A stretch of 64,000 bases of DNA from Deltaproteobacteria bacterium (lineage in GTDB: Bacteria; Desulfobacterota; Syntrophia; Syntrophales; Smithellaceae). The stretch lies in contig JANYAY010000010.1 of NCBI GenBank assembly GCA_025361065.1, positions 12,695 to 76,694 on the forward strand, given 5' to 3'. Positions 1 through 64,000 of this stretch are shown one piece after another. A program made the position numbers and the translations under genes. Every line of letters starts with the position of its first letter. Positions within the stretch are counted from its first letter, which is position 1. The notes beneath the pieces were generated by a model, which searched no databases, was not told the DNA's origin, and saw only the letters and a list, made by a program, of their open reading frames with translations.

Positions 1-1
1 A

Positions 2-3000
2 AGCAGCAAGCCCGAAAGAAAAATAAAAAGGGCCACCCAAATTGTCAATTGCAACAGCCCTCTGAAGCAGAATAAGCAGAACTCCTATTACGGTTTTGCC
101 AGGCCTGAGGTTGTTGAGGCAATTATTAAAAACAAGATATCCACCGGGAAAGTGCTGGAAATTGGCTGCGCCGGTGGAGCTACCGGTAAGAATCTGAAAG
201 AGCGGCTGCCGGTGCAATATTATGTGGGAATTGATATTTCACCGGAAGCAGCCGAGATTGCCAAAAATTATTTAGACAAAGTTATTGTCGCCAATGTCGA
301 AGAGACGGATTTGGCTTCTGAATATGGACTAAAACCCGGAGAATTTGATTTACTACTGGCATTGGATGTTCTGGAGCATCTCCATGATCCCTGGGATATT
401 CTGGCCGAATTGGCAAGTTACATCAAACCCGGCGGTTACGTTGTGGCCTCTTTACCCAACATTCAGAACATAACCATCTTGCAGGATTTGATAAAGGGTA
501 ACTGGCAATATCAAGATGCCGGAATTCTCGATGCCACTCATTTACGCTTTTTCACACTGGAAACAGCAAAAAAAATGTTCAGCGGAGCCGGGTTAACAAT
601 TAGGGGCATTGAGCGTGTCATTAATCCATCCCTTGATCTGGAGAAGCTAAAAGAATCGGGAAATAAATACAGCAAAGATAACGTGGAAATAGCCAATTTG
701 ACAAAAGAGGAATTTCTGAATTTATTTACTTATCAATATATTCTAATCGTCCAAAAAGCGCCCTCTAATGATAATCTCTATAAGGCTACTGCAAATAGCG
801 CAACTTCTAAGACAGACTTTTTATTGCCCCGGTTCGATAATAAAGAATTTGCACCAGGGCGGACATCTCTTGTCATCCTGACATTTAACCAGTTGGAATA
901 TACAAAAAAGTGCGTAAAGAGCATCAGGAAACATACCCCGGAAGACCATGAAATAATTTTTGTTGATAACGGCTCCACCGACGGAACCGTAAAGTGGCTA
1001 ACAAAACTGGTACAGGAAAATGATAATTATCGCTTGATTGAAAATAAGCAGAACCTTGGTTTTGCCAAAGGCTGTAATCAAGGAATTGAGACCTCCAATG
1101 GAGAAAATATTCTACTATTGAATAATGACGTTGTCGTTGCAAAAGACTGGCTTTCCGGACTATTGGAATGCCTGAAACACGCACCCGATGCCGGCATCGT
1201 CGGCCCGATGACCAATAACATCAGTGGACCTCAACAGATAAATGATGATTCCTATCGATCCGTTGATTTCTTGGAAAAATACGCGGTACAGTTTCTTGAA
1301 AAATATCTTCATCGCCGGATTCCCTTTAGAAGGGTCGTCGGGTTTTGCATGCTTTTCCAGCGCGGACTGGCCGAAAAAATCGGCCTGCTTGATGAAAACT
1401 TCGGAACTGGCAATTTTGAAGATGATGATTTTTGTTTAAGGGCCGCACTGGCCGGTTATAAAAATTATATTGCGGGAGATATCTTTATTCATCATTATGG
1501 AAGCCGCAGTTTCATTGGCAACAAAATCAATTACGGTGCGGCAATATCTGATAACAAAAAAATTATCGATAAGAAGTGGGCACTCAATACGGCAAGCCCC
1601 GAAGGAAAGAAACTCGCGGTTTTGCGAGCCACGGAATTGGCCGATGTTTACTATGCAAAAGGCAAAACAGATCAGGCCGTGGAGGCTCTTATCAGTTGCA
1701 TCAAATATGCACCGGATGATCCTCAAATATACTATGAACTGACGCGCCTTTTCATCGAAACAAAAAGATTTTCCGAGGCATGGGAAATTGTCGGTACTAT
1801 GCCGGAGGCAGCTAAAAATCATCTGAAAGGTATGGAATATGCGGGCTACGCCAAAGAAGGCCTGGGGTTTGATGATGAAGCAACCGCATACACTGACAAA
1901 ATGTTGTCTCATGATGAATACTACCCTGCGGCGCTGAATCTGAAAGGTGTTTTGGCGTATAAAAAAGGCGATAAAGAAAAAGCCGCGGATTATTTCCGGA
2001 AAGCCATCGACTCTGATCCTGGTTATGGTGAAGCACACACCAATCTTGGCGTACTCTACTGGGGTACGGATAAAAAAGATGAAGCGCTGTCGCAGCTGCG
2101 CCAAGGCTTTATCCTCTCTCCGACCGTACCGGATTGCAGCTCGATTTATTATACTGTTATATCATCTTTGGGCCTGTTTATTGATGCGGAGGCCAACCTC
2201 CGGGAAGTCTGTAGATTATATCCCAACAATAAAAATCTGACTTTTCTATATATTGATACTCTTATCCAGCTAGGCAAGTTGAATTCCGCTATGCTCCGGA
2301 TAGAAGATTCGCTTGCGTTGTTTGGTCCGGACGATGGTATTCTCAACGCGGCCCTGGCTGTCCGGGAAAAGATCGGCCCCCTCCAGATTGAAAAAGCATC
2401 CCAAAAAGGAACTTTGTCGCTTTGCATGATTGTCAAAAATGAAGAAAAGCACCTGGTCCGCTGTCTGAAAAGCGTCCGGGATGTTGTGAACGAAATTATC
2501 ATCGTTGATACAGGCTCAACTGACAAAACCAAAGACATCGCGCGGGTCTTCGGGGCAAAGTTGTACGAGTTCCCGTGGACAGGTGATTTTTCCGCTGCCC
2601 GCAACGAATCGCTCATTCACGCCGCAGGCGATTGGGTGCTGATTCTCGACGCTGATGAAGTCATCTCCTCACTCGATCACAACGAATTGAAGAACCTTAT
2701 TCGAAAGCGGACGTCTAAGCCAATTGCCTATTCTATCGTCACGCGAAATTACATCAATAACATGAGCGTGCTCGGTTGGACGCCCAACAAAGGCGAGTAT
2801 CCCGAAGAAGCTGGCGCGGGTTGGATTCCAAGCCCAAAGGTACGGCTGGCACCGCGAAGAAAAGACGTCTTCTTTTCCAATCCTGTTCACGAGTTGCTGG
2901 AAAATTCATTGGCAACGCAAAAGATACCGGTTGCCGCCTGCAAAATTGTTGTTCACCACTATGGAAAGCTGGATGTCAGGAAAGACTCTCAAAAGGGCGA

Positions 3001-3658
3001 AGATTATTATCTGCTGGGGAAAATTAAATATGAAAGCGCCCCGACTAACGTAAAATATATTTTTGAACTCGCCAAGCAAGCCCATCTGCTCAGAAAATAC
3101 GATGAAACCGTTGAATTATGGACAAAACTTCTTTCGCTGATCGAGGACAAGCCGGAATCAGATGATTACAAACTTATCAAACGAATTTCCGTCGGCGATC
3201 CGATCGCTGAAATTTATGTTCAGCTTGCCTCAGCCGAGTTGTTGCTTGACCGTTACGAGCAGGCTCTCTATTCGGCAACTCAGGCCATGAGAACCGACAA
3301 AAAGCTTAAAGAATATGTTTCTATTTATGCCTATTGCGAAATCATTGCCGGATCGGTGAAAAAAGCGTCAACTGCTTTACAGGAACTGCTCGATGAAACG
3401 CCTGATTACCTCCCTGCATTGCTTGTGCAATGCACTGCGAGTTGCCTGGAAGAAAATAATAAAAAAACAAAGGAACTGATGTTAATGCTCAGAAAGAAAA
3501 ATCCCAATGTAAACAGTCAACTCAATAAAACCGCAAGACAGCTGCACACCAACGGCAGAAAGGATCAGGCGCTAAGTCTTCTTACCGCAATGATGGAAAA
3601 CAAAATTAATAACAAGGAAACGGTGGATCTGCTTGAAGAGTTGCAGAAAGAGCAGTAG
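2..3658 (+). CDS. Multidomain SAM-methyltransferase / GT2 glycosyltransferase / TPR / second GT2 / TPR protein. The 5' end runs off the window.
   Basis: The frame is open from nt 2, so the ORF-track start at 152 is an internal GTG. VLEIGCAGGATG matches class I methyltransferase motif I. Two GT2 cores are present: SLVILTFNQ..FVDNGSTDGT..NNDVVV..FEDDDF and LSLCMIVKNEE..IIVDTGSTDKT..ILDADE. TPR-like helical repeats lie between and after them. Confidence 0.8.
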   Translation, partial: SSKPERKIKRATQIVNCNSPLKQNKQNSYYGFARPEVVEAIIKNKISTGKVLEIGCAGGATGKNLKERLPVQYYVGIDISPEAAEIAKNYLDKVIVANVEETDLASEYGLKPGEFDLLLALDVLEHLHDPWDILAELASYIKPGGYVVASLPNIQNITILQDLIKGNWQYQDAGILDATHLRFFTLETAKKMFSGAGLTIRGIERVINPSLDLEKLKESGNKYSKDNVEIANLTKEEFLNLFTYQYILIVQKAPSNDNLYKATANSATSKTDFLLPRFDNKEFAPGRTSLVILTFNQLEYTKKCVKSIRKHTPEDHEIIFVDNGSTDGTVKWLTKLVQENDNYRLIENKQNLGFAKGCNQGIETSNGENILLLNNDVVVAKDWLSGLLECLKHAPDAGIVGPMTNNISGPQQINDDSYRSVDFLEKYAVQFLEKYLHRRIPFRRVVGFCMLFQRGLAEKIGLLDENFGTGNFEDDDFCLRAALAGYKNYIAGDIFIHHYGSRSFIGNKINYGAAISDNKKIIDKKWALNTASPEGKKLAVLRATELADVYYAKGKTDQAVEALISCIKYAPDDPQIYYELTRLFIETKRFSEAWEIVGTMPEAAKNHLKGMEYAGYAKEGLGFDDEATAYTDKMLSHDEYYPAALNLKGVLAYKKGDKEKAADYFRKAIDSDPGYGEAHTNLGVLYWGTDKKDEALSQLRQGFILSPTVPDCSSIYYTVISSLGLFIDAEANLREVCRLYPNNKNLTFLYIDTLIQLGKLNSAMLRIEDSLALFGPDDGILNAALAVREKIGPLQIEKASQKGTLSLCMIVKNEEKHLVRCLKSVRDVVNEIIIVDTGSTDKTKDIARVFGAKLYEFPWTGDFSAARNESLIHAAGDWVLILDADEVISSLDHNELKNLIRKRTSKPIAYSIVTRNYINNMSVLGWTPNKGEYPEEAGAGWIPSPKVRLAPRRKDVFFSNPVHELLENSLATQKIPVAACKIVVHHYGKLDVRKDSQKGEDYYLLGKIKYESAPTNVKYIFELAKQAHLLRKYDETVELWTKLLSLIEDKPESDDYKLIKRISVGDPIAEIYVQLASAELLLDRYEQALYSATQAMRTDKKLKEYVSIYAYCEIIAGSVKKASTALQELLDETPDYLPALLVQCTASCLEENNKKTKELMLMLRKKNPNVNSQLNKTARQLHTNGRKDQALSLLTAMMENKINNKETVDLLEELQKEQ

Positions 3659-3718
3659 TTAATGGCGGCTGGTAGATAGGAAAGACAAATTGTGCAATTT
3701 TTTACGAGCTTCCCGATA

Positions 3719-4048
3719 TTAAGGCGCAAACATTTCCGCCAGCGTTGAGAGGACTTCTTCCTGGATATCTGCATCAATGCTGCCAAGTTTTTTAACAAGT
3801 CTGGTTTTATCTACCGTTCTTATTTGATCCAAAACAATCTTGCCTTTTTTCCCTTTAAATGAACATGTTACACATGTGGGGTAATTCCGGCCTTTCGTCG
3901 TCATGGGCGCAACGATGGCTGTCGCAATAAATTTATTCATTTCATCAGGTGATATGATGAGACAAGGCCGCGCTTTGCCAATTTCACTGTCGATGGTCGG
4001 ATCAATATTAATCAAAAAGACATCAAAGCGCTTGATTACCATACCCAT
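3719..4048 (-). CDS. mazF: MazF/PemK-family endoribonuclease toxin
   Basis: 109 aa. The pattern RFDVFLINIDPT..GKARPCLIISPDEMN..APMTT is typical of PemK/MazF. Its start overlaps the stop of an upstream AbrB/MazE-like frame. Confidence 0.85.
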   Translation of the reverse strand: MGMVIKRFDVFLINIDPTIDSEIGKARPCLIISPDEMNKFIATAIVAPMTTKGRNYPTCVTCSFKGKKGKIVLDQIRTVDKTRLVKKLGSIDADIQEEVLSTLAEMFAP

Positions 4049-4289
4049 TCATCCTCATCCCATCGTGATGCGGCTGGCTGGACCGCATCCAGCGCTTTAT
4101 CATCGCCGTTTTCAGCCATCAGGCGGAATTGATTCTCCCAGTCTTCGCGCGGACAAGAAACCCGGCAGATGATAATTTTTTCGTCTTCGACTTCCAATTC
4201 CACTTCATTGCCCAGCCGGCTTTGATCTAAAATGACTTTGGGAAGGCGTGTTCCTGAGAATTTCCGATGCGAATAATATTTGCCCTCAT
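4036..4289 (-). pseudogene. mazE: MazE/AbrB-type antitoxin interrupted by a 1-nt frameshift
   Basis: The ATG at 4289 follows AAGGAG. Frame 1 reads MRANIIRIGNSQ and then hits TAG after 20 codons. The neighbouring frame continues GTRLPKVILDQSRLGNEVELEVEDEKIIICRVS...WDEDEWVW*, ending inside the mazF start. The span is 254 nt, which is 85 codons minus 1 nt. Adding one G to the GG run near 4252-4256 restores IRIGNSQGTRLPK, a SpoVT/AbrB signature. Confidence 0.75.
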
Positions 4290-4319
4290 ACTTTCATGCT
4301 CCTTGATCAATGTGATTAC

Positions 4320-4348
4320 ATTATAATTACATTTTAAAAATAGGTTAA
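4320..4348 (-). promoter_or_regulatory. Putative sigma70 promoter/operator of mazEF
   Basis: Minus sense reads TTAACC-17 nt-TATAAT. The -10 is embedded in the direct repeat ATGTAAT-TATA-ATGTAAT, about 30 nt upstream of the mazE ATG. Confidence 0.5.
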
Positions 4349-4507
4349 GAGAAAAAGAGTGGATGGGCTTTGTACAAAAAAGAGAAATGATTGGGACATT
4401 GTTCCCCGCTGGCGGGGAGTAGGGGACTGTTTTTTCGGTTGCTTTCCACTTCCGTCACAGCGTGGCACCTCCGCCCGGAGGACATCAGATGAAAAACCAG
4501 ATGGAAT

Positions 4508-4888
4508 TTACTCCGCCGTACTCCCGCGCAGCCCCGCCGCCATATTCAAATTGATGTCAATAATAATTTTGAGTCTTTCCGGCTTGGGATTGGCCATCAC
4601 TTGAATAATTCTATTATCAATAAAAACACTCAGGGCCAGAATATCCTTACGAACCTGGATGGGCAGGGGATTGTTGTCTTCCACCAATTCCGCCTGCAAA
4701 ATACTCCAGACGCGCTGATTAAACTCCAGCGCTTCGCTTAGTTTTTTCTCACGGTCAGGGGTATCCCAGTTTTCCTGACAATTGGACAGGAGAATTGCGC
4801 AACGGGTCAGAGCGCCAGCTTCGATCTCTCTTCCGGACATATTGTTAGTCTGTGCCGTTTTATAAGCTTCAAGTTGCAGTGCGTACAC
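4508..4888 (-). CDS. flaF: Flagellar biosynthesis regulator FlaF
   Basis: LEAYKTAQTNNMSGREIEAGALTRCAILL and the overall length resemble FlaF, and it sits directly downstream of flbT. I prefer the GTG at 4888, which lies 9 nt after AGGAGG. The ORF-track ATG at 4915 lies inside flbT. Confidence 0.75.
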   Translation of the reverse strand: MYALQLEAYKTAQTNNMSGREIEAGALTRCAILLSNCQENWDTPDREKKLSEALEFNQRVWSILQAELVEDNNPLPIQVRKDILALSVFIDNRIIQVMANPKPERLKIIIDINLNMAAGLRGSTAE

Positions 4889-5267
4889 GTTTGATAACCT
4901 CCTGTTCATATTCAATGAGTTTTTTCGTCAGTTTCAGCGCCGGGTAATACCGTTCACTGAGAATTTCTTCGCTGATCTCTTTTAAGAGCGGCTTTCTGCT
5001 GGGAGCGGCTACGGCCACATCCTTAACCAGTTCCCAAAATGTTTTGTGGTGCTCCGGCAGATTTTTACCATCTATATACATCAGCTGTATGGCGAAATAA
5101 ATTTTCTTGCAAGGCGTGTCCGCCGAAGCCGGCGTCATAATATCTTTTCCCCGCAGGATCGGCACATCGTTTTCGACTATAAAAGTGCTTTTGGCTTCGC
5201 CATTTGTTATCACGGCGCCGCCAATAATGAATTTTTCATGCACTTTCAGTGTTATCTTGAGTGACAT
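4869..5267 (-). CDS. flbT: Flagellin translation regulator FlbT
   Basis: 132 aa. MSLKITLKVHEKFIIGGAVITNG...ILRGKDIMTP...IYFAIQLMYID matches the FlbT N-terminal pattern, and it is paired with flaF. Confidence 0.8.
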   Translation of the reverse strand: MSLKITLKVHEKFIIGGAVITNGEAKSTFIVENDVPILRGKDIMTPASADTPCKKIYFAIQLMYIDGKNLPEHHKTFWELVKDVAVAAPSRKPLLKEISEEILSERYYPALKLTKKLIEYEQEVIKRVRTAT

Positions 5268-5298
5268 ACACCCTTCCCTGTTTTCCCTTTAGAATAAA

Positions 5299-5724
5299 TC
5301 AGACTTTCAAATCAAGAACATTGCCCAAACTAATTGTCTTTTTTACCGCGGACACGTTGTTTTTAATTATACCGTCTTTGTCCGAGGCAGCCTCTCGGCG
5401 TGAGGTAATATCTTCCGCATTTGTCGTTGTATGGTCCTGCCGGACGCTTGTCTTCTTTGTTTCCACGGAAGCAGCTGATGAACTATCCGACTTTGCCGGG
5501 ATAATGTCATAAATCCCCTGTGTATGCCCCAGTGGAAATAATGGTGGAGAGTACACACGGGTCGCATTGGGGCTATCGGACACGGTTTTAAGATCTGCTT
5601 CAGACGAAGTTTTATCAGGCAGGGAAGAATTGCTTTCTGCGGAAATTTCCCCTTTTCCTGAGCCTGATTTTACCTCAACGGCACGAAATAGTCCTTGAGC
5701 AATCTGATTATTTTGAATATTCAT
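5299..5724 (-). CDS. Hypothetical Ser/Thr-rich protein between flagellin and flbT
   Basis: 141-aa ORF with AAGGTG 9 nt upstream of the ATG. It looks low-complexity and disordered. It lacks the FlaG C-terminal pattern and I recognise no family. Confidence 0.5.
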   Translation of the reverse strand: MNIQNNQIAQGLFRAVEVKSGSGKGEISAESNSSLPDKTSSEADLKTVSDSPNATRVYSPPLFPLGHTQGIYDIIPAKSDSSSAASVETKKTSVRQDHTTTNAEDITSRREAASDKDGIIKNNVSAVKKTISLGNVLDLKV

Positions 5725-5751
5725 AGTCTAAACACCTTATCGGTGATTGTT

Positions 5752-5778
5752 GAGGCGGGAGAATTCTTCTCCCGCCTC
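5752..5778 (-). terminator. 12-bp GC-rich hairpin just after the flagellin stop, with no U-tract
   Basis: GAGGCGGGAGAA-GAA-TTCTCCCGCCTC is a perfect stem 17 nt downstream of the flagellin stop. It could be a terminator, an attenuator or an mRNA 3' stabiliser. Confidence 0.5.
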
Positions 5779-5794
5779 AATTCTCAGATCATGT

Positions 5795-7129
5795 TTATTG
5801 GAACAGTTTCAATACCGACTGGGCTGCTTGCGCCGAGAGGCTCAGAGCTGTTGTACTCAGAGACTGACGGGTTTGCAGCATCAGCATGTTGGCGCCTTCT
5901 TCGTTGGCATCGGCCAGTGTCAGCAGATCCGAACCTGCATTCAGCGTGTTAATCATCTGCGTCGAGAAATTCTGACGAACGGTAATAATACTCAAGTTAC
6001 CGGAAAGTTTGGAAGCTTCCGAACGCAGAGTATTTGACGCAGTATCCAGAGCCGTAACGGCGGCATCAATGGCTGCAGGTGTAGCACCCCAGACAGCTGC
6101 ATCAGCCGCAGTAATAGCCAGGCCCGTTGTTGATGCATCAAAGCCTTGCACGCCCAGAGTAGTTCCTTCAAACTTAACGGTCAGAAGGTCTGAACTCAAA
6201 AGGTTTTTGCCCTTATACCCGGAGTCTTCGGCCAACTCATCCATCTGAGTACGTAGCGTATTGTACTGATCCGCGATTGACGTCATTTCAGCGGACGGCA
6301 CATAAGCATAAGTCACCTCGACGGCGCCGATGGTCGATACCGTTACCGCGGTTTCTCCCGTCACTCCGCCCGTAATGGCAGTATCCAGAGCGGTGGCAGC
6401 GTCCGTAGCGGTTGCTCCGGTCCCATTATACGCCGTTGCTCCAATTGTGAAGGTCATCGAAACGGAAGCAAGTGCACCATCAACTTCTGATTCAGCATAG
6501 CCCGTCATATCGGATGTGATATCGGCCAGCGCAACATCCTCTTCATCAAGCGAAATGATCACATTGCCGCCGGACAAGGTTGCCGAATAGCCCAAGTCAG
6601 TCAGAGTGGTGTTGGCCATGATGGCATCAACCAGCTCTCCAGCGTCGCCAAACTGGCCATCCGCAGCAGTTGCACCAACAGTAAGAACTGTAAAGCCCTG
6701 ACCGCCAATCGTGAGCATCTCGTCATCTACAATAACGCCGAACGTGATGGAAGCATTTACATAGTTGGTCTCTTCCAGATCCGCATCGCCGGTTGTCGCA
6801 TCGGGAGTCGTGCCGGCTGCCGCGCTCTGTGCAGACTGCGCAAGACCTTTGGCCTGTTCAATCAACGCGCTGAGTGATGTAATACCTTTATCGGCGGCGG
6901 CAATCGTCTGAACGGCTTGCCCCATAGAATCCTTCAAACCATCGATAATAGAAGCACGGGCATTCAATGTCTGCGCTGCAAAAAAGGATACCGGATTGTC
7001 GATAGCCGTGTTAACTTTTTTGCCTGAAGAAAGGCGGTTTTGTGTACGATTTAAAAGGTCAACTGTGTTTTGCAGTGATAAAAGATTGGATCTCATTCCT
7101 GCGGTTAATGATATGTCATTAATAGCCAT
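5795..7129 (-). CDS. fliC: Flagellin
   Basis: The N-terminus reads MAINDISLTAGMRSNLLSLQNT..LNRTQNRLSSGKKVNTAIDNP. The C-terminus reads LADANEEGANMLMLQTRQSLSTTALSLSAQAAQSVLKLFQ. The ATG at 7129 lies 9 nt after AAAGGAG. The ORF-track TTG at 7165 is an upstream over-extension. Confidence 0.95.
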   Translation of the reverse strand: MAINDISLTAGMRSNLLSLQNTVDLLNRTQNRLSSGKKVNTAIDNPVSFFAAQTLNARASIIDGLKDSMGQAVQTIAAADKGITSLSALIEQAKGLAQSAQSAAAGTTPDATTGDADLEETNYVNASITFGVIVDDEMLTIGGQGFTVLTVGATAADGQFGDAGELVDAIMANTTLTDLGYSATLSGGNVIISLDEEDVALADITSDMTGYAESEVDGALASVSMTFTIGATAYNGTGATATDAATALDTAITGGVTGETAVTVSTIGAVEVTYAYVPSAEMTSIADQYNTLRTQMDELAEDSGYKGKNLLSSDLLTVKFEGTTLGVQGFDASTTGLAITAADAAVWGATPAAIDAAVTALDTASNTLRSEASKLSGNLSIITVRQNFSTQMINTLNAGSDLLTLADANEEGANMLMLQTRQSLSTTALSLSAQAAQSVLKLFQ

Positions 7130-7280
7130 GATTTGTTTCTCCTTTTCTAGGTTGTTTTCTGACAATTCTTGTCAGAGGTTTTTTGTTTTGACGAAAAAAC
7201 TACTTTTCTTTGTAGATGTTTACCTGAGCTTATTAAATTCTCCTCCTTTCATATATTTTTATAAACATTCGTTAAATTCA

Positions 7281-7307
7281 TTATCGGATATTCGCCGCAA
7301 TACTTTA
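7281..7307 (-). promoter_or_regulatory. sigma28 (FliA) promoter of flagellin
   Basis: Minus sense reads TAAAGTAT-N11-TCCGATAA against the consensus TAAAGTTT-N11-GCCGATAA. It leaves a leader of about 145 nt. Confidence 0.8.
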
Positions 7308-7331
7308 GCGGTTTAAAAAAAATGCCAGGGG

Positions 7332-7361
7332 ATTAGGCTGAAGACTGAAGACTGAAGGCTG
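7332..7361 (+). repeat. GGCTGAAG-family repeat forming the left boundary of the TA cassette
   Basis: The sequence is ATTAGGCTGAAGACTGAAGACTGAAGGCTG, a tandem CTGAAGR heptamer. The core TAGGCTGAAGA is inverted at 7974-7984. Confidence 0.7.
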
Positions 7362-7391
7362 CGTGTCTTACACACATTTGTTTAATATTGA

Positions 7392-7420
7392 TTGACATAA
7401 AAATATTGTCGCCATATAAT
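7392..7420 (+). promoter_or_regulatory. Consensus sigma70 promoter of the TA cassette
   Basis: TTGACA-17 nt-TATAAT exactly, followed by AAGGAGAG and the ATG at 7443. Confidence 0.75.
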
Positions 7421-7442
7421 TTTAATAAAAAAGGAGAGCTCT

Positions 7443-7631
7443 ATGAATGTTGCAAAGGTAAAAATTGAAAACATATTGGAGAAACTACCCGCAACAATTG
7501 ACGTGGAAAATTTTATCTACCAGCTCTATCTTCTTGAAAAAATAGAAGAAGGTGAAAATGATATAAGAGAAGGAAAGGTATTATCCCACCAACAGGCCAT
7601 TGAAAGGATATCCGGAAAGTGGCAAAGCTGA
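7443..7631 (+). CDS. Putative type II antitoxin, assigned by position upstream of the ParE/RelE-like frame
   Basis: 62 aa. The C-terminus DIREGKVLSHQQAIERISGKW resembles small antitoxins found with ParE/RelE toxins. Its stop overlaps the toxin GTG. Confidence 0.6.
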   Translation: MNVAKVKIENILEKLPATIDVENFIYQLYLLEKIEEGENDIREGKVLSHQQAIERISGKWQS

Positions 7632-7924
7632 TATGGGCCCAAAAAGCAATAGAGTCTCTGGAAGCAATTCATGATTACATCTCCCGTGATTCAATCCGAT
7701 ATGCAAATTATCAAACTCGTAAAATTATCTAATCCGTCGAGCGTTTAAGCATTTTCCCAGAATCCGGGAAAATTATTCCGGAGTTTGGACAATCTATTTA
7801 CAGACAAGTTATTGTTGGCACATATCGCGTCATTTACAGGTTTGATGGATCACTGAACACATTATTCATAATTAATATCGTGCATGGCAGTCGCCTATTC
7901 ACTGGTTTTTATACGAAAAAATAG
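7619..7924 (+). pseudogene. ParE/RelE-family toxin with an in-frame TAA
   Basis: From the GTG at 7619 the frame reads MAKLIWAQKAIESLEAIHDYISRDSIRYANYQTRKII*SVERLSIFPESGKIIPEFGQSIYRQVIVGTYRVIYRFDGSLNTLFIINIVHGSRLF. The stop is at 7730-7732, and the same frame carries ParE-like motifs on both sides of it. Confidence 0.75.
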
Positions 7925-7971
7925 CAATAGGAATTAATTCTTTGCAGCAAAGGATCCAACACTCTCTCGTA

Positions 7972-7988
7972 CTCTTCAGCCTATTAAT
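7972..7988 (+). repeat. GGCTGAAG-family repeat forming the right boundary of the TA cassette
   Basis: CTCTTCAGCCTATTAAT is the reverse complement of the left-boundary core. It is nearly identical to 35355-35368. Confidence 0.65.
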
Positions 7989-8003
7989 TATTCACCTTTT
8001 CAC

Positions 8004-8031
8004 TCAAGTTTCCTGCATCACCTGCCGATAA
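8004..8031 (+). promoter_or_regulatory. sigma28 (FliA) promoter of the TPR gene
   Basis: TCAAGTTT-N12-GCCGATAA. Confidence 0.7.
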
Positions 8032-8064
8032 TTTCAACAAATGGTTCAATAACCTTCTCTGTTC

Positions 8065-8135
8065 GTCATACCGGCGCAGGCCGGAATCTAGGAAGCACCT
8101 AAATAATACTGGATACCGGCCTGCGCCGGTATGAC
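8065..8135 (+). repeat. Perfect 20-bp GC-rich inverted repeat in the leader of the TPR gene
   Basis: GTCATACCGGCGCAGGCCGG (8065-8084) pairs with CCGGCCTGCGCCGGTATGAC (8116-8135) across a 31-nt spacer. Confidence 0.85.
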
Positions 8136-8181
8136 ATAATTGTTTGTTATATAGTTTGGCAAAGGTCTCTAGATATTAATT

Positions 8182-9438
8182 ATGAGCGAAAATTTCATAA
8201 CATCCTATACCAATCAATATACCGTATCATTATATACAACCAATTATGGAGTATCCACAGATTCTATAAATAACTTATTTACTTCAACCTATGCCAGAAC
8301 TCAGGACAGACTGGATGCTCTTTCCGGAACGATTTTGGTCCAGGGAATCGATTATTTTCAAGACGCCAACTATGACCAGGCCATTAAATCTTTCAAGCAG
8401 GCTGCCGCTCTTTCACCTTCTTCCGACAATGCCGCAAAAGCATACGGCTATATCGGACAGGCTTATGCCAGACTGGAAGAAACGGATAAAGCGATTAACA
8501 CCTACAAGGAAGCCATCCGGCTTTATCCGGCAGACGACACGTTCTACATAGCTCTGGGCGATATCTATCTGGAAGAGGATATGCTGGAGGAAGCAACCAC
8601 GGCATATCGACAGGCGGTCAATATCAATTCCAATAACGCCGAGAGTCAGTATTCTCTGGGACAAGCCTATCTTAACGCCGGCGAACTGGACAAGGCCAAT
8701 GATCGATTTTCCGAGATTGTCCGGATCAGCCCCAACAGTGCAACGGGCTACTATGGATTAGGCCAGTCTGCCCGACAGGACGGTGATCTGGAAAACGCAG
8801 TTTCTCAATTGACCAAAGCCATCAGCGTCAATAAGGACTTTGAACTGGCGCACCTTGAACTGGGTTATGCCTATGCCGATATGGGTGAATTTCAAAAAGC
8901 TCAAGATGTTTTGGCGACACTGGAAGTTAAAGAATCAACTAAAACAACAGATCTGGAAAATTATATTACTCGGGTCACTCAGCCCCGAATAAATATGGTT
9001 CTTAGTTTGAATGGATTCAACACCAGACTTCCGGCGCATACGGAAATCGCCAAGCTAAGTTCCACCCTGCAAGATGCAAATAAATCAAAACTTTTTTCCC
9101 TGAGCTTTACCTTTTCCAAAGAGATGGATCAGGCATCCATAATCAATCCCTATAACTGGAAAATATCCCGGGCCACAATCCAGGAAAACGGCGGCGTGTA
9201 TAATGGCGGTCTGATCCCGCCTTCCACGGAAGCCACAATTCTTCCTAAACCCACATATGTTACCTATGACGCAGACTCTGATAAAGCTATCGTCTATTTT
9301 CGGCTTTATCAAAATGAAACCGCCGATGCAACCATTGACCCCAATCATATCGTCTTCAAATTCTCTGGCATTGATGCCTACAGCAAGAGTATGGATACGT
9401 CCGCCGATGAATACAGTGGGTTTTCCAAAATAGCATAA
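8182..9438 (+). CDS. TPR-repeat protein with a beta-rich C-terminal domain
   Basis: 418 aa. It has about six TPR-like units (e.g. AKAYGYIGQAYARLEETDKAINTYKEAIRLYP), followed by a non-helical region of about 140 aa. Confidence 0.75.
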   Translation: MSENFITSYTNQYTVSLYTTNYGVSTDSINNLFTSTYARTQDRLDALSGTILVQGIDYFQDANYDQAIKSFKQAAALSPSSDNAAKAYGYIGQAYARLEETDKAINTYKEAIRLYPADDTFYIALGDIYLEEDMLEEATTAYRQAVNINSNNAESQYSLGQAYLNAGELDKANDRFSEIVRISPNSATGYYGLGQSARQDGDLENAVSQLTKAISVNKDFELAHLELGYAYADMGEFQKAQDVLATLEVKESTKTTDLENYITRVTQPRINMVLSLNGFNTRLPAHTEIAKLSSTLQDANKSKLFSLSFTFSKEMDQASIINPYNWKISRATIQENGGVYNGGLIPPSTEATILPKPTYVTYDADSDKAIVYFRLYQNETADATIDPNHIVFKFSGIDAYSKSMDTSADEYSGFSKIA

Positions 9439-9579
9439 TTATTATGTCTTCGATTTATCAATGGAAGGGAAGGCAGACATGAGTAAAACTACAGCAATGC
9501 CATCTTTAGCAATATCAATTAATCTTTCCGGAAGGCAAGAGCAGATTAGTTCTCAATCTTACAATGATCAGTCTCCGGT

Positions 9580-9789
9580 CTATTTTCTTCCTGTTTTACT
9601 ACTGCTATCATCTTCCGGCACCTGACTTTTCTCCTGAGTATGTTGGTCAATATCCTGCCGGTGGACGGCAATATTGCGCGGCGCTTCAACGCCGATCCGA
9701 ATATATTTTCCCTTGCTCTCCAGAATAGTTATTTTAATGTCGTCGCCGATTGTAATCGATTCACCAAACTTCCGTGTCAGGACAAGCAT
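9580..9789 (-). CDS. csrA: Carbon storage regulator CsrA
   Basis: [39 protein letters not shown] is the canonical CsrA core, followed by a C-terminal extension of about 20 aa. Confidence 0.95.
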
Positions 9790-9810
9790 TTTGCCTCCAG
9801 CAAATATTTA

Positions 9811-12564
9811 TTAAAGGTAAGTCATAATCGTCATTTTCCCAATTTGCGCAGCCAGGTTATATGACGCCTGCAAAGCTATCTGTTGCATTTGAAAAGATGT
9901 TATTAACTTTGCCAAATCTGCATCTTCAATACCGGACTTCATTGATGCTAATTGTTCGGTAAAAGCTGTATGGTTCGTACTGGTAAGATCTAAAGAACTC
10001 GCTTTGGCGCCGGCTTCTGTTTGCTTCTGCAATACTTGCGTTTGAATATTTTTTAAATCCGCGATTTGTGCGGACACTGCAGTCATATCATGAGCAGTCA
10101 AGGCCGATTTGAGCGCATTTAGTGTCTTCAGCAGATCAACACTACCCGGACCATGGACCGTAACGGCGCTGACTTGCGACGATGCACCTGCTGTAATCGT
10201 AAAAGAGGCCGTGTTATTTGCATTCCACTTGCCCGATAGATCCAACGTTACGTCATTTGTTCCGTCATTATCGGCATCAATGGTAACTGTGGTAGCGCTA
10301 GTCGAAGTAATAACCATATTCGGATATTGAGAGTTACTCGTCAGCGACCAGCTTCCGGCGGAGGCGCCGCGGGTAAGAGTAATCGTATCGTCCACTGTCA
10401 AACCGGCCCCCGCGCCAACGACGGAAGCAGCGGCAATAGGCCCATTGGCCGCAGTAAAGGCGGAAGATCCTTTGATGTTATAAACAAAATTATTGCTTTT
10501 ACCGACTTGCACGGTCAATTGATCATCGTTACCCCGGTAATAACCGGCGGAATAAGCGTTCACCGTAAACAAATCATTAGCGGTAAGATGCTGAGAACCG
10601 GAATCGTTAATCGTCATATTTATACCATCGCCCAAAGTTATAGACGTGGCTGTTGTTGAGGCAATTGTGCCGAAATCGAGTGCATTGACAGGGTTGGTGG
10701 TAGTAAGGGTCATTGCCAACTGGCTTGCTCCAGTTGTGTTATCCGTTACTTCTATTCTTCCATCTGCAGTAATCGAAGCGGTGCCTCCTAAAGTCGTCCC
10801 AATTTTGTCGAGCAATTCCTGCACCGTGCCTGTAACCGCATTGTTTATTGTATATGTCCCTGCTACGGCGGTGCCGTCATGCTTTTTCCCGGTAATGACT
10901 ATAGTGGTACCATCCTGAACATTGGCGCCGGTAATTTTGTTCCAGACTGTTGCAGCTGTAATGGCGGATCCGCCGGCCGTATTCACTTTGCTCCCCTGCA
11001 GCGCCTGAGGCGGAAGAGTTTGCTCCGTTCCCCAGGTTTTACCACCATCAATAGACATTTTATAAGTTGCCGCAGCCAATGTTCCGCCTGTAGTAATTTT
11101 TACGGCATATGTTTTGTTTTCTATTCCCGTATAAGTGCCACTGGACGCTACAGTGCCGTTAAATGTATTGGCTGTCGCCGCGAAGGCAGCGTCAATACTG
11201 GTAGCGATTGCATCCAGCGTAAATGAATCACCGGCAGCAAGATCCTTTGTACCGGCGGTAAAGGTCATTTTTATCCCGTCACCTAAAGTTGTTTGTGCAG
11301 ACAGGCCAGATTGTGTTGAACCCCAAATTATACCGCCGTCGGCGGAAATTTGATAAGTTGCCGCAGCCAATGTTCCGCCTGTAATAATTTTTAAAGCATA
11401 TGTTTTGTTTTCCATTCCCGTATAAGTGCCACTGGAGGTGACCGTGCCGTTAAAATTATTAACCGGTGTTGCGGTTGGGTTTCCAATACCGGCAGCAGTT
11501 GCATTCACGGTAAATGAATCATTGGCAGTAAGATCCTGTGTGCCGGTAGTAAAGGCCAATGTTAATCCGTCAGTACCTAAAGCACTGCTTCCGGGGTTGA
11601 GAGCAGTTGTAATGTCAGTTCCGTTCCAACTTGTACCACCATCGGTAGAATATTGATATGTTGCAACACCCAACACTCCGGTATTGGTTATCTTTACAAG
11701 ATACGTTTGGTCTGTTGTTCCCATATAAGTGCCACTAGACTGAATGGTGCCGTCAAATATATTGGTTTGTGCTGCGTTTACGTTTCCGGTAATGGCAGCG
11801 GTAGCATTTACAGTATAGGAATCATTGGCAGAAAGATTATGAGCGCCGGCGCCGGGCGTAAAGGTCATGGTAACGCCCAGTCCATCCCCAAAATCTATCG
11901 GGGCGGAAAGATCTGTTTGTGTCGCACTCCATGTTGTTCCGCCATCGGCAGACACCTGATACGTTGCGTCGGCCAAATCGGCTGCCGTTCCTCCATCAAT
12001 GATTTTTACAGCATACGTTTTGTTTACTGTCCCCGTATAAGTGCCAATGGATGTGACCGTACCGTCAAAATTATTAACCGGCGCTGCACTTACATCTCCA
12101 ATCTTACCAACGGGTGTTGCTGAGAATGGCGCGACATCAGTTTTTGATCCGCCAAACAAATAACTGTCGCCTTGTTTGGCATTCATCAGTGATAAGGCGT
12201 CATCAATCATCGCAGAGAGAATCGCGGCATTAGAATCCATTGTTTCATCAGACGCCACAGCGCTGGACTGGGAAGCCGCAATATCCTGGGCCTGGGTAAT
12301 CATTTTACCAATACTGGTAAAATTTGTGTCTGTTAAAGATAACCATGTTTGGGTGTTGGTGATATTGGTTTGATATTGCTCTATGGAGGCCATTGCCGAA
12401 GTGTAATTCAATATATTGCCGGCGCCGGTCGGATCATCCGACGGCCTGTTGATATTTTTTTGGGTAGATATCTTTTCCATCAGGTTGGCGGATTGTCCTT
12501 GAACCTTAAACAAACTATTGGTAATAGTATTAAATTTCATATTTTCCGTAACGCGGTTAATCAT
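9811..12564 (-). CDS. flgL: Hook-filament junction protein FlgL (HAP3), unusually large at 917 aa
   Basis: The N-terminus reads MINRVTENMKF..INRPSDDPTGA. The C-terminus reads DADLAKLITSFQMQQIALQASYNLAAQIGKMTIMTYL. It sits directly downstream of flgK. Confidence 0.9.
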   Translation of the reverse strand: MINRVTENMKFNTITNSLFKVQGQSANLMEKISTQKNINRPSDDPTGAGNILNYTSAMASIEQYQTNITNTQTWLSLTDTNFTSIGKMITQAQDIAASQSSAVASDETMDSNAAILSAMIDDALSLMNAKQGDSYLFGGSKTDVAPFSATPVGKIGDVSAAPVNNFDGTVTSIGTYTGTVNKTYAVKIIDGGTAADLADATYQVSADGGTTWSATQTDLSAPIDFGDGLGVTMTFTPGAGAHNLSANDSYTVNATAAITGNVNAAQTNIFDGTIQSSGTYMGTTDQTYLVKITNTGVLGVATYQYSTDGGTSWNGTDITTALNPGSSALGTDGLTLAFTTGTQDLTANDSFTVNATAAGIGNPTATPVNNFNGTVTSSGTYTGMENKTYALKIITGGTLAAATYQISADGGIIWGSTQSGLSAQTTLGDGIKMTFTAGTKDLAAGDSFTLDAIATSIDAAFAATANTFNGTVASSGTYTGIENKTYAVKITTGGTLAAATYKMSIDGGKTWGTEQTLPPQALQGSKVNTAGGSAITAATVWNKITGANVQDGTTIVITGKKHDGTAVAGTYTINNAVTGTVQELLDKIGTTLGGTASITADGRIEVTDNTTGASQLAMTLTTTNPVNALDFGTIASTTATSITLGDGINMTINDSGSQHLTANDLFTVNAYSAGYYRGNDDQLTVQVGKSNNFVYNIKGSSAFTAANGPIAAASVVGAGAGLTVDDTITLTRGASAGSWSLTSNSQYPNMVITSTSATTVTIDADNDGTNDVTLDLSGKWNANNTASFTITAGASSQVSAVTVHGPGSVDLLKTLNALKSALTAHDMTAVSAQIADLKNIQTQVLQKQTEAGAKASSLDLTSTNHTAFTEQLASMKSGIEDADLAKLITSFQMQQIALQASYNLAAQIGKMTIMTYL
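11014..12078 (-). repeat. Tandem ~97-codon repeats inside flgL, about 3.5 units
   Basis: The protein units start NNFDGTVTS.GTYTG..NKTYAVKI and each contains SxDGGxxW. At DNA level 11062-11172 and 11353-11463 are roughly 90% identical by eye, offset by 291 nt. Confidence 0.85.
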
Positions 12565-12582
12565 CGGCGAAAGCCTCCTTCC

Positions 12583-14262
12583 CTATTGCCCCAGCGCAAT
12601 TAAAGTGTCCATCATATCCGAAACAATCTTGGTCACCCGGCCGGCGGCATTATACGCCATCTGATACTTAATCAGGTTCAACATCTCTTCGTCCAGAGAA
12701 ACACCGGAAAGCATTTCTCTTTGACTGTTATTCTGAGTAGCCGTTGCCTGTTCGCGAGTCAAAACCGTGGCCGAGCTTGCAACATCCTGGCCCATTTTGG
12801 CCATAAAGGCGCTGTAATACCCACTTATACTTGTTGTATTATCTTTCTTCGTGAGGGAAAATGAAAGAGTATCGTTATTCGCCCAGGTGCCGGACAAATT
12901 TAAAGTTATATCGGCGGTCTCATTTCCGTTCAGATCGAGAGTAACACTCTTATCGTCAGCAGATAATACGCGCAGCGACGAATATCCGCCGTCCGCAAAG
13001 ACCGTCCAATCCGCGGAAGATGCACCACGCGTCAGTGTTATGGCTGCGGTTGTACTTTTATATACCTGTCCGATATTATTAATCTGGCCTGATGCAAAAG
13101 CGGTAACCGAAGATGTAGTAACCCTTTCTAAAGAGGCATACATTTTATCGTCTTTAATCGCAGTCATCGCGGTGGCATTATCACCATCAGCATTGAGAGT
13201 GGCAGAAGCGGCAATTTTTCTCGTATCGGCAACTATTGCCGCACTGACTTCCATATCCTTTGCTTCCGCAGCCGGCTTGAAAAAAACATCCCCGATATTG
13301 CCATCCTGATCGTATCCGGCCATATGTTGAGAGTTTACTTTATTTATAATACTGGAAGCCGTCTGATTTAACTCGTCAATGTAATCCGGCAGGATAACAT
13401 CCCTGATATTCAATAAACCACCCAACTCACCACCTTGAATATCTTGATTCAACGGATTGTTCACGTCGTCGGTAAAAACAATGTCATTTAAATTAGAGTT
13501 GGCAGAATTAGTCTGCACCTGCAATTGCCATTTATTATCCCCTTCCACAAGAGACTTGCCGTTGGAGGGCAGATAAATGTATAGTGACCCGTCACTTTGC
13601 TCAATATAATTAACATCAATTATTGAACTTATTTTACCCAAAAGCTCCATTCGATTGTCACTAAGCGACGTTGCCTGGCCGCCGGCACTTTCGGTTCTGA
13701 CGATTTCCGCATTTAAAGCGGCCATGTCACTCAAATATCCGTTTAATTTTTCAACATCATTGGCTATGGTTTGATCAGCGTTACTTTGGATGCTGGACAG
13801 TGCATCCGCTCTTGAATTAATAACAGCGGTCAGATTTTGCGCTGTCGAGATAACTACATTCCTCTCAGCTTCTCCTGACGGATTGGCGGAAAGATTGTCC
13901 CAGGCGCTCCAGAACCGGCTTAGCACATCATTAATACCGCCTCCATTGCTTTCATTTAAGACACCTTCAACTTGCGTCAATAAATTATTACGCGCCGTGG
14001 CACTGCCCACAGACGAATCCTGAACAACTATTTGAGAATCCAGATATTTATCAAAAATTCTCCGTATCTCAGATATTTTTACCCCAACCTGTTCCTGACT
14101 CGAATTAGGATCTTTCGTTCCCACAGATTCAAATACCGGAGTAAGTCTGGAATAGCCGGGCGTATTGACATTGGCGATATTTGAACCGGTAACATTAATT
14201 GCCGTCAAATTACTAAGAATAGCTTGTTTTGCTGTATATAAGACACTGCCAATATTAGACAT
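12583..14262 (-). CDS. flgK: Hook-associated protein FlgK (HAP1)
   Basis: The N-terminus reads LYTAKQAILSNLTAINVTGSNIANVNTPGYSR. The C-terminus reads LDEEMLNLIKYQMAYNAAGRV. Confidence 0.95.
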   Translation of the reverse strand: MSNIGSVLYTAKQAILSNLTAINVTGSNIANVNTPGYSRLTPVFESVGTKDPNSSQEQVGVKISEIRRIFDKYLDSQIVVQDSSVGSATARNNLLTQVEGVLNESNGGGINDVLSRFWSAWDNLSANPSGEAERNVVISTAQNLTAVINSRADALSSIQSNADQTIANDVEKLNGYLSDMAALNAEIVRTESAGGQATSLSDNRMELLGKISSIIDVNYIEQSDGSLYIYLPSNGKSLVEGDNKWQLQVQTNSANSNLNDIVFTDDVNNPLNQDIQGGELGGLLNIRDVILPDYIDELNQTASSIINKVNSQHMAGYDQDGNIGDVFFKPAAEAKDMEVSAAIVADTRKIAASATLNADGDNATAMTAIKDDKMYASLERVTTSSVTAFASGQINNIGQVYKSTTAAITLTRGASSADWTVFADGGYSSLRVLSADDKSVTLDLNGNETADITLNLSGTWANNDTLSFSLTKKDNTTSISGYYSAFMAKMGQDVASSATVLTREQATATQNNSQREMLSGVSLDEEMLNLIKYQMAYNAAGRVTKIVSDMMDTLIALGQ

Positions 14263-14265
14263 GAC

Positions 14266-14814
14266 TTAGCCTTCCTTATGCAAAAATGTGCCGTTATTAT
14301 CCGTTGATTTAATTTTGCCGCACTGCAGGTAAACTGATCCCGAAGACATAATTGAATTTATAAAATCCAGAGAGCTCTTGATGTTGGTCATAGAAGCCTC
14401 CAGCAAATCCTGATTTGCTGCATTTAATGCACTAATTTCTCCGGCAATTAATACCAATTCATCTCTAATTTCCTCTATTTCCTTCCTTTGTTCATGACCT
14501 GCATAACCGGCTAATTGAGAAAGTTTGAGGTCATTTGTTCTTATATCGAGACTCCGGGCAATCTTCTTTAAAATATTTGTTCTTGCTTCCGCCAGCATTC
14601 GCGCTTTCAGAATTATATTTTCCTTAAGCGCATTGGTATGGTTAAATTCGCCAAGATTTGGTTTTATTAAAATCTTTTTTTCGCCAATAATTGTACTTTT
14701 CAGCTCCTGATAAACTGCTAATTCTTTTCTTAATATCTCTATCAGCGAGGTAAAAATATATTCGCAGGAGTTCTCTTCTTGCGAGTTTGTCAAGCTTATG
14801 CTCTGCTCTAACAT
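14266..14814 (-). CDS. flgN: FlgN-like export chaperone
   Basis: 182-aa helical protein between flgM and flgK, which is the conserved flgM-flgN-flgK order. The N-terminus has the LxxELxxYxxL pattern. Confidence 0.65.
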   Translation of the reverse strand: MLEQSISLTNSQEENSCEYIFTSLIEILRKELAVYQELKSTIIGEKKILIKPNLGEFNHTNALKENIILKARMLAEARTNILKKIARSLDIRTNDLKLSQLAGYAGHEQRKEIEEIRDELVLIAGEISALNAANQDLLEASMTNIKSSLDFINSIMSSGSVYLQCGKIKSTDNNGTFLHKEG

Positions 14815-14964
14815 AGCAATATCCTTATATTAACTTAGCGGATAAATTTAACGTTGGTGTGTCCGCCCAAAGGCTGACCTGAGAAAAGATATAGGCTGGT
14901 CTTCCTGATAGGAAGAATAAAAGATGGGAAACATCTATTAATTCAGAATTATTTTGCCTCTTTT

Positions 14965-15273
14965 TTAAGCAAAAAGATCAATGATCGATTCTCCCACCAT
15001 TTTCCCGGCAATCTTTTCGGCACTAACGTTGTATGTTCCCTTTTCTACCTGACCCTTGATTTCCTGTACTTTTTGTTCACGTACGTCAGGTACCTCGGAC
15101 AACGCATTTTTTACTAGCTGACTGTCTTTTGCCTGGGTGGAAATATCAACCTTTTCTTCTGTTTTTATTGTCGCACTGGCGACCTGCTTATCAGAATTGG
15201 CTACATAGTTGTCGTTTTTCTGATAATGCTGAACCATTTGCGAACTGACATCTTTAACATCGGAAATTTTCAT
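14965..15273 (-). CDS. flgM: Anti-sigma28 factor FlgM
   Basis: The C-terminus DVREQKVQEIKGQVEKGTYNVSAEKIAGKMV is the FlgM signature. The ATG at 15273 lies 9 nt after AAGGAG. The ORF-track start at 15330 would include the promoter. Confidence 0.85.
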   Translation of the reverse strand: MKISDVKDVSSQMVQHYQKNDNYVANSDKQVASATIKTEEKVDISTQAKDSQLVKNALSEVPDVREQKVQEIKGQVEKGTYNVSAEKIAGKMVGESIIDLFA

Positions 15274-15307
15274 ATAATGCTCTCCTTGAAACTTTATCTT
15301 ACTCCAC

Positions 15308-15335
15308 CTATCGGCAAAATCAACAAACAACTTAA
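15308..15335 (-). promoter_or_regulatory. sigma28 promoter of flgM
   Basis: Minus sense reads TAAG-N15-GCCGATAG, about 35 nt upstream of the flgM ATG. Confidence 0.65.
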
Positions 15336-15338
15336 ATC

Positions 15339-15680
15339 TTATTTAATTTTCTCTTGGGGGACCTCCTTTGAATAATTTTTGGTTAATTGTTCAAAAAGCA
15401 TTTTTTGCAAACCAAAGCCATTACCCTTATTAGACAATTCTTCGGCAACCCTTTGATCCATAAGCATATAATATGTATCTTTCCCGGATAAGCTCACAGC
15501 GCTGGAACCTTTCGGAACAGTTTCGCGCATTGTTTTCAAAAGATAATAAGTAAAAATTGATTCAAAATCTTTACATGCTTTCTTAATTTTTTGCAGATCA
15601 TCTTTCTTTTGTTTCGGCGTACTTTCGGTATTTTTTGCTTGTTCTATTATATTTTGCGTACTTAAATCTATTGTGCTCAT
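15339..15680 (-). CDS. flgJ: Rod-binding protein corresponding to the FlgJ N-terminal domain only, with no muramidase
   Basis: ACKDFESIFTYYLLKTMRET...GFGLQKMLFEQL matches the rod-binding domain pattern. 113 aa. Confidence 0.8.
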   Translation of the reverse strand: MSTIDLSTQNIIEQAKNTESTPKQKKDDLQKIKKACKDFESIFTYYLLKTMRETVPKGSSAVSLSGKDTYYMLMDQRVAEELSNKGNGFGLQKMLFEQLTKNYSKEVPQEKIK

Positions 15681-15698
15681 GGCAGTCCCTCAATACAT

Positions 15699-16877
15699 CT
15701 AAATAATTTGTAAATCTGCCTGCAAGGCGCCGGCAGCTTTTATTGCCTGCAATATGGTGATCAAATCACGCGGGGAAACACCCAGCGAATTAAGAGCTCT
15801 GACCACATCATAAATTGTCACTCCCTGGGGAACCATCAGTAAGAACTTTTTCTCTTCGGCAACATTTACTGTAGTTTGGGGAATTACAACAGTCTGCCCG
15901 CCGGGAGCAACAATTGTACCTCCCGGACCCGGAGCAGGAGGCGCACCGCCGGCCGGCGGCGCCGGCGCAAAAGGCAAAGGCTGCGATACCTTGGCATCTT
16001 CTTTAATCTGAATACTTAGATTTCCATGGGCAATAGCCACAGTTGATATGCGTACATTATCGCCCATAACGACCGTACCGGTTTTTTCGTTTAACATGAC
16101 AACGGCTACCGCATCGACAGGAACGTCCAGAGATTCAATAAAATAAACAAGTTCCGACAGTGAACCCTCAAATGATTCTCTCGCCTTGACGGAAACCGAA
16201 AAGGAATCTATTTGTTTTGCTTCTACAAAAGATATGGTCTTATTGATGGTTGCGGCCATTCTGGAGGCAGTTGTAAAATCCGGGTGCTGCAAATTAATCA
16301 TCAATGCACGCCGTTGATCAAAATCATTTTTGAGTTCTTTCTCTACAAAGGCTCCGTTAGCAATACCACCCGCCGTGGTATGATTTTTTGATACACCGCC
16401 ACCGGCGCCCCCGGCGGAAAATCCACCCAAAGTTACCGCGCCTTGTGCTACAGCGTATACCGCACCGTCAACACCGCGAAGAGGTGTAATAAGAAGCGTA
16501 CCACCTAAAAGACTTTTTGCAGATCCCAAAGAGGAAACACTCACATCAATCTTCGTTCCAATTTTGGCAAATTGGGGCAGCGAAGCCGTGACTATGACAG
16601 AGGCTACGTTATCCGCTTTCAGTGTCGCCGCCGTGCCTTTCATGGAAAGGCCCTGCCTGCTCATCATGTTGATCAGTGATTCAGTGGTAAAAAGATTCTT
16701 GGTCAAGTCATCTCCGGTCCCGGCCAGACCAACGACAATTCCATAGCCGATAAGTTGATTAGCCCGGACACCACCGACAGCGGCGATGTCTTTAATTCTG
16801 GCGGCATATACAGTGCTGGTCAACATCAGCATTACGACAAACACGGCTAAATAGACTGTAATTTTCGTTATTTTCAT
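15699..16877 (-). CDS. flgI: P-ring protein FlgI
   Basis: ARIKDIAAVGGVRANQLIGYGIVVGLAGTGD and a C-terminus of LQAIKAAGALQADLQII. Confidence 0.97.
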   Translation of the reverse strand: MKITKITVYLAVFVVMLMLTSTVYAARIKDIAAVGGVRANQLIGYGIVVGLAGTGDDLTKNLFTTESLINMMSRQGLSMKGTAATLKADNVASVIVTASLPQFAKIGTKIDVSVSSLGSAKSLLGGTLLITPLRGVDGAVYAVAQGAVTLGGFSAGGAGGGVSKNHTTAGGIANGAFVEKELKNDFDQRRALMINLQHPDFTTASRMAATINKTISFVEAKQIDSFSVSVKARESFEGSLSELVYFIESLDVPVDAVAVVMLNEKTGTVVMGDNVRISTVAIAHGNLSIQIKEDAKVSQPLPFAPAPPAGGAPPAPGPGGTIVAPGGQTVVIPQTTVNVAEEKKFLLMVPQGVTIYDVVRALNSLGVSPRDLITILQAIKAAGALQADLQII

Positions 16878-16900
16878 CTTTCTGCTCCCGCAATTTTACT

Positions 16901-16961
16901 TAGGAGCCGTTACGAAATAACCTGTTCTTTTTCTCTATTTCGTTACGGATCCTTATGCCGT
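16901..16961 (-). repeat. Intergenic hairpin element, copy A (flgH|flgI spacer)
   Basis: Minus sense reads ACGGCATAAGGATCCGTAACGAAAT-agagaaaaagaacaggtt-ATTTCGTAACGGCTCCTA. It ends 24 nt before the flgI ATG. Confidence 0.8.
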
Positions 16962-17128
16962 CTTGCCACCCTTTAGTGGTGGTTTACTATAATTTAAAAA
17001 TCAGGTTTTTTGGAACAACGGCCAAATCCTGTAGTTAGAAATGCTCCTCTTTAACCCCGCTTTGCGGGATAAGTGCGTTAACGAAATCATTTTCTGCCGG
17101 GAAAAAGCAGAAAATAATTTCTAACTTA

Positions 17129-17830
17129 CTAAAAAGGCCACGCCCAATCCACGACTCTCGTCAACCATCCCGGCCTCATTTTGTCGTTAACGACGCCATC
17201 ACCCGTGTACATTATCCGCGCGTCGGCTATATATTGCGAAGCCACCGTATTGTCACCTGTAATATCATCCGGCCGGACAATTCCGGTGATAATGATGTAC
17301 TGATCTTCGGCATTGACGGTCAGCTGCCTTTTTCCTTCGATCAGCAGATTCCCGTTATCGAAAACCTTTAAAACACGGGCGCTAATGCTTGCTGACAATG
17401 TACTGCTCCGGCTGGTATCGCCCGATCCTTTGAGGGAATTATTGGATGTTCCGCCTAAACCGATTTTTCCTCCCATCGTAGCATTGCTGCCGATAATTGC
17501 ATTCTCAATGCCTAAAAGCGATGTAATAGCAGCTGCCGTGCTGGTATCTTTACTGGTATTTGTTGAAGCTTTGTTTCCGCCCGCTACTGTTTCCGAAACG
17601 ATAATAGTAACAATGTCGTTTGCATAGCGCGCCTTTTTACCGTAGAAAATCAAATTATTGTTGTTTTCACCCGGCCAGATGGAACCTGCGGCCGGCTGCG
17701 GCTTAGCTATCTGGGGAACAACAACCTCGTCCGGCCGGATACTGATTTTTTGTTCCGACGGACAGCCGGCAATTATAAAGGCAAGCAGTATTAAGGCCAA
17801 TCCCGAATAACTTTGTTTTATTTTCAGCAT
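17129..17830 (-). CDS. flgH: L-ring lipoprotein FlgH
   Basis: Lipobox LAFIIAGC, followed by ARYANDIVTIIVSE and RIMYTGDG motifs. Confidence 0.95.
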   Translation of the reverse strand: MLKIKQSYSGLALILLAFIIAGCPSEQKISIRPDEVVVPQIAKPQPAAGSIWPGENNNNLIFYGKKARYANDIVTIIVSETVAGGNKASTNTSKDTSTAAAITSLLGIENAIIGSNATMGGKIGLGGTSNNSLKGSGDTSRSSTLSASISARVLKVFDNGNLLIEGKRQLTVNAEDQYIIITGIVRPDDITGDNTVASQYIADARIMYTGDGVVNDKMRPGWLTRVVDWAWPF

Positions 17831-17845
17831 AAGATTGCTCCATTT

Positions 17846-18583
17846 CTATTTAAAATCGACTCTAACTTTTGATTCTCCGACAACTCGGGCATAAATTAGT
17901 TTATTGGATGTAATATTGCGCACTTTCACAAAAGACCCTTCCGCACCATCTTCTTCCGAAAGACCCATCGTTGTTATATTCATTGCTCCACTTTCCAAAA
18001 CAATCTGCACCATCTTACCTCTTTTAACAGCAGTTACCTCTTTGATCATATTGCGGGATATTTCGGTATTCGGACGAATACTGACTAAGAGCGATTTTCC
18101 CACAACTTCATCCACATTGGAAAGTGAGTTTAAGGGAATTGAACGTAGCCATTTTTTTTGCACAGAAACATCGTTGGCACTGATTATGGAATCTCTACCC
18201 AGATTTTTAATGCTGACAACAAATTCATGGAGGATTTCTATTCTCACGCGAATTGATTCTTCCTTAAACAAAATACCTTTATTATACAATTTTACAACGA
18301 AGTAAGTGTCTCCCAGGTAATTATCATTACCTTTAAGTTCCACCCTCCAGGAAACATTTCCTTTGGGCAGAGCAATTTCGGGGAGATGGGAAAGGATTTC
18401 AAACCGCATCGAGCCCTGGGGCCAGGGCATATTTTTCTCAATATGCAACCCAATTGCTTTATTTATTTTTTCCTGATCTATGACCAGGTTTTCTGCCGCC
18501 ATTAAATTTCTCGCCCCCAGGCAAATGATTATTCCGCATACAATGGAGAGAATTATTAATTTGCCGGTTACTCGCTTTAACAT
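17846..18583 (-). CDS. flgA: P-ring assembly chaperone FlgA
   Basis: Signal peptide, then a C-terminal SAF-like region VKRGKMVQIVLESGAMNITTMGLSEEDGAEGSFVKVRN. Confidence 0.85.
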   Translation of the reverse strand: MLKRVTGKLIILSIVCGIIICLGARNLMAAENLVIDQEKINKAIGLHIEKNMPWPQGSMRFEILSHLPEIALPKGNVSWRVELKGNDNYLGDTYFVVKLYNKGILFKEESIRVRIEILHEFVVSIKNLGRDSIISANDVSVQKKWLRSIPLNSLSNVDEVVGKSLLVSIRPNTEISRNMIKEVTAVKRGKMVQIVLESGAMNITTMGLSEEDGAEGSFVKVRNITSNKLIYARVVGESKVRVDFK

Positions 18584-18586
18584 TTT

Positions 18587-19369
18587 TTACCTCTTGAGGT
18601 TGTTAACAATGGAGAGGAGACTGTCAGCCGTTTGAATGGCCTTGGAATTAATTTCATAGGCCCTTTGGCCGACAATCATGCGGACCATTTCATCGACTAC
18701 ACTTACATTAGACATTTCCAGAAAATGCTGGGATATAGTTCCAATGCCATTTTCTCCCGGATTCCCGACAACCGCATCACCGGACGATTCCGTTTTGTCA
18801 TAAAGGTTTCTACCAATGCTGGTTAATCCCGCCGGATTAATAAATGACGCTAATTGTATACGGCCTGTTCCCAATGATGCTCCGGCATTATCGGCCGCGG
18901 TCCAGGTTCCGCCGGCATCAACTGTAAAGGATACTGTTCCTGTCGGGATGGTAATGCTGGGAGTAAGCTTCAATCCCTCGGAATTGACTAAGGAACCTTC
19001 CTTATTAACTTTAAGGCTGCCGGCCCGGCTGTAAACTGTTGTCCCATTATTATCGAACTGAAAAAAACCATTTTGCTCAATTGCCAGGTCAAATTGATTA
19101 CCGGTTTGCTGATAATCGCCCTGGGTAAATATTTTTTGCGTGGACATCGGTTTTACACCCATGCCTATTTCAATGCCTACCGGTAACTGATTGCCCTGAG
19201 TTGTCTGGGAACCCGATTTCGCTGTAATCTGATACATGAGATCAAGAAAATCGGCCCGTGACTTCTTGAAACCAACTGTATTCACATTAGCCAAATTATT
19301 AGCCACGACATCCTGTTCTAATTGCTGGGCCGCCATACCGGTTGCCGCCGTAAACAAAGCTCTGATCAT
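18587..19369 (-). CDS. flgG: Distal rod protein FlgG
   Basis: MIRALFTAATGMAAQQLEQDVVANNLANVNTVGFKKSR at the N-terminus and QRAYEINSKAIQTADSLL at the C-terminus. Confidence 0.95.
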   Translation of the reverse strand: MIRALFTAATGMAAQQLEQDVVANNLANVNTVGFKKSRADFLDLMYQITAKSGSQTTQGNQLPVGIEIGMGVKPMSTQKIFTQGDYQQTGNQFDLAIEQNGFFQFDNNGTTVYSRAGSLKVNKEGSLVNSEGLKLTPSITIPTGTVSFTVDAGGTWTAADNAGASLGTGRIQLASFINPAGLTSIGRNLYDKTESSGDAVVGNPGENGIGTISQHFLEMSNVSVVDEMVRMIVGQRAYEINSKAIQTADSLLSIVNNLKR

Positions 19370-19381
19370 ATGATCCTCCTT

Positions 19382-20095
19382 TTAAGCCAATCTCCCTATT
19401 TTGCTTATAGAAATCTTATCTAAGTCTGACATGGTTTGAATTATTTTTTGATACGTTTCAAAAGAACGATGTCCATCTATCATCTCCACCATCTCTTTCA
19501 TTGCGTTGACATTGGACATTTCCAGATAACCGCCTGATACTCGATATTGATCATTTTTTTTTAATCCGGCGTTTCCCTCATCAATATACTGCCCTCCGGC
19601 AGTACGAATTAGTTGACCCGGATTGGCAAACGAAACTACTTTTAATTTTCCTGCCAAATTTCCGTCGACCCGAATAGTACCATCGGCGTCAATATTTATC
19701 TGTGTACCGTTAATAGTTATCGGCCCCGATTCCCCCAGCACTTTTGCTCCGCTCTTTGTTACTAATTCTTTATCTTTATTCAGGACAAAGCCGCCGTTAC
19801 GCGTATAGGTAGTGCCGTCTTTTTGATCAATGGTAAAAAAACCTTCGCCTTCAATGGCCACATCCAGTGGATTGCCGGTATGTTGTAAGGTGCCCTGAGC
19901 AAAATCCATGACTATGGATGTTGGTCCCAAACCAGAGGGGGATGTTTCTTGCGCCTGCTTTTCCTTCATTGCGTAATACAGATGTTCTGATTTAAATCCG
20001 GTTGTGGAAGCGTTGGCGAGATTATTGGAAAGAAAATCCAATTGAGTAAGCTTTCTTGATCCGGCAATAGCAATATCACTTATATCGTAGCCCAT
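19382..20095 (-). CDS. flgF: Proximal rod protein FlgF
   Basis: LSNNLANASTTGFKSE at the N-terminus and YLEMSNVNAMKEMVEMIDGHRSFETYQKIIQT at the C-terminus. It lies upstream of flgG. Confidence 0.85.
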   Translation of the reverse strand: MGYDISDIAIAGSRKLTQLDFLSNNLANASTTGFKSEHLYYAMKEKQAQETSPSGLGPTSIVMDFAQGTLQHTGNPLDVAIEGEGFFTIDQKDGTTYTRNGGFVLNKDKELVTKSGAKVLGESGPITINGTQINIDADGTIRVDGNLAGKLKVVSFANPGQLIRTAGGQYIDEGNAGLKKNDQYRVSGGYLEMSNVNAMKEMVEMIDGHRSFETYQKIIQTMSDLDKISISKIGRLA

Positions 20096-20125
20096 TTTTC
20101 CTCCCCCTATTTTGCATTACAACAT

Positions 20126-20141
20126 TGCAAGCGATATGCCA
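20126..20141 (-). promoter_or_regulatory. sigma54 promoter upstream of flgF
   Basis: Minus sense reads TGGCAT-atcgc-TTGCA, 30 nt before the ATG and followed by GGGGGAGG. Confidence 0.8.
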
Positions 20142-20352
20142 TAAGATTTCACCGATACTCAGTTATCGAAATAGTTAGAGGGAATGACCTTGGCCGCTGA
20201 GTTTTCAGTGACAATTAACAATACTTATCAAGTATTTACACGATAGCTTTAATTAAATTGAAAAATTGTCATTAATGGTAATTTAAATAAATACAATTTT
20301 TCTGCAACACTGGCCGGGAGGAAATAATGTGCCGGGAGGAAATTTTTTCCTT

Positions 20353-20412
20353 GAGGAACCGTTACGAAATTATCTGTTCTTTTTTCTATTGCGTTACGGC
20401 TCCTTATGCCGG
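20353..20412 (-). repeat. Intergenic hairpin element, copy B
   Basis: Minus sense reads CCGGCATAAGGAGCCGTAACGCAAT-agaaaaaagaacagata-ATTTCGTAACGGTTCCTC. Confidence 0.8.
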
Positions 20413-20460
20413 TTAAGAGATTAGAATATTACAGTCGTGCCATAACCTGATAACCTCAAG

Positions 20461-20490
20461 GTCACAAGAGGTCACGCGAAGTCACAAGAG
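20461..20490. repeat. Three tandem 10-mers
   Basis: GTCACAAGAG GTCACGCGAA GTCACAAGAG, preceded by ATAACCTG ATAACCTC (20443-20458). Confidence 0.8.
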
Positions 20491-20544
20491 CAGTATGGGT
20501 GGTTATTGTTGATGAACGGCTTGGCGGCAAAAAGAGGTTAATTT

Positions 20545-20850
20545 TTATGATCGGGAAATATTTTGCGATCTCTGATTTTCATTGAGTGAATAAACAAAGG
20601 CCAGGATTTCTGCGACGGCCCGGTACAATTCCACCGGAATTTCGGCACCGACTTTCAATTTACTTAATACCTGAACCAAATCAGGATCATTCTTGATCGG
20701 TATGCCGTTTTCTTCAGCAATTGTGATTATTTTTTCAGCAATTATGCCACGTCCGCTTACCGTCACTTTCGGCGCGCCATCCCCTGCGTTATCGTATTTT
20801 ATAGCAGCAGCCAGGACGTGTTCCGGTTCTTTTTCTTTTTTCTCGATCAT
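20545..20850 (-). CDS. Free-standing FlhB C-terminal-domain homolog (YlqH/FlhX-like)
   Basis: 101 aa. HVLAAAIKYD..APKVTVSGRGIIAEKIITIAEENGIPIKNDPDLVQVL..IPVELYRAVAEILAFVY aligns with FlhB in this window starting just after its NPTH (compare HLAVAIQYD..APKVVAKGANLIAAKIKEIAQENDIPIVEDKPLAQVLY..IPEDLYRAVAEVLAFVY). Confidence 0.85.
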   Translation of the reverse strand: MIEKKEKEPEHVLAAAIKYDNAGDGAPKVTVSGRGIIAEKIITIAEENGIPIKNDPDLVQVLSKLKVGAEIPVELYRAVAEILAFVYSLNENQRSQNISRS

Positions 20851-20859
20851 TATTGCCCT

Positions 20860-22017
20860 CTAGGCAAAAAAATTAACCAATTCCGCAGCTGCGAATGATT
20901 GCCCTGCTATAAATTCTTCCCGCTCATCCATCAATCCATCTTCTTGCAAACAATCGATATAGCCAAGCCGATAGCCGGTTCCCGCAAGTGAACGCTTCAG
21001 TTCATCAAGATTATCGTTGACCAGATCCCTGACATCCATTCTTTCGCATTTGATTATGCAGTTGAAGCCACCTTCACGTACACCGGCCTTGACCGAGATT
21101 TTTCCCAGAATATCTAAATCTAAAAAAATTGTAACACAACATGATGAAAACTTTGTTTTGCCCAGCCCATTATTTCCTTCCGGGGTAATAAATATATCGG
21201 CTAAACGAAAGCCGTCAGCCAGAGCCACCGGAACCTGCAACACCAGTCCGTTGTCGCTGTCCTGAAAAACTGAATTCAGGACCTGCTTCACTTCAATCGT
21301 CTTTAATGCTTCATCGGTAAACGCTAATATATTTGCCAGTTTTGCCGTAATTTCCATATCAAGTTTTGAGTTTTCCCGGAGAGCATCGCCTGCTGCAGAT
21401 GATAATTTTAACAGTAATGCTTTTAAATTGTCTTCCAGAGGCTTTTCCATTCTTCCCTTGGCGGGATCGCTGACAAGTTGTCTCAATGAATTCTCCAGCA
21501 TGAGGCCCATCTTGGAAACAAACTCTTTCAAAAACAATGGATTATTCCCGGTACGCGACGAAAACGTTATATTATCAAACAGTTTTATCAATTTCTCCAC
21601 ATCGCTTTTAGAAAAAGCCGGCGGCAGATAATCGGTTTGCAGAAGCTTCGCCAATCCGGCAACTTTATCGATTACCTGCAACAAAGATTCGGGATTTGCC
21701 CGCCATTGCCGCAATTTTTCATTAATTTGGGCATCGCCATTTTGATTTTTGTTACCGACGATATTTAAGATAATTTGCGGCTGTAAACTATCAACTCTAA
21801 CTACAAGTTTTTCGCCCACATTTAAAGGTATGTTACTTGTTGCCGGAATCTGCAAGTTTTTCAATGCCATCATATATTTATTGCCGGCTAACTTCTCCAC
21901 AACTATTGTCTGCAGAGTTTCTCCCAGGACAACTCCTTTGAGAGACACATTAGAGTGGGATATTTCTATGTTGTTAGCTGGAATATTGTTAGCCGGAGAT
22001 ATTGGTGCGGGAGACAT
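20860..22017 (-). CDS. Second FliK-like protein with a C-terminal Flg_hook-type domain
   Basis: The C-terminus IFLDLDILGKISVKAGVREGGFNCIIKCERMDVRDLVNDNLDELKRSLAGTGYRLGYIDC follows the FliK C-terminal pattern. Compare LNPPSLGKVEMDVIVRNGKVEVVLVADNKDVQQTLNTHIDKLKGSLQSQGLTIERCDV in FliK at 37791-39479. Confidence 0.6.
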   Translation of the reverse strand: MSPAPISPANNIPANNIEISHSNVSLKGVVLGETLQTIVVEKLAGNKYMMALKNLQIPATSNIPLNVGEKLVVRVDSLQPQIILNIVGNKNQNGDAQINEKLRQWRANPESLLQVIDKVAGLAKLLQTDYLPPAFSKSDVEKLIKLFDNITFSSRTGNNPLFLKEFVSKMGLMLENSLRQLVSDPAKGRMEKPLEDNLKALLLKLSSAAGDALRENSKLDMEITAKLANILAFTDEALKTIEVKQVLNSVFQDSDNGLVLQVPVALADGFRLADIFITPEGNNGLGKTKFSSCCVTIFLDLDILGKISVKAGVREGGFNCIIKCERMDVRDLVNDNLDELKRSLAGTGYRLGYIDCLQEDGLMDEREEFIAGQSFAAAELVNFFA

Positions 22018-22033
22018 CAGGTATTCTCAGTTT

Positions 22034-22098
22034 TAGGAGCCGTTATGAAATTAACCATTATATATTTCTAACCATTTCGTTACGGCTCCTTATGCCGT
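22034..22098 (-). repeat. Intergenic hairpin element, copy C
   Basis: Minus sense reads ACGGCATAAGGAGCCGTAACGAAAT-ggttagaaatatataatggtta-ATTTCATAACGGCTCCTA. It ends 17 nt before the ATG at 22017. Confidence 0.8.
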
Positions 22099-22131
22099 TT
22101 TCAGCATTTATTTGATCAAGTTAATTTTGCT

Positions 22132-22596
22132 CTACGGCTTAATACGGGAAAGATCAATAATTAATCCAATTTCAGCTTGGGTAAAGCCGGTAGTGCGAGC
22201 TGTTTCCTCTTCTCCATATCCCTTATTGATCATGTTTATTACTTCAGAATATTTACTTCGTGAAAAAGCGGAATCATTATTTGCGGCTTTTACATCTATG
22301 ATTTTCACTTCCTGCTGCGATTTTTCTAAAATCATTTTTACCCTTTTTTCTTTCAGTTCCAGTTCCAGGGCAATTTCTTTCAGGGCCAGCCTGCTTTGTT
22401 CCATAGCTTGCAGAAATTTATCGGCATTGGTCTGTGATTCGATAATTAAAGATTTTAATTCGGCTGTCATTTTTCGATGAGAATCAAGGGGAGGATTTTT
22501 AATGTTGGCATTTACCCGCCAAAGCAAAATTATTATAGCTGCAAATAAGACAAAATCGAGGCTAATTTGTAAAAATATCGGATTTTGCAAGTCCAT
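22132..22596 (-). CDS. DUF2802-like membrane-anchored protein with a C-terminal HTH-like segment
   Basis: One TM segment (ISLDFVLFAAIIILLW), a coiled coil, and a C-terminus YSEVINMINKGYGEEETARTTGFTQAEIGLIIDL. The ATG at 22596 lies 1 nt after the upstream stop. The ORF-track start at 22659 overlaps the upstream gene. Confidence 0.55.
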   Translation of the reverse strand: MDLQNPIFLQISLDFVLFAAIIILLWRVNANIKNPPLDSHRKMTAELKSLIIESQTNADKFLQAMEQSRLALKEIALELELKEKRVKMILEKSQQEVKIIDVKAANNDSAFSRSKYSEVINMINKGYGEEETARTTGFTQAEIGLIIDLSRIKP

Positions 22597-22597
22597 T

Positions 22598-22912
22598 TTA
22601 AACCTTGATGTTGATGTGTCCGCCTTCGTCCTCGGATTCGCCGTCTTCACCGGCAGCAAGGTGTTCGGGATTTCCTTCCGGGTGCTGCTCTTTGCTTTTC
22701 CTGCCGCTCTGACGTTCTTCTTTTTCTTTTATTACAGCCTTCTCCGATTCTTCCGCTGATTTTACCTTTTCTTTTAAAACACGATCCTGTTCCGATAAGT
22801 GCAAGGCAAAATACCGCTGTTGCATATCCGGATTTTGCTGCTGGATTTGCTGAACTTTTTCCGCCATGCTCGATTGCAGAATTACTTGTTGTGCATCTAT
22901 TGCCCTGACCAT
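22598..22912 (-). CDS. Hypothetical small Q-, K- and E-rich protein
   Basis: 104 aa with GGAGG 8 nt before the ATG, translationally coupled to the next gene. I recognise no family. Confidence 0.55.
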   Translation of the reverse strand: MVRAIDAQQVILQSSMAEKVQQIQQQNPDMQQRYFALHLSEQDRVLKEKVKSAEESEKAVIKEKEERQSGRKSKEQHPEGNPEHLAAGEDGESEDEGGHINIKV

Positions 22913-22998
22913 GAATTATTACCTCCTGTCTATTATTTTTCTGAAACAGGACGTTTCCACTAAACAGATCGTCAAAACAACAGAATTTCTTAAATTTC

Positions 22999-23787
22999 CT
23001 ATCTTTTAATTCTTTCACTACGATAAGGAAAGCCAATGGAAATAGTGCTAAAGTTTTCCTCACTGAAAAAATTAATTCTTGCCTGATATTTATCAAAAAG
23101 AAGTAAAGACATTAAAACTCCCCGATCAACAGCGGCAGGCATATTCAAGGAATCAGAGTTTAAATTTTCCATTAATGTTTCCAGATCAGCAGCAGGCATA
23201 GCCTCACCGGAGCTTTTGATAAACACACTTACATACTTATTATCATGATCCGTTTTAATATGAAATTCCTTTAACGGGCTCGCTAAAGCCCGAGTCATTG
23301 CAAAACGGATAATTCTCCAGAAGGCCAGCGATAAATCCGCCGTATTGCCCTTAAAATCGGGGATGTCTTTATCCCATTGAATATCTTTCTTTATCTCATG
23401 TTTAAAATCCAAATAAAAATTGAAAAAGCGCATCTCTGCCGCGAGCAATTGAGAAAGATTTATTCCATCTTCATTTTTCGCGGCTAATGCATAAAACTTA
23501 CCGGCAACATCTTTGAACATATCGAAGAAATATTCCGATTCCTGATTAACAGAGTTAATATCCGTCTTGATCCGCTTTAGTTCATCCATCATTCCCGCCG
23601 CGGCATCCGGATACTTTTCTTCCATCTTTCTTACGCTTTCCTCAATACGCCGCTGCAGCAGTTTTGATCTTCCCATGATACCGTTTAGAGGATTGGCAAA
23701 ATTATGAAGAATACCAGGAATTAGTTCTTCAATAAAAGTTGCTGTAAAATCTTTTTCCAATGCCCGGTAGATTTCGCCTTTATCCAT
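22999..23787 (-). CDS. Histidine-kinase-like protein with an intact H-box and a degenerate ATP-binding domain
   Basis: HNFANPLNGIMGRSKLL is a HisKA H-box. At the expected N, G1 and G2 positions the sequence reads FWRIIRFAMTRAL, IKSSGEAMP and VDRGVLMSL. There is no sensor or TM region. Confidence 0.6.
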   Translation of the reverse strand: MDKGEIYRALEKDFTATFIEELIPGILHNFANPLNGIMGRSKLLQRRIEESVRKMEEKYPDAAAGMMDELKRIKTDINSVNQESEYFFDMFKDVAGKFYALAAKNEDGINLSQLLAAEMRFFNFYLDFKHEIKKDIQWDKDIPDFKGNTADLSLAFWRIIRFAMTRALASPLKEFHIKTDHDNKYVSVFIKSSGEAMPAADLETLMENLNSDSLNMPAAVDRGVLMSLLLFDKYQARINFFSEENFSTISIGFPYRSERIKR

Positions 23788-23869
23788 TTACGACATCTCC
23801 TTTGTATATAAATCGCTTTCCCGTCCTGCAATGTCCATTATAGAATACCTTTTCCCGGAAAGGAAAGAT

Positions 23870-24487
23870 TTACATTATTACGTAGTTGGTAAAATATACA
23901 TTTTTAACAATGCCATCACCCAGCATTTTGTTCAATTCCTGCACTAATTCCTTTTTCAATCGCTTGCGCTCTTCAATTGATTTTAAAACTACGGCATTTC
24001 TTCCCGTTGCAGTTTGATAAATCAGGTTCCTGATATCATTCCTGTTTTCCAACTCTGCAATTATCCCCGCCTCACTTACATCAAAAACAACATCGCACAG
24101 CAGAATTTTGCTTTTGCCCGCTTTATCTTTCAGGTCAATAATAAAATCTTTAAAATATGCATTATTCATTTTTACCGGTTCGACTGCAACCGGTGCGCTG
24201 ATTCTTTCATCGTTTGCCGGTTTTTTCTCGATTACCACTGCCGGAGGGACTGATTTAAGTTTGGTCACGGTAGTATCTGTTCGTGAAAGATAAAACCACA
24301 ATAATCCGGTAATTACAAGGACAACGATTATAGCCGGCATACCAATCAAAAGAATTTTATTGAAAGCCCATTTTTCCTGCGCAACAGGAAGCGACGACTC
24401 CTCCTGCTCCATCATCGGGCTGTTTAAATCCGTCAGTTCTATGTCCGGCAGATTTTCCAGAACATCTAATTTTGCTTTTTCTACCAT
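23870..24487 (-). CDS. FliL-family protein, second copy
   Basis: One TM segment, then a C-terminus FIIDLKD..ILLCDVVFDV...RKRLKKELVQELNKMLGDGIVKNVYFTNYVIM with the FliL pattern. Confidence 0.7.
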   Translation of the reverse strand: MVEKAKLDVLENLPDIELTDLNSPMMEQEESSLPVAQEKWAFNKILLIGMPAIIVVLVITGLLWFYLSRTDTTVTKLKSVPPAVVIEKKPANDERISAPVAVEPVKMNNAYFKDFIIDLKDKAGKSKILLCDVVFDVSEAGIIAELENRNDIRNLIYQTATGRNAVVLKSIEERKRLKKELVQELNKMLGDGIVKNVYFTNYVIM

Positions 24488-24543
24488 AATTCACCAACAA
24501 ATCGTTAGGGGCCGTTACAATATTGTAGTTATTGCTGAACGGC

Positions 24544-25266
24544 TTAACGGGAAAAATTGACCATGCTTTTTAATCTTAAAACCGCTTGCGCGTGAAGTTG
24601 ACAAACTCGTGATTCCGTTAAATCCATCACCCGGCCGGTTTCCTTCATGGTCAATTCCTCATAATAATAAAGAGAAAGAACAAGTCTTTCTTTTTCCGGC
24701 AACTGGTCGATGGCGTTCTTGAGATTATTCTTTATCTCCATATTCACGAGTAAGTTAAGCGGGCTTCCGGCGCTGATCTCTTCCATAATATCTTCGCGGC
24801 TGTAGCGTTCCAGATAATCAGGCGGCAAGTCTTCAGTGGATATCAGAGGAATGCACCTGGCATCATCGAGTAATTTAAAATACTCTTCCAGAGAAATATC
24901 CAGCTCACGGGCAATTTCTTCCTCACTCGGCGCTCTGCCTAATTCTTTATGCAACGCTCCCATTGCATTTTCCAGTTTGCTGTCTTTGCTTCTGGTCGCC
25001 CGGGGAACCCAATCTTTTGCCCGTAATTCATCAAGAACAGCTCCCCTAATCCGAAAACTGGCATATGTTTCGAATTGGACATTTCTGTTTTTGTCAAATT
25101 TTTCTAAAGCGGACATTAAACCCATAATGCCGACATTGATTAAATCTTCTTTATCCGCCAAATCAATAGGCAATTTAGCAGCCAGCCGCCCGACAATATT
25201 TTTTACGAGCGGCGCATATCTCATTATCAGTTCTTCGCGCTTTTTTTTATCCACAATTTCGATCAA
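24544..25266 (-). CDS. fliA: Flagellar sigma factor FliA (sigma28)
   Basis: Regions 2 to 4 are recognisable (DLINVGIMGLMSALEKFD, YASFRIRGAVLDELR, VLSLYYYEELTMKETGRVMDLTESRVCQLH). It lies downstream of flhF-flhG. Confidence 0.95.
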   Translation of the reverse strand: MIEIVDKKKREELIMRYAPLVKNIVGRLAAKLPIDLADKEDLINVGIMGLMSALEKFDKNRNVQFETYASFRIRGAVLDELRAKDWVPRATRSKDSKLENAMGALHKELGRAPSEEEIARELDISLEEYFKLLDDARCIPLISTEDLPPDYLERYSREDIMEEISAGSPLNLLVNMEIKNNLKNAIDQLPEKERLVLSLYYYEELTMKETGRVMDLTESRVCQLHAQAVLRLKSMVNFSR

Positions 25267-26161
25267 CGATATTTTCCCAGAATAATTTTACGCTGCCGTC
25301 TTCATCATCCCGTACATTCTCGCTGCAAATAGTTTCGGCAATTTTAGCCAGACATCTGGTAGCAGGAGAATTTGGATAAATTTCGGCCACAGCTCTTTGC
25401 TGCAAAACAGCCTGTTTAACTTTTTCATCTAACAACACATAGCCCAAATACTCAATAGTTAAATTTAAAAATTGATCGGTGGCATGACTTAACCTGTCAT
25501 AAACCTCTTTAGCCTCAGAAGGCCTGCGAACCATATTGACAATTAAACGAAAACGTCTTTTAGCGTGACGTTGATAAAGCACTTTAATTAATGCATAAGC
25601 GTCCGTTAAAGCAGTCGGTTCAGGAGTTGTAACTACAATTATCTCTTTCGCCGCCATGTTGAAGTACATGACATTGGAGGAAATGCCGGCACCAGTGTCT
25701 ATTAATATAAAATCGAGAGAATCATTGAGGGAATTTAATTCATCAATCAGGGTCAGTTTCTGGCCTCGGGAAAGATCGGTCATTTCGGGTATTCCCGACG
25801 CTGAAGGCAGAATCTTAATGCCGCCGGGTCCTTCTACCAGTGTTTCCGCGAGAAGCCTCTCGCCATTTAATACATGGAACAGATTATAGGGGGAATTAAT
25901 GCCGAGAATAACGTCAATATTAGCTAAACCGGCATCAGCATCCAGTATCATCGTCTTTTGATTCTTCCGGGAAAGAAGATAAGCCAGATTAGCGGCAATA
26001 TTGGTTTTGCCCACACCACCTTTTCCACTGGTAACGGATATCATCCGTACCCCATTGCGGGAGGGATAACCTCTTTGTACACCCGGATTAACTGTCGGGG
26101 TAATTGAACTTTTATCCTGATTTCTTAATGTTCTCAGAGCCTCTGCCTGATCCGTTCTCAT
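25247..26161 (-). CDS. flhG: MinD/ParA-type ATPase FlhG (FleN/YlxH)
   Basis: Deviant Walker A SGKGGVGKT, located between flhF and fliA. Confidence 0.9.
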   Translation of the reverse strand: MRTDQAEALRTLRNQDKSSITPTVNPGVQRGYPSRNGVRMISVTSGKGGVGKTNIAANLAYLLSRKNQKTMILDADAGLANIDVILGINSPYNLFHVLNGERLLAETLVEGPGGIKILPSASGIPEMTDLSRGQKLTLIDELNSLNDSLDFILIDTGAGISSNVMYFNMAAKEIIVVTTPEPTALTDAYALIKVLYQRHAKRRFRLIVNMVRRPSEAKEVYDRLSHATDQFLNLTIEYLGYVLLDEKVKQAVLQQRAVAEIYPNSPATRCLAKIAETICSENVRDDEDGSVKLFWENIVDRNCG

Positions 26162-26206
26162 ATAACTCCTTAAGTAATTACATTTTATAGCTTTGTCTTT
26201 TTGCCT

Positions 26207-27367
26207 TTAATGAATAACTCCGCTCATAATTAAACTTGCCATTTTTTGTGGTGTAACTTCTTCTATATCATGGGGAACATTTTGCCCGCAGGTTAAAAAG
26301 CTTACCGGTTTCCGGGCTTTATTAATTACATCATAGAGAATGCCGAAACGCCTGGATTCATCGATCTTGGTTATGATCAAATTATCATAATTAAAAGGAG
26401 AATACTTCGTAACTATATCCAGCAAATTATCTTCACTGGCTGTAGTACTAACCAGCAGATTGGTTTCGATATTCTTATTATGCAGCATGGTATCCATAAT
26501 ACCCAAATAACCATCATCGACACAGCTCCGGCCCGGGGTATCTATCAAAACGATATCCTTATCGGATAATAAATGCAGTGATTTTTGAAAGGACTCTTTT
26601 GTCGAAGCCACTTCCATCCTGATCCCCATAATCTTGGCATAGGTTCTCAATTGTTCTATGGCGGCAATGCGAAAGGTATCAATTGTAATTAAACCCACAC
26701 TCTTTTTTCCCATTAATGAATAACGGGCAGCAAGTTTTGCCAGGGTGGTTGTCTTACCAACGCCAGTAGCACCGACATAAGCTTTAATTCGTTTTTCTTC
26801 TTTTGATTTATTCATCACCGGCAGTGATTTAATAACAAATTTCTCGACAATCTGCAGTGCAATTTCTTCCGTTAATTGATCCCGGGAGGATATTTGGGAC
26901 CCGATTTCTTCCATTATCCTGCAAGCGCTGGCGCGGGTAAACCCGCATGCAAGCATTTGATAATAAACTTTAGAATTTATATCCGGATTTGATTTCCTTT
27001 TTCGTGCTCCCAGAATATCAAAGAATTTATCCATTGTTTCTTTTAACTCTTCGAGCTCTGCGCCAAGCGACTTCTCCTTCTGTCCTGAACGGATGATTTC
27101 TTTGAGTTCACTTATCTCTCCACTTATGAATTTATAAATATCCTGCTGATTTTCCGTTGGGCGTCTGCTTTCCGGCGGCAATGAATTGACAAACCCTTTT
27201 CCCTGTATCGGCGCATTTTCATCGCGCGCCGCCATTACTTCTATCGCCGAGTCGCTCGTATTATTTATTTTCTTTGCCGAAAGAATAATTGCATCAGACC
27301 CCATATCTTCTTTAATTTTAGTTAGAGCCTCACTGATACTGGATACTTCATAGCGTTTAACTTGCAT
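26207..27367 (-). CDS. flhF: SRP-type GTPase FlhF
   Basis: GATGVGKTTTLAKLAA, DTPGR and TKIDE motifs. Confidence 0.93.
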   Translation of the reverse strand: MQVKRYEVSSISEALTKIKEDMGSDAIILSAKKINNTSDSAIEVMAARDENAPIQGKGFVNSLPPESRRPTENQQDIYKFISGEISELKEIIRSGQKEKSLGAELEELKETMDKFFDILGARKRKSNPDINSKVYYQMLACGFTRASACRIMEEIGSQISSRDQLTEEIALQIVEKFVIKSLPVMNKSKEEKRIKAYVGATGVGKTTTLAKLAARYSLMGKKSVGLITIDTFRIAAIEQLRTYAKIMGIRMEVASTKESFQKSLHLLSDKDIVLIDTPGRSCVDDGYLGIMDTMLHNKNIETNLLVSTTASEDNLLDIVTKYSPFNYDNLIITKIDESRRFGILYDVINKARKPVSFLTCGQNVPHDIEEVTPQKMASLIMSGVIH

Positions 27368-27368
27368 T

Positions 27369-29450
27369 TTATAATTCTACCATTCCTAAAGATTTTACAT
27401 TAGCTTCCCGTGAAATTTCGTTGTGTGACAAAATTACGATGCTGGGATAAAATTTTTCCAATATCTTGCGAAAATGAATTCTCGTATTCGGCGAACAGAG
27501 AATTATCGGCTGTAAACCGCTGGTCGTAAACGCGTTTACCAGCCGCTGTAAACTGGTGACCAGTTTTTTCACAATATTAGGATCGGGCATTACAAACGAT
27601 TCATAATCCGTATGCGAGATGGAATGACTAATCTTATCTTCAACATCCGGCGACATGAGCATTACCGTGATATTTCCATCTTTATCCTGATACTGCTTTG
27701 TTATGGAACGTCCCAGATTCTGCCGTACATATCCGGTAAGAATATCGGCATTTTTTGTAACCGACGCATATTCTCCGATTGTTTCCACAATTGTCATTAA
27801 ATCACGGATGGAAATGCGTTCGCGCAGCAACCGCTGGAGAACTCTATGTACTACTGTTACCGGAACAATTTTCGGGATAATTTCTTTTACCATCTTGGGG
27901 TACTGTTCCTCCAGGTTATCCAAAAGTGCCTGTACTTCATTTCGCCCCAAAATCTCGTCGGCATAAGATTTAATCAACTCTGTAAGATGTGTCGTCATCA
28001 CCGTAGCCGGATCGACCACAACATAGCCCTTTGATTGAGCAGAATCCTTATCCCTTTCAGCTATCCACATTGCCGGAAGCCCGAAAGCAGGTTCTTTAGC
28101 ATGAATACCTTTAATCTTCATATCCTTCTCATCGGCCGAAATAACCAGATGGTGGCCCATCATTATGTTGCCTCGCGCTATTTCCGTACCTTTGAGCAAG
28201 ACATTGTATTCATCAGGTTTGAGTTTTAAATTATCCCGAATGTGAATTGCCGGAATAATAAAGCCCATTTCTGCTGCCAGTTGACGGCGCAGAGCTTTGA
28301 TACGATGCAGCAATTCACCACCCTGAGCAGAATCAACCAAAGGAATCAAACCATAGCCCACTTCCAGCCCTAGGGCATCAAGTGGTGCGATAGTATCTAC
28401 TGCTTCCACGGCCGCAGGTTGGGCTTCCTGTTCATTTTTCTCCTGTTCTTTGGCCTTATTAATGGTGTTGACGATACGGAAAGCTAAAAAAGCAACAATT
28501 GCCGCTACAATAAAGAAAGACGCTTTGGGCATTCCCGGAATCATTGCAAAAATGAAAATCATTATCGATGCTGTAGCGATTACGCGCGGTTGCATAAATA
28601 ATTGTTGTTTTACTTCTTCACCCAAGTCCGCCGACGCCGCACTCCTTGTCACTAATATACCTGCCGCAGTGGAAACAATTAAAGCCGGCACTTGCGTCAC
28701 TAAACCGTCACCAACGGTTAAAAGAGTATAATTTCTTGCCGCATCGGCAACTGCCATTCCTTTTTGGAGTACGCCAATAATCAATCCACCGATGATATTA
28801 ACAAAAACAATAATGATGCCGGCAACCGCATCACCCCTGACAAATTTACTGGCACCGTCCATGGATCCGTAAAAATTAGCTTCCTGCTCAATTTCCGAGC
28901 GGCGACGCCGTGCCTCATTATCAGTGATCAAACCGGCATTCAAATCAGCATCAATGCTCATTTGCTTTCCCGGCATAGCATCCAGGGTAAATCGCGCCGC
29001 CACTTCAGCAACACGTGTAGCACCCTTGGTAATAACGACAAAATTGATCAAAACCAAAACCATAAAAACAATTAATCCGACAACATAATTGCCACCCACA
29101 ACAAATGTGCCAAACGATTTAATAACCTGTCCGGCAGCCGCAGTCCCTTCATTGCCATGCAACAAAATCAATCTGGTGGAAGCCACATTCAGTGATAATC
29201 GCAAGAGAGTAACCATTAACAAAACAGAGGGGAATACTGAAAACTGCAATGGTTTTAGCACATACATCGACATCAGCAGAATAATGATCGAAAAAGTAAT
29301 ACTGAAAGAAAGAAAAATATCCAATAAAAAAGTCGGGATGGGAATGATCATGACCATCAGAATAGCAATAACGGCCATGGCCATCATGGCTGAGCTTGAT
29401 TTCACTGCGTCTAAAAAAGCGCCCCTGTTAACTGTTTCCGAAGTAGCCAT
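27369..29450 (-). CDS. flhA: Export gate protein FlhA
   Basis: 693 aa. FPSVLLMVTLLRLSLNVASTRLIL and VGDGLVTQVPALIVSTAAGI, plus a cytoplasmic domain. Confidence 0.98.
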   Translation of the reverse strand: MATSETVNRGAFLDAVKSSSAMMAMAVIAILMVMIIPIPTFLLDIFLSFSITFSIIILLMSMYVLKPLQFSVFPSVLLMVTLLRLSLNVASTRLILLHGNEGTAAAGQVIKSFGTFVVGGNYVVGLIVFMVLVLINFVVITKGATRVAEVAARFTLDAMPGKQMSIDADLNAGLITDNEARRRRSEIEQEANFYGSMDGASKFVRGDAVAGIIIVFVNIIGGLIIGVLQKGMAVADAARNYTLLTVGDGLVTQVPALIVSTAAGILVTRSAASADLGEEVKQQLFMQPRVIATASIMIFIFAMIPGMPKASFFIVAAIVAFLAFRIVNTINKAKEQEKNEQEAQPAAVEAVDTIAPLDALGLEVGYGLIPLVDSAQGGELLHRIKALRRQLAAEMGFIIPAIHIRDNLKLKPDEYNVLLKGTEIARGNIMMGHHLVISADEKDMKIKGIHAKEPAFGLPAMWIAERDKDSAQSKGYVVVDPATVMTTHLTELIKSYADEILGRNEVQALLDNLEEQYPKMVKEIIPKIVPVTVVHRVLQRLLRERISIRDLMTIVETIGEYASVTKNADILTGYVRQNLGRSITKQYQDKDGNITVMLMSPDVEDKISHSISHTDYESFVMPDPNIVKKLVTSLQRLVNAFTTSGLQPIILCSPNTRIHFRKILEKFYPSIVILSHNEISREANVKSLGMVEL

Positions 29451-29455
29451 ATTTT

Positions 29456-30532
29456 TTATCCAAATATCTTAATTTTCTTCTGCTCGTAAACAAATGCCAG
29501 TACTTCCGCAACGGCCCGGTAAAGATCTTCCGGTATCAAATGATCTATATCAACCGTCTTATACAATACCTGTGCCAGAGGTTTATCTTCGACGATCGGA
29601 ATATCATTTTCCTGGGCAATCTCTTTAATTTTTGCAGCAATTAAGTTTGCCCCTTTAGCCACTACTTTGGGTGCCATCATATTTTCGTGATCGTATTGGA
29701 TCGCGACTGCCAAATGGGTCGGATTGGTAATAATGACGTCTGCCTTCGGCACCTGAGACATCATCCGCTTTTGGGCCATTTCCCGCTGTAAGCGGCGGAT
29801 TCGGGCTTTAATCAGGGGATCACCTTCAGTATTCTTGTATTCATCTTTAATTTCCTGTTTGGTCATCCGCAGGCTTTTTTCGTATTCCCAGCGTTGATAT
29901 ATGTAATCAAGGATAGCCAGAATAACGAGTACTATCGTGGTGGCCAGAATAATTTTGAAGCAGATACGGCCAAAATACATCATCATTCCCCAAACACTTT
30001 GATCCATCAGAGGAATCATATCAGCCAATTCACTTTTAACAACAAAATATACCACCATGCTGATAACGCAAATTTTGAAGATACTTTTGATCAGTTCCAC
30101 AATCGACCGCATGGAAAATAGCCTTTGAAAACCTTTAAGGGGATCAATCTTGGATAATTTTGGGGTTACTGATTCCGACGAAAACATGACACCGATTTGC
30201 AGGATATTTCCCAGAATAGCCGCAACGAGAACTGTCAGCATGATCGGAAAAAGGATAATAAAACCTTTAAAAATGTAATCACTAAATAAATAAGTCAGGC
30301 TTTCTTGCGTGAGGTTAAACTGACCTGCACCGCGGAATCCGGAAGTCATTAATTCCATGATGTTCTTGAGCAATCCGGAAGCGCCAAAATAAAAATAAAT
30401 CAGGCAGGCCACCAGAATTCCCACGGACACAATTTCCGTAGAACGCGCAACCTGACCTTTTTCGCGTGCTTCATCACGGCGTCGCGATGTCGCTTCTTCA
30501 GTTCGTTCCTGATCCTGATCGTTTTCCGCCAT
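29456..30532 (-). CDS. flhB: Export switch protein FlhB
   Basis: 358 aa with the NPTH autocleavage motif (ADVIITNPTHLAVAI). Confidence 0.97.
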   Translation of the reverse strand: MAENDQDQERTEEATSRRRDEAREKGQVARSTEIVSVGILVACLIYFYFGASGLLKNIMELMTSGFRGAGQFNLTQESLTYLFSDYIFKGFIILFPIMLTVLVAAILGNILQIGVMFSSESVTPKLSKIDPLKGFQRLFSMRSIVELIKSIFKICVISMVVYFVVKSELADMIPLMDQSVWGMMMYFGRICFKIILATTIVLVILAILDYIYQRWEYEKSLRMTKQEIKDEYKNTEGDPLIKARIRRLQREMAQKRMMSQVPKADVIITNPTHLAVAIQYDHENMMAPKVVAKGANLIAAKIKEIAQENDIPIVEDKPLAQVLYKTVDIDHLIPEDLYRAVAEVLAFVYEQKKIKIFG

Positions 30533-30625
30533 ACATTACCTATCGCATTGTGACCTTCAGATTATGGACAGACAAAGTTATTTTGCCCGACGGCTTAATG
30601 ACGTGAGCGTCAATTTTCCGCTGCT

Positions 30626-31405
30626 TCACATTAAACGCAAAAGCATTACGATTTTAGCCTCATAATTAATGAAAAAACCTGACGTCAATTTGACAAACAT
30701 CGGCGCAGTTAAACCCAGAAAAATAAGTCCGATTGCTATTTGCAGAGGCATGCCGACGATAAAGATATTGATCTGCGGCACTGTACGGGCAACGATTCCC
30801 AGACCAACATTGGTAAAGAGCATTACTGCCATAAGAGGAGCCGCCAGTTTAACTGCAATAACAAACATTTCTTTCGAATAACTGAAAATAGCCTGTATTA
30901 GTGGACCCGAAAAATGAAAGGCCAGGGGATTTAAAATAGAATAACTTTGAATAATTGCTGAAAAGAAAATGTGATGAGCATTAACTGCCAGGAACACGAG
31001 CAAGGCAATCAGATATTGCAGCTCAGTAATGATGGATACCTGCTCACTGGTCATGGGATCGATAATATTGGCAATGGATAATCCCATTTGAAAACCAACC
31101 ATATCACCGGCCATCTGAATACCTGCCAGGAGCAGTCTGGCAACATAACCGATAATCAGGCCGATTATAACTTCACCAGCCATCCGGTACATTAAAATCA
31201 GCACATGATAATTTGCTGTTTGCGGAATTTTCGGCAGGACAACGGGGAATATGATTAAAGTTATCAGGACGGATAAAGCGGCTTTAAATCGCGCCGGAAC
31301 AGCTGTATCACTGATTACCGGAATGGTAACGACAATGGCACTTACTCTTAATAAGACTAGAATGAAAGCTTCTAAGTGTTCGGCGGATAAGAAAGGCAAG
31401 CTCAT
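30626..31405 (-). CDS. fliR: Export apparatus protein FliR
   Basis: 259-aa polytopic protein between fliQ and flhB. Confidence 0.93.
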   Translation of the reverse strand: MSLPFLSAEHLEAFILVLLRVSAIVVTIPVISDTAVPARFKAALSVLITLIIFPVVLPKIPQTANYHVLILMYRMAGEVIIGLIIGYVARLLLAGIQMAGDMVGFQMGLSIANIIDPMTSEQVSIITELQYLIALLVFLAVNAHHIFFSAIIQSYSILNPLAFHFSGPLIQAIFSYSKEMFVIAVKLAAPLMAVMLFTNVGLGIVARTVPQINIFIVGMPLQIAIGLIFLGLTAPMFVKLTSGFFINYEAKIVMLLRLM

Positions 31406-31460
31406 ATTTCGTTACTCTCTTTTCCTTTCTTTCCATGTGATTTATTTCCACCGGATATTT

Positions 31461-31730
31461 TCACTTGATATATGCCGGTATATTGGCGAATATATTTTGC
31501 GTAAAGGTTATCATTAAACTCATCATCCAGGGGAGCGCTGCCACCAAGGCAACCATAACCGCCACAATCTTCGGTACAAACACCAGTGTCATTTCCTGAA
31601 TTTGCGTAACAGCCTGAAACAAGCTGATCAAAACACCTACAACCAAACCCACTATCAGCATCGGGGCAGATACTAAAAGTGTTATCTTGATAGTTTCCGC
31701 CATTAATCCCACAACCATATCTGTAGTCAT
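31461..31730 (-). CDS. fliQ: Export apparatus protein FliQ
   Basis: MTTDMVVGLMAETIKITLLVSAPML..FQAVTQIQEMTLVFVPKI, 89 aa from the ATG at 31730. The ORF-track start at 31760 runs into repeat copy D. Confidence 0.93.
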   Translation of the reverse strand: MTTDMVVGLMAETIKITLLVSAPMLIVGLVVGVLISLFQAVTQIQEMTLVFVPKIVAVMVALVAALPWMMSLMITFTQNIFANIPAYIK

Positions 31731-31750
31731 TTTGTTATCTTCTTTCAGTT

Positions 31751-31807
31751 TAGGAACCACTACGAAATAATCTGTTTTTTCTATTTCGCTGCGGCACCTT
31801 ACGCCGT
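31751..31807 (-). repeat. Intergenic hairpin element, copy D (fliP|fliQ spacer)
   Basis: Minus sense reads ACGGCGTAAGGTGCCGCAGCGAAAT-agaaaaaacagatt-ATTTCGTAGTGGTTCCTA. It is the most divergent copy but keeps the stem through a C:G swap and G.U pairs. Confidence 0.75.
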
Positions 31808-31832
31808 TGGCTATATTTTTTTGACCAACGGC

Positions 31833-32606
31833 CTAATGGAAACTTTGGACTAATGAACCGACGATTAAATACCAGCCGTCAACAAGCACAAATAACAGCA
31901 ATTTAAAGGGTAAACTGACCATAATTGGCGGGAGCATCATCATACCCATGGACAACAAAACAGATGCCACGACCATATCCAAAACCAGAAAAGGCAGATA
32001 AATCATAAAGCCGATTTGAAAGGCAGTCTTCAATTCGCTAATCGCAAAAGCCGGAATTAACGTTGTTAAAGAAATATCTTCCGGTTTTGCGGGTCTCTTC
32101 TCGTTCGCTATTTTAACAAAAAGAGCCAGGTCTTTCTCTCTTACCTGTTTGAGCATAAAGGCTTTTACCGGAGCTGCGGCTTTTGCAAAAGCCTGTTCAC
32201 CGGAAATCTGTTCTTCATAATAAGGTTTTAGAGCTTCATCGTTCACCCGGTTAAAAACCGGCGCCATAATGAAAAAAGTCAGGAATAAAGACAATCCGAT
32301 GATGACTTGATTGGGAGGCATTGTTTGCGTTCCCAAAGCATGCCGCAGCAGGGATAAAACGATTACAATCCTGGTAAAAGAAGTGACCATCAAAAGAATG
32401 GCCGGAGCCAAAGAAAGAATAGTCAATAATATTACCAGCTGAATGAGCGAGGAGACTTTTTCCGGTTCGGTTGTTCCACCGGACATACTCAAACTGATAT
32501 TGGGTAAAGAAAGGGACTGGGCAGCGTAGACATAAGGGGAAGTTATTATCGCTACAACTATAAAGAGCAATGAAAATAAAATTATCAGCACTTTCTCTCT
32601 TTTCAT
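31833..32606 (-). CDS. fliP: Export apparatus protein FliP
   Basis: LLTILSLAPAILLMVTSFTRIVIVLSLLRHALG and GFMIYLPFLVLDMVVASVLLSMGMMMLPP. Confidence 0.97.
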   Translation of the reverse strand: MKREKVLIILFSLLFIVVAIITSPYVYAAQSLSLPNISLSMSGGTTEPEKVSSLIQLVILLTILSLAPAILLMVTSFTRIVIVLSLLRHALGTQTMPPNQVIIGLSLFLTFFIMAPVFNRVNDEALKPYYEEQISGEQAFAKAAAPVKAFMLKQVREKDLALFVKIANEKRPAKPEDISLTTLIPAFAISELKTAFQIGFMIYLPFLVLDMVVASVLLSMGMMMLPPIMVSLPFKLLLFVLVDGWYLIVGSLVQSFH

Positions 32607-33004
32607 TTTTCAGTCTTATCCTTCTTTTTATTGGGAGAAAGACTGAGTAGAGACATGTATTGTGCCAGTTTACTTCCCGAAAAATCCACTATTTTGGAAT
32701 TAGGTTTGCTGATTCTTATTTTTGCTATAGCCAGAGGATCGTCAATTGCGGCCAGTGTCGTCATTTGCTGATTGGAAATACCGACCACAAGAATCTTATC
32801 TATTACTTCGACCACAATAATTCTGCTTTTCGGCCCCAGATATCTGGTTGAAATTACATTAATCAGAGGTTGATTATTATCAGAAACAGGACCCGTCTGC
32901 TGCATAAACCTCTTGACGAAATACATGACGCCAATAAGTAATCCCAGCACAATAGCCAGGGCAAAAATCATTTTCAAGAATGAAGAAACAAGAGAAATTT
33001 CCAT
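32603..33004 (-). CDS. fliO: FliO-like protein
   Basis: 133 aa with a single N-terminal TM segment, between fliN and fliP, with an ATGA overlap onto fliP. Confidence 0.75.
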   Translation of the reverse strand: MEISLVSSFLKMIFALAIVLGLLIGVMYFVKRFMQQTGPVSDNNQPLINVISTRYLGPKSRIIVVEVIDKILVVGISNQQMTTLAAIDDPLAIAKIRISKPNSKIVDFSGSKLAQYMSLLSLSPNKKKDKTEK

Positions 33005-33016
33005 TGGTAATCACAC

Positions 33017-33475
33017 TCAGACTAATTTATTTACTCTCTCTGCCGGAGAAACTATATCCGTTAAACGCACGCCGAATTTTTCATTGACGACGACCACTTC
33101 ACCGCGGGCAATCAACCTTTGATTAACATAGATGTCCATGGGCTCGCCGGCAAGCTTAGTTAGTTCCAGCACGGAACCTTGCCCCAGTTGCAGCAATTCG
33201 CTGATCAGCATTTTGCTTCTACCCAACTCACATGTTAAGGTAAGTGGTATATCTAGAATGAAATCCAGGTCAAAGGTCGTTTTATTATCCGGCTTCTTCT
33301 TTTTGAGCTCATCGAAATGAACATTAGTAACTTCTGTTCTTGCTTGCGGTGCTGTTTTGGACTGCTCCATTTCATCCTTAACATCATCCCAGCTTATTTT
33401 GTCCTCTTCCACCGCCGCGGTTTCTGAGGATGCCCCTCCGCCCTTCATTAATTCATCAATTTCATTTTGTTCCAT
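33017..33475 (-). CDS. fliN: C-ring protein FliN
   Basis: The C-terminus reads LGRSKMLISELLQLGQGSVLELTKLAGEPMDIYVNQRLIARGEVVVVNEKFGVRLTDI. Confidence 0.95.
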   Translation of the reverse strand: MEQNEIDELMKGGGASSETAAVEEDKISWDDVKDEMEQSKTAPQARTEVTNVHFDELKKKKPDNKTTFDLDFILDIPLTLTCELGRSKMLISELLQLGQGSVLELTKLAGEPMDIYVNQRLIARGEVVVVNEKFGVRLTDIVSPAERVNKLV

Positions 33476-33476
33476 A

Positions 33477-34463
33477 TCAGCCTTCCTCTTTTCCCGTTAC
33501 TATACTTGAAATTTGTACAGCCTGATTTCCCTTATAATTACCGGTATATCCCTTAAATTTCTTAATCCCTTCCACATAGATGTCCAGCGGATCCGAAGCA
33601 TAATGCTCCAGTTGAATAACATCGCCTTTTTTAAGATTCACAATATCTTTACCTAAAACCTGCGCCCTGCCAAGTTCTACAAAAATATCTACGTAAGACT
33701 GAAGAAGGCCGGATTTGAATCTGTTTGCCCAAGCCTTATCCACTTCCATATGTTCACTCTGGAAACCGGCGGACAGTTTTTCTTTAACAGGCTCGAGCAT
33801 GGAATAGGGAATACAAATGGATACAACCCCCGACGTATACTCAACTTCAATTTCAAAATTCATCACAACGACAACATCAGTGGGTGGGACGATTTGGGCA
33901 AATTGTGGGTTAATCTCCGCTCGTTGATATGCTATTTTCAAATCAATTAATGGTTTCCAGCATTTTTCCAGGTCGGCAAGTGCACTCAAAACTACTTTTT
34001 TGATCAAATTATTTTCTATCGCTGTAAATTCACGGCCCTCAATTTTAAAAGCCGCTGTTCCCGTACCACCGAAAATTATGTCCACCAGAGTGAAAATTAT
34101 TTTTGATTCCACAATAAAAATAGCATTGCCGCGCATGGGATCCATACGAAACAAATGAAGGCTTGTCGGCACAGGCAATGTTTTCAAAAATTCACCGAAC
34201 TTAATCATATCTGCAGAAACAGCGGTTACTGCAATAACTTTGCGCAGCATAGAAGAAAGAGTAGCGCGAAACATGCGGGCAAATTTCTCGTTGGTCATTT
34301 CCAGAGTAGGCATACGGCCACGAATAATCCTGTCCTGACTGGTCAAGTCATAGGAAATTATCGCACCCGGTTCATGGTACTCTTCTACCTGGGTCTCTAT
34401 TTCGCCGCCGGAAATTCCTCGCAACAGGGCATCAACTTCTTCTTGCGAAAGGATATTGGTCAT
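33477..34463 (-). CDS. fliM: C-ring protein FliM
   Basis: The N-terminus LSQEEVDALL is the CheY-P binding motif. 328 aa. Confidence 0.96.
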   Translation of the reverse strand: MTNILSQEEVDALLRGISGGEIETQVEEYHEPGAIISYDLTSQDRIIRGRMPTLEMTNEKFARMFRATLSSMLRKVIAVTAVSADMIKFGEFLKTLPVPTSLHLFRMDPMRGNAIFIVESKIIFTLVDIIFGGTGTAAFKIEGREFTAIENNLIKKVVLSALADLEKCWKPLIDLKIAYQRAEINPQFAQIVPPTDVVVVMNFEIEVEYTSGVVSICIPYSMLEPVKEKLSAGFQSEHMEVDKAWANRFKSGLLQSYVDIFVELGRAQVLGKDIVNLKKGDVIQLEHYASDPLDIYVEGIKKFKGYTGNYKGNQAVQISSIVTGKEEG

Positions 34464-34499
34464 GGAACCTCACTTAAGGATTATATTCTACTTTTTCTT

Positions 34500-35018
34500 T
34501 TACTGAATGACAAACTCGGTGAAATATACTTTCAATATTTTTCCTTTTGTTAAATAACCATTTGCCCGTAGGACAATCTCATCCCGGAGACGCTGCTTTC
34601 CGATGGGGTCCATCATCTCTTTGTATGTTTTGGCGGACAGCAAATCGAGAATGTTATCCCGGAGCTTCGGCTTAAGCAGATTTAATTCTTCCAGCGCCGG
34701 TTGGTCGGATAATTCCAGCTGCATAACTACTTTTAGATATCTTTCCCCCTCATTATCAATAAGATTGACAATAAAAGGATCCATCGGCCAAAAAATTGCC
34801 ATCGGAGGTTTAGCTGCTTCCGCCTGTTTCTTTTCTTGAGCAGGCGAATGAGACTTAAACAAGAAAAAATAAGCGCCGGCGCCGGCGCCACCCAGAACAA
34901 ATACGGCTATCACGGCAATAATGATCCATTTTAAGGCAGAGCCTTTTTTCTTTTCCGGAACTTGCTCTTCGCCTTCTTCTTCGTCTTTTTTAACTGCGTC
35001 TGCCATTATTCTCTCCAT
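34500..35018 (-). CDS. fliL: Basal-body-associated protein FliL
   Basis: One TM segment, then PFIVNL..RYLKVVMQLELSD...KILKVYFTEFVIQ. The start may instead be the ATG at 35006. Confidence 0.9.
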   Translation of the reverse strand: MERIMADAVKKDEEEGEEQVPEKKKGSALKWIIIAVIAVFVLGGAGAGAYFFLFKSHSPAQEKKQAEAAKPPMAIFWPMDPFIVNLIDNEGERYLKVVMQLELSDQPALEELNLLKPKLRDNILDLLSAKTYKEMMDPIGKQRLRDEIVLRANGYLTKGKILKVYFTEFVIQ

Positions 35019-35051
35019 AATCGGAAATATTGCTCTATTGATCTGCTATCT

Positions 35052-35067
35052 AGCAAAGAGCATACCA
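35052..35067 (-). promoter_or_regulatory. sigma54 promoter upstream of fliL
   Basis: Minus sense reads TGGTAT-gctct-TTGCT. Confidence 0.75.
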
Positions 35068-35206
35068 AAGACCGGACACTTTTTTAGCAATTATTTTATA
35101 GATATTACGTATATTTACAGTTAAATGGATCGGAGTACCGATATTTTCATCCGTGCGGACTCTTTTTATTGACGAAAAGTCAAATAATTGACGGGAAGGG
35201 AGGACA

Positions 35207-35370
35207 GACTGAAGGCTGAGGGCTGAAGGTCAAGATGAAGGCGCTAACTGCGCCCTCCTTATAACCTAACAGTCTTCAGCCTTCAGCCTGAATACCTGTT
35301 GCAAAAAAGGCTGAAGCTAAAGGAGGGAGGGGGGAGAGGAAAATCGTCCTTTAGTCTTCAGCCTATAAAC
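35207..35370. repeat. Cluster of GGCTGAAG/CTTCAGCC repeats with nested inverted repeats
   Basis: GACTGAAGGCTGAGGGCTGAAGG lies at 35207-35229. AGTCTTCAGCCTTCAGCCTGAA lies at 35271-35292. CCCTCCTT (35253) and AAGGAGGG (35321) bracket CTTCAGCC and GGCTGAAG. TCTTCAGCCTATAA starts at 35355. Confidence 0.8.
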
Positions 35371-35543
35371 TAAATAATTGCAGGTAAACTAATAAATATT
35401 TGAGATCCGGAGCAGATCGGATTTGCACAACCTGCCCCGATCTCTGGATCCCGGATAGCTTCGCCCATATGGTCTTCGCTTCCGGGATCAATTCCACTAA
35501 CGCTTCAAACTGCGCTCACTTGTTTTCAGCGAGTGTCATTGAA

Positions 35544-37076
35544 TTATCTCTTGAGATTCATTAATTCCTGCATAATTGTGTCCTCAGTTGTAATGACTCG
35601 GGCGCTGGCTTGATAAGCTTTTTGCGCCGTAATCATTTTAATGAATTCTGTCGCTATATCGGTATTGGACATTTCCAGTGTATTGGGTGTCAATGTACCC
35701 ATCCCGGATTGCCCCGGATAATTTTGAATAGCTGAACCGGAGGCAACTGTCTCACCAAACAGGTTACTACCCATTTTTTTCAGGCCCCACGGGTTGGAAA
35801 ACTGAGCCAACATCAGCTCAGCGAGGTCGGATGTCTGACCGTTAGTAAAGAACCCGCTGATCCTTCCGCTGGAAGCAATCGAAAGAGTCTTTAAGTTGCC
35901 GGAAGCAAAACCGTCGGCGGTCAGCGCCCGGATAACTGATGAGGTGGAATATTGCGTAATACTTAAAGCACCGTCTCCCATCAAATTCCAGTTAACATTA
36001 CCACCTGCGCCAATTGTTGCTCCGCCGGCCAGCGCTGTGGAAAAATTAGTTGTAATATCATTAAGAGCTAACGGCGTATGGGTCAGAGTGAACGTCGCCG
36101 TGTCGCCGGGTGCCCAAACAAGAGCCGGTGTTAAAGTCAGATCATTGGTACCCGTTCCGTCAAGGCTGACAGTTACGTCACCGGCAATACCACTGGAAGT
36201 AATTGTAGCGTTATCATATCCACCATCCGCGGTAATCGTCCAACTGGCCGCTCCACGGGTTAATGTCATTGTTCCTGTTTGATAAACCATGCCCAATTTG
36301 TTCAATGCCAAGGTCGCGGTGCCGGTGCCGGCAGTAACTTCCGTAACGGCGCTCGCAGTTCCCGTATATATCCCGGTGCAAATACCATCTGTATCAAAAG
36401 TAAACCCGTTGGCGGAGATGGAAGTCGCCGGAGTCGAATCCAGAGAAGTCTCCACAGCCCAATAGCCGGTTGTCGGATGTTCCGTCTTAGTAAACGTCGT
36501 ATTCAAGGTATGTTTTGCGCCAAGTGAATCATAAACTGTCTGGGTAGTGTTGTACTGGCCGCCGGTGGCAGTTCCGGAATCTATATTTGCACCTACGGAA
36601 AAAGTAGTAGATACTTCGGGCGTAGATTGCACGTCGGACAGATTAATATCAGATAGCGCACCGGCAGGTTCTCCGTTAACAACTGTTTTCCCCTGTACTT
36701 TATTACCGTCGGTATCCACAAGCAAACCGGCGGCATTCAAGCGGAAGGCCCCGGCTCGCGTATAAAATGTGGCACCCGAGTCATCATTCACCATGAAAAA
36801 ACCATCACCATCGATGGCGACATCCGTGGAATTGCCCGTCGTTTCAAAGGAGCCTGCGCTAAACTGCGTTTGGACTTCCGATACGGAAACACCACGGCCG
36901 ACTTGCATAGTACCGGAAGAGCCACCGGATATACTCTGGCTTAAAACGTCGGCAAAATAAGTAGTGCCGGATTTAAAACCAATTGTGTTGACGTTAGCCA
37001 GATTGTTCGCAATAACATCCAGTTCCTTGGAACTGGCATTTAATCCGGATATCCCTGCCCATAGTGCACTGCCCAT
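35544..37076 (-). CDS. flgE: Hook protein FlgE
   Basis: The N-terminus reads MGSALWAGISGLNASSKELDVIANNLANVNTIGFK. The C-terminus reads LEMSNTDIATEFIKMITAQKAYQASARVITT. Confidence 0.96.
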   Translation of the reverse strand: MGSALWAGISGLNASSKELDVIANNLANVNTIGFKSGTTYFADVLSQSISGGSSGTMQVGRGVSVSEVQTQFSAGSFETTGNSTDVAIDGDGFFMVNDDSGATFYTRAGAFRLNAAGLLVDTDGNKVQGKTVVNGEPAGALSDINLSDVQSTPEVSTTFSVGANIDSGTATGGQYNTTQTVYDSLGAKHTLNTTFTKTEHPTTGYWAVETSLDSTPATSISANGFTFDTDGICTGIYTGTASAVTEVTAGTGTATLALNKLGMVYQTGTMTLTRGAASWTITADGGYDNATITSSGIAGDVTVSLDGTGTNDLTLTPALVWAPGDTATFTLTHTPLALNDITTNFSTALAGGATIGAGGNVNWNLMGDGALSITQYSTSSVIRALTADGFASGNLKTLSIASSGRISGFFTNGQTSDLAELMLAQFSNPWGLKKMGSNLFGETVASGSAIQNYPGQSGMGTLTPNTLEMSNTDIATEFIKMITAQKAYQASARVITTEDTIMQELMNLKR

Positions 37077-37101
37077 AATATATTCCTCCTATAAATGGAA
37101 T

Positions 37102-37764
37102 TTAATTTGTTGATTTATTGATAGCTACAACATTGGAGAACGCTACATCCTGTCCGTTAATAGTCAGATATGCCGTATCATTTTTAAACGAAGCGCCGGT
37201 AACCTTGCCGGAAATTAATGCTTCAGCAGAAACCGCCTTCCCACTTTTATCCTTAGCGCTGATCTCAAAAGTATATTTGCCGGTACTGACACCACCGGTA
37301 TTCCAGACAATACTGTTGAGACCGGATTTCAAATTGCCCAGATCAGCGGTACTAACCTGGGAACCACTCTCGTTATAAATTTTAATAGTTCCGCTCTGGA
37401 TGTCCGATGGCAGGCTGAAAGAAACATTTGTTGTTGAACCGCTGACATTGACCACATTCCCCTTGGCCACAGCATCATTGCCGATCATACTGACCATCTG
37501 GGTATTACCAAAGGCTTTCAGATAAGCAGGCATAGAACTCATTGTCGTATTTAAATTGCTCAATTGCTGTAAGGAAGAGAACTGGGCCAGCTGCGCCGCA
37601 AAATCTTTGCCATCCATGGGATTCAATGGATCCTGGTTTTTTAGCTGGGCCAGAAGCATGGTCATAAATTCGTCCTGACCTAAAGCACTGCCTTTTTTTG
37701 TTGTTGCTGCACTGTTCGTTGCACTACTGGCGAGACCTGATATTACATTACTTACTGTAGTCAT
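37102..37764 (-). CDS. flgD: Hook capping protein FlgD
   Basis: LGQDEFMTMLLAQLKNQDPLNPMD, plus a C-terminal Ig-like region. Confidence 0.95.
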   Translation of the reverse strand: MTTVSNVISGLASSATNSAATTKKGSALGQDEFMTMLLAQLKNQDPLNPMDGKDFAAQLAQFSSLQQLSNLNTTMSSMPAYLKAFGNTQMVSMIGNDAVAKGNVVNVSGSTTNVSFSLPSDIQSGTIKIYNESGSQVSTADLGNLKSGLNSIVWNTGGVSTGKYTFEISAKDKSGKAVSAEALISGKVTGASFKNDTAYLTINGQDVAFSNVVAINKSTN

Positions 37765-37790
37765 TTTCCCCCTCCTCTAAAATTGATCTT

Positions 37791-39479
37791 TCAGGCAAAT
37801 AAACTTATGTTGTCCTTTGACACTCTTAAAACATTCACCGGCCGTTCGGAAATAATTGCCCTGGCCTTAACCTTTTCCTCGGGATTATCCTGTGGTCTAT
37901 TGCCGTCTTGTCCTGATCTATCTTGGTTATTAAAGGATTGTTGGCTGAAACTCTGTTGATACTCTTCGCGTTTATCCTGCATAAAAACATCACAGCGTTC
38001 GATTGTCAGCCCCTGACTTTGCAAACTCCCTTTCAGTTTGTCGATATGGGTATTCAATGTTTGCTGAACGTCTTTATTATCGGCAACCAATACAACTTCT
38101 ACCTTGCCATTGCGAACAATTACATCCATCTCCACTTTCCCGAGAGATGGCGGATTCAATATAATTTTCACTCTTCCGCCGTCATTGGCCGCCACTTCTT
38201 TAATGTCGTTCGTTACCTGGCTAATTATTTCACCAGGAGAGATGGAATCATTTTTTCCCATCTTTACAGAACCACTGCCTGCTGCATTAACCGGACTTAA
38301 AGAAATTTCTTCATTCGTTGTTTCAGCAAAGATAGTTTTCCCTTTTTGCTCTGCTTTGATTCTACCGGATACATCTGTAAAAACTGTCTGCATTGCATCT
38401 ACTTGAGCCTTATTTCCTGCATTCGCCTTTGCAGTATTCGCATATTGCTCCTGAGCAAAGCGGAGGTTGTCCTTACTAATTAATGATTCCTTCGTTTCCT
38501 GCAAGGATAAACGGGAATTATTGGCAATGGCGTGATCTTCTTTTCCCGATTCAGAGGGAAGAATATCTTTGCTGATTTTGTTTTCTTCTTTTACTGCATT
38601 TAAATTAACGGGAATTTTATCAGCAACATTTTCAGAAAGCTGAGCCTCCTGGAAAATTATCTTCCCCGGTTGCAATGTTCTTTCATCATTCCTTAAGACA
38701 GGCTGTTTTTCTTTTTCTTGGGCTGTAATCGTAATTTCGCTGTCAGCATCTTGTTCCTTTGCTGGTGCTTGAGAGTTGATAGCAAAAGCCTTTTCTTCGT
38801 CCGGCTTCATAACGATTACCTTTTTAAAATCCGTTCCAGTAATTCTATTTTGATTAGCTGGGGAAAATTCATCTCCGGCAAAAAGTTTCTGGTCACCATT
38901 TTCTAAAATTATTCCACCGGACTGATTCAGCATGCCCTTATTATCGATGATGATTTTCTGCTCATTTTCGCTATTGGAATTAACAGCTTTTAGTTCATTA
39001 TCCGGAAGGCTGGTTATTGAGTCTGATTTTACCTCCGGATTACTTTTTACATCACCCTCAGTTAAATTTTTCCCCAACAAATCCCTTTCTTTTAAGAGGG
39101 TGTCAAAAGGAATTCCCCGCTGACCATTTTTCTCCTGGTCTGTTTTAGCTATATCTCCTGTCTGAGTAAAACTTGCCAAAGCTTGCTGTAATTCTTTCTC
39201 GGTAATGTCGCCCGGAAACAATAACATTGCCTGTTCCAAGGTTATTCTTTTCCCATTTGTATTTGATGCAGCGGCATCAGAAGATTTATTTGTCTGGGAC
39301 AGCTGTTGATTCAGATACTGGAGAAAGGGAACCAGGGCATTTAAATCTTCGTCACCTTTACCGGATTGGTTATCTCTTGCTTTTCCCTTACCACTTGCAG
39401 CACCGATCATCTTCAACAGATTGGTAGATGCTTTGCTTTCCCCTCTACCTCCGAATGTCGCTTGTATTGCCTGTTCCAT
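37791..39479 (-). CDS. fliK: Hook-length control protein FliK
   Basis: 562 aa with a disordered N-terminal region and a C-terminal LNPPSLGKVEMDVIVRNGKVEVVLVADNKDVQQTL..LKGSLQSQGL domain. Confidence 0.9.
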   Translation of the reverse strand: MEQAIQATFGGRGESKASTNLLKMIGAASGKGKARDNQSGKGDEDLNALVPFLQYLNQQLSQTNKSSDAAASNTNGKRITLEQAMLLFPGDITEKELQQALASFTQTGDIAKTDQEKNGQRGIPFDTLLKERDLLGKNLTEGDVKSNPEVKSDSITSLPDNELKAVNSNSENEQKIIIDNKGMLNQSGGIILENGDQKLFAGDEFSPANQNRITGTDFKKVIVMKPDEEKAFAINSQAPAKEQDADSEITITAQEKEKQPVLRNDERTLQPGKIIFQEAQLSENVADKIPVNLNAVKEENKISKDILPSESGKEDHAIANNSRLSLQETKESLISKDNLRFAQEQYANTAKANAGNKAQVDAMQTVFTDVSGRIKAEQKGKTIFAETTNEEISLSPVNAAGSGSVKMGKNDSISPGEIISQVTNDIKEVAANDGGRVKIILNPPSLGKVEMDVIVRNGKVEVVLVADNKDVQQTLNTHIDKLKGSLQSQGLTIERCDVFMQDKREEYQQSFSQQSFNNQDRSGQDGNRPQDNPEEKVKARAIISERPVNVLRVSKDNISLFA

Positions 39480-39510
39480 ATTCTGCCTTTAATCTTTTTA
39501 TACACTCATG

Positions 39511-39526
39511 AGCAAGAGGCATGCCA
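39511..39526 (-). promoter_or_regulatory. sigma54 promoter upstream of fliK-flgD-flgE
   Basis: Minus sense reads TGGCAT-gcctc-TTGCT, 31 nt before the ATG. Confidence 0.8.
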
Positions 39527-39646
39527 CCGACACTCCCTGATTTTTATTTAATGATTACGGCATATTAAAGAAAGACTAAGCACATTGCGGCAGGTGGTAG
39601 GAAAATATTTCCCAGGCAATACAGAAAATATTTATCCTTATCAGGC

Positions 39647-39677
39647 AAAAAAAAGCCCCCGTTAAAAGAGGGCTTTT
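39647..39677 (-). terminator. Rho-independent terminator after the MotE-like gene
   Basis: Minus sense reads AAAGCCCTC-ttttaac-GGGGGCTTT followed by TTTTT. Confidence 0.75.
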
Positions 39678-39706
39678 GATATGTATTAACAAAACCAGCT
39701 TATTTA

Positions 39707-40345
39707 TTATTCGGCTTGCTGCCTGCTGCCGGTATGCGTTATTTCTTTTGTAATCTCTACAGCCTTTTGCGGGCTTATGTATCCCCAGATAGCACCGGCT
39801 TTGTCTTTCTTCATATTCATTGTGATGCCGGCGGCAGTTTTTATATCCAATTTTTCCAACATTGAACCTGCTTTAGCGGCAGGTGTTGCCTCATATACTT
39901 TAGCCATTTCCTTGTATTTTTTTACTTCGGAAGCTTGACTGGCCTCCAGTACCGCGGTTAATTTTTCTTCCTGGCTCTTCAAAAACGCAATTTTATCTGT
40001 TATCTCTTTCCGTAGCGCAAGCAGCCGTTGTTCCTCTGTACGCAAGGTATTTTCACGGTTATCCAACTCATTTTTTTTGGCCAAAAGTGCGGCAGCCAAG
40101 TCTCTTTCTTTGGCCAGACTGCCATCTAAAGATTCGCTTACCTGCGGCGCCGGCACGACCGGGGCAACTAAGGAAGTGGCCGCAGGCACAGAAATTGCCG
40201 CAGGTTGCTGGGCCAGAGCAATACTGGTAAGCAAAGACGATGCGGGCAAAATATCTGCTTTGTTGATAAAGCCAACCACCGAGGCAACCTTGGTTAGGAT
40301 CAAAACCAATATTAATATTTGAACTCCAATTAGTAATTTTTTCAT
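39707..40345 (-). CDS. MotE/FlbB (YlxF)-family flagellar protein with an MgtE_N-like C-terminus
   Basis: N-terminal TM segment and a coiled coil. The C-terminus reads YEATPAAKAGSMLEKLDIKTAAGITMNMKKDKAGAIWGYISPQKAVEIT. It sits in the ylxF position after fliJ. Confidence 0.6.
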   Translation of the reverse strand: MKKLLIGVQILILVLILTKVASVVGFINKADILPASSLLTSIALAQQPAAISVPAATSLVAPVVPAPQVSESLDGSLAKERDLAAALLAKKNELDNRENTLRTEEQRLLALRKEITDKIAFLKSQEEKLTAVLEASQASEVKKYKEMAKVYEATPAAKAGSMLEKLDIKTAAGITMNMKKDKAGAIWGYISPQKAVEITKEITHTGSRQQAE

Positions 40346-40782
40346 TTTTCTCTCCTGCCAAACTTTAAGACAGCCATTTCATCGGAATTTTTTTGTTCAA
40401 AAGCTCGCACATCACCTTCGTATTCTTCAGCATGCCTTTCTTTAAGCTTCTCCATAATTTTCGTTTTTTTTACTGCTTCGAGCAATTCCTTTCTTTTGGC
40501 TTCCAATTGCTCGGAAACCTGAACTATTATTACACTTTGTTTTTTTTCATTTTCCCTCACTTGTTCAACATAAGAAACATTGCGGGCTATATAATCAACG
40601 GGCAACGATTTGTTTTGCATTTCCCGCAATTCGCCAATTAAATTTTCTCTTTCTTGAATTAAGTTTTTCAGTCTTAATTCCTCTGTTGCGAGTTCGCGTT
40701 TTTTTTGCGAAAACTCATTGAGAATCTTTTCCTCAATATTTTTTCTGTAATCCAAAACCGTCTGGAGCTGAAAGACGAACAT
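40342..40782 (-). CDS. fliJ: Export chaperone/stalk protein FliJ
   Basis: 146-aa coiled coil starting FQLQTVLDYRKNIEE, downstream of fliI. Confidence 0.85.
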   Translation of the reverse strand: MFVFQLQTVLDYRKNIEEKILNEFSQKKRELATEELRLKNLIQERENLIGELREMQNKSLPVDYIARNVSYVEQVRENEKKQSVIIVQVSEQLEAKRKELLEAVKKTKIMEKLKERHAEEYEGDVRAFEQKNSDEMAVLKFGRREK

Positions 40783-40793
40783 GAGTTCTTATT

Positions 40794-42119
40794 CTATCCT
40801 TTAAGAAGGTCCAGCAACTGGTTTCTGGCTAATTCAAAATCAACTTTTTCGCCGATATTCTGCCGTAAAAAACCATTAACCTTATCAATCATCAAAACGG
40901 CATAATCAATTCCCGGATTTGACCCTTGTACATAAGCGCCGATGTTAATTAGATCTTCCGCCTTCTTATAAGTGGCAACAATACTTAATAGTTCGTTAGC
41001 CTTATTCTTTTGTTCGTTATTAACAATATCGATCATAACCCTGCTGATGCTCTCTAAAACATCAATTGCCGGATAATGATTTTTATGGGCCAAGCTCCGG
41101 GACAGTGAAATATGGCCGTCGAGTATGGAACGCGCCGCATCGGAAATCGGCTCGTTGAAATCATCGCCTTCCACTAAAACTGTGTAAAGACCGGTTATCG
41201 AACCTACACCTTCCACAATACCTGAGCGCTCCAGCAATTTCGGCAAAAGACTGAAAACAGATGGTGTGTATCCTTTTGTTGTGGGAGGTTCACCGACAGA
41301 CAGGCCTACTTCTCTTTGCGCCATGGCAAATCTGGTTAGCGAATCTACCATGAGCAGAACATCATTCCCCTGGTCGCGGAAATATTCAGAAACAGTTGTG
41401 GCGACATAAGCAGCACGCATGCGAACCAACGGGTGCATGTCTGACGCTGCAACAACTACGACGGATCTCTTCAGGCCTTCTTCTCCGAGGTTTTTTTCCA
41501 GAAACTCACGAACCTCCCTACCCCGCTCACCAATCAAGCCGATAACATTCACGTCTGCATTAGTGTTCAGGGCAATCATTCCCATGAGCACGCTTTTGCC
41601 CACACCCGATCCGGCAAAGATACCCATTCTCTGACCCTTGCCGCAGGTAAAAAGTGCATTGAGTGCACGGATACCCAAATCCATGGGTTCAACAATCCGC
41701 CCGCGATCCAGCGGATTAATAGGATCGGCGTAAATTGGATATTCATCGGCAAAATCAATCGGACCTTTATTATCAATTGGATTTCCCAGCCCGTCGATCA
41801 CCCTTCCCAAAAGACCGCTACCAACACCGATGCTGGCTTTTCTTCCCAGAGAGAGTATTTTACAACCCGGGCCCAATCCCTGAATGCTTTGCAGGGGCAT
41901 CAAAAGTACCCGTCCCTTTTTAAAACCGACAACTTCCGCTTCCAGGGGAATGTCACCATTCACCGGCATAATGCCGCAGACATCCCCTATTGACGAAGCC
42001 GGGCCATGACCCTCCACCATTAATCCAACTATATCGCTAACCTTGCCGTTAACATGAATCGGATTAATCCGTTCCAAAAGTTTTTCATATCTGCTCAAAT
42101 CGATAGTATCTGCGCTCAT
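40794..42119 (-). CDS. fliI: Flagellar export ATPase FliI
   Basis: Walker A GSGVGKS and Walker B VLLMVDS. 441 aa. Confidence 0.97.
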   Translation of the reverse strand: MSADTIDLSRYEKLLERINPIHVNGKVSDIVGLMVEGHGPASSIGDVCGIMPVNGDIPLEAEVVGFKKGRVLLMPLQSIQGLGPGCKILSLGRKASIGVGSGLLGRVIDGLGNPIDNKGPIDFADEYPIYADPINPLDRGRIVEPMDLGIRALNALFTCGKGQRMGIFAGSGVGKSVLMGMIALNTNADVNVIGLIGERGREVREFLEKNLGEEGLKRSVVVVAASDMHPLVRMRAAYVATTVSEYFRDQGNDVLLMVDSLTRFAMAQREVGLSVGEPPTTKGYTPSVFSLLPKLLERSGIVEGVGSITGLYTVLVEGDDFNEPISDAARSILDGHISLSRSLAHKNHYPAIDVLESISRVMIDIVNNEQKNKANELLSIVATYKKAEDLINIGAYVQGSNPGIDYAVLMIDKVNGFLRQNIGEKVDFELARNQLLDLLKG

Positions 42120-42130
42120 AATCCTGCTAA

Positions 42131-42814
42131 TTACAGCTTTAACATCGCTGCCCTGATTTCTTTTAGTTGACTTTCCAGCCTTGCATCAACTTCACCAAAC
42201 ATTGTTTCCACAACCACACCACCCCTTTTAATGGAAACATCTTCTTCGAAAACGACGTTCCGCACACCATCAATCGACTGCAAAAAATCTTTCTTAACTT
42301 CCATTATATAACGAAAATCCTGGGGATTAAGTCTGATCTTCATTCCTTCTGTTTCGGAAATATTATTTAACACACCTTTGAGGACTCCCAGGACAACATC
42401 TTTGCGCGTTGCCACTTCCTGATTTATTACTTTTTCAGCAATTGCCAGGCTAAGCTTTACTATCTGCTCTTCAGTTTTTGCGATAATATCTTTCCGAATT
42501 AAAGGAATCGTTTTGGTCATGGCGGAGATCGCATTCATGACCGGTAATACCTCTTTTTTTTGAAAATCGACGCCTTCGTTAAATCCTTTCCGGTAAGAAT
42601 CATCGCTGACCCGGCTGAGATGTTGCTCCATCTCATTCTTAAGTTTTTCCTTTTCCGACATTTCGGATACCGGCAATAAATCGGCATCTTCCGGCGGATG
42701 GATACCGGTGCCTTCTCCATTATTGAAAACACAAAGTAAGGACACAGGTTTGCCGGAATCAATTACATTATCAGCTTTAATGACATTAGCTTTATACAAA
42801 TCCATCTTTTTCAT
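42131..42814 (-). CDS. fliH: Export ATPase regulator FliH
   Basis: The C-terminal part reads RLNPQDFRYI..GGVVVETMFGEVDARLESQLKEI. I take the ATG at 42814 (or 42805). The ORF-track start at 43036 lies deep inside fliG in another frame. Confidence 0.85.
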   Translation of the reverse strand: MKKMDLYKANVIKADNVIDSGKPVSLLCVFNNGEGTGIHPPEDADLLPVSEMSEKEKLKNEMEQHLSRVSDDSYRKGFNEGVDFQKKEVLPVMNAISAMTKTIPLIRKDIIAKTEEQIVKLSLAIAEKVINQEVATRKDVVLGVLKGVLNNISETEGMKIRLNPQDFRYIMEVKKDFLQSIDGVRNVVFEEDVSIKRGGVVVETMFGEVDARLESQLKEIRAAMLKL

Positions 42815-43784
42815 CACCGCGCAGAATGACAATTCTACCTTCTGCTTCCAGTTTCTTTGTAATTTCCACAATCTTACGTTGACTGTTTTCCACCTCGGAG
42901 AGTCTAATCGGAGGCATGAGCGAAATCTCCTCGCGTAACATTTCCGCACCACGTTTCGACATATTCTTGAAAATCTTTTCCCGCATACCTTCGTCGACCA
43001 TTTTGAGCGCCCGGGACAAATCTTCGGCGCTGACATCTTTCATCAACTCTTGCAATGATTTATCGTCCAGCTTCATAACATCATCGAAGTTAAACATGAA
43101 ATTACGGATTTGAGATGCCAATTCCGGCTCGGAATCCTCTAATGATGTCATAATGGCCATTTCCGTTGAACGATTCATCCGATTCAGAATGTTAGCCATT
43201 AGTTGTACGCCACCCAATTGCTGATCACTTGTACCGCCGGTAATCAGTTCTTTCTCCAGTGTTTTAGCAACTTCCTCAATAAATTCTCTGGGTACACTTT
43301 TCAGTGTTGCCATACGTTTGGAAATTTCGTACTGAATTTCCGGAGAAAAATGTTCCAGCACCTGAGCTGCTTTTTCCGGTTTCAGATGAACTAATATCAA
43401 TGCTATCGTTTGAGGATGTTCCGTACGGGTAAATTCCGCCATAACTTTGGGATCGATATCATGCAACCTTTCAATAATGGGATTATCATTGGCAGAATTT
43501 TCCACTTCGTTTAATATCGTTTGCGCATCCTTCTCTCCCAGGGCCATAACAACAAGGTTCTTCGGAGCGCCGTCACGCACTGAAATCATCCCGCCTTGCT
43601 CTTTAGCCAAAGTACAGAATTCTTTTGCTACATTACTCAGCGTATCTGCCGAAATATTCGTCACACGGCTCATTTGCTTGCCCAGCCGGCGAATTTCCGC
43701 CGGGCGCAGATTTTTCATTACATTTGCCGCCAAATCTTCATCCAATGACAGCAGTAATATTGCCGCTTTTTCTTCGCCGGTCAT
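42792..43784 (-). CDS. fliG: Rotor/switch protein FliG
   Basis: MTGEEKAAILLLSLDEDLAANVMKNL at the N-terminus, with EHPQTIALILVHL and MFNFDDV motifs. Confidence 0.97.
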   Translation of the reverse strand: MTGEEKAAILLLSLDEDLAANVMKNLRPAEIRRLGKQMSRVTNISADTLSNVAKEFCTLAKEQGGMISVRDGAPKNLVVMALGEKDAQTILNEVENSANDNPIIERLHDIDPKVMAEFTRTEHPQTIALILVHLKPEKAAQVLEHFSPEIQYEISKRMATLKSVPREFIEEVAKTLEKELITGGTSDQQLGGVQLMANILNRMNRSTEMAIMTSLEDSEPELASQIRNFMFNFDDVMKLDDKSLQELMKDVSAEDLSRALKMVDEGMREKIFKNMSKRGAEMLREEISLMPPIRLSEVENSQRKIVEITKKLEAEGRIVILRGDEKDGFV

Positions 43785-43819
43785 CTGTTTCTATCCTTAA
43801 TAATTAATGCAGAGATTTT

Positions 43820-45376
43820 TTATTTAATCCAGTTTCTCAATATGTCGGCAAACTGTTTGGAATCCGCCCGTGCCATTTCTCTGGCGATTTCAGCTTCTGT
43901 AAGCGAGCGTCCTCCGGTGCCTTGCATTTCTTCGGCAACTTGCCTGGCATATTGCTCAGTTTGTGTTTCCCCCGGAATACTAACCGCCAATTGCGTGCCG
44001 GACAATTGCCTGACAGGCACCGGTGCGGCTTTCGTGATAGTTTTAATCAGCGGCCGGACAATAAATAATAGAATGAATATTATTAGGCCGGCTATAGCGA
44101 TGTAACCAAATATTGGCGTGAACGTCTCCACTCTTTCTTTTAGCGAGGGAGTCTCTGCTTCTTCCGCCTCAACTTTCCCAAACGGCATATTTGTTACAAC
44201 AACCTGATCTCCTCTTTGTGCATTTATTCCCGCTGATTTACGCACTAAATCCTCGATTGAATCGATTTCACTTTTTGTGCGGGGTTGATACACTTCTTCG
44301 CCCTTTTCATTTTTCTTATATGTCCCGTCCACTAAAACTGCAATCGACAGCTTCTTTGTATCACCCACGGGCATAACCGTTTTATTGACTACTTTGTTAA
44401 TTTCATAATTGACGACTTCATCGAGCTTTTCCTTTTCGGGAGTTTCCGATACTACTCCTGTTTTACCGACAGCATTGGTTTTTTCCGAATTACGTTGTAC
44501 ACTTCTCACAACAGGTGCTTCAGCATCGTATGATTCTTCCGTTTTTTCCGTTACACGAAAATCAAGTTCCGCCGTAACCCTGACAACAGCCTTACCTTTT
44601 CCCACTATATTTTCGAGCATTGACTGGATCCTGCCCGATAATTCTTTTTCTGTGTTTCTTTGAAAATCAACTTGCGAAGCGGTAAGTTTGGATAGTTTGT
44701 TGGTATCGCCCTGGCCGGCCGAAAGTATCGTACCCCTTGAATCTACAACCATGACATCATCGGGATTCATACCTTCGATGGAACTGGCAACCAGATGAAC
44801 AATCCCTTCAATCTGTGCCGGTCGAATTGTTTTTCCTGATTTCAACCGCAGAGTAACGGAAGCCGTTGGTCTTTTCTGCTGTTCGGAAAAAAGAGAATCT
44901 TTGGGAAGGGCAATGTGCACGCGGCTGGACTGAATCTCATCGAGTCCATTAATTGTACGTGCGAGCTCACCCTGAAGGGCGCGCCGGTAATTCAATTGTT
45001 GCTCAAATTCCGTTGCCCCCAGTGTTTTATTATCAAATATTTCAAACCCGACACCGCTGCCCTGAGGAAGTCCGGCAGCAGCAAGCTCCAGCCGCAATTC
45101 AGATACTTTCTCTGCCGGCACTGAAACAGCGTTTCCCGACGATGAAATTTTATAGGATATTTTCTTTTCGTTCAATTTTCCGACTATAGAGCCTGCATCT
45201 TCTGCCGATAAGTTGGAAAAAAGCACTCGGTATTCGACTTGATTTGTTAAGTAGACCATGAGTCCTATGCTGGCTGCGGTAATCAATGTAACTATAATCA
45301 CCGACATCTTGCGGCTTGAGCTTAAAGAATCAAAACCGGCCCATAATTTCGCGAAAAATTGTAAAATTGAATCCAT
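43820..45376 (-). CDS. fliF: MS-ring protein FliF
   Basis: 518 aa. LPQGSGVGFEIFD and RALQGELARTI motifs, plus a C-terminal TM segment. Confidence 0.96.
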   Translation of the reverse strand: MDSILQFFAKLWAGFDSLSSSRKMSVIIVTLITAASIGLMVYLTNQVEYRVLFSNLSAEDAGSIVGKLNEKKISYKISSSGNAVSVPAEKVSELRLELAAAGLPQGSGVGFEIFDNKTLGATEFEQQLNYRRALQGELARTINGLDEIQSSRVHIALPKDSLFSEQQKRPTASVTLRLKSGKTIRPAQIEGIVHLVASSIEGMNPDDVMVVDSRGTILSAGQGDTNKLSKLTASQVDFQRNTEKELSGRIQSMLENIVGKGKAVVRVTAELDFRVTEKTEESYDAEAPVVRSVQRNSEKTNAVGKTGVVSETPEKEKLDEVVNYEINKVVNKTVMPVGDTKKLSIAVLVDGTYKKNEKGEEVYQPRTKSEIDSIEDLVRKSAGINAQRGDQVVVTNMPFGKVEAEEAETPSLKERVETFTPIFGYIAIAGLIIFILLFIVRPLIKTITKAAPVPVRQLSGTQLAVSIPGETQTEQYARQVAEEMQGTGGRSLTEAEIAREMARADSKQFADILRNWIK

Positions 45377-45407
45377 AAGAAAATCCGATTAATTAAATGA
45401 AAAAAGA

Positions 45408-45710
45408 TTATACCTGCATCCGCATAACTTCCTGATAAGCGTCAAGGATTTTATTGCGAACCTGCATCATCACCTGGAAAGAAATGCCGGCCTTTTCCAG
45501 AGCAATCATCGCTTCATGAATAGAACCGGCATCTTCCAGCTGAACTTTGGCAATTGTCTTATCAGCATCATTTTGCAATTTACTGATGTCTGAGATAGCA
45601 TCTTTCAGTACTGAACCAAACGCACCTCCTCCGGCTTTTTTTTCGCTATCCGGTTTTTCGGAAGTAATATTTGCAGGGTTTAAGCCGCCGTGAATGCTGA
45701 CGTCTGTCAT
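45408..45710 (-). CDS. fliE: Hook-basal body protein FliE
   Basis: 100 aa. The C-terminus reads IHEAMIALEKAGISFQVMMQVRNKILDAYQEVMRMQV. Confidence 0.93.
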   Translation of the reverse strand: MTDVSIHGGLNPANITSEKPDSEKKAGGGAFGSVLKDAISDISKLQNDADKTIAKVQLEDAGSIHEAMIALEKAGISFQVMMQVRNKILDAYQEVMRMQV

Positions 45711-45730
45711 ATCTTCATCTCCATTATTGT

Positions 45731-46156
45731 TTATTTACCTATACTCATTGCTGTCAGCGCCATATTTTTCGCTGCATCAAAAGCAGTAGCACATGCTTCA
45801 TAAGTACGGCTGGCTGTAATCATATCCGCCATCTCCAGCATGGCATTTACATTAGGGAAAGACACAAAGCCATCTTTATCTGCATCGGGGTGGGCCGGAT
45901 CGTATACTCTTTTAACACCTTCTTTGTCTTCTGTTATCTCTTTAACTTTCACCGCACGCACGACACCCTCCAGAGTCTTATCGAAACCCTGTTTCAATGG
46001 TTCGGCCGTAAAAGTAATAACTTTTCTTTTATAGGGACCACCCTCCGGAGTACTTGTAGTGTTGATGTTAGCCAGATTACTCGTGATAACATCCATCTTC
46101 GCCCGCTGTGCCGAAAGCCCCGTACCGCAAATCTTGAAAGTAGTAAAAAATTCCAT
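45731..46156 (-). CDS. flgC: Proximal rod protein FlgC
   Basis: GLSAQRAKMDVITSNLANINTT at the N-terminus and VNAMLEMADMITASRTYEA at the C-terminus. Confidence 0.96.
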   Translation of the reverse strand: MEFFTTFKICGTGLSAQRAKMDVITSNLANINTTSTPEGGPYKRKVITFTAEPLKQGFDKTLEGVVRAVKVKEITEDKEGVKRVYDPAHPDADKDGFVSFPNVNAMLEMADMITASRTYEACATAFDAAKNMALTAMSIGK

Positions 46157-46157
46157 A

Positions 46158-46538
46158 TTACTTAGCCTCTGTCAAAACGTTTTTTATGCCTCTGAATTTC
46201 CTCGCCAGCAACTCCACACTCAAATTATACATTAGCTGATTTTCGGCTAAATTAGTCATTTCCGTATCCAAGTTCGCTTTCTCGTCGGACTTGACCAGTT
46301 TAAAATCATTCCTGGTAATTTCATCCTTGGCATTGGGAAAATGTTTCTCGTTTGTTTGATTTAAACGGACTTTTACGTTCATGGCCTTTTTTAAGTCTTC
46401 TTTAAATGCGTAATCTGCTGTTTTATAATCAACAGAATCTATGTTATTGATATTAGATGTAATCAGCTTACCACGTTCAGAACGAAAGTCTAACATTGTA
46501 GATAATAAATTAAATGTTTTCCCGAATAATGACTCCAT
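46158..46538 (-). CDS. flgB: Proximal rod protein FlgB
   Basis: 126 aa. ITSNINNIDSVDYKTAD and LAENQLMYNLSVELLARKF motifs. Confidence 0.93.
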   Translation of the reverse strand: MESLFGKTFNLLSTMLDFRSERGKLITSNINNIDSVDYKTADYAFKEDLKKAMNVKVRLNQTNEKHFPNAKDEITRNDFKLVKSDEKANLDTEMTNLAENQLMYNLSVELLARKFRGIKNVLTEAK

Positions 46539-46564
46539 TCTTCAACCTCTCTGCTCAAATTATG

Positions 46565-46580
46565 TGCAAATCGCATACCA
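46565..46580 (-). promoter_or_regulatory. sigma54 promoter upstream of flgB
   Basis: Minus sense reads TGGTAT-gcgat-TTGCA, 26 nt before the ATG and followed by GAGAGG. Confidence 0.8.
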
Positions 46581-46593
46581 AAGAACTATTTCA

Positions 46594-48012
46594 TCATTTT
46601 TCTTCGGTGGAAAGATCATTAATTCCATATTCATGTAATTTATTTCTCATTGTTCTGACACTAATACCCAATATTTTTGATGCCTTGGTCTTGTTCCAGT
46701 TAAACTTGTTTAACGTGTCAAAAATCATATTCTTTTCCATTTCATAAAGGGTCGAGTCGTTTTCACTTTGCCTGCTATTATTCTGGATTCGGTCCACTTC
46801 TTCTGTCTGCGTATTTTTTTTGACGATGGAATCGGCACCGACATTTTCCAGAAATAAATGCTCGAGACCAATACTGGCGCCATTACATAATAAAACTGCC
46901 CGTTCAATTACATTTTCCAATTCCCGTACATTTCCCGGCCAGGGGTATGCCTTTAATGTGGCTTTGGCTGCATCACTGAGAATTGGCTCCTTTTTTTCAT
47001 TGACCTGACTATATTTTTTAATAAAATGTTCCGCCAATAAATTGACATCTCCATTTCTTTCCCTCAATGGAGGAACTAATACCGGAATAACATTTAACCG
47101 ATAATATAGATCACTGCGAAAACTTTTTTGCGCAATACTATATTGCAGATCGGCATTGGTCGTCGCAATTATTCGAATATCAATAGGTATGGGCATTTTA
47201 CCACCCAGTCTGTCCACCTCGGCTTCTTGAATAACCCGTAACAATTTAGCCTGCAACTGAACGTCCATTTCTGATATTTCATCCAGAAGAAGCGTGCCTC
47301 CATTGGCGAGTTCAAACTTTCCGAGCTTCCTTAAGGCAGCCCCGGTAAAGGCTCCTTTTTCAAATCCAAACATCTCGCTTTCCAAAAGTTGCGCCGGTAT
47401 TGCCGCACAATTTACTGCCACAAAAGGCATATTACGGCGGTTGCTGTATCGATAAATGTAACGGGCAAAAAGTTCTTTCCCCGTACCGCTTTCTCCCTGA
47501 ATGAGTATACTGGATTTACTCTTGGCCACATTCTTCAACATATCCAGAATAGCAAGAATCTTTTTATCTGCCGTAATTATCTCCTTCACGGGATAAATAC
47601 TGTCGCCTGCATCGCTGCCGTCCTCGCCGGCATTTATTTGGGCACTAGACGCCAATACATTTTTCACTGCAAATTCCAGATCATCCAATGAAAAAGGCTT
47701 CATAATAAATTCGGCAGCCCCTTCTTTCATTGCTTCAACTGCGGTATTCACAGTCCCATAAGCTGTAATCAAGATTACCGGCGTTTGAGGTGATATTTTT
47801 TTAATTCCTCTTAGAACATCCATCCCGCTCATCATGGGCATGCGCATATCTGTAACGACAACAGCAAATTGTCCTTCTTTAAACTTTACTAATGCATCAG
47901 CGCCGTTTTCTGCGGTTTCCACTTCATATCCACAACTGCTCAACGATTCATAAAGTGCTGCCCGCATCGATTGATCGTCATCGACAACAAGTAATCTTTC
48001 GGCAATAATCAT
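46594..48012 (-). CDS. sigma54-dependent response regulator (FlrC/FleR/FlgR class)
   Basis: REC domain (VVDDD..D..MP), AAA+ domain (GESGTGKELFA, GAFTGA, ESELFG-like EMFGFEKG) and a C-terminal Fis-type HTH (KTKASKILGISVRTMRNKL). Confidence 0.92.
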   Translation of the reverse strand: MIIAERLLVVDDDQSMRAALYESLSSCGYEVETAENGADALVKFKEGQFAVVVTDMRMPMMSGMDVLRGIKKISPQTPVILITAYGTVNTAVEAMKEGAAEFIMKPFSLDDLEFAVKNVLASSAQINAGEDGSDAGDSIYPVKEIITADKKILAILDMLKNVAKSKSSILIQGESGTGKELFARYIYRYSNRRNMPFVAVNCAAIPAQLLESEMFGFEKGAFTGAALRKLGKFELANGGTLLLDEISEMDVQLQAKLLRVIQEAEVDRLGGKMPIPIDIRIIATTNADLQYSIAQKSFRSDLYYRLNVIPVLVPPLRERNGDVNLLAEHFIKKYSQVNEKKEPILSDAAKATLKAYPWPGNVRELENVIERAVLLCNGASIGLEHLFLENVGADSIVKKNTQTEEVDRIQNNSRQSENDSTLYEMEKNMIFDTLNKFNWNKTKASKILGISVRTMRNKLHEYGINDLSTEEK

Positions 48013-49250
48013 TTAACCGGTCTCTCCAATTTTTCATTAACTTCTTTCAGGAGAGGGAAACTGACATTAACAATGGCTCCCCCTCGCAATGAATTTTCCA
48101 CATTAATAGAGCCATTATGCTGACTGACAATATTATGCACTATAGCTAGTCCCAAACCTGCTCCGTCTTGTTTTGTACTGAAAAACGGGTCAAATATTCT
48201 GGATAAATTTTCTTCCGGAATCCCCGGTCCCGAATCTTGAAAGATTATTTCAGCCGCAGATGATTCTTCCGGGTTAATTCCGCCGGATGAAGTAATCGCT
48301 TTAATCTTGAGCATCCCGCCATCCGGCATAGCTTGCTGGGCATTTAATATTATATTTAAAAATACCTGTTTGATCATATCGGCATCGCCGGCAATGCAGG
48401 ATTGATCGCCGGAATATTTTACAGATATATCAATGCCCCCCTGTTCCATGATTTGTTCAGAAAAATCCAGCACCTCGTTTAAAATCTGCTGCAGATCGAT
48501 TTTCTTCATCTGCGGGCTTTGCTTCCGGGTAAACATCAGCAAATTGGATATTTTGTTATCGACATTTTTTACCGCAGAAATAATATGAACCACACGCTCT
48601 TGATCTTTTTTCTGAGGCAAATTTTTCAGAAGCAGCGAAGCAAATAGTTCAATGCTGCCCAATGGGTTGCGAATTTCATGAGCGATATTCGCCGCCATCT
48701 CTCCCATTGCCGCAAATTTTTCCGTTCGCTTGGCCATATCTTCCAGTTTTTCGATTCGTGTGATATCACGCAAAACAAAAACATTACCAATTGTGGCGCC
48801 CCCGGGCGACTTAAACGGCGAACAAAATATTTCCAATGTCCGGCCGTTTATTTTTACTTTATTTCCTGATTCACCTTTAAAATACTCTGCAAGATTAATT
48901 GTCGGCCAGTCATTAACAACCATATCTTCAAAAAGAATGCTGACATGCTGCCCGATAACATTTGCCAGGTCAGCACTGACAAACATTTCAGCACATGAAT
49001 TCATCGTCTGAATCTTTCCATTAAGATCAGTCACAATTAAGCCGTTAATCAAGCTTTCTAAAATATTTTGCAGATAATTTTTTGTTTGTTCTTTTTCGGC
49101 AACTGTCTTAACCAATTCAGCATTCTTTTCTTCAAGCTCTCTATTTAAGTTGGCAAAACGTTCTTCGAGCCTGGCATAAGCCAACTGAAGATCAATGGTA
49201 GCTTTGTTAAAATTTTCAAACGACTGCTGGAGTAAAGTAATATCTTTCAT
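48009..49250 (-). CDS. Cytoplasmic PAS sensor histidine kinase (FlrB/FleS/FlgS class)
   Basis: H-box HEIRNPLGSI. N, G1 and G2 boxes are present (LNIILNAQQAM, DSGPGI, GAGLGLAIV). It overlaps the response regulator gene by 4 nt. Confidence 0.9.
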   Translation of the reverse strand: MKDITLLQQSFENFNKATIDLQLAYARLEERFANLNRELEEKNAELVKTVAEKEQTKNYLQNILESLINGLIVTDLNGKIQTMNSCAEMFVSADLANVIGQHVSILFEDMVVNDWPTINLAEYFKGESGNKVKINGRTLEIFCSPFKSPGGATIGNVFVLRDITRIEKLEDMAKRTEKFAAMGEMAANIAHEIRNPLGSIELFASLLLKNLPQKKDQERVVHIISAVKNVDNKISNLLMFTRKQSPQMKKIDLQQILNEVLDFSEQIMEQGGIDISVKYSGDQSCIAGDADMIKQVFLNIILNAQQAMPDGGMLKIKAITSSGGINPEESSAAEIIFQDSGPGIPEENLSRIFDPFFSTKQDGAGLGLAIVHNIVSQHNGSINVENSLRGGAIVNVSFPLLKEVNEKLERPVK

Positions 49251-49295
49251 CGTTGTTCTTTAACCTTTAGGACCACGTTATTGTTGCAATACGGC

Positions 49296-52001
49296 TCACC
49301 TTTTCAAGTACTCTCCGTATTTATCCCACCACAGTTGATCATTGACAGAATAATCAACAATTTTTGTCCAAAATCCTTCCGGCCCTGCTTGCGTCTTGAT
49401 TTTGGCAAATGTTTTCTGCGCCTCGGCATTGTTGTCCATTTTTTGATAAGCCTGCCCTATATGGAAGAGAGACCACGATTTGAGATCCGGATTGGCAGTC
49501 TGATTTAAAGCTTTATTATACATGTACAGACTGTTTTTAAAATTCTTTGCCTTGAAGTATAGATCCCCTGTTTCTTTATAAACATCACCCAAACCCGCCA
49601 ACGCTTGCTTGTCTTGGTCTAAGTATTTTACAGCTATTAAATAATTTTGCAGAGCGAGAGAATCTTCTTTTTTTTCTTTCAGGGAAGCGGCATAACGCCA
49701 AAAGGCTGGCCCCGGATCGTTTATATTTTGACCGGATTTAATAACAGCATCGAAATCAACAACCACTTTATCATACAACCTTTTCCGGTAAGCAATCTCG
49801 GCCATATCTTTCTTGATTACAGCCAGCGATGCAGTGTTTTTGATTGATGGTTGCATTATCAATTCACTAAGAATTTTTTCAGCTTCATCGTATTTATCCC
49901 TCGCTATTTCCGCTTGGGCAATGCGAATCATTATTTTGGCGGCAACTTTATCATCCTTGCAGACATTTTTATAATTTTTCAGCAGATTAATGTAATCATC
50001 GGAAAGCCCAATATTGCTTAAACTGACCGCAATTTTATTCACGATCTCATATTCATCAGTCTGAAGCGGAACAATCCTGTAAGCTTTAAAATAAATATCG
50101 GATACCGCTAAATAATCATTTTTCTGATAACGGCTATCAATCAATGCACCGGCGGCCAATTTTAAGCTCCTTCTCGCCTCGTCCACCATTTTGCTTTGCG
50201 GATACATTTTTAAAAATTCCAAATAAATGTCAGCAGCTTTTCCGTCGTGCTTTAATTTACGTAAAGCATCTCCCTTTTGCAGCAATGCAATTTGGGCAAT
50301 TTCACCCGCCGGTTTTTTCATCAACATTAGATTATATGCTTCAATCGGATCTTTATAATAATGAATATTTCCTAAAGCAGAAAATACTTTAGCACCTGGT
50401 TTATCAATACCCAGAGAAGCCATCGCCATAATGCTTTCTTTGGCTTCTTTACTTTCCGGATACTTATCGATTATCAAATTGTATATGATTAAGGCAGCAG
50501 ATGTCTGATCCGCAGCTTTATAGGAATTGGCAAGTAACATTAAAATTTCTTTTAATTTTTCATCATTCGAATACAAATTGACATAAAAAGAAAATATTTT
50601 AATTGCTTCATCATAGCGGCGCACAGAAAATTTATGTCGTCCCATATCCTCAATAACTTCTTTAGGGATGCCCGTAAAATCAGGCCATTTTTTTTGCGCA
50701 TCGCGAAACCATACTTCTGCACTGGCAGATTGTTGCATCTTGAAATAACAATCCGCCGCCAGATAAAATGCCTGTTTGGCGAAAGTTCCTCCGCGATATT
50801 TCGTCAGATATGCTATCAACTTATCCAGTGCCTGATTATATTTCCCCAGTTGATGCAAGAGTACTCCGGTTTTAAAGGACGCCTCGGAGATATAAGCAGA
50901 TTGGGGATAATTGTGAAGCAAGCTTTCATAATTTTTCCCAGCCTCAGAATAATTATTTAAATATTCATAAGCCTTGGCTAACCGGAAATAAGTCAAAGAA
51001 TTATCTCTTTTCTGATCAGGAAAACTCTGTAAAGTGTTTTTATAGAATTGAACGGCAATAAGCAGATGATCTTTACTCCCTTTTTCACCCAGGAAATAAT
51101 GGCAATCCGCCATATGACGCAAAGCCCGTTCTCCCAGATCGTTGGAAGTATCATCGCGAGATATAAATTCTTTAAATGTCACCAGAGCTTTGTCATAGTT
51201 TTTCTCTTTCAATTCACTAAGAGCTTTATCATAGATAACTGAACCTGAATCAGCTTCCTCTTTTTCCGGAAGTGTTTTTTCAATATTTTTGGTTTTGCCG
51301 GGATTTTTTCCCAATACCAGGGGAGGCGGAACTTGTTTTATTTTCTCTGCTGTTTTTGTCTTCGCAGCATTGGCATCTTTTTTCACGGCAACCTGCCGGG
51401 GCTGCCTTTCCTGCTTAATCTGAGCAGGAATGCTTTTTTCCGGACGTTTTTCTATTACCGGAACTACCGCCTTTTTGTCTGGTACCGGCTTCATATTGCT
51501 ATTATCAGCTTTGTAAAAGCCGGCATTAATTGCTTCGCTCTCAGAATTAAATATAATACGATGACTTTTTTTTACTTTATCATAAAACGGCATTCCGGGC
51601 AGATGATAGCGTTTTGAATTCCTATTGGCTATGATGACGGCAGATTTGTCCGTTAATGAATTTTCCTGTTCAATTTTTTTATCTTTTTGAGTTACAAGAT
51701 CAGCAGATACCGGAAAAACAAAATATTCACTGAGCACCTTTTTTTTCACCATCTCTTCTGCCGCAAGTCTGGCTTTTTCTTTTGTTTCATATTTCCCCGT
51801 ATAAACCCGGTACCACTTACCCTTCCCCTTAATATCCACCTGTATAAAAAAAGCAGGATAGCCAATCGCCGCCAAATTTTTAACGTCTGCAGCAGCTTGC
51901 TTACCAGTTTTGTATGAAGCGCAATGAATGGTATACAAATTCTCCGCGGCGGCAATGTCAGAGAGATTTGCCGTAAAAACAAAAAGCATTACCCAGAACA
52001 T
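49296..52001 (-). CDS. SPOR-domain plus multi-TPR protein
   Basis: YTIHCASYKTGKQAAADVKNLAAIGYPAFFIQVDIKGKGKWYRVYTGKYETKEKA is SPOR-like, followed by about 600 aa of TPR-like repeats. Confidence 0.75.
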   Translation of the reverse strand: MFWVMLFVFTANLSDIAAAENLYTIHCASYKTGKQAAADVKNLAAIGYPAFFIQVDIKGKGKWYRVYTGKYETKEKARLAAEEMVKKKVLSEYFVFPVSADLVTQKDKKIEQENSLTDKSAVIIANRNSKRYHLPGMPFYDKVKKSHRIIFNSESEAINAGFYKADNSNMKPVPDKKAVVPVIEKRPEKSIPAQIKQERQPRQVAVKKDANAAKTKTAEKIKQVPPPLVLGKNPGKTKNIEKTLPEKEEADSGSVIYDKALSELKEKNYDKALVTFKEFISRDDTSNDLGERALRHMADCHYFLGEKGSKDHLLIAVQFYKNTLQSFPDQKRDNSLTYFRLAKAYEYLNNYSEAGKNYESLLHNYPQSAYISEASFKTGVLLHQLGKYNQALDKLIAYLTKYRGGTFAKQAFYLAADCYFKMQQSASAEVWFRDAQKKWPDFTGIPKEVIEDMGRHKFSVRRYDEAIKIFSFYVNLYSNDEKLKEILMLLANSYKAADQTSAALIIYNLIIDKYPESKEAKESIMAMASLGIDKPGAKVFSALGNIHYYKDPIEAYNLMLMKKPAGEIAQIALLQKGDALRKLKHDGKAADIYLEFLKMYPQSKMVDEARRSLKLAAGALIDSRYQKNDYLAVSDIYFKAYRIVPLQTDEYEIVNKIAVSLSNIGLSDDYINLLKNYKNVCKDDKVAAKIMIRIAQAEIARDKYDEAEKILSELIMQPSIKNTASLAVIKKDMAEIAYRKRLYDKVVVDFDAVIKSGQNINDPGPAFWRYAASLKEKKEDSLALQNYLIAVKYLDQDKQALAGLGDVYKETGDLYFKAKNFKNSLYMYNKALNQTANPDLKSWSLFHIGQAYQKMDNNAEAQKTFAKIKTQAGPEGFWTKIVDYSVNDQLWWDKYGEYLKR

Positions 52002-52307
52002 AAAGCATACTGGGATACTCTTTACTGTTTTTAATAAAAATTTGTTCGTAAGCTTTTCTCCTCACAAAAAAAATAGCCGTTCATCTTCAACATTCATGGG
52101 TATAGCAAATTATATACCAGGAGAAATTTAGGGCCAATTTAATTCACTTATTGATTTATGAAGCCTTACTCGCATTTTCGTTAATTCTGATTCTGTCAAA
52201 TAGCCAGCTCAATAGCCAATTATTTGACGTAATAATAAAGAATTAGAAATTCTTATTATTGCTGATCCGCAAGGCTCTTTCTCTTAAAGTTCATCCGATA
52301 AGCAAGA

Positions 52308-52323
52308 TGGCACTTGATTTGCA
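52308..52323 (+). promoter_or_regulatory. sigma54 promoter upstream of PilZ-motA-motB
   Basis: TGGCAC-ttgat-TTGCA is an exact consensus, 40 nt before the ATG at 52363. Confidence 0.85.
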
Positions 52324-52362
52324 TTAATTATTGAAAATAATTTATTTTTATGAGGTTGAATT

Positions 52363-52902
52363 ATGGACGACCAAGATGGGCAAAATATCGACAATCAGCG
52401 GGAGTACTCCCGTGTTGATGCCTATATGCCTCTCGAATACAAATTAATTGATAATCAGCATAAGCAATATATTCGTTCACGGGTGGCCGGAGAAATAATA
52501 CTTTCCGAATTTAAGTCTTTGCCTGAACCTGACGATCAATTAGTAGCGGAATGGTTAAAGACAATTAATACAAAATTAAACTCTATCATACGCATGTTGA
52601 CTATACATCACGAAGGATTTGACCAATTGCCCATGCGAAAAGTTAACATCAGCGGCGGTGGAATAAGCTTCTCCTCGGATACGCCATATTCCCCCGGGGA
52701 TATTATTGAATTTAAATTAACGCTGACAATGCAATATCCATTATCACTTTTTTTATATGGCGAAGTGGTTGAAGCAAGCAAAAATACACCGGAATATGAC
52801 ACATCGGTTCAGTTTATCGCTATTGATGATTTCATCCGAGACGAGGTTATTCGGTTCGTCTTTGAAAAGGAGAGGGAAATCCTTAGGGAAAAAAGGAGAT
52901 AG
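52363..52902 (+). CDS. PilZ-domain (c-di-GMP receptor-like) protein
   Basis: RxxxR motif (QREYSR) and D/NxSxxG motif (NISGGG) at appropriate spacing. It lies directly upstream of motA. Confidence 0.8.
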   Translation: MDDQDGQNIDNQREYSRVDAYMPLEYKLIDNQHKQYIRSRVAGEIILSEFKSLPEPDDQLVAEWLKTINTKLNSIIRMLTIHHEGFDQLPMRKVNISGGGISFSSDTPYSPGDIIEFKLTLTMQYPLSLFLYGEVVEASKNTPEYDTSVQFIAIDDFIRDEVIRFVFEKEREILREKRR

Positions 52903-52914
52903 CCCTTTTAATTC

Positions 52915-53778
52915 ATGTTTCCTATTATTGGCTTTATCATCGTCACTGGATGCGTAATCGGTGGATATCTGCTGGAACACGGCAATATGTCCGTTATTCT
53001 TCAGCCCGTGGAATTAATGATTATTGGCGGCGCCGCTCTGGGCGGATTTGTTATTGCGTCCCCGGTACATGTAATTAAATCTGTAATTTCAGCAACTCTG
53101 GGCATGTTCACGCATAAACCGCGAGAAAAAAAGGATTATATGGAAATCCTTATGCTCCTCAATGGAATATTCTATAAAATAAGACAGCAAGGACTGGTCT
53201 CCATTGAATCTGATGTAGATTCACCGAAGGAAAGTCCCTTATTTACAAAATATCCCAATATATTAAAAAATCATGAAGCACTTGACCTGATAACTGATAC
53301 ATTACGAACTGTTATGACCACAACTATCGCACCTCATGAACTGGAATCACTGATAGACCAGGAACTGGAAGCTCATCACGAAGAAGCCCTGACACCTGCT
53401 CATAGTGTCAGCACCATTGCCGATGGTCTCCCGGGATTAGGAATTGTTGCGGCCGTATTGGGCGTCATTTTAACTATGGCTAAGATCAAGGAACCCCCTG
53501 AAGTTTTGGGCGCCAGCATCGGTGCTGCCCTGGTGGGAACATTTATTGGAGTTTTGCTTTGTTATGGTTATGTTGGCCCGATGGCCAAGCATATGGAATT
53601 TATTGCAGTTGAAGAGTTACAGTTTATGAATGTAATTAAGGTAGCTCTATTGGCTTTTATCGGTGGTGGGGCAGCACCGAAGGTTGCTGTTGAATTTGGC
53701 CGCCGGGTTATACCGGTAAACATGAAACCTTCTTTTCTGGAAATGGAAGAAGCTTTTCGCGAAGCAAAGAAATCATAA
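52915..53778 (+). CDS. motA: Stator protein MotA
   Basis: 287 aa with a four-TM layout. The C-terminal half reads DGLPGLGIVAAVLGVILTM..ALVGTFIGVLLCYGYVGP. Confidence 0.93.
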   Translation: MFPIIGFIIVTGCVIGGYLLEHGNMSVILQPVELMIIGGAALGGFVIASPVHVIKSVISATLGMFTHKPREKKDYMEILMLLNGIFYKIRQQGLVSIESDVDSPKESPLFTKYPNILKNHEALDLITDTLRTVMTTTIAPHELESLIDQELEAHHEEALTPAHSVSTIADGLPGLGIVAAVLGVILTMAKIKEPPEVLGASIGAALVGTFIGVLLCYGYVGPMAKHMEFIAVEELQFMNVIKVALLAFIGGGAAPKVAVEFGRRVIPVNMKPSFLEMEEAFREAKKS

Positions 53779-53842
53779 ATAGCATCTTAACAAACGGGTC
53801 ATTTTAATACTGTGAAAAAAACTTTTTGCCCGATGGATTAAT

Positions 53843-54667
53843 ATGGAAGAACGGCCTCAGCAAATAATAATTAAAAAAATTAAAATACGTAAAGGCGGTG
53901 GCGCGCATGGTGGCTCCTGGAAGGTAGCCTATGCCGACTTTGTAACCGCCATGATGGCTTTTTTCCTTCTACTATGGCTTCTGAGCATGGTTTCTGAAGA
54001 TAAAAAAGCAGCCCTTTCCGTATACTTTAATAAGTACAGTATATTTCAAGAAAGCGGATCATCAGCAATTACTTCAAAAAATGCAAAAATAACAGACCCC
54101 AATTTTATCAACCCTTCCAAGGATGACTCTTCCAGAACATCCGGCATGGCTTTACGAGGAAAAAAAACAGGTGATATTTCGCACAAAACGAAGCAGAATA
54201 TAGATACGAAAGATGAAGAATTAGTTAAAAAGATAAGAACTTCTATTGACGAAAAAATGGCCGGAGTACGTGATCAAATATTAGTAGATGTAATTGAAGG
54301 CGGCGTCAGAATTCAAATTATCGATACGGAAGGAAGTATCATGTTCCATTTGGGTTCCTCCCAGCCGACGTCTAAAGCAAAAGAAATATTGAAGCTTGTC
54401 TCGGCAAATCTCAAAGAAATTCCCGGACGAATTGTTGTGGAAGGACACACTGATTCTGCACCTTTCAAAGGAGGTCAAATAACAAACTGGGAACTTTCCA
54501 CCTCACGAGCATCATCCGCACGCAAAGAGTTAGAAGAAAATGGAGTAGATGCATCAAGAATTGCGCGGGTAGTCGGCTATGCGGATACCGAGCTACTGAT
54601 CCCCCTTGATCCGCGTGATCCGCGCAACAGAAGAATCAGTATAATTATTTTGAACACAAAATCTTAA
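53843..54667 (+). CDS. motB: Stator protein MotB
   Basis: SWKVAYADFVTAMMAFFLLLW contains the conserved Asp. An OmpA-like C-terminus follows (GHTDS..NWELSTSRA..RRISI). Confidence 0.93.
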   Translation: MEERPQQIIIKKIKIRKGGGAHGGSWKVAYADFVTAMMAFFLLLWLLSMVSEDKKAALSVYFNKYSIFQESGSSAITSKNAKITDPNFINPSKDDSSRTSGMALRGKKTGDISHKTKQNIDTKDEELVKKIRTSIDEKMAGVRDQILVDVIEGGVRIQIIDTEGSIMFHLGSSQPTSKAKEILKLVSANLKEIPGRIVVEGHTDSAPFKGGQITNWELSTSRASSARKELEENGVDASRIARVVGYADTELLIPLDPRDPRNRRISIIILNTKS

Positions 54668-54683
54668 CAAATAAAGGATAAAA

Positions 54684-55145
54684 TTATTCTGACAGGCAGA
54701 CATCCACGACAAAACTGCCCTCATCAATATCAAAAGGAATGATTAAACTCGGCCCTCCCATAACATGCGTTATTGAATGATTCTTCCCGGCAACAACTGT
54801 AGGAATAGCTGCCTGAATATAAAATCCTTCCGCCTCCAGATTTTTGCGGGCCACACCGGAAATCATATTAGTGATTTCACCAACCGCATCTTTAATATCA
54901 CTATTCAAACTTTTTATATCTTCTCCCAGCATATTGGATACTATTTTCAATATTGCTCCCTCGCTGAAACTCAGAGCCAGTGAGCCGGCAGCTGATCCCG
55001 TCAAACCAATAATACCGGAAACATCTCCCTTGGCAATACTATCAACCTTTAGATAAGGTTTCCCTGCCCGGGGTTCTACAAAAGCCATTGTTTTTAAAAC
55101 ACTTATAGTACCTTCCAAAAATGGATTAATAAATTTTACATTCAT
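54684..55145 (-). CDS. cheX: CheX-family CheY-P phosphatase
   Basis: FINPFLEGTISVLKTM...DAVGEITNMISGVARKNL. Confidence 0.85.
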   Translation of the reverse strand: MNVKFINPFLEGTISVLKTMAFVEPRAGKPYLKVDSIAKGDVSGIIGLTGSAAGSLALSFSEGAILKIVSNMLGEDIKSLNSDIKDAVGEITNMISGVARKNLEAEGFYIQAAIPTVVAGKNHSITHVMGGPSLIIPFDIDEGSFVVDVCLSE

Positions 55146-55183
55146 AAATTACCTTCCCCAATGTTAGATATTAACCTTTTTTA

Positions 55184-55573
55184 CTATTTCGCTAGACTTT
55201 CCATTATTTTTTTAATTTTCTCATTTAACACCTCAGCCGTGAAGGGCTTAACAATATAATTATTTACCCCGGCTTTCACCGCGGCAACCACATTGTCTTG
55301 TAATGCTTCAGCCGTTACCATGAGAAATGGTGTTTTTGTCAATTCAGCATCGGCACGAACTGCTTTAAGTAATTCTAAACCGGACATATTCGGCATATTC
55401 CAATCGGAAACAACTACATCAATCTTTTGCGACTTCAGTGCTTTTAGAGCCATTACACCATCTTCAGCTTCCACAATATCATCGTATCCGCCTTGTTTTA
55501 ACAGATTGCGGACAACCTTTCTCATTGTGGCAAAATCATCAACAACTAATATTTTGATGCTTTTATCAACCAT
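55184..55573 (-). CDS. cheY: Chemotaxis response regulator CheY
   Basis: 129 aa. ILVVDD, DWNMPNMSG and KPF motifs. Confidence 0.95.
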   Translation of the reverse strand: MVDKSIKILVVDDFATMRKVVRNLLKQGGYDDIVEAEDGVMALKALKSQKIDVVVSDWNMPNMSGLELLKAVRADAELTKTPFLMVTAEALQDNVVAAVKAGVNNYIVKPFTAEVLNEKIKKIMESLAK

Positions 55574-55652
55574 AATTCTACCTCACTTTATCTTCTTCCG
55601 ATGAGAATAATTTTTGAATCCCGCTTTAGCGGGACGAGCGTTAATTTGCCGT

Positions 55653-55705
55653 AGCGAGCTCGCGATATAATGACGTTCATTTCATACCTCGACAGCGAGC
55701 TCGCG
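55653..55705. repeat. Two copies of the palindrome AGCGAGCTCGCG, 41 nt apart, in the cheA-cheY spacer
   Basis: The copies lie at 55653-55664 and 55694-55705, with the self-complementary core GCGAGCTCGC. Confidence 0.85.
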
Positions 55706-55716
55706 AGGTGGTTACT

Positions 55717-58961
<3,245 letters not shown>

Positions 58962-59062
58962 TTAAAAAAAGTTATGTAATTTTATGCCATTTTATCTGTG
59001 CAACAAAACCATTATAATTATCAGGCAATATCGCCACAACATTTACTTGTGATGTCTTGAAT

Positions 59063-59515
59063 TTAAGAAATCCTCATCTTTACTCCCAACAGGCTTTCGT
59101 TTGATTCAAAAGATAAGTTCCAGGCGTTATCGCTTACGGCTATTTCTTGCGCCGCAAACATTCCGGCTTCATTTTTAAATACGGGAATCGAAAGATCGAA
59201 TACTTTCGATGAGTCATATTTTTGTAAAAAATTTCCACCAATCATGTTTACGGCTTCTTTCACGCAGTCTTCAATTAGTTTCTGGGTTACTCCACTCTCA
59301 TCAACACCAAGCATGTTTTGTACCATAGCTCCGGCCAAATCACGTGTAAAAAAAACATCAATATTCCCTTTCATCGAGCCGGTAAAATTAATCGATGCAA
59401 TCATTTCGTATTTGACATCTTCATCCACAGGCTCCAGAAAGACGAAGAACATTTTTTCAAATACTTCAAAAATCGCACTCATCAGCAGTTCTTGTATCTT
59501 CTTTGTATTCCCCAT
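59063..59515 (-). CDS. Second CheX-like protein
   Basis: AIFEVFEKMFF...VKEAVNMIGGNFL follows the CheX pattern. GGAG lies 9 nt before the ATG. It overlaps the upstream REC gene by 50 nt. Confidence 0.65.
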   Translation of the reverse strand: MGNTKKIQELLMSAIFEVFEKMFFVFLEPVDEDVKYEMIASINFTGSMKGNIDVFFTRDLAGAMVQNMLGVDESGVTQKLIEDCVKEAVNMIGGNFLQKYDSSKVFDLSIPVFKNEAGMFAAQEIAVSDNAWNLSFESNESLLGVKMRIS

Positions 59516-59897
59516 TTTCGGAAACTCCTATGACTTGATGAAGGATTTTTTTGATATCTTCCGGCAAAAAAGGCTTCTTGATAAAGCCTTTTGCCCCTCT
59601 ATTAAAGGCTTCCTGCATGCGCTCGGAACTTCCTTCCGTTGTTATCAATATTACCGGAATTTCTTTTAAGGTTTCGTTTTTCTTTAATTGGTCCAGAAGT
59701 TCCAGACCATTAACTTCCGGCATATTTATATCGGAAATTATAACGTCAATCCAATTTTTCGAAAGGACTTCCATGGCTTCTCTCCCATTTCCGGCTTGCA
59801 AACATTGATCCATTTGAAACCCGGAAATAGTTACTATTTTCTTAATAACGGCCCTCATGGCGCTGGAATCATCTACGATCAGCACATTGAATGACAT
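59466..59897 (-). CDS. Single-domain response regulator (CheY-like) with a short acidic tail
   Basis: MSFNVLIVDDS..DINMPEVNG..KKPF. The ATG at 59897 follows AAGGTGA. The ORF-track TTG at 59924 is less likely. Confidence 0.85.
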   Translation of the reverse strand: MSFNVLIVDDSSAMRAVIKKIVTISGFQMDQCLQAGNGREAMEVLSKNWIDVIISDINMPEVNGLELLDQLKKNETLKEIPVILITTEGSSERMQEAFNRGAKGFIKKPFLPEDIKKILHQVIGVSENGEYKEDTRTADECDF

Positions 59898-59936
59898 AAC
59901 GTCACCTTCCCTTTTCAATTTCAATTACGCTGCTTA

Positions 59937-60788
59937 TCATATGATACTGATGAGTTCTTTGGCACGGCTTAGATCATCCGAAAGCAAAACCATACTCATT
60001 TCCAAATCCTTCATCCTTAAATTGAATTTCTTCAGTACCTGGCCTACTGCACGGTATGAAAGCCCGTCAACTCCACCACCAAAGCCCAGCATTATGCAGG
60101 CTTGATCAGCAATATAAACAATCCAGGGCATTATTTTTTCTTCTTTTTCCAACAAATCCGGCCGGTGATGGAAAGATATCGCATCGATAATTTCTGCCGG
60201 AAATTTCCAGTAAGCTGCAATTTTGCCCCCTAATTCCGCATGATTGATGCCTATGACAATTTCTTCAGCATCTAAAAAAGAGATATTTTGCGTTGCCACC
60301 AGTCCGGATATTTTAGCCAGAGAATCACGGACAAATTCGCCCATAATGATTTTTCCCACATCATGAAGAAGTGCTGCGGTATAAAGAGTGGTATTTTCTT
60401 GTCCGGTTATTTTTTGGGAAATAATCTGCGACATCAGAGCTACTGCCACAGAATGTTCCCATAAATCTGTCACTTTATCAAAGTAGCCGAGAGCTCCTTT
60501 TTTATAATATTTTGAAATACCGGCTGTCTGAATTGCTCGCAATAAGTTTTTTTGACCAAGATAAACTACGGCATCGTTGATGCTGCTGATTTTATGCCGG
60601 GGCCCGAAATAAGCGGAATTGGCCATTTTTAAAATATTTGCAGTTATCGAGGGATCAAATTTAATTACATTGGCTACTTCATTGACAGAATAATCCGGCT
60701 TCGTCAACAGTTGAGCCACCTTGTTGCCCGTTGCCGGAAATGCAGGAATTGTATTAATTGACTTTAATATGCGTTCAACTATTTTCAT
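59937..60788 (-). CDS. HDOD-domain protein
   Basis: PAFPATGNKVAQLL...AALLHDVGKIIM. Confidence 0.85.
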   Translation of the reverse strand: MKIVERILKSINTIPAFPATGNKVAQLLTKPDYSVNEVANVIKFDPSITANILKMANSAYFGPRHKISSINDAVVYLGQKNLLRAIQTAGISKYYKKGALGYFDKVTDLWEHSVAVALMSQIISQKITGQENTTLYTAALLHDVGKIIMGEFVRDSLAKISGLVATQNISFLDAEEIVIGINHAELGGKIAAYWKFPAEIIDAISFHHRPDLLEKEEKIMPWIVYIADQACIMLGFGGGVDGLSYRAVGQVLKKFNLRMKDLEMSMVLLSDDLSRAKELISII

Positions 60789-61288
60789 AATTCTTTCATT
60801 TCACCTCCGGAACTGCGCACAAAAACTTTACCGGTGGATATTTCCAGACGAATGGTACGGTTATAATTCAGGCCTGTATCTTCTTCGTCAATCATGACGT
60901 TATTCTTCCAAAATATTTTCCGCATTGCCATAATATTTTTTTGCCCGATACGGAAAAAATTGGTGTCATCCAATATACTGGCTCCGCCGGCTGCTTTAAC
61001 AATCATTCTCTTTTTATCGGCGCCCAATTTGTAACATGATTTAAATAACAACGGGATACCTGTATCAGCGAACATTTCAGGATTTTCCCGGGCTTTATTT
61101 TGATCCAGCGTAGATTCAGGCAACATATAATGTAACATGCCGCCGACTTTGGCAATTGGATCAAAAACAACTATCCCGATACAGGAGCCTAAGGCATAAG
61201 TTATAATTACATCGCCGGCATTATTACTAACTTTGATATCCGATATTCCTACAATCAAATCGCTCATAAAATCACTTTTGATAAACAC
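60785..61288 (-). CDS. cheD: Chemoreceptor glutamine deamidase CheD
   Basis: YALGSCIGIVVFD..GGMLHYMLP. The start may instead be the ATG at 61267, 4 nt after the cheR stop. Confidence 0.9.
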   Translation of the reverse strand: MFIKSDFMSDLIVGISDIKVSNNAGDVIITYALGSCIGIVVFDPIAKVGGMLHYMLPESTLDQNKARENPEMFADTGIPLLFKSCYKLGADKKRMIVKAAGGASILDDTNFFRIGQKNIMAMRKIFWKNNVMIDEEDTGLNYNRTIRLEISTGKVFVRSSGGEMKEL

Positions 61289-62099
61289 TTGGCTCTATGT
61301 ATTTAAAAGAATGTTTCAAGCTGGTTAAGCTTTCCGAATGTCCCACAAAAAAATAGCCGTCTTTTTTTAAACTGCCATAATATTTATTAACCAAACGGGT
61401 CTGAGTTTGCTTATCGAAATAGATCATCACGTTGCGACAAAAGATTACGTCATAATTAGATTCTGCCGGAAATTCATCCATCAGATTAAACCGCTTAAAA
61501 GAAATCATGTCTTTAATATCTTTCTTGATGCGGTAGTAGCCTTCAGAACGGCCGGTTCCTCTCTGGAAATATTTTCCCAAGACAGGGGCATTGATCTTTT
61601 TTACTCTATCTTCAGGATAAATTGCCGCCTCGGCTACTCGCAGTACTTTTGTGGAAATATCCGTTGCAACAATTTTAGCATCTAATGGCCTCGCTCCGGC
61701 TGCTTCTTTTATAGTTATCGCAATTGTGTAAGGTTCTTCTCCTGTGGAACAGCCCGCCGACCAGATATTAATTTTGGGAATAGCACCACGGGAACCGGTT
61801 TTCTCCATTATTGAGGACACAATAACTCTTAATTTGACAAAATGACTTTCTTCGCGAAAAAATGATGTTAAATTAGTGGAAATAGAATCGATCATCGCAA
61901 TCAATTCATCTTTACCATTACCTGTTGTCACATAGTGGCAATACTCACTAAAAGATTTATAGTTACCTTCCCGCAATCGACTACCTAGACGGGCTTTTAC
62001 TAATTCTCTTTTCCCCTCATGAAGATTTATTCCGCATACTTCGTAAACGAGCTTGCTAATTTTCTCGAATTCACTATCTTTAAGTTCAAATACCATCAT
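61272..62099 (-). CDS. cheR: Chemoreceptor methyltransferase CheR
   Basis: TNLTSFFRE, IWSAGCSTGEEPY and IFCRNVMIYF motifs. Confidence 0.95.
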   Translation of the reverse strand: MMVFELKDSEFEKISKLVYEVCGINLHEGKRELVKARLGSRLREGNYKSFSEYCHYVTTGNGKDELIAMIDSISTNLTSFFREESHFVKLRVIVSSIMEKTGSRGAIPKINIWSAGCSTGEEPYTIAITIKEAAGARPLDAKIVATDISTKVLRVAEAAIYPEDRVKKINAPVLGKYFQRGTGRSEGYYRIKKDIKDMISFKRFNLMDEFPAESNYDVIFCRNVMIYFDKQTQTRLVNKYYGSLKKDGYFFVGHSESLTSLKHSFKYIEPSVYQK

Positions 62100-62855
62100 T
62101 CAACTTTCAATCGTCAGATTTTTAATTCTATTAAAATTCCTGCAACAAGATATGCAATTTTCAAGCTGTTTTAATTGATATTGAATTTACCATGAAACTC
62201 AGCTGCTTAATCCAGATATGTAAGGCAATAAATATATGGACAGTTGCATCTATCAATTTTCTCTATCAATTGTAAACCGTATATCTATCTTTGTAACAAA
62301 AATAAAGATTTTTTAATGCATGTACTGTACCGGAAATTAGTCTTCTTCCATCCATTTCAGAAATCACCATATTAACAGGTGATTCGAAAGAATATTCGTT
62401 ATATTTAAATACAATTTCTCTTTCCCGCCACCAGGTCAAAATAAAATAATACATATTAATTTGTCTATTTATGCTTGGGAACTGAGCTTTAAATATTATT
62501 AATTATGTATTCGGCAAAAACATTGAATACTTAAGAATATTATCATTTTTTTGGGTCTTAAATGAAGAAACTACCCGGCGGGAAGGGAATACATATTTAA
62601 AAAAGCTAAAAGATTTACCTTCTGTCCCTGCCCTGCATTTATCGCCATCCGCAAGACTGTCCATTCTGCAGTTATTTCTATAAATTTTCATAAAAACAAA
62701 TATATATTACAAATTAATTGACGCTGCATAAAGCCGATGATTGTTTTTTGACGCTTTTAATAATGTTTACTATTGTTTTTTTAATACTTTTATCTTAAGA
62801 TAACGTTTCGTCGTATCTACTGCGGCAATTCCACAATATAATTACCGGAAATAAC

Positions 62856-64000
62856 ATGAAACAGGGTAAAATTCTCATAGCCGATGACAGTGAGCTCAAC
62901 AGAGATAACCTCTCTCAATTACTTCAAGAAAGCGGGCATGAAGTTAAAACTGTCTGCGACGGAAGGGAAGGGATTGAAGCTTTCCTCGAAGACAAATTTG
63001 ACCTGGTAATTACCGACATGCGCATGCCCAACGTTGACGGGTTGGAATTCCTCAAATACATTAAAAACACCAACAGCGATAATATCGTCATTATTATTAC
63101 CGGTCACGGAACTATAAATTCAGCCGTAGAAGCCATGAAATTGGGCGCTTTCGATTTCATTACCAAACCTATCAAGGAAGATCTGGTTAATTTATCAGTT
63201 AATCGGGCTCTGTCGTTTGCAAAATTGCGTGATGAGAATATTTCTCTGAAAGAGCACCTCAAAGAAAGACAAAATTTTGATAAAATTATTGGTTACAGCG
63301 AGTGCATGAAAAAAGTCTTCGATACAATAGACAAGGTTTCCGCTTCGGATAGTACAATACTCATCGAAGGTGAAAGCGGTACGGGTAAAGAACTGGTCGC
63401 TCGGGCTATTCATTTTAAAAGTGACAGAAGTAACCAACCCATGATTTCTGTCAACTGTGGTGCTATACCTGAAGATTTGCTGGAGAGCGAATTGTTCGGC
63501 CATGAAAAAGGTGCTTTTACCGGGGCAATTCGCAGCAGAATGGGACGGTTTGAACTGGCTCAGGCGGGGACAATATTTCTTGATGAAATTGGTGATATGA
63601 GTCCGGCCCTGCAAGTTAAAGTTCTCAGAGTAATTCAGGAAAAGCAATTTGAGCGAATTGGCGGCATAAAAACAATTAACGCCGATGTGCGTATTATAAC
63701 TGCTACTAACCAAAATCTGGAGAAGGCTGTTGCGGAGAAACGATTCCGCGAAGATCTTTTTTACCGCATTAATGTTATCCCTATTCATCTGCCGGCACTG
63801 CGTGAACGCGGCTCGGATATATTGATTCTGGCTAATCATTTCCTGAATAATTTTAATATACTAAAAAAGAAAAATGTTAAGCGTATTGCACCTGATGCAG
63901 TTAATTATTTAAAGCAGTATCAATGGCCGGGTAACGTTCGTGAACTGCAAAACTTAATTGAAATGATTGTCGTTATGAAAGAAGAAGGTGAAATTTGCAC
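62856..64000 (+). CDS. Second sigma54-dependent response regulator. The 3' end runs off the window.
   Basis: This ORF is not in the ORF track because it has no stop within the window. From the ATG at 62856 it reads MKQGKILIADD..DMRMPNVDG (REC), then GESGTGKELVARAIH, ESELFGHEKGAFTGA and RVIQEKQFERIGG (AAA+). Confidence 0.9.
   Translation, partial: MKQGKILIADDSELNRDNLSQLLQESGHEVKTVCDGREGIEAFLEDKFDLVITDMRMPNVDGLEFLKYIKNTNSDNIVIIITGHGTINSAVEAMKLGAFDFITKPIKEDLVNLSVNRALSFAKLRDENISLKEHLKERQNFDKIIGYSECMKKVFDTIDKVSASDSTILIEGESGTGKELVARAIHFKSDRSNQPMISVNCGAIPEDLLESELFGHEKGAFTGAIRSRMGRFELAQAGTIFLDEIGDMSPALQVKVLRVIQEKQFERIGGIKTINADVRIITATNQNLEKAVAEKRFREDLFYRINVIPIHLPALRERGSDILILANHFLNNFNILKKKNVKRIAPDAVNYLKQYQWPGNVRELQNLIEMIVVMKEEGEIC

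Follow-up and report, generated by a model that had tools for sequence, protein, structure and literature searches.

Organization of the locus

The window, i.e. the whole stretch of 64,000 nucleotides analysed here, comes from a genome of the Smithellaceae and carries near its left end a flg gene cluster closed by csrA and a flagellin gene accompanied by flbT and flaF (Table 1). The identities originally proposed for FlaF, FlbT and CsrA are borne out by profile searches, in which PF07309, PF07378 and PF02599 all score above their cut-offs; FlgL, FlgN and FlgM are likewise confirmed. For CsrA, PF02599 gives 79.5 bits (cut-off 27), NF002469 83.1 (cut-off 73) and TIGR00202 74.6 (cut-off 70.1); for FlbT, the NCBIfam equivalogs remain under their strict cut-offs (127 vs 153). 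Both csrA and the flagellin gene are present in a single copy in the genome.

The csrA start lies 21 nt from the flgL stop, no terminator-like site is predicted between the two genes, and csrA is preceded by what reads as a good Shine-Dalgarno (SD) sequence. Since a sigma-28-like promoter precedes flgM, flgM-flgN-flgK-flgL-csrA is likely a late operon, judging from the sequence.

Table 1. Coordinates of the features of the locus in the window
Feature	Position	Strand	Remarks
giant methyltransferase-GT2-TPR-GT2-TPR protein	2..3658	+	starts 551 nt left of the window, C22:12144
flaF	4508..4915	-	PF07309 3e-30, 105 bits (cut-off 23.6); NF009435 121.9 (cut-off 91)
flbT	4869..5267	-	PF07378 6.9e-43, 146 bits (cut-off 27), full-length; sole copy in the genome
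YPPLFP-motif protein (family YPPFFP)	5299..5724	-	141 aa; between flagellin and flbT
flagellin	5795..7129	-	444 aa from ATG at 7129; divergent type accompanying FlbT
conserved leader element	7137..7176	-	7-bp stem-loop, then box CCUAGAAAAGGAGAA
upstream AAGGAGGA in leader	7241..7248	-	start codon absent behind; single-stranded in predicted fold
sigma-28-type promoter of flagellin	7281..7307	-	TAAAGT-N14-CCGATAA
TPR protein	8182..9438	+	418 aa; convergent with csrA; Pfam TPR families
csrA	9580..9789	-	69 aa; last gene of the likely flgMNKL operon; FliW-less type, predicted without C-terminal helix
flgL	9811..12564	-	917 aa; TIGR02550 190.9 bits
flgK	12583..14262	-	ORF; syntenic orthologues in all relatives
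flgN	14266..14814	-	PF05130 73 bits
flgM	14965..15273	-	ATG at 15273; PF04316 67.7 bits; TIGR03824 56 bits
sigma-28-like promoter before flgM	15309..15335	-	TAAG-N15-GCCGATA, sequence reading

The FlbT/FlaF cassette and the flagellin leader

The genes around the flagellin form a self-contained cassette, composed of the TPR protein, flagellin, the YPPFFP-motif protein, FlbT, FlaF and a giant glycosyltransferase. The giant protein is the conserved outer member, and a homologue adjoins flaF in almost every cassette, other phyla included; judged by analogy with FlmG, a TPR-glycosyltransferase (PMC7591256), it is a candidate flagellin glycosyltransferase. In Caulobacter FlaF binds and exports flagellin and FlbT represses flagellin translation (PMC7591256); by the same kind of analogy, FlaF would be the flagellin secretion chaperone, in place of FliS, and FlbT a translational repressor of the flagellin mRNA. 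The YPPFFP protein has zero matches in Pfam or NCBIfam; homologues that share N-terminal, YPPFFP and C-terminal motifs are encoded at this position of the cassette in ten Smithellaceae genomes and in two Thermodesulfovibrionales loci.

The original prediction considered the TPR gene and a toxin-antitoxin (TA) cassette as interruptions between csrA and the flagellin gene. This stands for the TA genes, which are two pairs and local inserts, but not for the TPR gene, which is a conserved member of the cassette: its orthologue adjoins the flagellin gene in G003, G005, G009, G010, G011, G015, G017, G161 and G162 and also in named Smithellaceae and Desulfosarcina loci. Nor are FlaF and FlbT essentially alphaproteobacterial, as had been assumed, the cassette being found in several other phyla. 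Named loci containing it belong to Smithellaceae, Thermodesulfovibrionales/Nitrospirota, Desulfosarcina and Bdellovibrionales, and neither csrA nor fliW lies within 10 kb of the cassette in these loci. The base composition across the cassette shows no GC anomaly.

The flagellin matches its two domains weakly (Flagellin_N 33 bits, Flagellin_C 19 bits; top NCBIfam models PRK12688 and PRK14708); the same two domains score 123 and 92 bits in the canonical flagellin of the FliW-type genome G040. Its sigma-28 promoter is kept at -167 to -180 in relatives. Just before the gene, the leader carries a stem-loop (7158-7176, loop AGAAU) and, after it, the box CCUAGAAAAGGAGAA (7137-7151); the box holds the SD sequence and is unique in the genome. 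In an alignment of 27 leaders (A1), 91% of the cells are paired and five of the seven pairs change on both sides, as compared with 18-44% paired cells in slid controls. The model of the leader (R1) finds one match per FlbT-cassette flagellin and zero elsewhere in the 1.02 Mb searched, and the element matches no Rfam family. Stem-loop and SD box are proposed as a candidate FlbT operator.

The leader also contains two GGA sites, one in the SD sequence and one in AAGGAGGA, about 105 nt apart and both single-stranded in the predicted fold. A GGAGG at the position of AAGGAGGA is also found in G002, G003, G015, G017 and G028, which are csrA-less, so that this site does not track csrA. In fact, csrA-less sister species and other phyla have the GGA sites and the stem-loop just the same; these features track FlbT and not CsrA, and a comparison of leaders from csrA-positive and csrA-negative genomes gave no difference. 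The convergence of two post-transcriptional systems on one flagellin, originally proposed for this locus, is therefore not shown.

CsrA without FliW

The absence of FliW, first noticed in the window, holds for the genome (3.95 Mb, 97% complete, 186 contigs), whose top PF02623 score is only 11.7 bits, and for all of the 116 Smithellaceae genomes, including the one- or two-contig assemblies G160, G161 and G162. The same HMM scores 98-144 bits for FliW in the 75 relatives that have it, with weaker fragments added by two split genes, and FliW proteins of relatives used as queries have zero matches in this genome. The junction between flgL and csrA has no fliW, as claimed, but the slot expected for it was misplaced, because relatives of the order have flgL-csrA-fliW. 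The search of the genome was extended to FliS and FliD, and both are absent; they were likewise not found in any of the ten genomes tested from FlbT lineages or from the same genus (nine of them with FlbT), and the two FliW genomes tested have both.

The RNA-binding residues of CsrA on strands beta1 and beta5 (L2, L4, R6, K/R7, I/V40, V42, R44, I47) are kept, with conservative changes only, in the window protein and in all 19 aligned orphan proteins of the family. The FliW-binding residues of CsrA have been defined experimentally as V51 and N55 (PMC7829508). In the alignment, Y48, I/V51 and N55 occur in 31 of 31 FliW-paired CsrAs of relatives; among the 19 orphans Y48 is found in none, I/V51 in two and N55 in six. 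The window CsrA has T51 and S55 at the docking positions and has lost Y48 and the C-terminal extension. Its 20-aa tail, which had attracted attention as a possible FliW-type extension, does not qualify as one: it is without these residues, differs between close relatives in both length and sequence, and is predicted to be non-helical. AlphaFold models, both single-sequence monomers of low to moderate confidence, show the beta strands and zero predicted helix beyond residue 40 for the window CsrA, and helices at 44-57 and 65-76 for a FliW-paired control.

The csrA core is under purifying selection, judging from a pN/pS of 0.09-0.2 with synonymous sites near saturation. Orphan CsrAs form one group against the FliW-paired ones (support 91/96). 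Core identity is 65% to the FliW-paired CsrAs of the order vs 64% to Pseudomonas RsmE and does not discriminate between vertical descent and transfer; the vertical origin of csrA thus rests on the conserved flgL-csrA junction, which genera g1 and g5 share with FliW-type relatives. The best matches of a HMMER search among 1.84 billion representatives were mostly tandem multi-CsrA proteins, uninformative here. Among solved structures, the best match is RsmE (2jpp, 62.5 bits). csrA has been cleanly lost in the flagellated relatives G002, G003, G006, G015, G017 and G022, and a search of csrA-less relatives revealed no remnants. It is intact in G001, G145, G151 and G160, all without FlhA, while most non-flagellated Smithellaceae lack it; its retention in these four genomes suggests a wider role, as a hint and not a proof.

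Distribution of the two modules

Across the 339 genomes of the order, CsrA is found in 101, FliW in 75 and FlbT in 66; most of these genomes are metagenome-assembled, so that a single absence may reflect a gap in the assembly. Each of the 75 FliW genomes also has CsrA, and outside Smithellaceae the two co-occur in 75 of 75 cases. The combination of flaF/flbT with csrA was thought to be unusual, and it is: CsrA without FliW is limited to 26 genomes, all Smithellaceae (six of genus g1 and 20 of genus g5), 15 of which have FlbT. FlbT and FliW occur together in just three genomes, and within seven genera both module types are found, in different genomes; seven flagellated csrA-positive genomes show neither FlbT nor FliW.

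Gene order follows the same division. In G034 and G040 flgL-csrA-fliW adjoins genes for a FliT-like protein, FliS, FliD and flagellin; in G000, G005, G009, G010 and G011 flgL-csrA is followed by the FlbT cassette; in genus g5 the order is flgL-csrA-orf70-RR-SLT, with the FlbT cassette elsewhere in the genome.

A probable replacement of the filament module

We consider it probable that the locus is a hybrid that arose by replacement of the filament module, and that csrA is a functional, FliW-independent leftover. By comparison, the other families of the order have flgM-flgN-flgK-flgL-csrA-fliW, with fliS, fliD and a gene for a canonical flagellin beside it; in Smithellaceae the distal part of this arrangement is gone and the FlbT cassette provides the filament. 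In this genome the cassette lies directly after csrA and parts it from orf70, REC-GAF-HD-GYP and SLT, sigma-28 genes that the sister genus has immediately behind csrA. If the proteins behave as in Caulobacter, FlaF would be the export chaperone of flagellin, FlbT, acting with flagellin that has not been exported, would repress flagellin translation via the leader element, and the two would do the job carried out elsewhere by FliW-CsrA and FliS. csrA would be what survives of the former CsrA-FliW switch, still placed for expression with the late flagellar genes if the putative operon is real.

The loss of FliW docking, the retention of the RNA-binding residues and the late-operon position together suggest that CsrA most probably works as an RNA-binding repressor independent of FliW. 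Flagellin control in the lineage appears to be independent of CsrA, because csrA-less sister species have the same cassette and leader; given the two accessible GGA sites in the flagellin leader, CsrA may still act there. A dual control, with CsrA on AAGGAGGA and the SD GGA and FlbT on the stem-loop both repressing the single flagellin mRNA, would be consistent with these single-stranded sites, with the intact RNA-binding residues and with a csrA that probably belongs to the same sigma-28 regulon as the flagellin gene. We regard it as possible but rather unlikely: the same sites and spacing recur in the csrA-less genomes named above and in other phyla, no leader feature separates csrA-positive from csrA-negative genomes, the sites are far apart, CsrA without FliW has no known route for sensing flagellin, and csrA persists in FlhA-less genomes. 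The partner switch could instead persist through a new antagonist, whether an sRNA sponge, FlaF, FlbT, the YPPFFP protein or orf70, and outside Smithellaceae CsrA is in fact never without an antagonist gene. The small product of orf70, a weak match to the DVU0524 FlgM-associated family, is encoded in the sister genus in what is elsewhere the fliW slot; it was rejected as a FliW substitute because it occurs in at least 15 family members that have no csrA, the csrA-positive G145 and G151 lack it, and its gene has its own sigma-28 promoter. FlbT, FlaF and the YPPFFP protein are all found without csrA. When the whole genome was scanned for GGA clusters, no CsrB-like RNA emerged that was convincing, the best candidate (C150:16018-16177) being a tandem repeat of 14 nt at the end of a gene and next to an inserted gene for a four-helix bundle, and Rfam was empty over the 12 kb around csrA (window 4000-16000), where a relaxed threshold returned one spurious miRNA match only. 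These points make a new antagonist improbable.

That csrA is a decaying, functionless relic would fit its clean loss in several flagellated relatives and the degenerate C-terminus of its product, but is highly improbable in view of a reading frame intact in 26 genomes of two genera, the low core pN/pS, the conservation of all RNA-binding residues and the good SD sequence. A FliW missed through the incomplete assembly or the divergence of the protein is hardly credible, even with 186 contigs: it is absent from the entire family, one- or two-contig assemblies included, the HMM readily detects it in relatives, their proteins match nothing here, and the docking residues of CsrA are lost.

CsrA-FliW and FlbT-FlaF have been called analogous, as systems by which flagellin is made only when it can be exported, a view based on separate model organisms. 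The almost perfect swap of the two modules across 339 genomes, even within genera, is strong comparative support for their equivalence. Smithellaceae represent a natural intermediate, in which csrA was kept after the loss of fliW; once CsrA is freed from FliW the docking helix would decay, the RNA-binding core stay and the gene could outlive the flagellum, which bears on the possible origin of the global FliW-free CsrA of Gammaproteobacteria. More speculatively, and we hold this to be doubtful, Smithellaceae CsrA might be a second independent escape from FliW outside Gammaproteobacteria, a helix-less beta core with another antagonist or with a leader shared with FlbT. If so, the alternation of FlbT/FlaF with CsrA-FliW-FliS-FliD, almost exclusive even inside single genera, would be direct comparative evidence of interchangeability in flagellin homeostasis, and in the leader-sharing variant one mRNA would be read by two unrelated translational repressors. 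The locus also yields a candidate operator RNA for FlbT, which several phyla share and Rfam does not contain, and the conserved but uncharacterised YPPFFP-motif protein of the cassette.

Comparison with known systems

In the CsrA-FliW-flagellin switch (Bacillus subtilis Hag, Campylobacter jejuni FlaA, Geobacillus 5DMB) csrA ends the flgK-flgL operon near flagellin, as it does here, the CsrA core and its RNA-binding residues are conserved, and one GGA lies in the flagellin SD sequence with a second upstream. Unlike in that switch, fliW is lacking throughout Smithellaceae, the window CsrA is without Y48, I/V51, N55 and the FliW-bound C-terminal extension, FliS and FliD are missing, and the GGA sites occur both with and without csrA.

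The Caulobacter crescentus FlaF/FlbT(-FljJ) and FlmG system shares with this locus FlbT and FlaF directly downstream of flagellin, a leader stem-loop adjoining the SD sequence, the absence of FliS, FliD and FliW, and TPR and glycosyltransferase genes alongside. Here, however, the host belongs to Desulfobacterota and relies on a sigma-54/sigma-28 hierarchy instead of CtrA, the conserved gene for the YPPFFP-motif protein comes in addition, and csrA lies 4.3 kb away; with a single flagellin, there is no specialised FljJ-like co-repressor paralogue.

A short, FliW-free CsrA is also a feature of the gammaproteobacterial Csr/Rsm system (CsrA/RsmE with the sRNAs CsrB, CsrC, RsmX, RsmY and RsmZ). The gamma-type proteins keep the EIYQRIQ helix (Y48, I51), which the window CsrA does not have, and their sponge RNAs have no counterpart in the GGA-cluster scan of the genome or in the Rfam search around csrA; unlike in Csr/Rsm, csrA here is still inside a likely flagellar operon.

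Flagellar genes of the window and the absence of FliW

The names FlaF, FlbT and CsrA, given in the original prediction from the sequence alone, are all confirmed by HMM matches. The csrA gene begins 21 nt after the flgL stop codon and probably forms the end of a late flgMNKL operon, because a sigma-28-like site (TAAG-N15-GCCGATA) lies upstream of flgM and no terminator-like site is predicted between flgL and csrA.

Flagellar and associated features of the window
Feature	Position	Strand	Evidence or remark
flgM	14965-15273	minus	
flgN	14266-14814	minus	
flgK	12583-14262	minus	
flgL	9811-12564	minus	
csrA	9580-9789	minus	PF02599, 79.5 bits; both NCBIfam CsrA equivalogs above cut-off
TPR gene	8182-9438	plus	convergent
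Small toxin-antitoxin insert			between TPR gene and flagellin gene
Flagellin sigma-28-type promoter	7281-7307	minus	
Flagellin gene	5795-7129	minus	
141-aa ORF	5299-5724	minus	no named family
flbT	4869-5267	minus	PF07378, 146 bits
flaF	4508-4915	minus	PF07309, 105 bits; NF009435, 121.9 bits, above cut-off
mazEF pair			between flaF and giant gene
Giant methyltransferase/glycosyltransferase/TPR gene		plus	extends beyond left edge of window

A near-perfect palindrome of about 70 nt (8065-8135) separates the toxin-antitoxin insert from the TPR gene; its match to a microRNA model scored equally on both strands and was rejected as spurious. Just upstream of the flagellin promoter (7334-7375, minus) there are arrays of CAGYCTT/CTGAAGR heptamers, found in the same place in G009, G010, G011 and G017 and, in G001, upstream of orf70 (locus L032), the small sigma-28 gene that follows csrA in the sister genus; these arrays may have been left by recombination or may mark the termini of a small mobile element.

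The source assembly (3.95 Mb, 97% complete), in which the window spans C22:12695-76694, contains one csrA and one flagellin gene. The best PF02623 match in the whole assembly reaches 11.7 bits and FliW proteins of relatives used as queries found no match in it, so that the lack of FliW, originally noted for the window, extends to the genome. FliS (PF02561) and FliD (PF07195) are also absent, both here and in nine other genomes of the same genus or of FlbT lineages, and both are found in the two FliW-type relatives tested.

Distribution in the order Syntrophales

Among 339 genomes of the order, in which named records place the family of the window as Smithellaceae, CsrA occurs in 101, FliW in 75 and FlbT in 66. 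All 75 FliW genomes carry CsrA; the remaining 26 CsrA genomes all belong to Smithellaceae (six in the genus of the window, 20 in its sister genus), and 15 of them carry FlbT. The combination of FlbT/FlaF with a FliW-less CsrA, which had been singled out as unusual, is therefore real and confined to one family, within a wider pattern of module exchange: in seven genera one module or the other is present, depending on the species. FlbT and FliW occur together in only three genomes (G286, G294, G333), all with CsrA; since their estimated contamination is 5-7%, these could be mixed bins as well as genuine carriers of both modules.

Seven genomes of the sister genus (G144, G148, G158, G167, G168, G170, G172) have FlhA and the flgL-csrA pair and neither FlbT nor FliW; either the contig with the cassette was left unbinned or they use a third filament module. 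MAGs under the names Methanobacterium and Verrucomicrobiota also contain contigs with FlbT cassettes (L098, L103), suggesting that mis-binning is common.

Two filament modules and the position of csrA

In FliW-type relatives (G034, G040) the gene order is flgI-flgJ-flgM-flgN-flgK-flgL-csrA-fliW, with a FliT/FlgN-like gene, fliS, fliD (999 aa), a canonical flagellin (Flagellin_N, 123 bits), Maf and other glycosyltransferases on the opposite strand; fliW thus follows csrA in this order, and does not lie between flgL and csrA, where it had been looked for. FlbT-type genomes have a fixed block composed of the TPR protein, flagellin, the 141-aa protein, flbT, flaF and the giant glycosyltransferase on the opposite strand, and their flagellin has weak Pfam scores, with PRK12688 and PRK14708 as top NCBIfam matches. 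Because this block recurs in named loci of Thermodesulfovibrionales/Nitrospirota, Desulfosarcina and Bdellovibrionales as well as in Smithellaceae, FlaF and FlbT are not restricted to Alphaproteobacteria, the group from which they are best known; in none of 22 named loci is csrA or fliW present within 10 kb. The 141-aa family is conserved between flagellin and flbT (L028-L030, L038, L108, L109) and known from Smithellaceae and Thermodesulfovibrionales cassettes; it has no Pfam or NCBIfam match, and its motifs are MNI..IQ..QGL (N-terminal), YPPFFP(I/L)G.TQ (central) and PG..L.(L/V)K(V/I) (C-terminal).

In the sister genus, in G001 and in a second contig of G011, csrA is directly followed by orf70 (68-71 aa), a REC-GAF-HD-GYP response regulator and an SLT transglycosylase; in this layout the FlbT cassette is elsewhere in the genome, megabases from csrA in the one-contig genomes G161 and G162. 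In the genome of the window the same trio is located just left of the window (C22:8190-10883, minus), so that an 11.4-kb cassette separates csrA from orf70, a layout shared by G005. G003 and G015 have flgL, the TPR gene and then the remaining cassette genes, but no csrA, in G028 the flagellin gene directly follows flgL, and no csrA remnants are detectable in csrA-less genomes. The trio is sigma-28-driven and has been retained alongside csrA in G001 and G160, both of which lack FlhA. The second G011 contig (L031, G011:C71; flgI..flgL-csrA-orf70) is probably foreign to its bin, since its CsrA clusters with the sister genus.

CsrA without FliW

We compared 31 FliW-paired CsrAs of the order with 19 CsrAs from Smithellaceae genomes without FliW (orphans). 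The paired proteins are 75-90 aa long, all have Y48, I/V51 and N55, and they carry a second amphipathic motif, LxDIWxxL; the orphans are 57-74 aa long, lack this motif, and retain the three residues in 0, 2 and 6 of 19 proteins, respectively. Experiments have demonstrated FliW binding by V51 and N55 in C. jejuni, and by N55 also in B. subtilis (PMC7829508). The RNA-binding positions L2, L4, R6, K7, I/L40, V/I42, R44 and I47 are retained in the orphans, the pN/pS of their core is 0.09-0.2, and csrA of the window and of G009 differ by a dN of 0.038 and a dS of 0.555. At the level of sequence, these comparisons demonstrate decay of the FliW-docking surface together with purifying selection on the CsrA core.

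In the CsrA tree, the orphans group together, apart from the FliW-paired proteins (support 91/96). Core identity, on average 65% to the FliW-paired CsrAs of the order and 64% to RsmE, is uninformative on origin, so that vertical descent of csrA rests on the conserved flgL-csrA junction. Single-sequence AlphaFold models, of low to moderate confidence, predict no helix past the beta strands in the window CsrA (pLDDT 55-66) and helices at 44-57 and 65-76 in the FliW-paired control from G040. Gammaproteobacterial proteins such as RsmE retain the EIYQRIQ helix in their structures, whereas the model of the window CsrA has none; the latter would thus be more reduced than the gamma type. In a search of 1.84 billion representatives, many of the top CsrA matches (P0001, P0002, P0016 and others) are proteins of 100-360 aa that hold two to four tandem CsrA-like stretches.

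The slot of fliW after csrA is taken by orf70 in the sister genus. This gene has its own sigma-28 promoter, weakly resembles the DVU0524 FlgM-associated family and is present in 39 of 116 Smithellaceae genomes; as a FliW substitute it was rejected, being found in at least 15 csrA-less genomes of the family and missing from two csrA-positive ones. FlbT, FlaF and the 141-aa protein each occur also in genomes without csrA, and no convincing CsrB-like RNA came up in a GGA-cluster scan of the genome or in an Rfam search of 4000-16000 of the window; no CsrA antagonist was identified among these candidates. A tandem 14-nt repeat, UUAGGAGUGGAGAG, in about three copies, lies at C150:16018-16177 (minus; 12 GGA in 160 nt), where a glutamine-amidotransferase-like gene ends; a four-helix-bundle gene has been inserted next to it, and the site is part of a sugar-modification cluster.

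A conserved element in the flagellin leader

Two GGA sites are present in the flagellin leader: AAGGAGGA (7241-7248) and the AAGGAG of the SD. The predicted fold leaves both of them single-stranded. Twenty-seven leaders from several phyla share a 7-bp stem-loop (7158-7176, minus) followed by a CCUAGAAAAGGAGAA box (region 7127-7190), which occurs once in the genome of the window. In their alignment 91% of stem cells are paired (18-44% in slid controls) and both sides have changed in five of seven pairs. A covariance model gave one match per FlbT-cassette flagellin and none elsewhere in 1.02 Mb, FliW-type loci included, and Rfam 15 holds no matching family. The stem-loop and box look like an undescribed cis-regulatory RNA motif and, because the element travels with FlbT, it is likely to be the FlbT operator.

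CsrA and FlbT had been proposed to converge on this flagellin. The two GGA sites are equally present in leaders of csrA-less relatives, the conserved element goes with FlbT, and csrA is kept in four genomes without FlhA (G001, G145, G151, G160), presumably non-flagellated, in one of which (G001) the deletion of flagellar genes extends as far as csrA; CsrA therefore appears dispensable for flagellin control. CsrA may retain some binding to the leader, and these observations hint that it has targets other than flagellin.

Discussion

Comparison of the genomes shows a replacement of the filament module with loss of fliW, fliS and fliD. The ancestral CsrA-FliW pair has been lost several times (PMC13443453), thus FliW loss is not new in itself. 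What is new is the resolved exchange, both partners of which can be seen within a single order, the hybrid state of FlbT/FlaF plus a leftover CsrA, the modelled CsrA form without the helix, and the conserved flagellin leader element.

In Caulobacter, FlaF chaperones flagellin and FlbT represses its translation (PMC7591256). By analogy with that system, FlaF would take flagellin to the export gate as a chaperone, and FlbT together with cytoplasmic flagellin would act at the leader element to keep translation blocked before export begins (PMC7591256). With a single flagellin, the role of co-repressor would fall to the structural flagellin, and CsrA, produced with the late genes, would work without FliW. 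FlbT control of Caulobacter fljK reportedly depends on a stem-loop, as outlined by Anderson and Gober 2000, and the candidate operator proposed here is modelled on that precedent.

What the first reader, a model, noticed from the sequence alone, without database searches (positions are those of the whole stretch)
10192..36272. One ~64-aa module shared by the variable regions of the hook (FlgE), HAP1 (FlgK) and HAP3 (FlgL)
Three different axial proteins carry an obviously homologous insert between their conserved terminal helices:
- FlgL (10192-10383): TITLTRGASAGSWSLTSNSQYPNMVITSTSATTVTIDADNDGTNDVTLDLSGKWNANNTASFTIT
- FlgK (12850-13044): AITLTRGASSADWTVFADGGYSSLRVLSADDKSVTLDLNGNETADITLNLSGTWANNDTLSFSLT
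- FlgE (36081-36272): TMTLTRGAAS--WTITADGGYDNATITSSGIAGDVTVSLDGTGTNDLTLTPALVWAPGDTATFTLT

The outer domains of axial proteins normally diverge independently of one another. A common surface module on the hook and both junction proteins suggests either domain shuffling among paralogs or a shared partner. Candidate partners are a sheath, a glycosylation machine or a common outer lattice. The flagellin in this window does not have the module.
Basis: seen in the sequence. Interest (0 to 1): 0.7.

Follow-up and report, generated by a model that had tools for sequence, protein, structure and literature searches.

The report
Mobile outer domain on hook and junction
Smithella-like syntrophic bacteria carry a previously undescribed ~90-residue beta domain on the flagellar hook protein and both hook-filament junction proteins; it has been copied, moved and lost among these three genes, and the two junction versions always appear or disappear together.

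Summary
FlgL (917 aa), FlgK (559 aa) and FlgE (510 aa), all on the minus strand, share one homologous segment (BLASTP E 7e-10 to 2e-13, 38-47% identity). The true unit is about 90 aa, not 64.

- **Fold.** AlphaFold2 models it as a compact seven-strand beta domain (pLDDT 95.7). It has no Pfam family, no significant Foldseek neighbour (PDB and BFVD only) and no PDB sequence relative.
- **Rarity.** Only 53 of 1.84 billion representative proteins match it. The strong full-length matches are FlgE, FlgK, FlgL or fragments of them, from Smithella/Smithellaceae.
- **Cassette behaviour.** FlgE carries 0-3 confident copies, FlgK 0-2 and FlgL 0-1, and protein length changes by about 100 aa per copy.
- **Subtypes and movement.** E, K and L subtypes separate cleanly. 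In all 15 two-copy FlgKs the extra copy is L-type. In 3 of 4 such genomes FlgL has lost its own copy.
- **Coupling.** K-type and L-type copies co-occur in 12 of 12 genomes and are absent together in 7 of 7 close relatives. The FlgE copy varies independently.

Domain shuffling among the paralogs is supported. A shared sheath or glycosylation partner is untested. I propose an outer collar at the junction, but this is inferred. This is a new variant of a known kind, of moderate interest.

The parts
35544..37076 (-). flgE, hook protein (510 aa), host of the E-type module
   Evidence: Pfam Flg_bb_rod, FlgE/F/G D1, FlgE_D2 (aa 162-390, split by an insert) and Flg_bbr_C. NCBIfam TIGR03506 at 301 bits. 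The gene sits next to flgD at 37102-37764.
36063..36326 (-). E-type module (FlgE aa 251-338), inserted inside domain D2
   Evidence: hhalign places the module profile at aa 251-338 with probability 99.8%. AF2 pLDDT is 83-96 over aa 230-336. The natural variant P0104 (403 aa) lacks exactly this block. No solved FlgE aligns across it.
12583..14262 (-). flgK, hook-associated protein 1 (559 aa), host of the K-type module
   Evidence: Pfam FlgK_D1 at aa 95-328 plus the rod N- and C-terminal motifs. TIGR02492 at 306.9 bits.
12829..13101 (-). K-type module (FlgK aa 388-478); it is the only outer domain of this FlgK
   Evidence: Profile envelope at aa 388-478. The module-only AF2 model has pLDDT 95.7 and pTM 0.86. 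Natural variants P0245 and P0289 (462-463 aa) lack this block cleanly.
9811..12564 (-). flgL, hook-associated protein 3 (917 aa), host of the L-type module
   Evidence: TIGR02550 at 190.9 bits against a cut-off of 127.2. Pfam Flagellin_N and Flagellin_C. The gene lies immediately downstream of flgK.
10171..10440 (-). L-type module (FlgL aa 709-798)
   Evidence: Profile envelope at aa 709-798, 98 bits. It groups with the FlgL modules of relatives.
10465..12102 (-). Block of four Asp-box-containing units of about 100 aa in FlgL (aa 155-700). This is a second, unrelated outer-domain family. The fourth unit is split by an insert of about 110 aa.
   Evidence: The repeat profile hits aa 155-258, 259-360, 360-457 and 458-580. 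The same unit occurs once in FlgL of about 403 aa in many relatives. Pfam reports a BNR/Asp-box at aa 203-213.

Best explanation
The shared segment is a lineage-specific accessory domain of about 90 aa. It is all-beta and, by inference, surface-exposed. It behaves as a cassette within the outer-domain insertion sites of three paralogous axial-protein genes in one flagellar cluster.

**Shown computationally.**
- It is a discrete unit inserted inside D2 of FlgE. In FlgK it follows the D1 region, where it is the only outer domain. In FlgL it follows the resident Asp-box domain.
- It is confined to Smithella/Smithellaceae-type Syntrophales.
- It has diverged into E, K and L subtypes. There is no ongoing gene conversion.
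- It is still being duplicated, moved between genes and deleted.
- K-type and L-type copies are gained and lost as a pair. This holds whether the L-type copy sits in FlgL or as an extra copy in FlgK. The FlgE copy varies independently.
- It evolves faster than the protein cores.

**Inferred.**
- The outer domains of FlgE, FlgK and FlgL are the exposed ones. FlgK's outer domain touches both the hook's outer domains and the FlgL ring.
- I therefore propose that the K-type and L-type modules contact each other and form an extra outer collar on the hook-filament junction.
- The E-type copies would add a separate D3-like outer layer of 1-3 domains on the hook.
- The likely role is mechanical: extra inter-subunit contacts that stiffen or stabilise these parts.
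- The conserved [D/S]-L-D-G-x-G-x-x-D loop may bind calcium.
For: **Homology and unit size.** BLASTP E-values are 7e-10 to 2e-13. The profile unit is about 90 aa.

**Cassette boundaries.**
- P0104 (FlgE, 403 aa) and P0245/P0289 (FlgK, 462-463 aa) lack exactly the module.
- FlgE lengths step through about 510, 610 and 710 aa for 1, 2 and 3 copies.
- FlgK lengths are about 462, 559 and 665 aa for 0, 1 and 2 copies.
- FlgL lengths are about 403 and 503 aa for 0 and 1 copy.

**Fold.**
- The module-only AF2 model has pLDDT 95.7 and pTM 0.86, with seven strands and one short helix.
- The same strand pattern appears in the independent full-length FlgE model, at pLDDT 83-96.

**Not a known domain.**
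- No Pfam hit at E<=1.
- 53 hits among 1.84e9 representatives.
- No PDB sequence hit.
- Best Foldseek E is 1.5 against the PDB and 1.2 against BFVD.
- hhalign probability against other lineages' FlgK and FlgL, and against the rest of FlgE, is <=0.7%. The positive control scored 99.8%.

**Lineage restriction.** Of 80 named-genome loci, only L001-L005 and L026 carry it. All six are Smithella, Syntrophaceae UBA or Smithellaceae.

**Subtypes and relocation.**
- Profiles trained on single-copy proteins classify 104/104 E, 110/111 K and 15/15 L copies correctly. This check was not cross-validated.
- All 15 two-copy FlgKs are L-type followed by K-type, with margins of 7-43 bits.
- Nine extra FlgE copies are L-type and seven are K-type.

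**Copy-then-loss.** L084 is K2,L1. L083, L085 and L086 are K2,L0.

**Coupling of K and L.**
- Both types are present in 12 genomes.
- Both are absent in 7 close relatives.
- No discordant genome was found.
- The core-only FlgK tree places the K0,L0 genomes L082 and L007 inside module-bearing clades with 100% bootstrap. This implies at least two independent co-losses.

**Independence of FlgE.** One contig is E1,K0,L0 (JACQWR010000006.1). One assembly is E0,K1,L1 (CAYULE01).

**No recent conversion.**
- blastn finds nothing between the three window copies.
- Within-genome E/K identity is 0.357 against 0.339 between genomes.

**Faster evolution.** Mean pairwise identity is 43% in the module against 66% in the rest of FlgE. 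In FlgK it is 55% against 61%.

**Geometry from the literature.**
- The D2 domains of FlgK and FlgL are exposed (PMC12221982).
- FlgK D2 contacts the hook's outer domains and reaches the FlgL ring (PMC5691160).

**Calcium-loop hint.** The weak non-flagellar hits are FG-GAP repeat proteins. They match profile positions 25-73.
Against: - No experiment or assembly model exists. The collar and stiffening roles are inference from Salmonella and Campylobacter geometry.
- I could not read model coordinates, so outward orientation was not measured.
- Genomes that lack the module in the hook or in the junction are presumably motile. The domain is therefore accessory, and its contribution may be small or not mechanical at all.
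- Fast evolution and variable copy number fit antigenic or phage-evasion variation, or adhesion, equally well.
- The K/L co-occurrence rests on about 19 genomes, mostly metagenome-assembled. Some FlgE-to-FlgK pairings rely only on matching contig length or on a shared assembly prefix.
- The direction of the first acquisition is unresolved. Basal nodes of both trees have weak support.
- A weak Foldseek match to Salmonella FlgK (9go6_C, TM 0.47, probability 0.16) leaves open a very remote link to ordinary FlgK outer domains.
Confidence: 0.6

Rival explanations
1. One continuous homotypic outer lattice, or a sheath-like layer, runs from the hook through FlgK to FlgL. It would require the same module on all three proteins.
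For: The window and at least two other genomes have the module on all three proteins. The outer domains of the three proteins are adjacent in the assembled flagellum (PMC5691160; PMC12221982).
Against: Genomes exist with E1,K0,L0, with E0,K1,L1 and with K2,L0. The flagellin lacks the module. FlgE copy number varies from 0 to at least 3 independently of FlgK and FlgL. No sheath-related gene was recognised in the window.
Confidence: 0.1
2. The module is a display platform for an external interaction rather than a mechanical element. Candidate roles are a shared O-glycosylation target, adhesion to syntrophic partner cells, or a variable surface that evades phages or grazers.
For: - The module is 19% Thr, 6% Ser, acidic and poor in Lys and Arg.
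- It evolves faster than the cores and varies in copy number.
- A glycosyltransferase/methyltransferase/TPR protein of 1168 aa lies near the flagellin gene in the window. Sugar-nucleotide genes and a GT2/TPR gene flank the flagellar genes in L083 and L084.
- In another syntroph, the flagellar cap and filament proteins adhere specifically to methanogen partners (PMC4429618).
Against: - The flagellin and FliD, the usual glycosylation and adhesion surfaces, lack the module.
- The hook and junction are a tiny part of the flagellar surface and lie close to the cell.
- This idea gives no reason for the strict K-type/L-type co-occurrence.
- No glycosylation sequon or lectin-like fold was found.
Confidence: 0.2
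3. The module is an ancient outer domain inherited from the common ancestor of the axial proteins and lost elsewhere. It would not be a lineage-specific cassette spread by duplication.
For: FlgE, FlgK and FlgL are ancient paralogs. There is a weak Foldseek resemblance to Salmonella FlgK (TM 0.47).
Against: - Module identity between the paralogs is 38-47%. The universally conserved cores of FlgK and FlgE are much more diverged: 28% over 72 aa at E=0.001.
- The module is absent from 74 of 80 loci across Desulfobacterota and other phyla.
- Profile-profile comparison with their outer regions gives probability <=0.7%.
- Only 53 representative clusters worldwide match.
Confidence: 0.04
4. The similarity is a compositional artefact of Thr/Ala/Gly-rich beta-strand sequence.
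For: The composition is biased: T 19%, A 13.5%, G 11%. Weak multi-stretch hits to unrelated beta-rich repeat proteins occur at the tail of the representative search.
Against: - E-values of 1e-10 to 1e-13 were obtained with composition-based statistics.
- Near-invariant Trp, Tyr, Asp, Trp and Asp-Thr positions hold across 198 copies.
- Indel boundaries are clean.
- Two independent AF2 predictions give the same confident fold.
Confidence: 0.01

Closest known systems
Extra outer hook domains D3/D4 of Campylobacter and Helicobacter FlgE (Pfam PF21464 flgE_D3), and the co-diverged FlgK D2 of Campylobacter (PMC5691160)
   Same: These are lineage-specific beta domains inserted in FlgE D2 that add an outer layer to the hook. 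FlgK's outer domain has to fit the hook's outer domains and reach the FlgL ring. This supports the idea that hook and junction outer domains change in a coordinated way.
   Different: In Campylobacter the FlgE and FlgK outer domains have different folds and are not homologous to each other. Here one sequence family is present in FlgE, FlgK and FlgL. PF21464 does not match any of the three window proteins. No solved FlgE aligns over the module.
FlgK D3 of Burkholderia pseudomallei and Caulobacter, and the bulky D2 of Campylobacter FlgL
   Same: These are additional outer domains on junction proteins. In Burkholderia FlgK, D3 has the same fold as D2, which points to internal duplication (PMC5691160). 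Campylobacter FlgL has a bulky D2 (PMC12221982).
   Different: Those duplications stay within one protein. Here copies move between different axial genes, and the K-type and L-type copies are gained and lost together. The best Foldseek match to Salmonella FlgK is not significant.
Hypervariable outer domains (D2/D3) of flagellins
   Same: Both are surface-exposed, fast-evolving insertions between conserved terminal helices that differ between lineages. This comparison rests on general knowledge.
   Different: The flagellin of this window and those of relatives do not carry the module. The module occurs only on the hook and the junction.
Flagellin_IN motif (Pfam PF07196), a short repeat reported in several axial and cap proteins
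   Same: It is a precedent for one sequence element occurring in more than one flagellar axial protein. This is recalled from memory and was not verified here.
   Different: PF07196 gave no hit at E<=1 in FlgE, FlgK or FlgL. It gave no hit at E<=0.01 in the flagellin or in the FliD of relatives. The module is a complete globular domain, not a short motif.
FG-GAP repeat calcium-binding loop (Pfam PF01839 / PF13517)
   Same: The module's conserved [D/S]-L-D-G-x-G-x-x-D-[ILV]-T-L hairpin resembles the D-x-D/N-G-D-G-x-x-D loop. FG-GAP proteins are the only non-flagellar proteins recovered, and only weakly.
   Different: The similarity covers only about 45 of 90 profile positions. No FG-GAP Pfam hit occurs in the three proteins. 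The predicted fold is a small seven-strand domain, not a propeller blade.

Membership tests
Flagellar hook protein FlgE | N-terminal rod motif, D1, D2 and the C-terminal FlgEFG motif; the gene lies next to flgD and fliK | tested here: met
   Pfam PF00460, PF22692, PF07559 and PF06429. TIGR03506 scores 301 bits against a cut-off of 70. FlgD is at 37102-37764. The species-level FlgE equivalog models score below their cut-offs, as expected for a divergent lineage.
Hook-associated protein 1, FlgK | FlgK helical D1 domain plus the rod-type N and C termini | tested here: met
   PF22638 at E=1.1e-56. TIGR02492 scores 306.9 bits against a cut-off of 170.75.
Hook-associated protein 3, FlgL | Flagellin-like N and C helices, a match to the FlgL equivalog model, and a gene directly downstream of flgK | tested here: met
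   TIGR02550 scores 190.9 bits against a cut-off of 127.2. PF00669 and PF00700 match. The gene ends 18 bases before flgK begins.
Known FlgE outer domain D3 (Pfam PF21464) | Sequence match of the insert to the flgE_D3 profile | tested here: not met
   No hit at E<=1 in the window FlgE. Solved FlgE chains align only to aa <=265 and aa >=355.
Widespread FlgK or FlgL outer domains of other bacteria | Detectable sequence or profile similarity between the module and the outer regions of FlgK (>=520 aa) or FlgL (>=380 aa) from other lineages | tested here: not met
   hhalign probability is 0.3% for FlgK and 0.1% for FlgL, against 99.8% for the positive control. No further Pfam FlgK domain was reported. 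The Foldseek match to Salmonella FlgK 9go6_C has TM 0.47, probability 0.16 and E 3.7.
Flagellin_IN motif (PF07196) | Match to the Pfam profile | tested here: not met
   No hit in FlgE, FlgK or FlgL at E<=1.
FG-GAP / VCBS calcium-binding repeats | Match to PF01839 or PF13517; tandem blades forming a beta-propeller; a D-x-D-G-D-G-x-x-D loop | tested here: inconclusive
   The loop motif is present: D 49%/S 41%, L 85%, D 81%, G 85%, x, G 79%, x, x, D 97%. FG-GAP proteins are weak reciprocal hits. There is no Pfam FG-GAP hit and the fold is a single small domain. Calcium binding cannot be tested here.
New module family (proposed): E, K and L subtypes | A unit of about 90 aa with the motif TLTRG...W...GGY...V.I[DS]LDGxGxxD.TL...W..[GN]DT..F.LT, located in an outer-domain insertion site of an axial protein | tested here: met
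   All three window copies score 98-106 bits against the iterated profile. The conserved columns hold over 198 copies.

The most novel reading that the evidence does not exclude
The K-type and L-type modules are an obligate heterotypic pair. Together they would build a two-tier outer collar around the hook-filament junction. What matters would be that both tiers exist, not which gene encodes them. This would explain why the L-type copy can move from FlgL into FlgK and then be lost from FlgL, and why both types vanish together. That would make the module a natural, genetically portable building block for decorating a helical axial assembly. It would also be a new small beta fold specific to flagella, possibly stabilised by calcium.
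Probability: 0.3. Interest if true: 0.65.

Novelty: new variant of a known kind. Interest (0 to 1): 0.5.

Why it matters
Accessory outer domains on the hook and junction are known from Campylobacter, Helicobacter, Caulobacter and Burkholderia. In those cases each protein carries its own unrelated domain. It is not known how the neighbouring parts of the axial structure stay compatible when one of them changes.

Here a single domain family is shared by the hook and both junction proteins. It has been caught in intermediate evolutionary states: copied, relocated and lost. Two subtypes are strictly coupled. This gives a natural experiment on how a multi-part helical machine acquires and coordinates new surface layers. 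It also points to a specific contact, K-module to L-module, that can be tested.

The module adds a confident predicted fold with no neighbour in the PDB or BFVD. In addition, it flags unusual flagella in Smithella-type syntrophs, organisms for which flagellar surface proteins have been linked to partner recognition in another syntroph.

The limits are clear. The function is inferred, the organisms are uncultured, and the phenomenon is confined to one family.

Tried and rejected
1. **Word-indexed search with the 3-sequence module alignment.** It returned nothing, although the host proteins are in that database. This is a limit of the tool, not a biological result. The exhaustive representative search replaced it.
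2. **Foldseek with the whole FlgE model.** It returned only FlgE and FlgG D0-D2 matches, which say nothing about the module. I therefore modelled the module alone.
3. **Pilin hits.** PDB sequence searches gave only marginal type IV pilin hits (E 0.009 with the 3-sequence profile, fading to 0.36 with 48 sequences). I treat them as chance.
4. **Recent gene conversion or concerted evolution.** Rejected. There is no DNA similarity between the three copies. The within-genome excess of identity is only 0.018.
5. **Origin by duplication of part of FlgE D1/D2.** hhalign probability is 0.7%.
6. **Homology to Caulobacter FlgE D3.** This was suggested by an end-to-end but sub-threshold NCBIfam alignment. 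Neither the PDB sequence searches nor Foldseek support it. I could not confirm that a Caulobacter FlgE chain is in the library.
7. **Naming the source organism.** The exact-sequence look-ups gave no name and no contig. The lineage is inferred from named homologs and loci.
9. **Polarity of the first acquisition.** FlgE-first is suggested by its wider distribution and by one E1,K0,L0 genome. The existence of E0,K1,L1 and the weak basal support leave the question open.

Full report

The window (64 kb, 42% G+C) holds a large flagellar cluster on the minus strand. It includes the flagellin gene, flgL, flgK, flgN-like, flgI/H/A/G/F, fliM/L, flgE, flgD, fliK, fliI, fliF and cheA.

The three quoted peptides are encoded exactly as written, on the minus strand. 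They lie at FlgL aa 727-791, FlgK aa 407-471 and FlgE aa 269-332. The FlgL range is one codon short. Host identities pass curated cut-offs.

Pairwise BLASTP with composition correction gives E=4.8e-12 (L/K), 6.8e-10 (L/E) and 2.3e-13 (K/E). The universally conserved FlgK and FlgE termini reach only E=0.001.

A profile built from the three segments finds only these three copies in all six frames. The flagellin has none.

The real unit is about 90 aa: FlgL 709-798, FlgK 388-478 and FlgE 251-338.

**2. What is the unit?**

No Pfam model covers it. In FlgE it splits the FlgE_D2 match.

- AlphaFold2 on a 90-sequence FlgE alignment gives pLDDT 83-96 across aa 230-336.
- A module-only model, with the FlgK copy as target and 48 diverse copies as alignment, reaches pLDDT 95.7 and pTM 0.86. 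It has seven strands and one short helix.
- The strand order is the same in both models.
- Foldseek finds nothing significant in the PDB (best E 1.5) or BFVD (best E 1.2). The only flagellar entry is Salmonella FlgK at TM 0.47 and probability 0.16.
- PDB sequence searches with module profiles give only marginal pilin hits that fade as the profile deepens.
- Solved FlgE chains align only outside aa 265-355.
- hhalign of the module against the outer regions of FlgK and FlgL from other lineages, and against the rest of FlgE, gives probability <=0.7%. The positive control scores 99.8%.

Across 198 copies the conserved core reads TLTRG...W...GGY...V.I[D/S]LDGxGxxD[ILV]TL...W..[G/N]DT..F.LT. The composition is 19% Thr, acidic and poor in Lys and Arg.

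The D-x-D-G-x-G-x-x-D hairpin resembles the FG-GAP calcium loop. FG-GAP proteins are the only non-flagellar proteins recovered, weakly and only over half the profile.

**3. Distribution.**

An exhaustive HMMER search of 1.84 billion representative proteins returns 53 hits at E<=1e-3. The strong full-length hits are FlgE, FlgK or FlgL, or fragments of them. Named homologs are Smithella, Smithellaceae, Syntrophaceae or Syntrophales MAGs.

Among 80 FlgK loci from named genomes spanning many phyla, only six carry the module, and they carry it in both FlgK and the adjacent FlgL. All six are Smithella, Syntrophaceae UBA or Smithellaceae. Other Syntrophales and Desulfobacterota have FlgK of about 460 aa and FlgL of about 300-410 aa without it.

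**4. A cassette with variable copy number.**

| Protein | Copies | Approximate length (aa) |
|---|---|---|
| FlgE | 0, 1, 2, 3 | 403, 510, 610, 710 |
| FlgK | 0, 1, 2 | 462, 559, 665 |
| FlgL | 0, 1 | 403, 503 |

A few distant giant FlgEs of about 1100 aa give weaker matches to up to 5 stretches. Natural module-less variants lack exactly the block.

The module evolves faster than the rest of its host. Mean pairwise identity is 43% against 66% in FlgE, and 55% against 61% in FlgK.

**5. Shuffling among the paralogs.**

Orthologous copies are more alike than the three copies within one genome. Profiles trained only on single-copy proteins separate E, K and L subtypes almost perfectly. That check was not cross-validated.

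When these profiles are applied to multi-copy proteins:
- All 15 two-copy FlgKs are L-type followed by K-type, with margins of 7-43 bits.
- Among the extra FlgE copies, nine are L-type and seven are K-type.

The neighbourhoods of four two-copy FlgKs show FlgL without a module in three (L083, L085, L086). One (L084) still has it. That fits a copy-then-loss route for moving the L-type module from flgL into flgK.

There is no sign of ongoing gene conversion. The three window copies share no DNA similarity. Within-genome E/K identity exceeds between-genome identity by only 0.018 (p about 0.008).

**6. Which copies go together?**

| State (E, K, L) | Genomes |
|---|---|
| 1,1,1 | window; L002 with P0014 and L003 with P0027 (paired by equal contig length) |
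| ?,1,1 | L001 (see E0 row), L004, L005, L026, L129 |
| 1,2,1 | L084 with P0012 |
| ?,2,0 | L083, L085, L086 |
| 1,0,0 | contig JACQWR010000006.1 (L006 and L081 on the same record) |
| 0,1,1 | assembly CAYULE01 (P0104 on contig 53, L001 on contig 18) |
| ?,0,0 | L007, L008, L082, L091, L093, L095 |

A K-type copy is never seen without an L-type copy, or the reverse. Both are present in 12 genomes and both are absent in 7 close relatives.

A core-only FlgK tree (454 columns, 100 bootstraps) places the K0,L0 genomes L082 and L007 inside module-bearing clades with 100% support. L082 is sister to the window. At least two independent co-losses therefore occurred. The FlgE copy is gained and lost independently.

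**7. Mechanism.**

The steps in sections 1-6 are shown computationally. The following is inferred.

- In Salmonella the D2 domains of FlgK and FlgL, together with the hook's outer domain, face the medium (PMC12221982).
- FlgK's outer domain contacts the hook's outer domains and reaches the FlgL ring, so a change in one part constrains the others (PMC5691160).

I therefore propose three things.
- The K-type and L-type modules contact each other and form a two-tier collar on the junction, whichever gene encodes the L-type tier.
- The E-type copies form a separate D3-like outer layer on the hook.
- The most likely effect is mechanical stabilisation, possibly calcium-dependent.

Alternatives that fit the fast evolution and the Thr-rich surface are glycan display, partner adhesion or surface variation. 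A syntroph's FliD and FliC bind methanogens (PMC4429618). However, the flagellin and FliD lack the module here.

A single continuous lattice or sheath that needs all three proteins is contradicted by the mixed states.

**8. A second example.**

FlgL also carries a different Asp-box-containing domain of about 100 aa.
- It occurs once in most relatives and is amplified to four copies in the window FlgL.
- In another Syntrophales genome (L010, OY764159.1) this FlgL-type domain also sits in FlgK, at the same insertion site. It is 46% identical to that genome's own FlgL, at E=4e-19.

Outer-domain exchange between adjacent axial genes is therefore recurrent in this order, with two unrelated domains.

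**9. Comparison and verdict.**

The closest known cases are the lineage-specific outer domains of Campylobacter, Helicobacter and Caulobacter FlgE, and of Burkholderia and Campylobacter FlgK and FlgL. Those are not shared between proteins.

Two full-text searches found no report of one domain family shared by FlgE, FlgK and FlgL.

I rate this a new variant of a known kind: real, well delimited and evolutionarily informative. Its function is unproven and it is confined to one bacterial family.

Noticed in passing
window 10465-12102 (-), FlgL aa 155-700: FlgL holds four tandem copies of a second, unrelated Asp-box-containing domain of about 100 aa (S-x-D-G-G-x-x-W). Most relatives have one copy, so this 917-aa FlgL is an amplified form. 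P0132 (924 aa) is similar.
   Followed up: yes
L010 9986-11674 (+), FlgK aa 342-436; Syntrophales bacterium OY764159.1: In a different Syntrophales lineage, FlgK carries the FlgL-type Asp-box domain at the same site where Smithellaceae FlgK carries the module. It is 46% identical to that genome's own FlgL, at E=4e-19. This is a second, independent case of outer-domain exchange between FlgK and FlgL.
   Followed up: partly
window 10645-10974 (-), FlgL aa 531-640: An insert of about 110 aa splits the fourth Asp-box unit of FlgL. Its sequence (…TVQELLDKIGTTLGGTASITADGRIEVTDNTTG…) looks like a flagellin/FliD 'IN'-type motif, but no Pfam model matched it.
   Followed up: no
window 152-3658 (+): An ORF of 1168 aa combines a methyltransferase-like N terminus, two GT2 glycosyltransferase regions and TPR repeats. 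It lies near the flagellin gene (5795-7165, -) and is a candidate flagellar glycosylation enzyme. Similar GT2/TPR and dTDP-sugar genes flank the flagellar genes in L083 and L084.
   Followed up: no
window 55717-57921 (-), CheA aa 288-341: The CheA histidine kinase matches an MshE-related cyclic-di-GMP-binding motif (NF053729, E=1.5e-12, 47 bits against a cut-off of 38). This suggests c-di-GMP input directly into the chemotaxis kinase.
   Followed up: no
L083 15488-18493 (-); also L086 and L085 (cut off at the locus end): The filament cap protein FliD is very large in these relatives (1001 aa). About 350 aa lie between the FliD_N and FliD_C matches, and more beyond them. This region contains neither the module nor the Asp-box unit.
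   Followed up: no
proteins P0145 (1114 aa) and P0154 (1124 aa) from the representative search: These giant FlgE proteins have about 800 aa inserted in D2. They give several weaker matches to the module profile (E 9e-11 and 2e-7, 5 stretches each). Related domains may therefore be multiplied in the hooks of other lineages.
   Followed up: no
window 5795-7165 (-): The flagellin (456 aa, TTG start as listed) is divergent. Flagellin_N scores only 33 bits and Flagellin_C 19 bits, below cut-off. Its best NCBIfam matches are long flagellins of 750-890 aa over the C-terminal half only.
   Followed up: no
window 49296-52001 (-): An ORF of 901 aa has YbgF/BamD-like TPR regions and a 'sunset' domain (NF051437, 42.7 bits against a cut-off of 27). 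It lies between the sigma-54 regulator genes and the chemotaxis genes. Its role in the cluster is unknown.
   Followed up: no

Follow-up and report, generated by a model that had tools for sequence, protein, structure and literature searches.

Copies of the repeat in the flagellar cluster

The window analysed here, a 64,000-nt stretch of a Smithellaceae genome, carries a flagellar gene cluster in which Pfam identified flgH, flgI, an FlhB-CTD gene, flgF, DUF2802, fliK, fliP, fliQ and fliA, in agreement with the names given earlier, and csrA is indeed encoded near the flagellar genes (9580-9789, minus strand). The original prediction placed four copies of a conserved hairpin of about 60 nt in the spacers of this cluster. 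The copies lie where it put them, on the minus strand, the one that is sense for the flagellar genes, and they are non-random: a 19-nt left-arm pattern with at most 3 mismatches matched 3 times (0.01 expected), and an 18-nt right-arm pattern 8 times (0.03 expected). The true unit, in contrast, is about 105 nt long; the earlier span is its 3' two-thirds only and lacks the 5' domain, (TAA)GCCGTTG..AATAAC..hairpin..AAC, which puts about 42 nt ahead of the left arm then described.

Using nhmmer as the profile search for the window and for the loci recovered elsewhere, and setting the full spans of the four copies by nhmmer and by eye, we found a full copy of 109 nt between the DUF2802-like gene and fliK (22033..22141, minus strand; E = 4e-21). 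The copy in the flgH/flgI spacer (16900..17025, minus strand; E = 3e-17) carries a nested CCACC..GGTGG hairpin repeat (16962-16992) within its 5' domain, and its terminal TAA lies 22 nt upstream of the flgI ATG. In the spacer between the FlhB-CTD-like gene and flgF, the 5' domain of the copy (about 20352..20522, minus strand) is split by a nested insertion of ∼60 nt (20438-20500) from a different repeat family. The fliP/fliQ copy (31750..31835, minus strand; 86 nt, E = 4.6e-10) has a shortened 5' domain, its 5' TAG (31835-31833) is the fliP stop codon, and its terminal TAA lies 19 nt upstream of the fliQ ATG (31730). Short hairpins at the stop codons of fliA and fliP had been described as related to the element, which they are, but neither is a separate kind: the one at fliP is the 5' domain of the fliP/fliQ copy, and the one at fliA is an internally deleted copy of 42 nt (24505..24546, minus strand; TAA GCCGTTCAGCAATAAC..ATTGTAACGGCCCC TAA; weak in nhmmer, E = 0.68), whose 5' TAA is the fliA stop codon. 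The fliA junction of relatives measures only about 15-19 nt. The window copies are all in sense orientation and end 15-22 nt ahead of the next start codon.

Three further stretches may be remnants. The sequence TAAGCCGTCGGGCAAAATAAC in the fliR/flhB spacer (30577..30597, minus strand) is probably a solo fragment of the 5' end of the element, aligned weakly to model positions 1-32 (E = 3.1), and TGA GCCGTATTGCAACAATAAC GTGGTC CTAA (49267..49298, minus strand; E = 4.7, likewise weak), which adjoins the TGA stop of a 901-aa ORF, is probably a heavily deleted one. A degenerate copy in the opposite orientation possibly occupies 17065..17132 (plus strand), directly adjoining the flgH TAG stop; it was aligned locally to the reverse-complemented consensus with a score of 32, a value that carries no significance statistic. 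The flgH/flgI junction is inflated as reported, with a spacer of about 250-251 nt, and the 17065..17132 copy, if real, would supply the remaining excess length. Two Logan short-read contigs with an identical flgI both stop ∼220 nt upstream of flgI; their ends fall inside this repeat-laden spacer, which fits assembly breaks at repeats.

Architecture of the element

Between its two TAA flanks, the full unit reads GCCGTTG..AATAAC..(variable hairpin)..AACGGCATAAGGAGCCGTAACGAAAT..loop..GTTATTTCGTAACGGCTCC. A left-arm motif occurs twice in forward direction, as GCCGTTGTCAAAGAATAAC at the 5' terminus and as GGAGCCGTAACGAAAT in mid-element; a single reverse right arm, GTTATTTCGTAACGGCTCC, is complementary to both of them. 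The length is 105-106 nt in 84 of 111 copies among the matches listed, and at either end the TAA is exactly where conservation stops. The termini do not make clean inverted repeats: GCCGTTGTCAAAGAATAAC at the 5' end can be aligned with GCCGTTACGAAATAAC, the reverse complement of the 3' end, only if indels are allowed, and the 3' end has three additional terminal bases (GGA/TCC) relative to the 5' end. The arms, which contain GCCGT, are invariant, and so are two A.A mismatches in the long stem, where a single one had been reported. The A-rich loop, earlier taken to be conserved, is subfamily-specific and is not conserved across the family.

Distribution across genomes

Scanning species-representative genomes for an exact 23-mer of the element, we recovered at least 118 loci in ∼45 assemblies, holding at least 127 oriented copies. 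Hosts among the matches listed include Desulfobulbales and Syntrophales relatives as well as NC10/Methylomirabilota, and the element is present in at least Desulfobacterota and Methylomirabilota; the labels Chromatiaceae, Nitrospirota and Holophagaceae stem from single MAG contigs and may be binning errors. At least 16 loci lay in one NC10 genome (largest contig 2.7 Mb), the highest number per genome among the matches listed. By BLAST, the window and the at least 118 loci had no genome in common. The variable parts are near-identical among copies of one genome, which is indicative of recent bursts. The arms are near-identical between Desulfobacterota and NC10, which makes the element a possible marker of horizontal exchange among anaerobic sediment lineages.

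The genes neighbouring the copies are unrelated to one another, in NC10 and in other lineages. Since many copies lie beside unrelated genes in several phyla, the element is not a flagellum-specific regulator. A wide spread of copies in both orientations had been named beforehand as the sign of a plain selfish repeat, and the copies are indeed spread over many genomes and phyla, beside unrelated genes and in both orientations. We consider that the hairpins are copies of a ∼105-nt non-autonomous, non-coding mobile DNA element, a MITE-like dispersed repeat, with a probability of about 85%. Of the earlier suggestion of a domesticated MITE or REP, the MITE-like repeat stands, and nothing shows domestication.

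Insertion target and empty sites

TAA flanks the element on both sides, and the empty sites L120-L125 hold a single TAA or a stop codon. The empty site of L122 reads CCCGTATTAAAAACGAG and the filled site of the window CCCGTATTAA, element, TAAAACTGAG; the right flank of the flgH/flgI copy also matches the empty site of L122, and the same empty-versus-filled pattern is seen at the fliA stop. As judged from these comparisons, the element inserts at TAA trinucleotides, often stop codons, and leaves TAA on both sides, an apparent duplication that would look the same if an element with a terminal TAA of its own had inserted 3' of a TAA. Tandem copies with one common TAA occur at three loci (L085, L020 and L053). 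Among 111 copies of the matches listed, the 3' TAA (T in 111, A in 107, A in 109) is better conserved than the 5' TAA (97, 90 and 99). A 4-bp YTAR target of the IS5-like kind was considered and rejected, as C precedes TAA in just 42% of copies.

By heuristic ORF calls made without a gene finder, with strand-specific arm criteria and a codon-position filter, 38 of the 111 copies among the matches listed follow an upstream ORF of at least 120 codons whose stop is the 5' TAA, TGA or TAG, and in 14 copies the 3' CTAA gives a TAG to a convergent ORF. The ends would recreate a stop codon on either strand, the 5' TAA on the top strand and the 3' CTAA, read as TAG, on the bottom strand. Insertions in or beside the stops of tight operons may therefore be tolerated, which would account for the pile-up of copies at ORF-ORF junctions 15-25 nt before start codons.

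No copy was found in 80 syntenic flagellar loci of relatives (926 kb; FlgG 42-89% identical), and the orthologous flagellar junctions of these relatives are empty sites. On this comparison of sequences, the flagellar cluster of the present lineage was invaded only once this lineage had separated from relatives whose FlgG is 85-89% identical. Relative to the empty sites L120-L125, the insertion TAA of the DUF2802-like/fliK copy is six codons ahead of the ancestral stop of the upstream ORF; the DUF2802-like ORF is now terminated by an element-internal TAG (22134-22132), its last five codons have been rewritten by the insertion, and the TGATG stop/start overlap with fliK is lost. This family of elements inflates operon junctions, rewrites the 3' ends of genes and breaks stop/start overlaps, and annotators gain a family definition with boundaries, a TAA target and stop-codon-compatible ends.

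Orientation, pairing and a possible role in RNA

The hairpins were originally read as a cis-regulatory RNA module of the flagellar operons, in which the long stem and a competing hairpin, ACGGC-AUAAGGA-GCCGU, would act in the mRNA through processing, stability, translational coupling or CsrA binding to the looped GGA. The window copies are consistent with it in that all are in sense orientation and end 15-22 nt ahead of the next start, csrA lies inside the window, and their RNAs fold far more stably than shuffled sequences (z −3.2 to −6.9; for the fliP/fliQ copy, −34.7 kcal/mol and z −6.9). The mini-hairpin that presents AAGGA is present, as reported, and is invariant family-wide, but it competes with two stronger helices and, being invariant, yields no covariation evidence. 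Sense orientation in 5 of 5 copies is not significant given ∼60% sense overall: by the heuristic ORF calls, 34 copies among the matches listed have the same sense as the co-directional ORFs that flank them and 20 are antisense, several of the latter sitting between ORFs of 500-1000 aa. The same element occurs beside unrelated genes in NC10 and other lineages, and the flagellar junctions are empty in the 80 relatives with identical synteny.

In the fliP/fliQ copy, a U:A pair has indeed become C:G by a double change and three G.U pairs are present, from which a strand-specific RNA argument had been drawn. Across the family, however, G.U pairs (98 cells) are not in excess over A-C (80 cells), so nothing singles out the sense RNA as the selected strand. 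Pairing itself is supported, as the arms covary from GGAGCC/GGCTCC to GGGGCC/GGCCCC in 10 sequences and in the A:A' helix 10 of 11 pairs have changed on both sides (score 0.208; shuffled, 0.095); the covariation of A:A' implies that intramolecular pairing is selected for, or served by a mechanism, over and above plain transposase-binding sites. The mini-hairpin resembles CsrA-binding hairpins in that it would expose GGA in a 7-nt loop. It differs from CsrA sites in its competition with the stronger helices, in not overlapping the real Shine-Dalgarno (SD) sequence of the downstream gene, and in occurring in either orientation and in unrelated operons. An SD role of the internal AAGGAG was also considered and rejected, because the closest in-element ATG is more than 20 nt off and the downstream genes carry their own SD 3' of the element.

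Distribution, orientation and conservation thus lend no support to RNA punctuation, translational control or CsrA binding as read from these sequences; a regulatory module is highly improbable, and flagellar regulation as the selected function is largely refuted. This removes a false lead, the element being no flagellar regulatory RNA: a covariance model trained on it would pick up selfish repeats by the hundred. Under the MITE-like reading, effects on flagellar expression would be by-products without selected function, among them the lost DUF2802-fliK overlap, the long mRNA hairpin and the burial of an SD-like AAGGAG in the stem. Reuse, between genes, of a hairpin that terminates or attenuates transcription is barely conceivable. 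The strong GC-containing stem of 16-19 bp would suit such a role, but it is not followed by a run of T in either orientation (composition is flat over the 3' flank, with T depleted at +1), so that without a U-tract the hairpin is not an intrinsic terminator, and the element sits within operons whose downstream genes are essential for assembly.

Mobilization and relation to known elements

As a MITE-like repeat, the element would be mobilised by a transposase supplied in trans, with the invariant GCCGT-containing arms as its recognition sites. We searched for an autonomous partner and found no transposase in ∼0.9 Mb of element-bearing loci. No parent emerged from 5' ends without a middle arm, from ORF families recurring between loci or from interrupted copies; inverted end pairs 0.6-3.5 kb apart were merely neighbouring copies around ordinary genes. 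There were 0 matches among IMG/VR viral contigs and 0 among PLSDB plasmids (blastn). Against Rfam 15, the window had no match at the gathering threshold, and hits at the E-value threshold were noise (≤20 bits). A literature search with the literal element sequence gave no description and one irrelevant fungal match, and a keyword search for an earlier description gave general MITE and REP works only. The family is apparently undescribed, and is compared below with named MITE families by their described features.

Named bacterial MITEs include Correia/NEMIS of Neisseria and the Chunjie MITE of Geobacter uraniireducens. Like bacterial MITEs, the element is short (∼100-150 nt), non-coding and multi-copy, folds into a long hairpin, has a short T/A-rich target at both flanks, is often operon-internal near start codons and co-transcribed, and differs in presence among relatives (for general reviews, see PMC3184786; PMC2229807). 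Unlike them, it targets TAA rather than TA, is built from three arms, of which two are forward and one is reverse, has terminal repeats that are imperfect, and keeps identical arms across phyla. Elements of the IS5 superfamily and PIF-Harbinger type, with Tourist-like MITEs, make 3-bp TNA/TAA duplications, and IS5 subgroups have GAG/GGC-type ends. The TAA target and apparent 3-bp duplication of our element are alike, and its right terminus, reading GGAGCC inward, loosely resembles such ends, whereas its left terminus has no GGA. A DDE-type enzyme acting by cut- or copy-and-paste with a 3-bp TAA duplication would be our favoured candidate.

A REP/REPIN-like or IS200/IS605-type (PATE) element, moving as single-stranded DNA by a HUH tyrosine transposase (RAYT or TnpA-Y1), is doubtful. 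The hairpins would then be recognition structures, the target would lie 3' of TAA and the element's own TAA would be its right-end cleavage site, which fits the weaker conservation of the 5' TAA as flanking target and the stronger 3' TAA as an element-owned end. The compensatory stem changes and the two invariant A.A mismatches are as expected of hairpins recognised by structure. Dispersed extragenic palindromes, a doublet-hairpin layout, enrichment at gene 3' ends and the lack of a transposase beside the copies, as for REPs served by a single-copy RAYT, are shared with REP/REPIN-RAYT systems; with IS200/IS605-derived PATEs the element shares its hairpin ends, its asymmetric termini and a specific short sequence that precedes the insertion point on the 5' side. 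REPIN-RAYT systems are, however, generally vertically inherited and lineage-specific, whereas the arms here are identical across phyla, and the element is longer, fixed at ∼105 nt and common to several phyla. REP/REPIN-RAYT palindromes, 20-40 nt long, carry a conserved GTAG or CGTC tag at one end (PMC3733652); GTAG is absent from the element consensus and CGTC occurs only in a minor variant, GCCGTCGTC. Unlike those of PATEs, the hairpins reach the very ends rather than lying subterminally, and the arms behave as inverted repeats. Nor was there a replication-strand bias by a local proxy: GC skew over the 8-kb locus, taken on the strand of the element, was positive for 70 copies and negative for 57 (p = 0.29).

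Two further possibilities, taken jointly, are distinctly unlikely. An uncharacterised enzyme that prefers TAA or stop codons and reads a pseudoknot-capable three-arm DNA structure would account for a length held at 105 nt, for arms that do not differ between phyla and for the covariation in the A:A' helix. Alternatively, sense copies may have been co-opted, the invariant ACGGC-AUAAGGA-GCCGU hairpin serving as a portable CsrA or ribosome decoy site, in which case each insertion would wire the downstream cistron (flgI, fliK, fliQ) into post-transcriptional control. For the MITE-like repeat, the near-identical arms offer a handle for finding the transposase of the family.

Extent of the hairpin element and its copies in the window

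The original prediction placed four hairpins of about 60 nt in the spacers between flagellar genes, and their coordinates proved correct, all on the minus strand, where the flagellar genes are also encoded. Searching the window with a family profile (nhmmer), we recovered four full copies, every one on that strand. Pfam confirmed the names assigned to the flanking genes, which encode FlgI, FlgH, FlgA, FlgG, FlgF, an FlhB C-terminal-domain protein (flhBc), FliK, a DUF2802-like protein, FliL and FliA, and further FlhG, FlhF, FlhA, FlhB, FliR, FliQ, FliP and FliO. In the window we counted three matches to the left-arm pattern (0.01 expected) and eight to the right-arm pattern (0.03 expected), so that the number of copies is far beyond chance. 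No Rfam family matched at the positions of the copies.

The unit is longer than was thought, as conservation extends about 42 nt further 5' in the listed matches with flanks. Per-position composition is conserved from the T of a 5' TAA to the last A of a 3' TAA and random in the flanks; the element starts with TAA-GCCGTTG and ends with CGTAACGGCTCC-TAA. Aligning 91 distinct full-length copies gave the consensus TAA GCCGTTGTCAAAGAATAAC TTGACCGGAGAAATTCCGGAA AC GGCATAAGGAGCCGTAACGAAAT (loop of ~16 nt) GTTATTTCGTAACGGCTCC TAA, and the length is 105-106 nt in 84 of the 111 two-ended copies among the matches listed. Short GCCGTT...AACGGC hairpins are indeed present at the stops of fliA and fliP, as reported, but they are not a separate kind: the fliP hairpin belongs to the fliP|fliQ copy (31835-31750, minus strand, by nhmmer) as its 5' domain, and the fliA hairpin is an internally deleted copy with both ends kept (24546-24505, minus, weak nhmmer score). 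Two more probable remnants on the minus strand were found by nhmmer with weak scores: the one at 30597-30577 is a 5' fragment that follows fliR, and the other, 32 nt long, abuts the stop of a 901-aa ORF (49298-49267). Local alignment suggests that the segment directly after the flgH stop (17132-17065) may be a further, degenerate copy that lies the other way round.

Empty sites in flagellar relatives

We scanned metagenomes with FlgG and obtained 80 loci (926 kb; FlgG identity 42-89%), and the longer loci examined (the first 35 listed) have the gene order of the window, from flhF-flhG-fliA-fliL to DUF2802-fliK-flhBc-flgF-G-A-H-I. Neither nhmmer nor a regular expression found the element in any of the 80 loci; their orthologous junctions are therefore empty sites. 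At DUF2802|fliK, the empty site of one such relative (L122) reads CCCGTATTAAAAACGAGAACACCTGATG and the filled site of the window CCCGTATTAA-element-TAAAACTGAGAATACCTGATG. The insertion point is a +1-frame TAA six codons ahead of the ancestral stop; in comparison with relatives L120-L125, the last five codons of the DUF2802-like ORF are replaced in the window and it now stops at a TAG within the element (22132-22141). In the relatives this ORF ends in a TGA overlapping the fliK ATG (TGATG), an overlap that is lost in the window, where the insertion parts the ancestral stop and start by 105 nt and leaves the two genes 114 nt from each other (22017-22033 on the fliK side). At fliA|fliL, 15-19 nt follow the stop in relatives; the window has TAA, then the 38-nt remnant including its TAA, then CGATTTG, with the right flank as in L122. 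The flgH|flgI junction, rightly described as inflated (250 nt), measures 251 nt in the window versus about 50 nt in relatives, and downstream of the TAA that ends the element the window matches the SD region of the relatives. The flhBc|flgF spacer is 449 nt in the window (20096-20544), of which the element makes up only about 170 nt. Relatives that lack the element (L120-L122) also have a long spacer here, of about 290-320 nt; it may contain a promoter or an operon boundary that has nothing to do with the repeat.

Distribution among genomes

Using the exact 23-mer GGCRTAAGGNGCCGYARCGMAAT as query against one genome per GTDB species, we found at least 118 loci in about 45 assemblies, where all locus counts are lower bounds covering exact 23-mers among the matches listed. 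Many of the listed loci belong to Desulfobulbaceae, Desulfocapsaceae or MAGs labelled 'delta proteobacterium', and others to Syntrophaceae or Smithella. Four NC10/Methylomirabilota genomes, one of them (CAWJSJ01) with a 2.7-Mb contig, carry at least 16, 11, 9 and 6 loci. One contig each is labelled Holophagaceae, Nitrospirota and Chromatiaceae, labels that may reflect misbinning. Copies of one genome often agree fully in their variable parts, which is indicative of recent amplification; one locus (L010) holds two identical 106-nt copies, and one NC10 subfamily occurs in eight loci among the matches listed. Clustering of all ORFs of the listed loci gave no recurrent neighbour gene family beyond common housekeeping types, and the element is therefore not tied to any gene function. 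Two pairs of sites in different species-level genomes have matching downstream flanks and are seemingly orthologous (L022 1849-1954 with L027 ~2085-2190; L059 5794-5898 with L071 1759-1863), so that some insertions would predate species splits and others are recent.

Orientation and stop codons

Counting copies of unambiguous strand, with ORFs called by our own heuristic (length and codon-position filter), we found 34 same-sense and 20 antisense copies between co-directional ORFs of the listed loci; several antisense copies are flanked by ORFs of 500-1000 aa. Either end of the element supplies stop codons. The 5' trinucleotide is TAA in 71, TGA in 13 and TAG in 6 of the 111 copies and in 38 of them it closes an open frame on the same strand that is 120 codons or longer. 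At 14 copies a convergent ORF (by the same heuristic) stops at the TAG that the terminal CTAA provides on the opposite strand. Tandem copies with one common TAA occur in three loci (L085, L020 and L053); the three direct copies at L085 1111-1418, each sharing one TAA with its neighbour, suggest that new copies inserted repeatedly at the TAA which ends a copy already in place.

Structure and the regulatory reading

Each of the two forward arms is complementary to the right arm. In the 91-sequence alignment the long stem (B:B') reaches 98% pairing, with a compensatory change from GGAGCC/GGCTCC to GGGGCC/GGCCCC in 10 sequences and two invariant A.A mismatches rather than the single one first described. 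In helix A:A', where the 5' domain pairs with the right arm on its loop side, both sides have changed at 10 of 11 pairs, and the covariation score is 0.208 versus 0.095 for shuffled and at most 0.057 for slid alignments. Because the two helices cross, a two-domain or a terminal-stem fold is possible, and single sequences fold both ways (z -3.2 to -6.9). The mini-hairpin ACGGC-AUAAGGA-GCCGU is uninformative since it is invariant.

A strand-specific RNA had been proposed from G.U pairs. Family-wide, G.U and A-C cells occur in comparable numbers (8/15 in helix P1, 14/12 in B:B' and 76/53 in A:A'), which gives no sign that selection acts on the sense RNA; the fliP|fliQ copy is individual in its three G.U pairs. 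Flank composition of the copies shows no T-run after the stem. The csrA gene does lie in the window (9580-9789), and the looped AAGGA of the candidate hairpin ACGGCAUAAGGAGCCGU resembles a CsrA site. Nevertheless, the distribution, the orientation and the absence from orthologous junctions all count against selection for a function in flagellar control; the copies may incidentally affect mRNA stability, processing or coupling. Adjoining csrA, a 917-aa ORF (9811-12564) contains four tandem repeats of about 300 nt (11030-12075; 61-85% identity) and is predicted to encode a repeated-domain protein.

Nature of the element

The element is multi-copy, non-coding, TAA-bounded, polymorphic between filled and empty sites, inserted in both orientations, patchy among close relatives and common to several phyla. 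The hairpins of the window are real copies best explained as a selfish mobile repeat, the MITE/REP-type option among the roles first listed, in view of their spread, TAA boundaries and empty sites. A MITE-like non-autonomous transposon with a TAA target fits: a transposase acting in trans would recognise the invariant arms, probably by a DDE-type mechanism with a 3-bp duplication, and stop-codon-friendly ends may let insertions survive at operon junctions. The main rival is mobilisation by an HUH enzyme (REPIN or IS200/605-like), with which the covarying helices, the asymmetry of the ends and the less conserved 5' TAA would be consistent; however, the element has no GTAG/CGTC tag and no strand bias (GC-skew proxy 70 vs 57). 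We found no parent element or enzyme in the retrieved loci and no member of the family in IMG/VR or PLSDB, nor did the literature that could be searched describe it; the MITE-like family is apparently undescribed, of a known kind.

Other repeats occur within the copies. The flgH|flgI copy contains in its 5' domain a second small palindromic repeat (16962-16992), the CCACC..GGTGG hairpin GTCTTGCCACCCTTTAGTGGTGGTT, which also lies in the loops of copies in other genomes (L001 4541-4563; L112 2435-2457); it looks like another dispersed mini-repeat inserting into the first element. Two Logan contigs with identical flgI (L199 and L200, from SRR23617163 and SRR23617164) both break off about 220 nt ahead of flgI, in the repeat-laden flgH|flgI spacer, which fits assembly breaks at repeats. 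A third family (..CTCTTGTGACCTTGAGGTTATCAGGTTATGG..) is nested in the flhBc|flgF copy (20438-20500) and recurs at L058 7174-7208, L112 2390-2414 and L122 18812-18846, the last in a locus without the main element. On the minus strand of L110 (~3547-3750, reverse-complement coordinates), the loop of a copy is interrupted by 125 nt with inverted ends of their own (GAGAGGCTCTTGCAAAATG...CATTTTGCAAGAGCCTC), which seem to be a further MITE.
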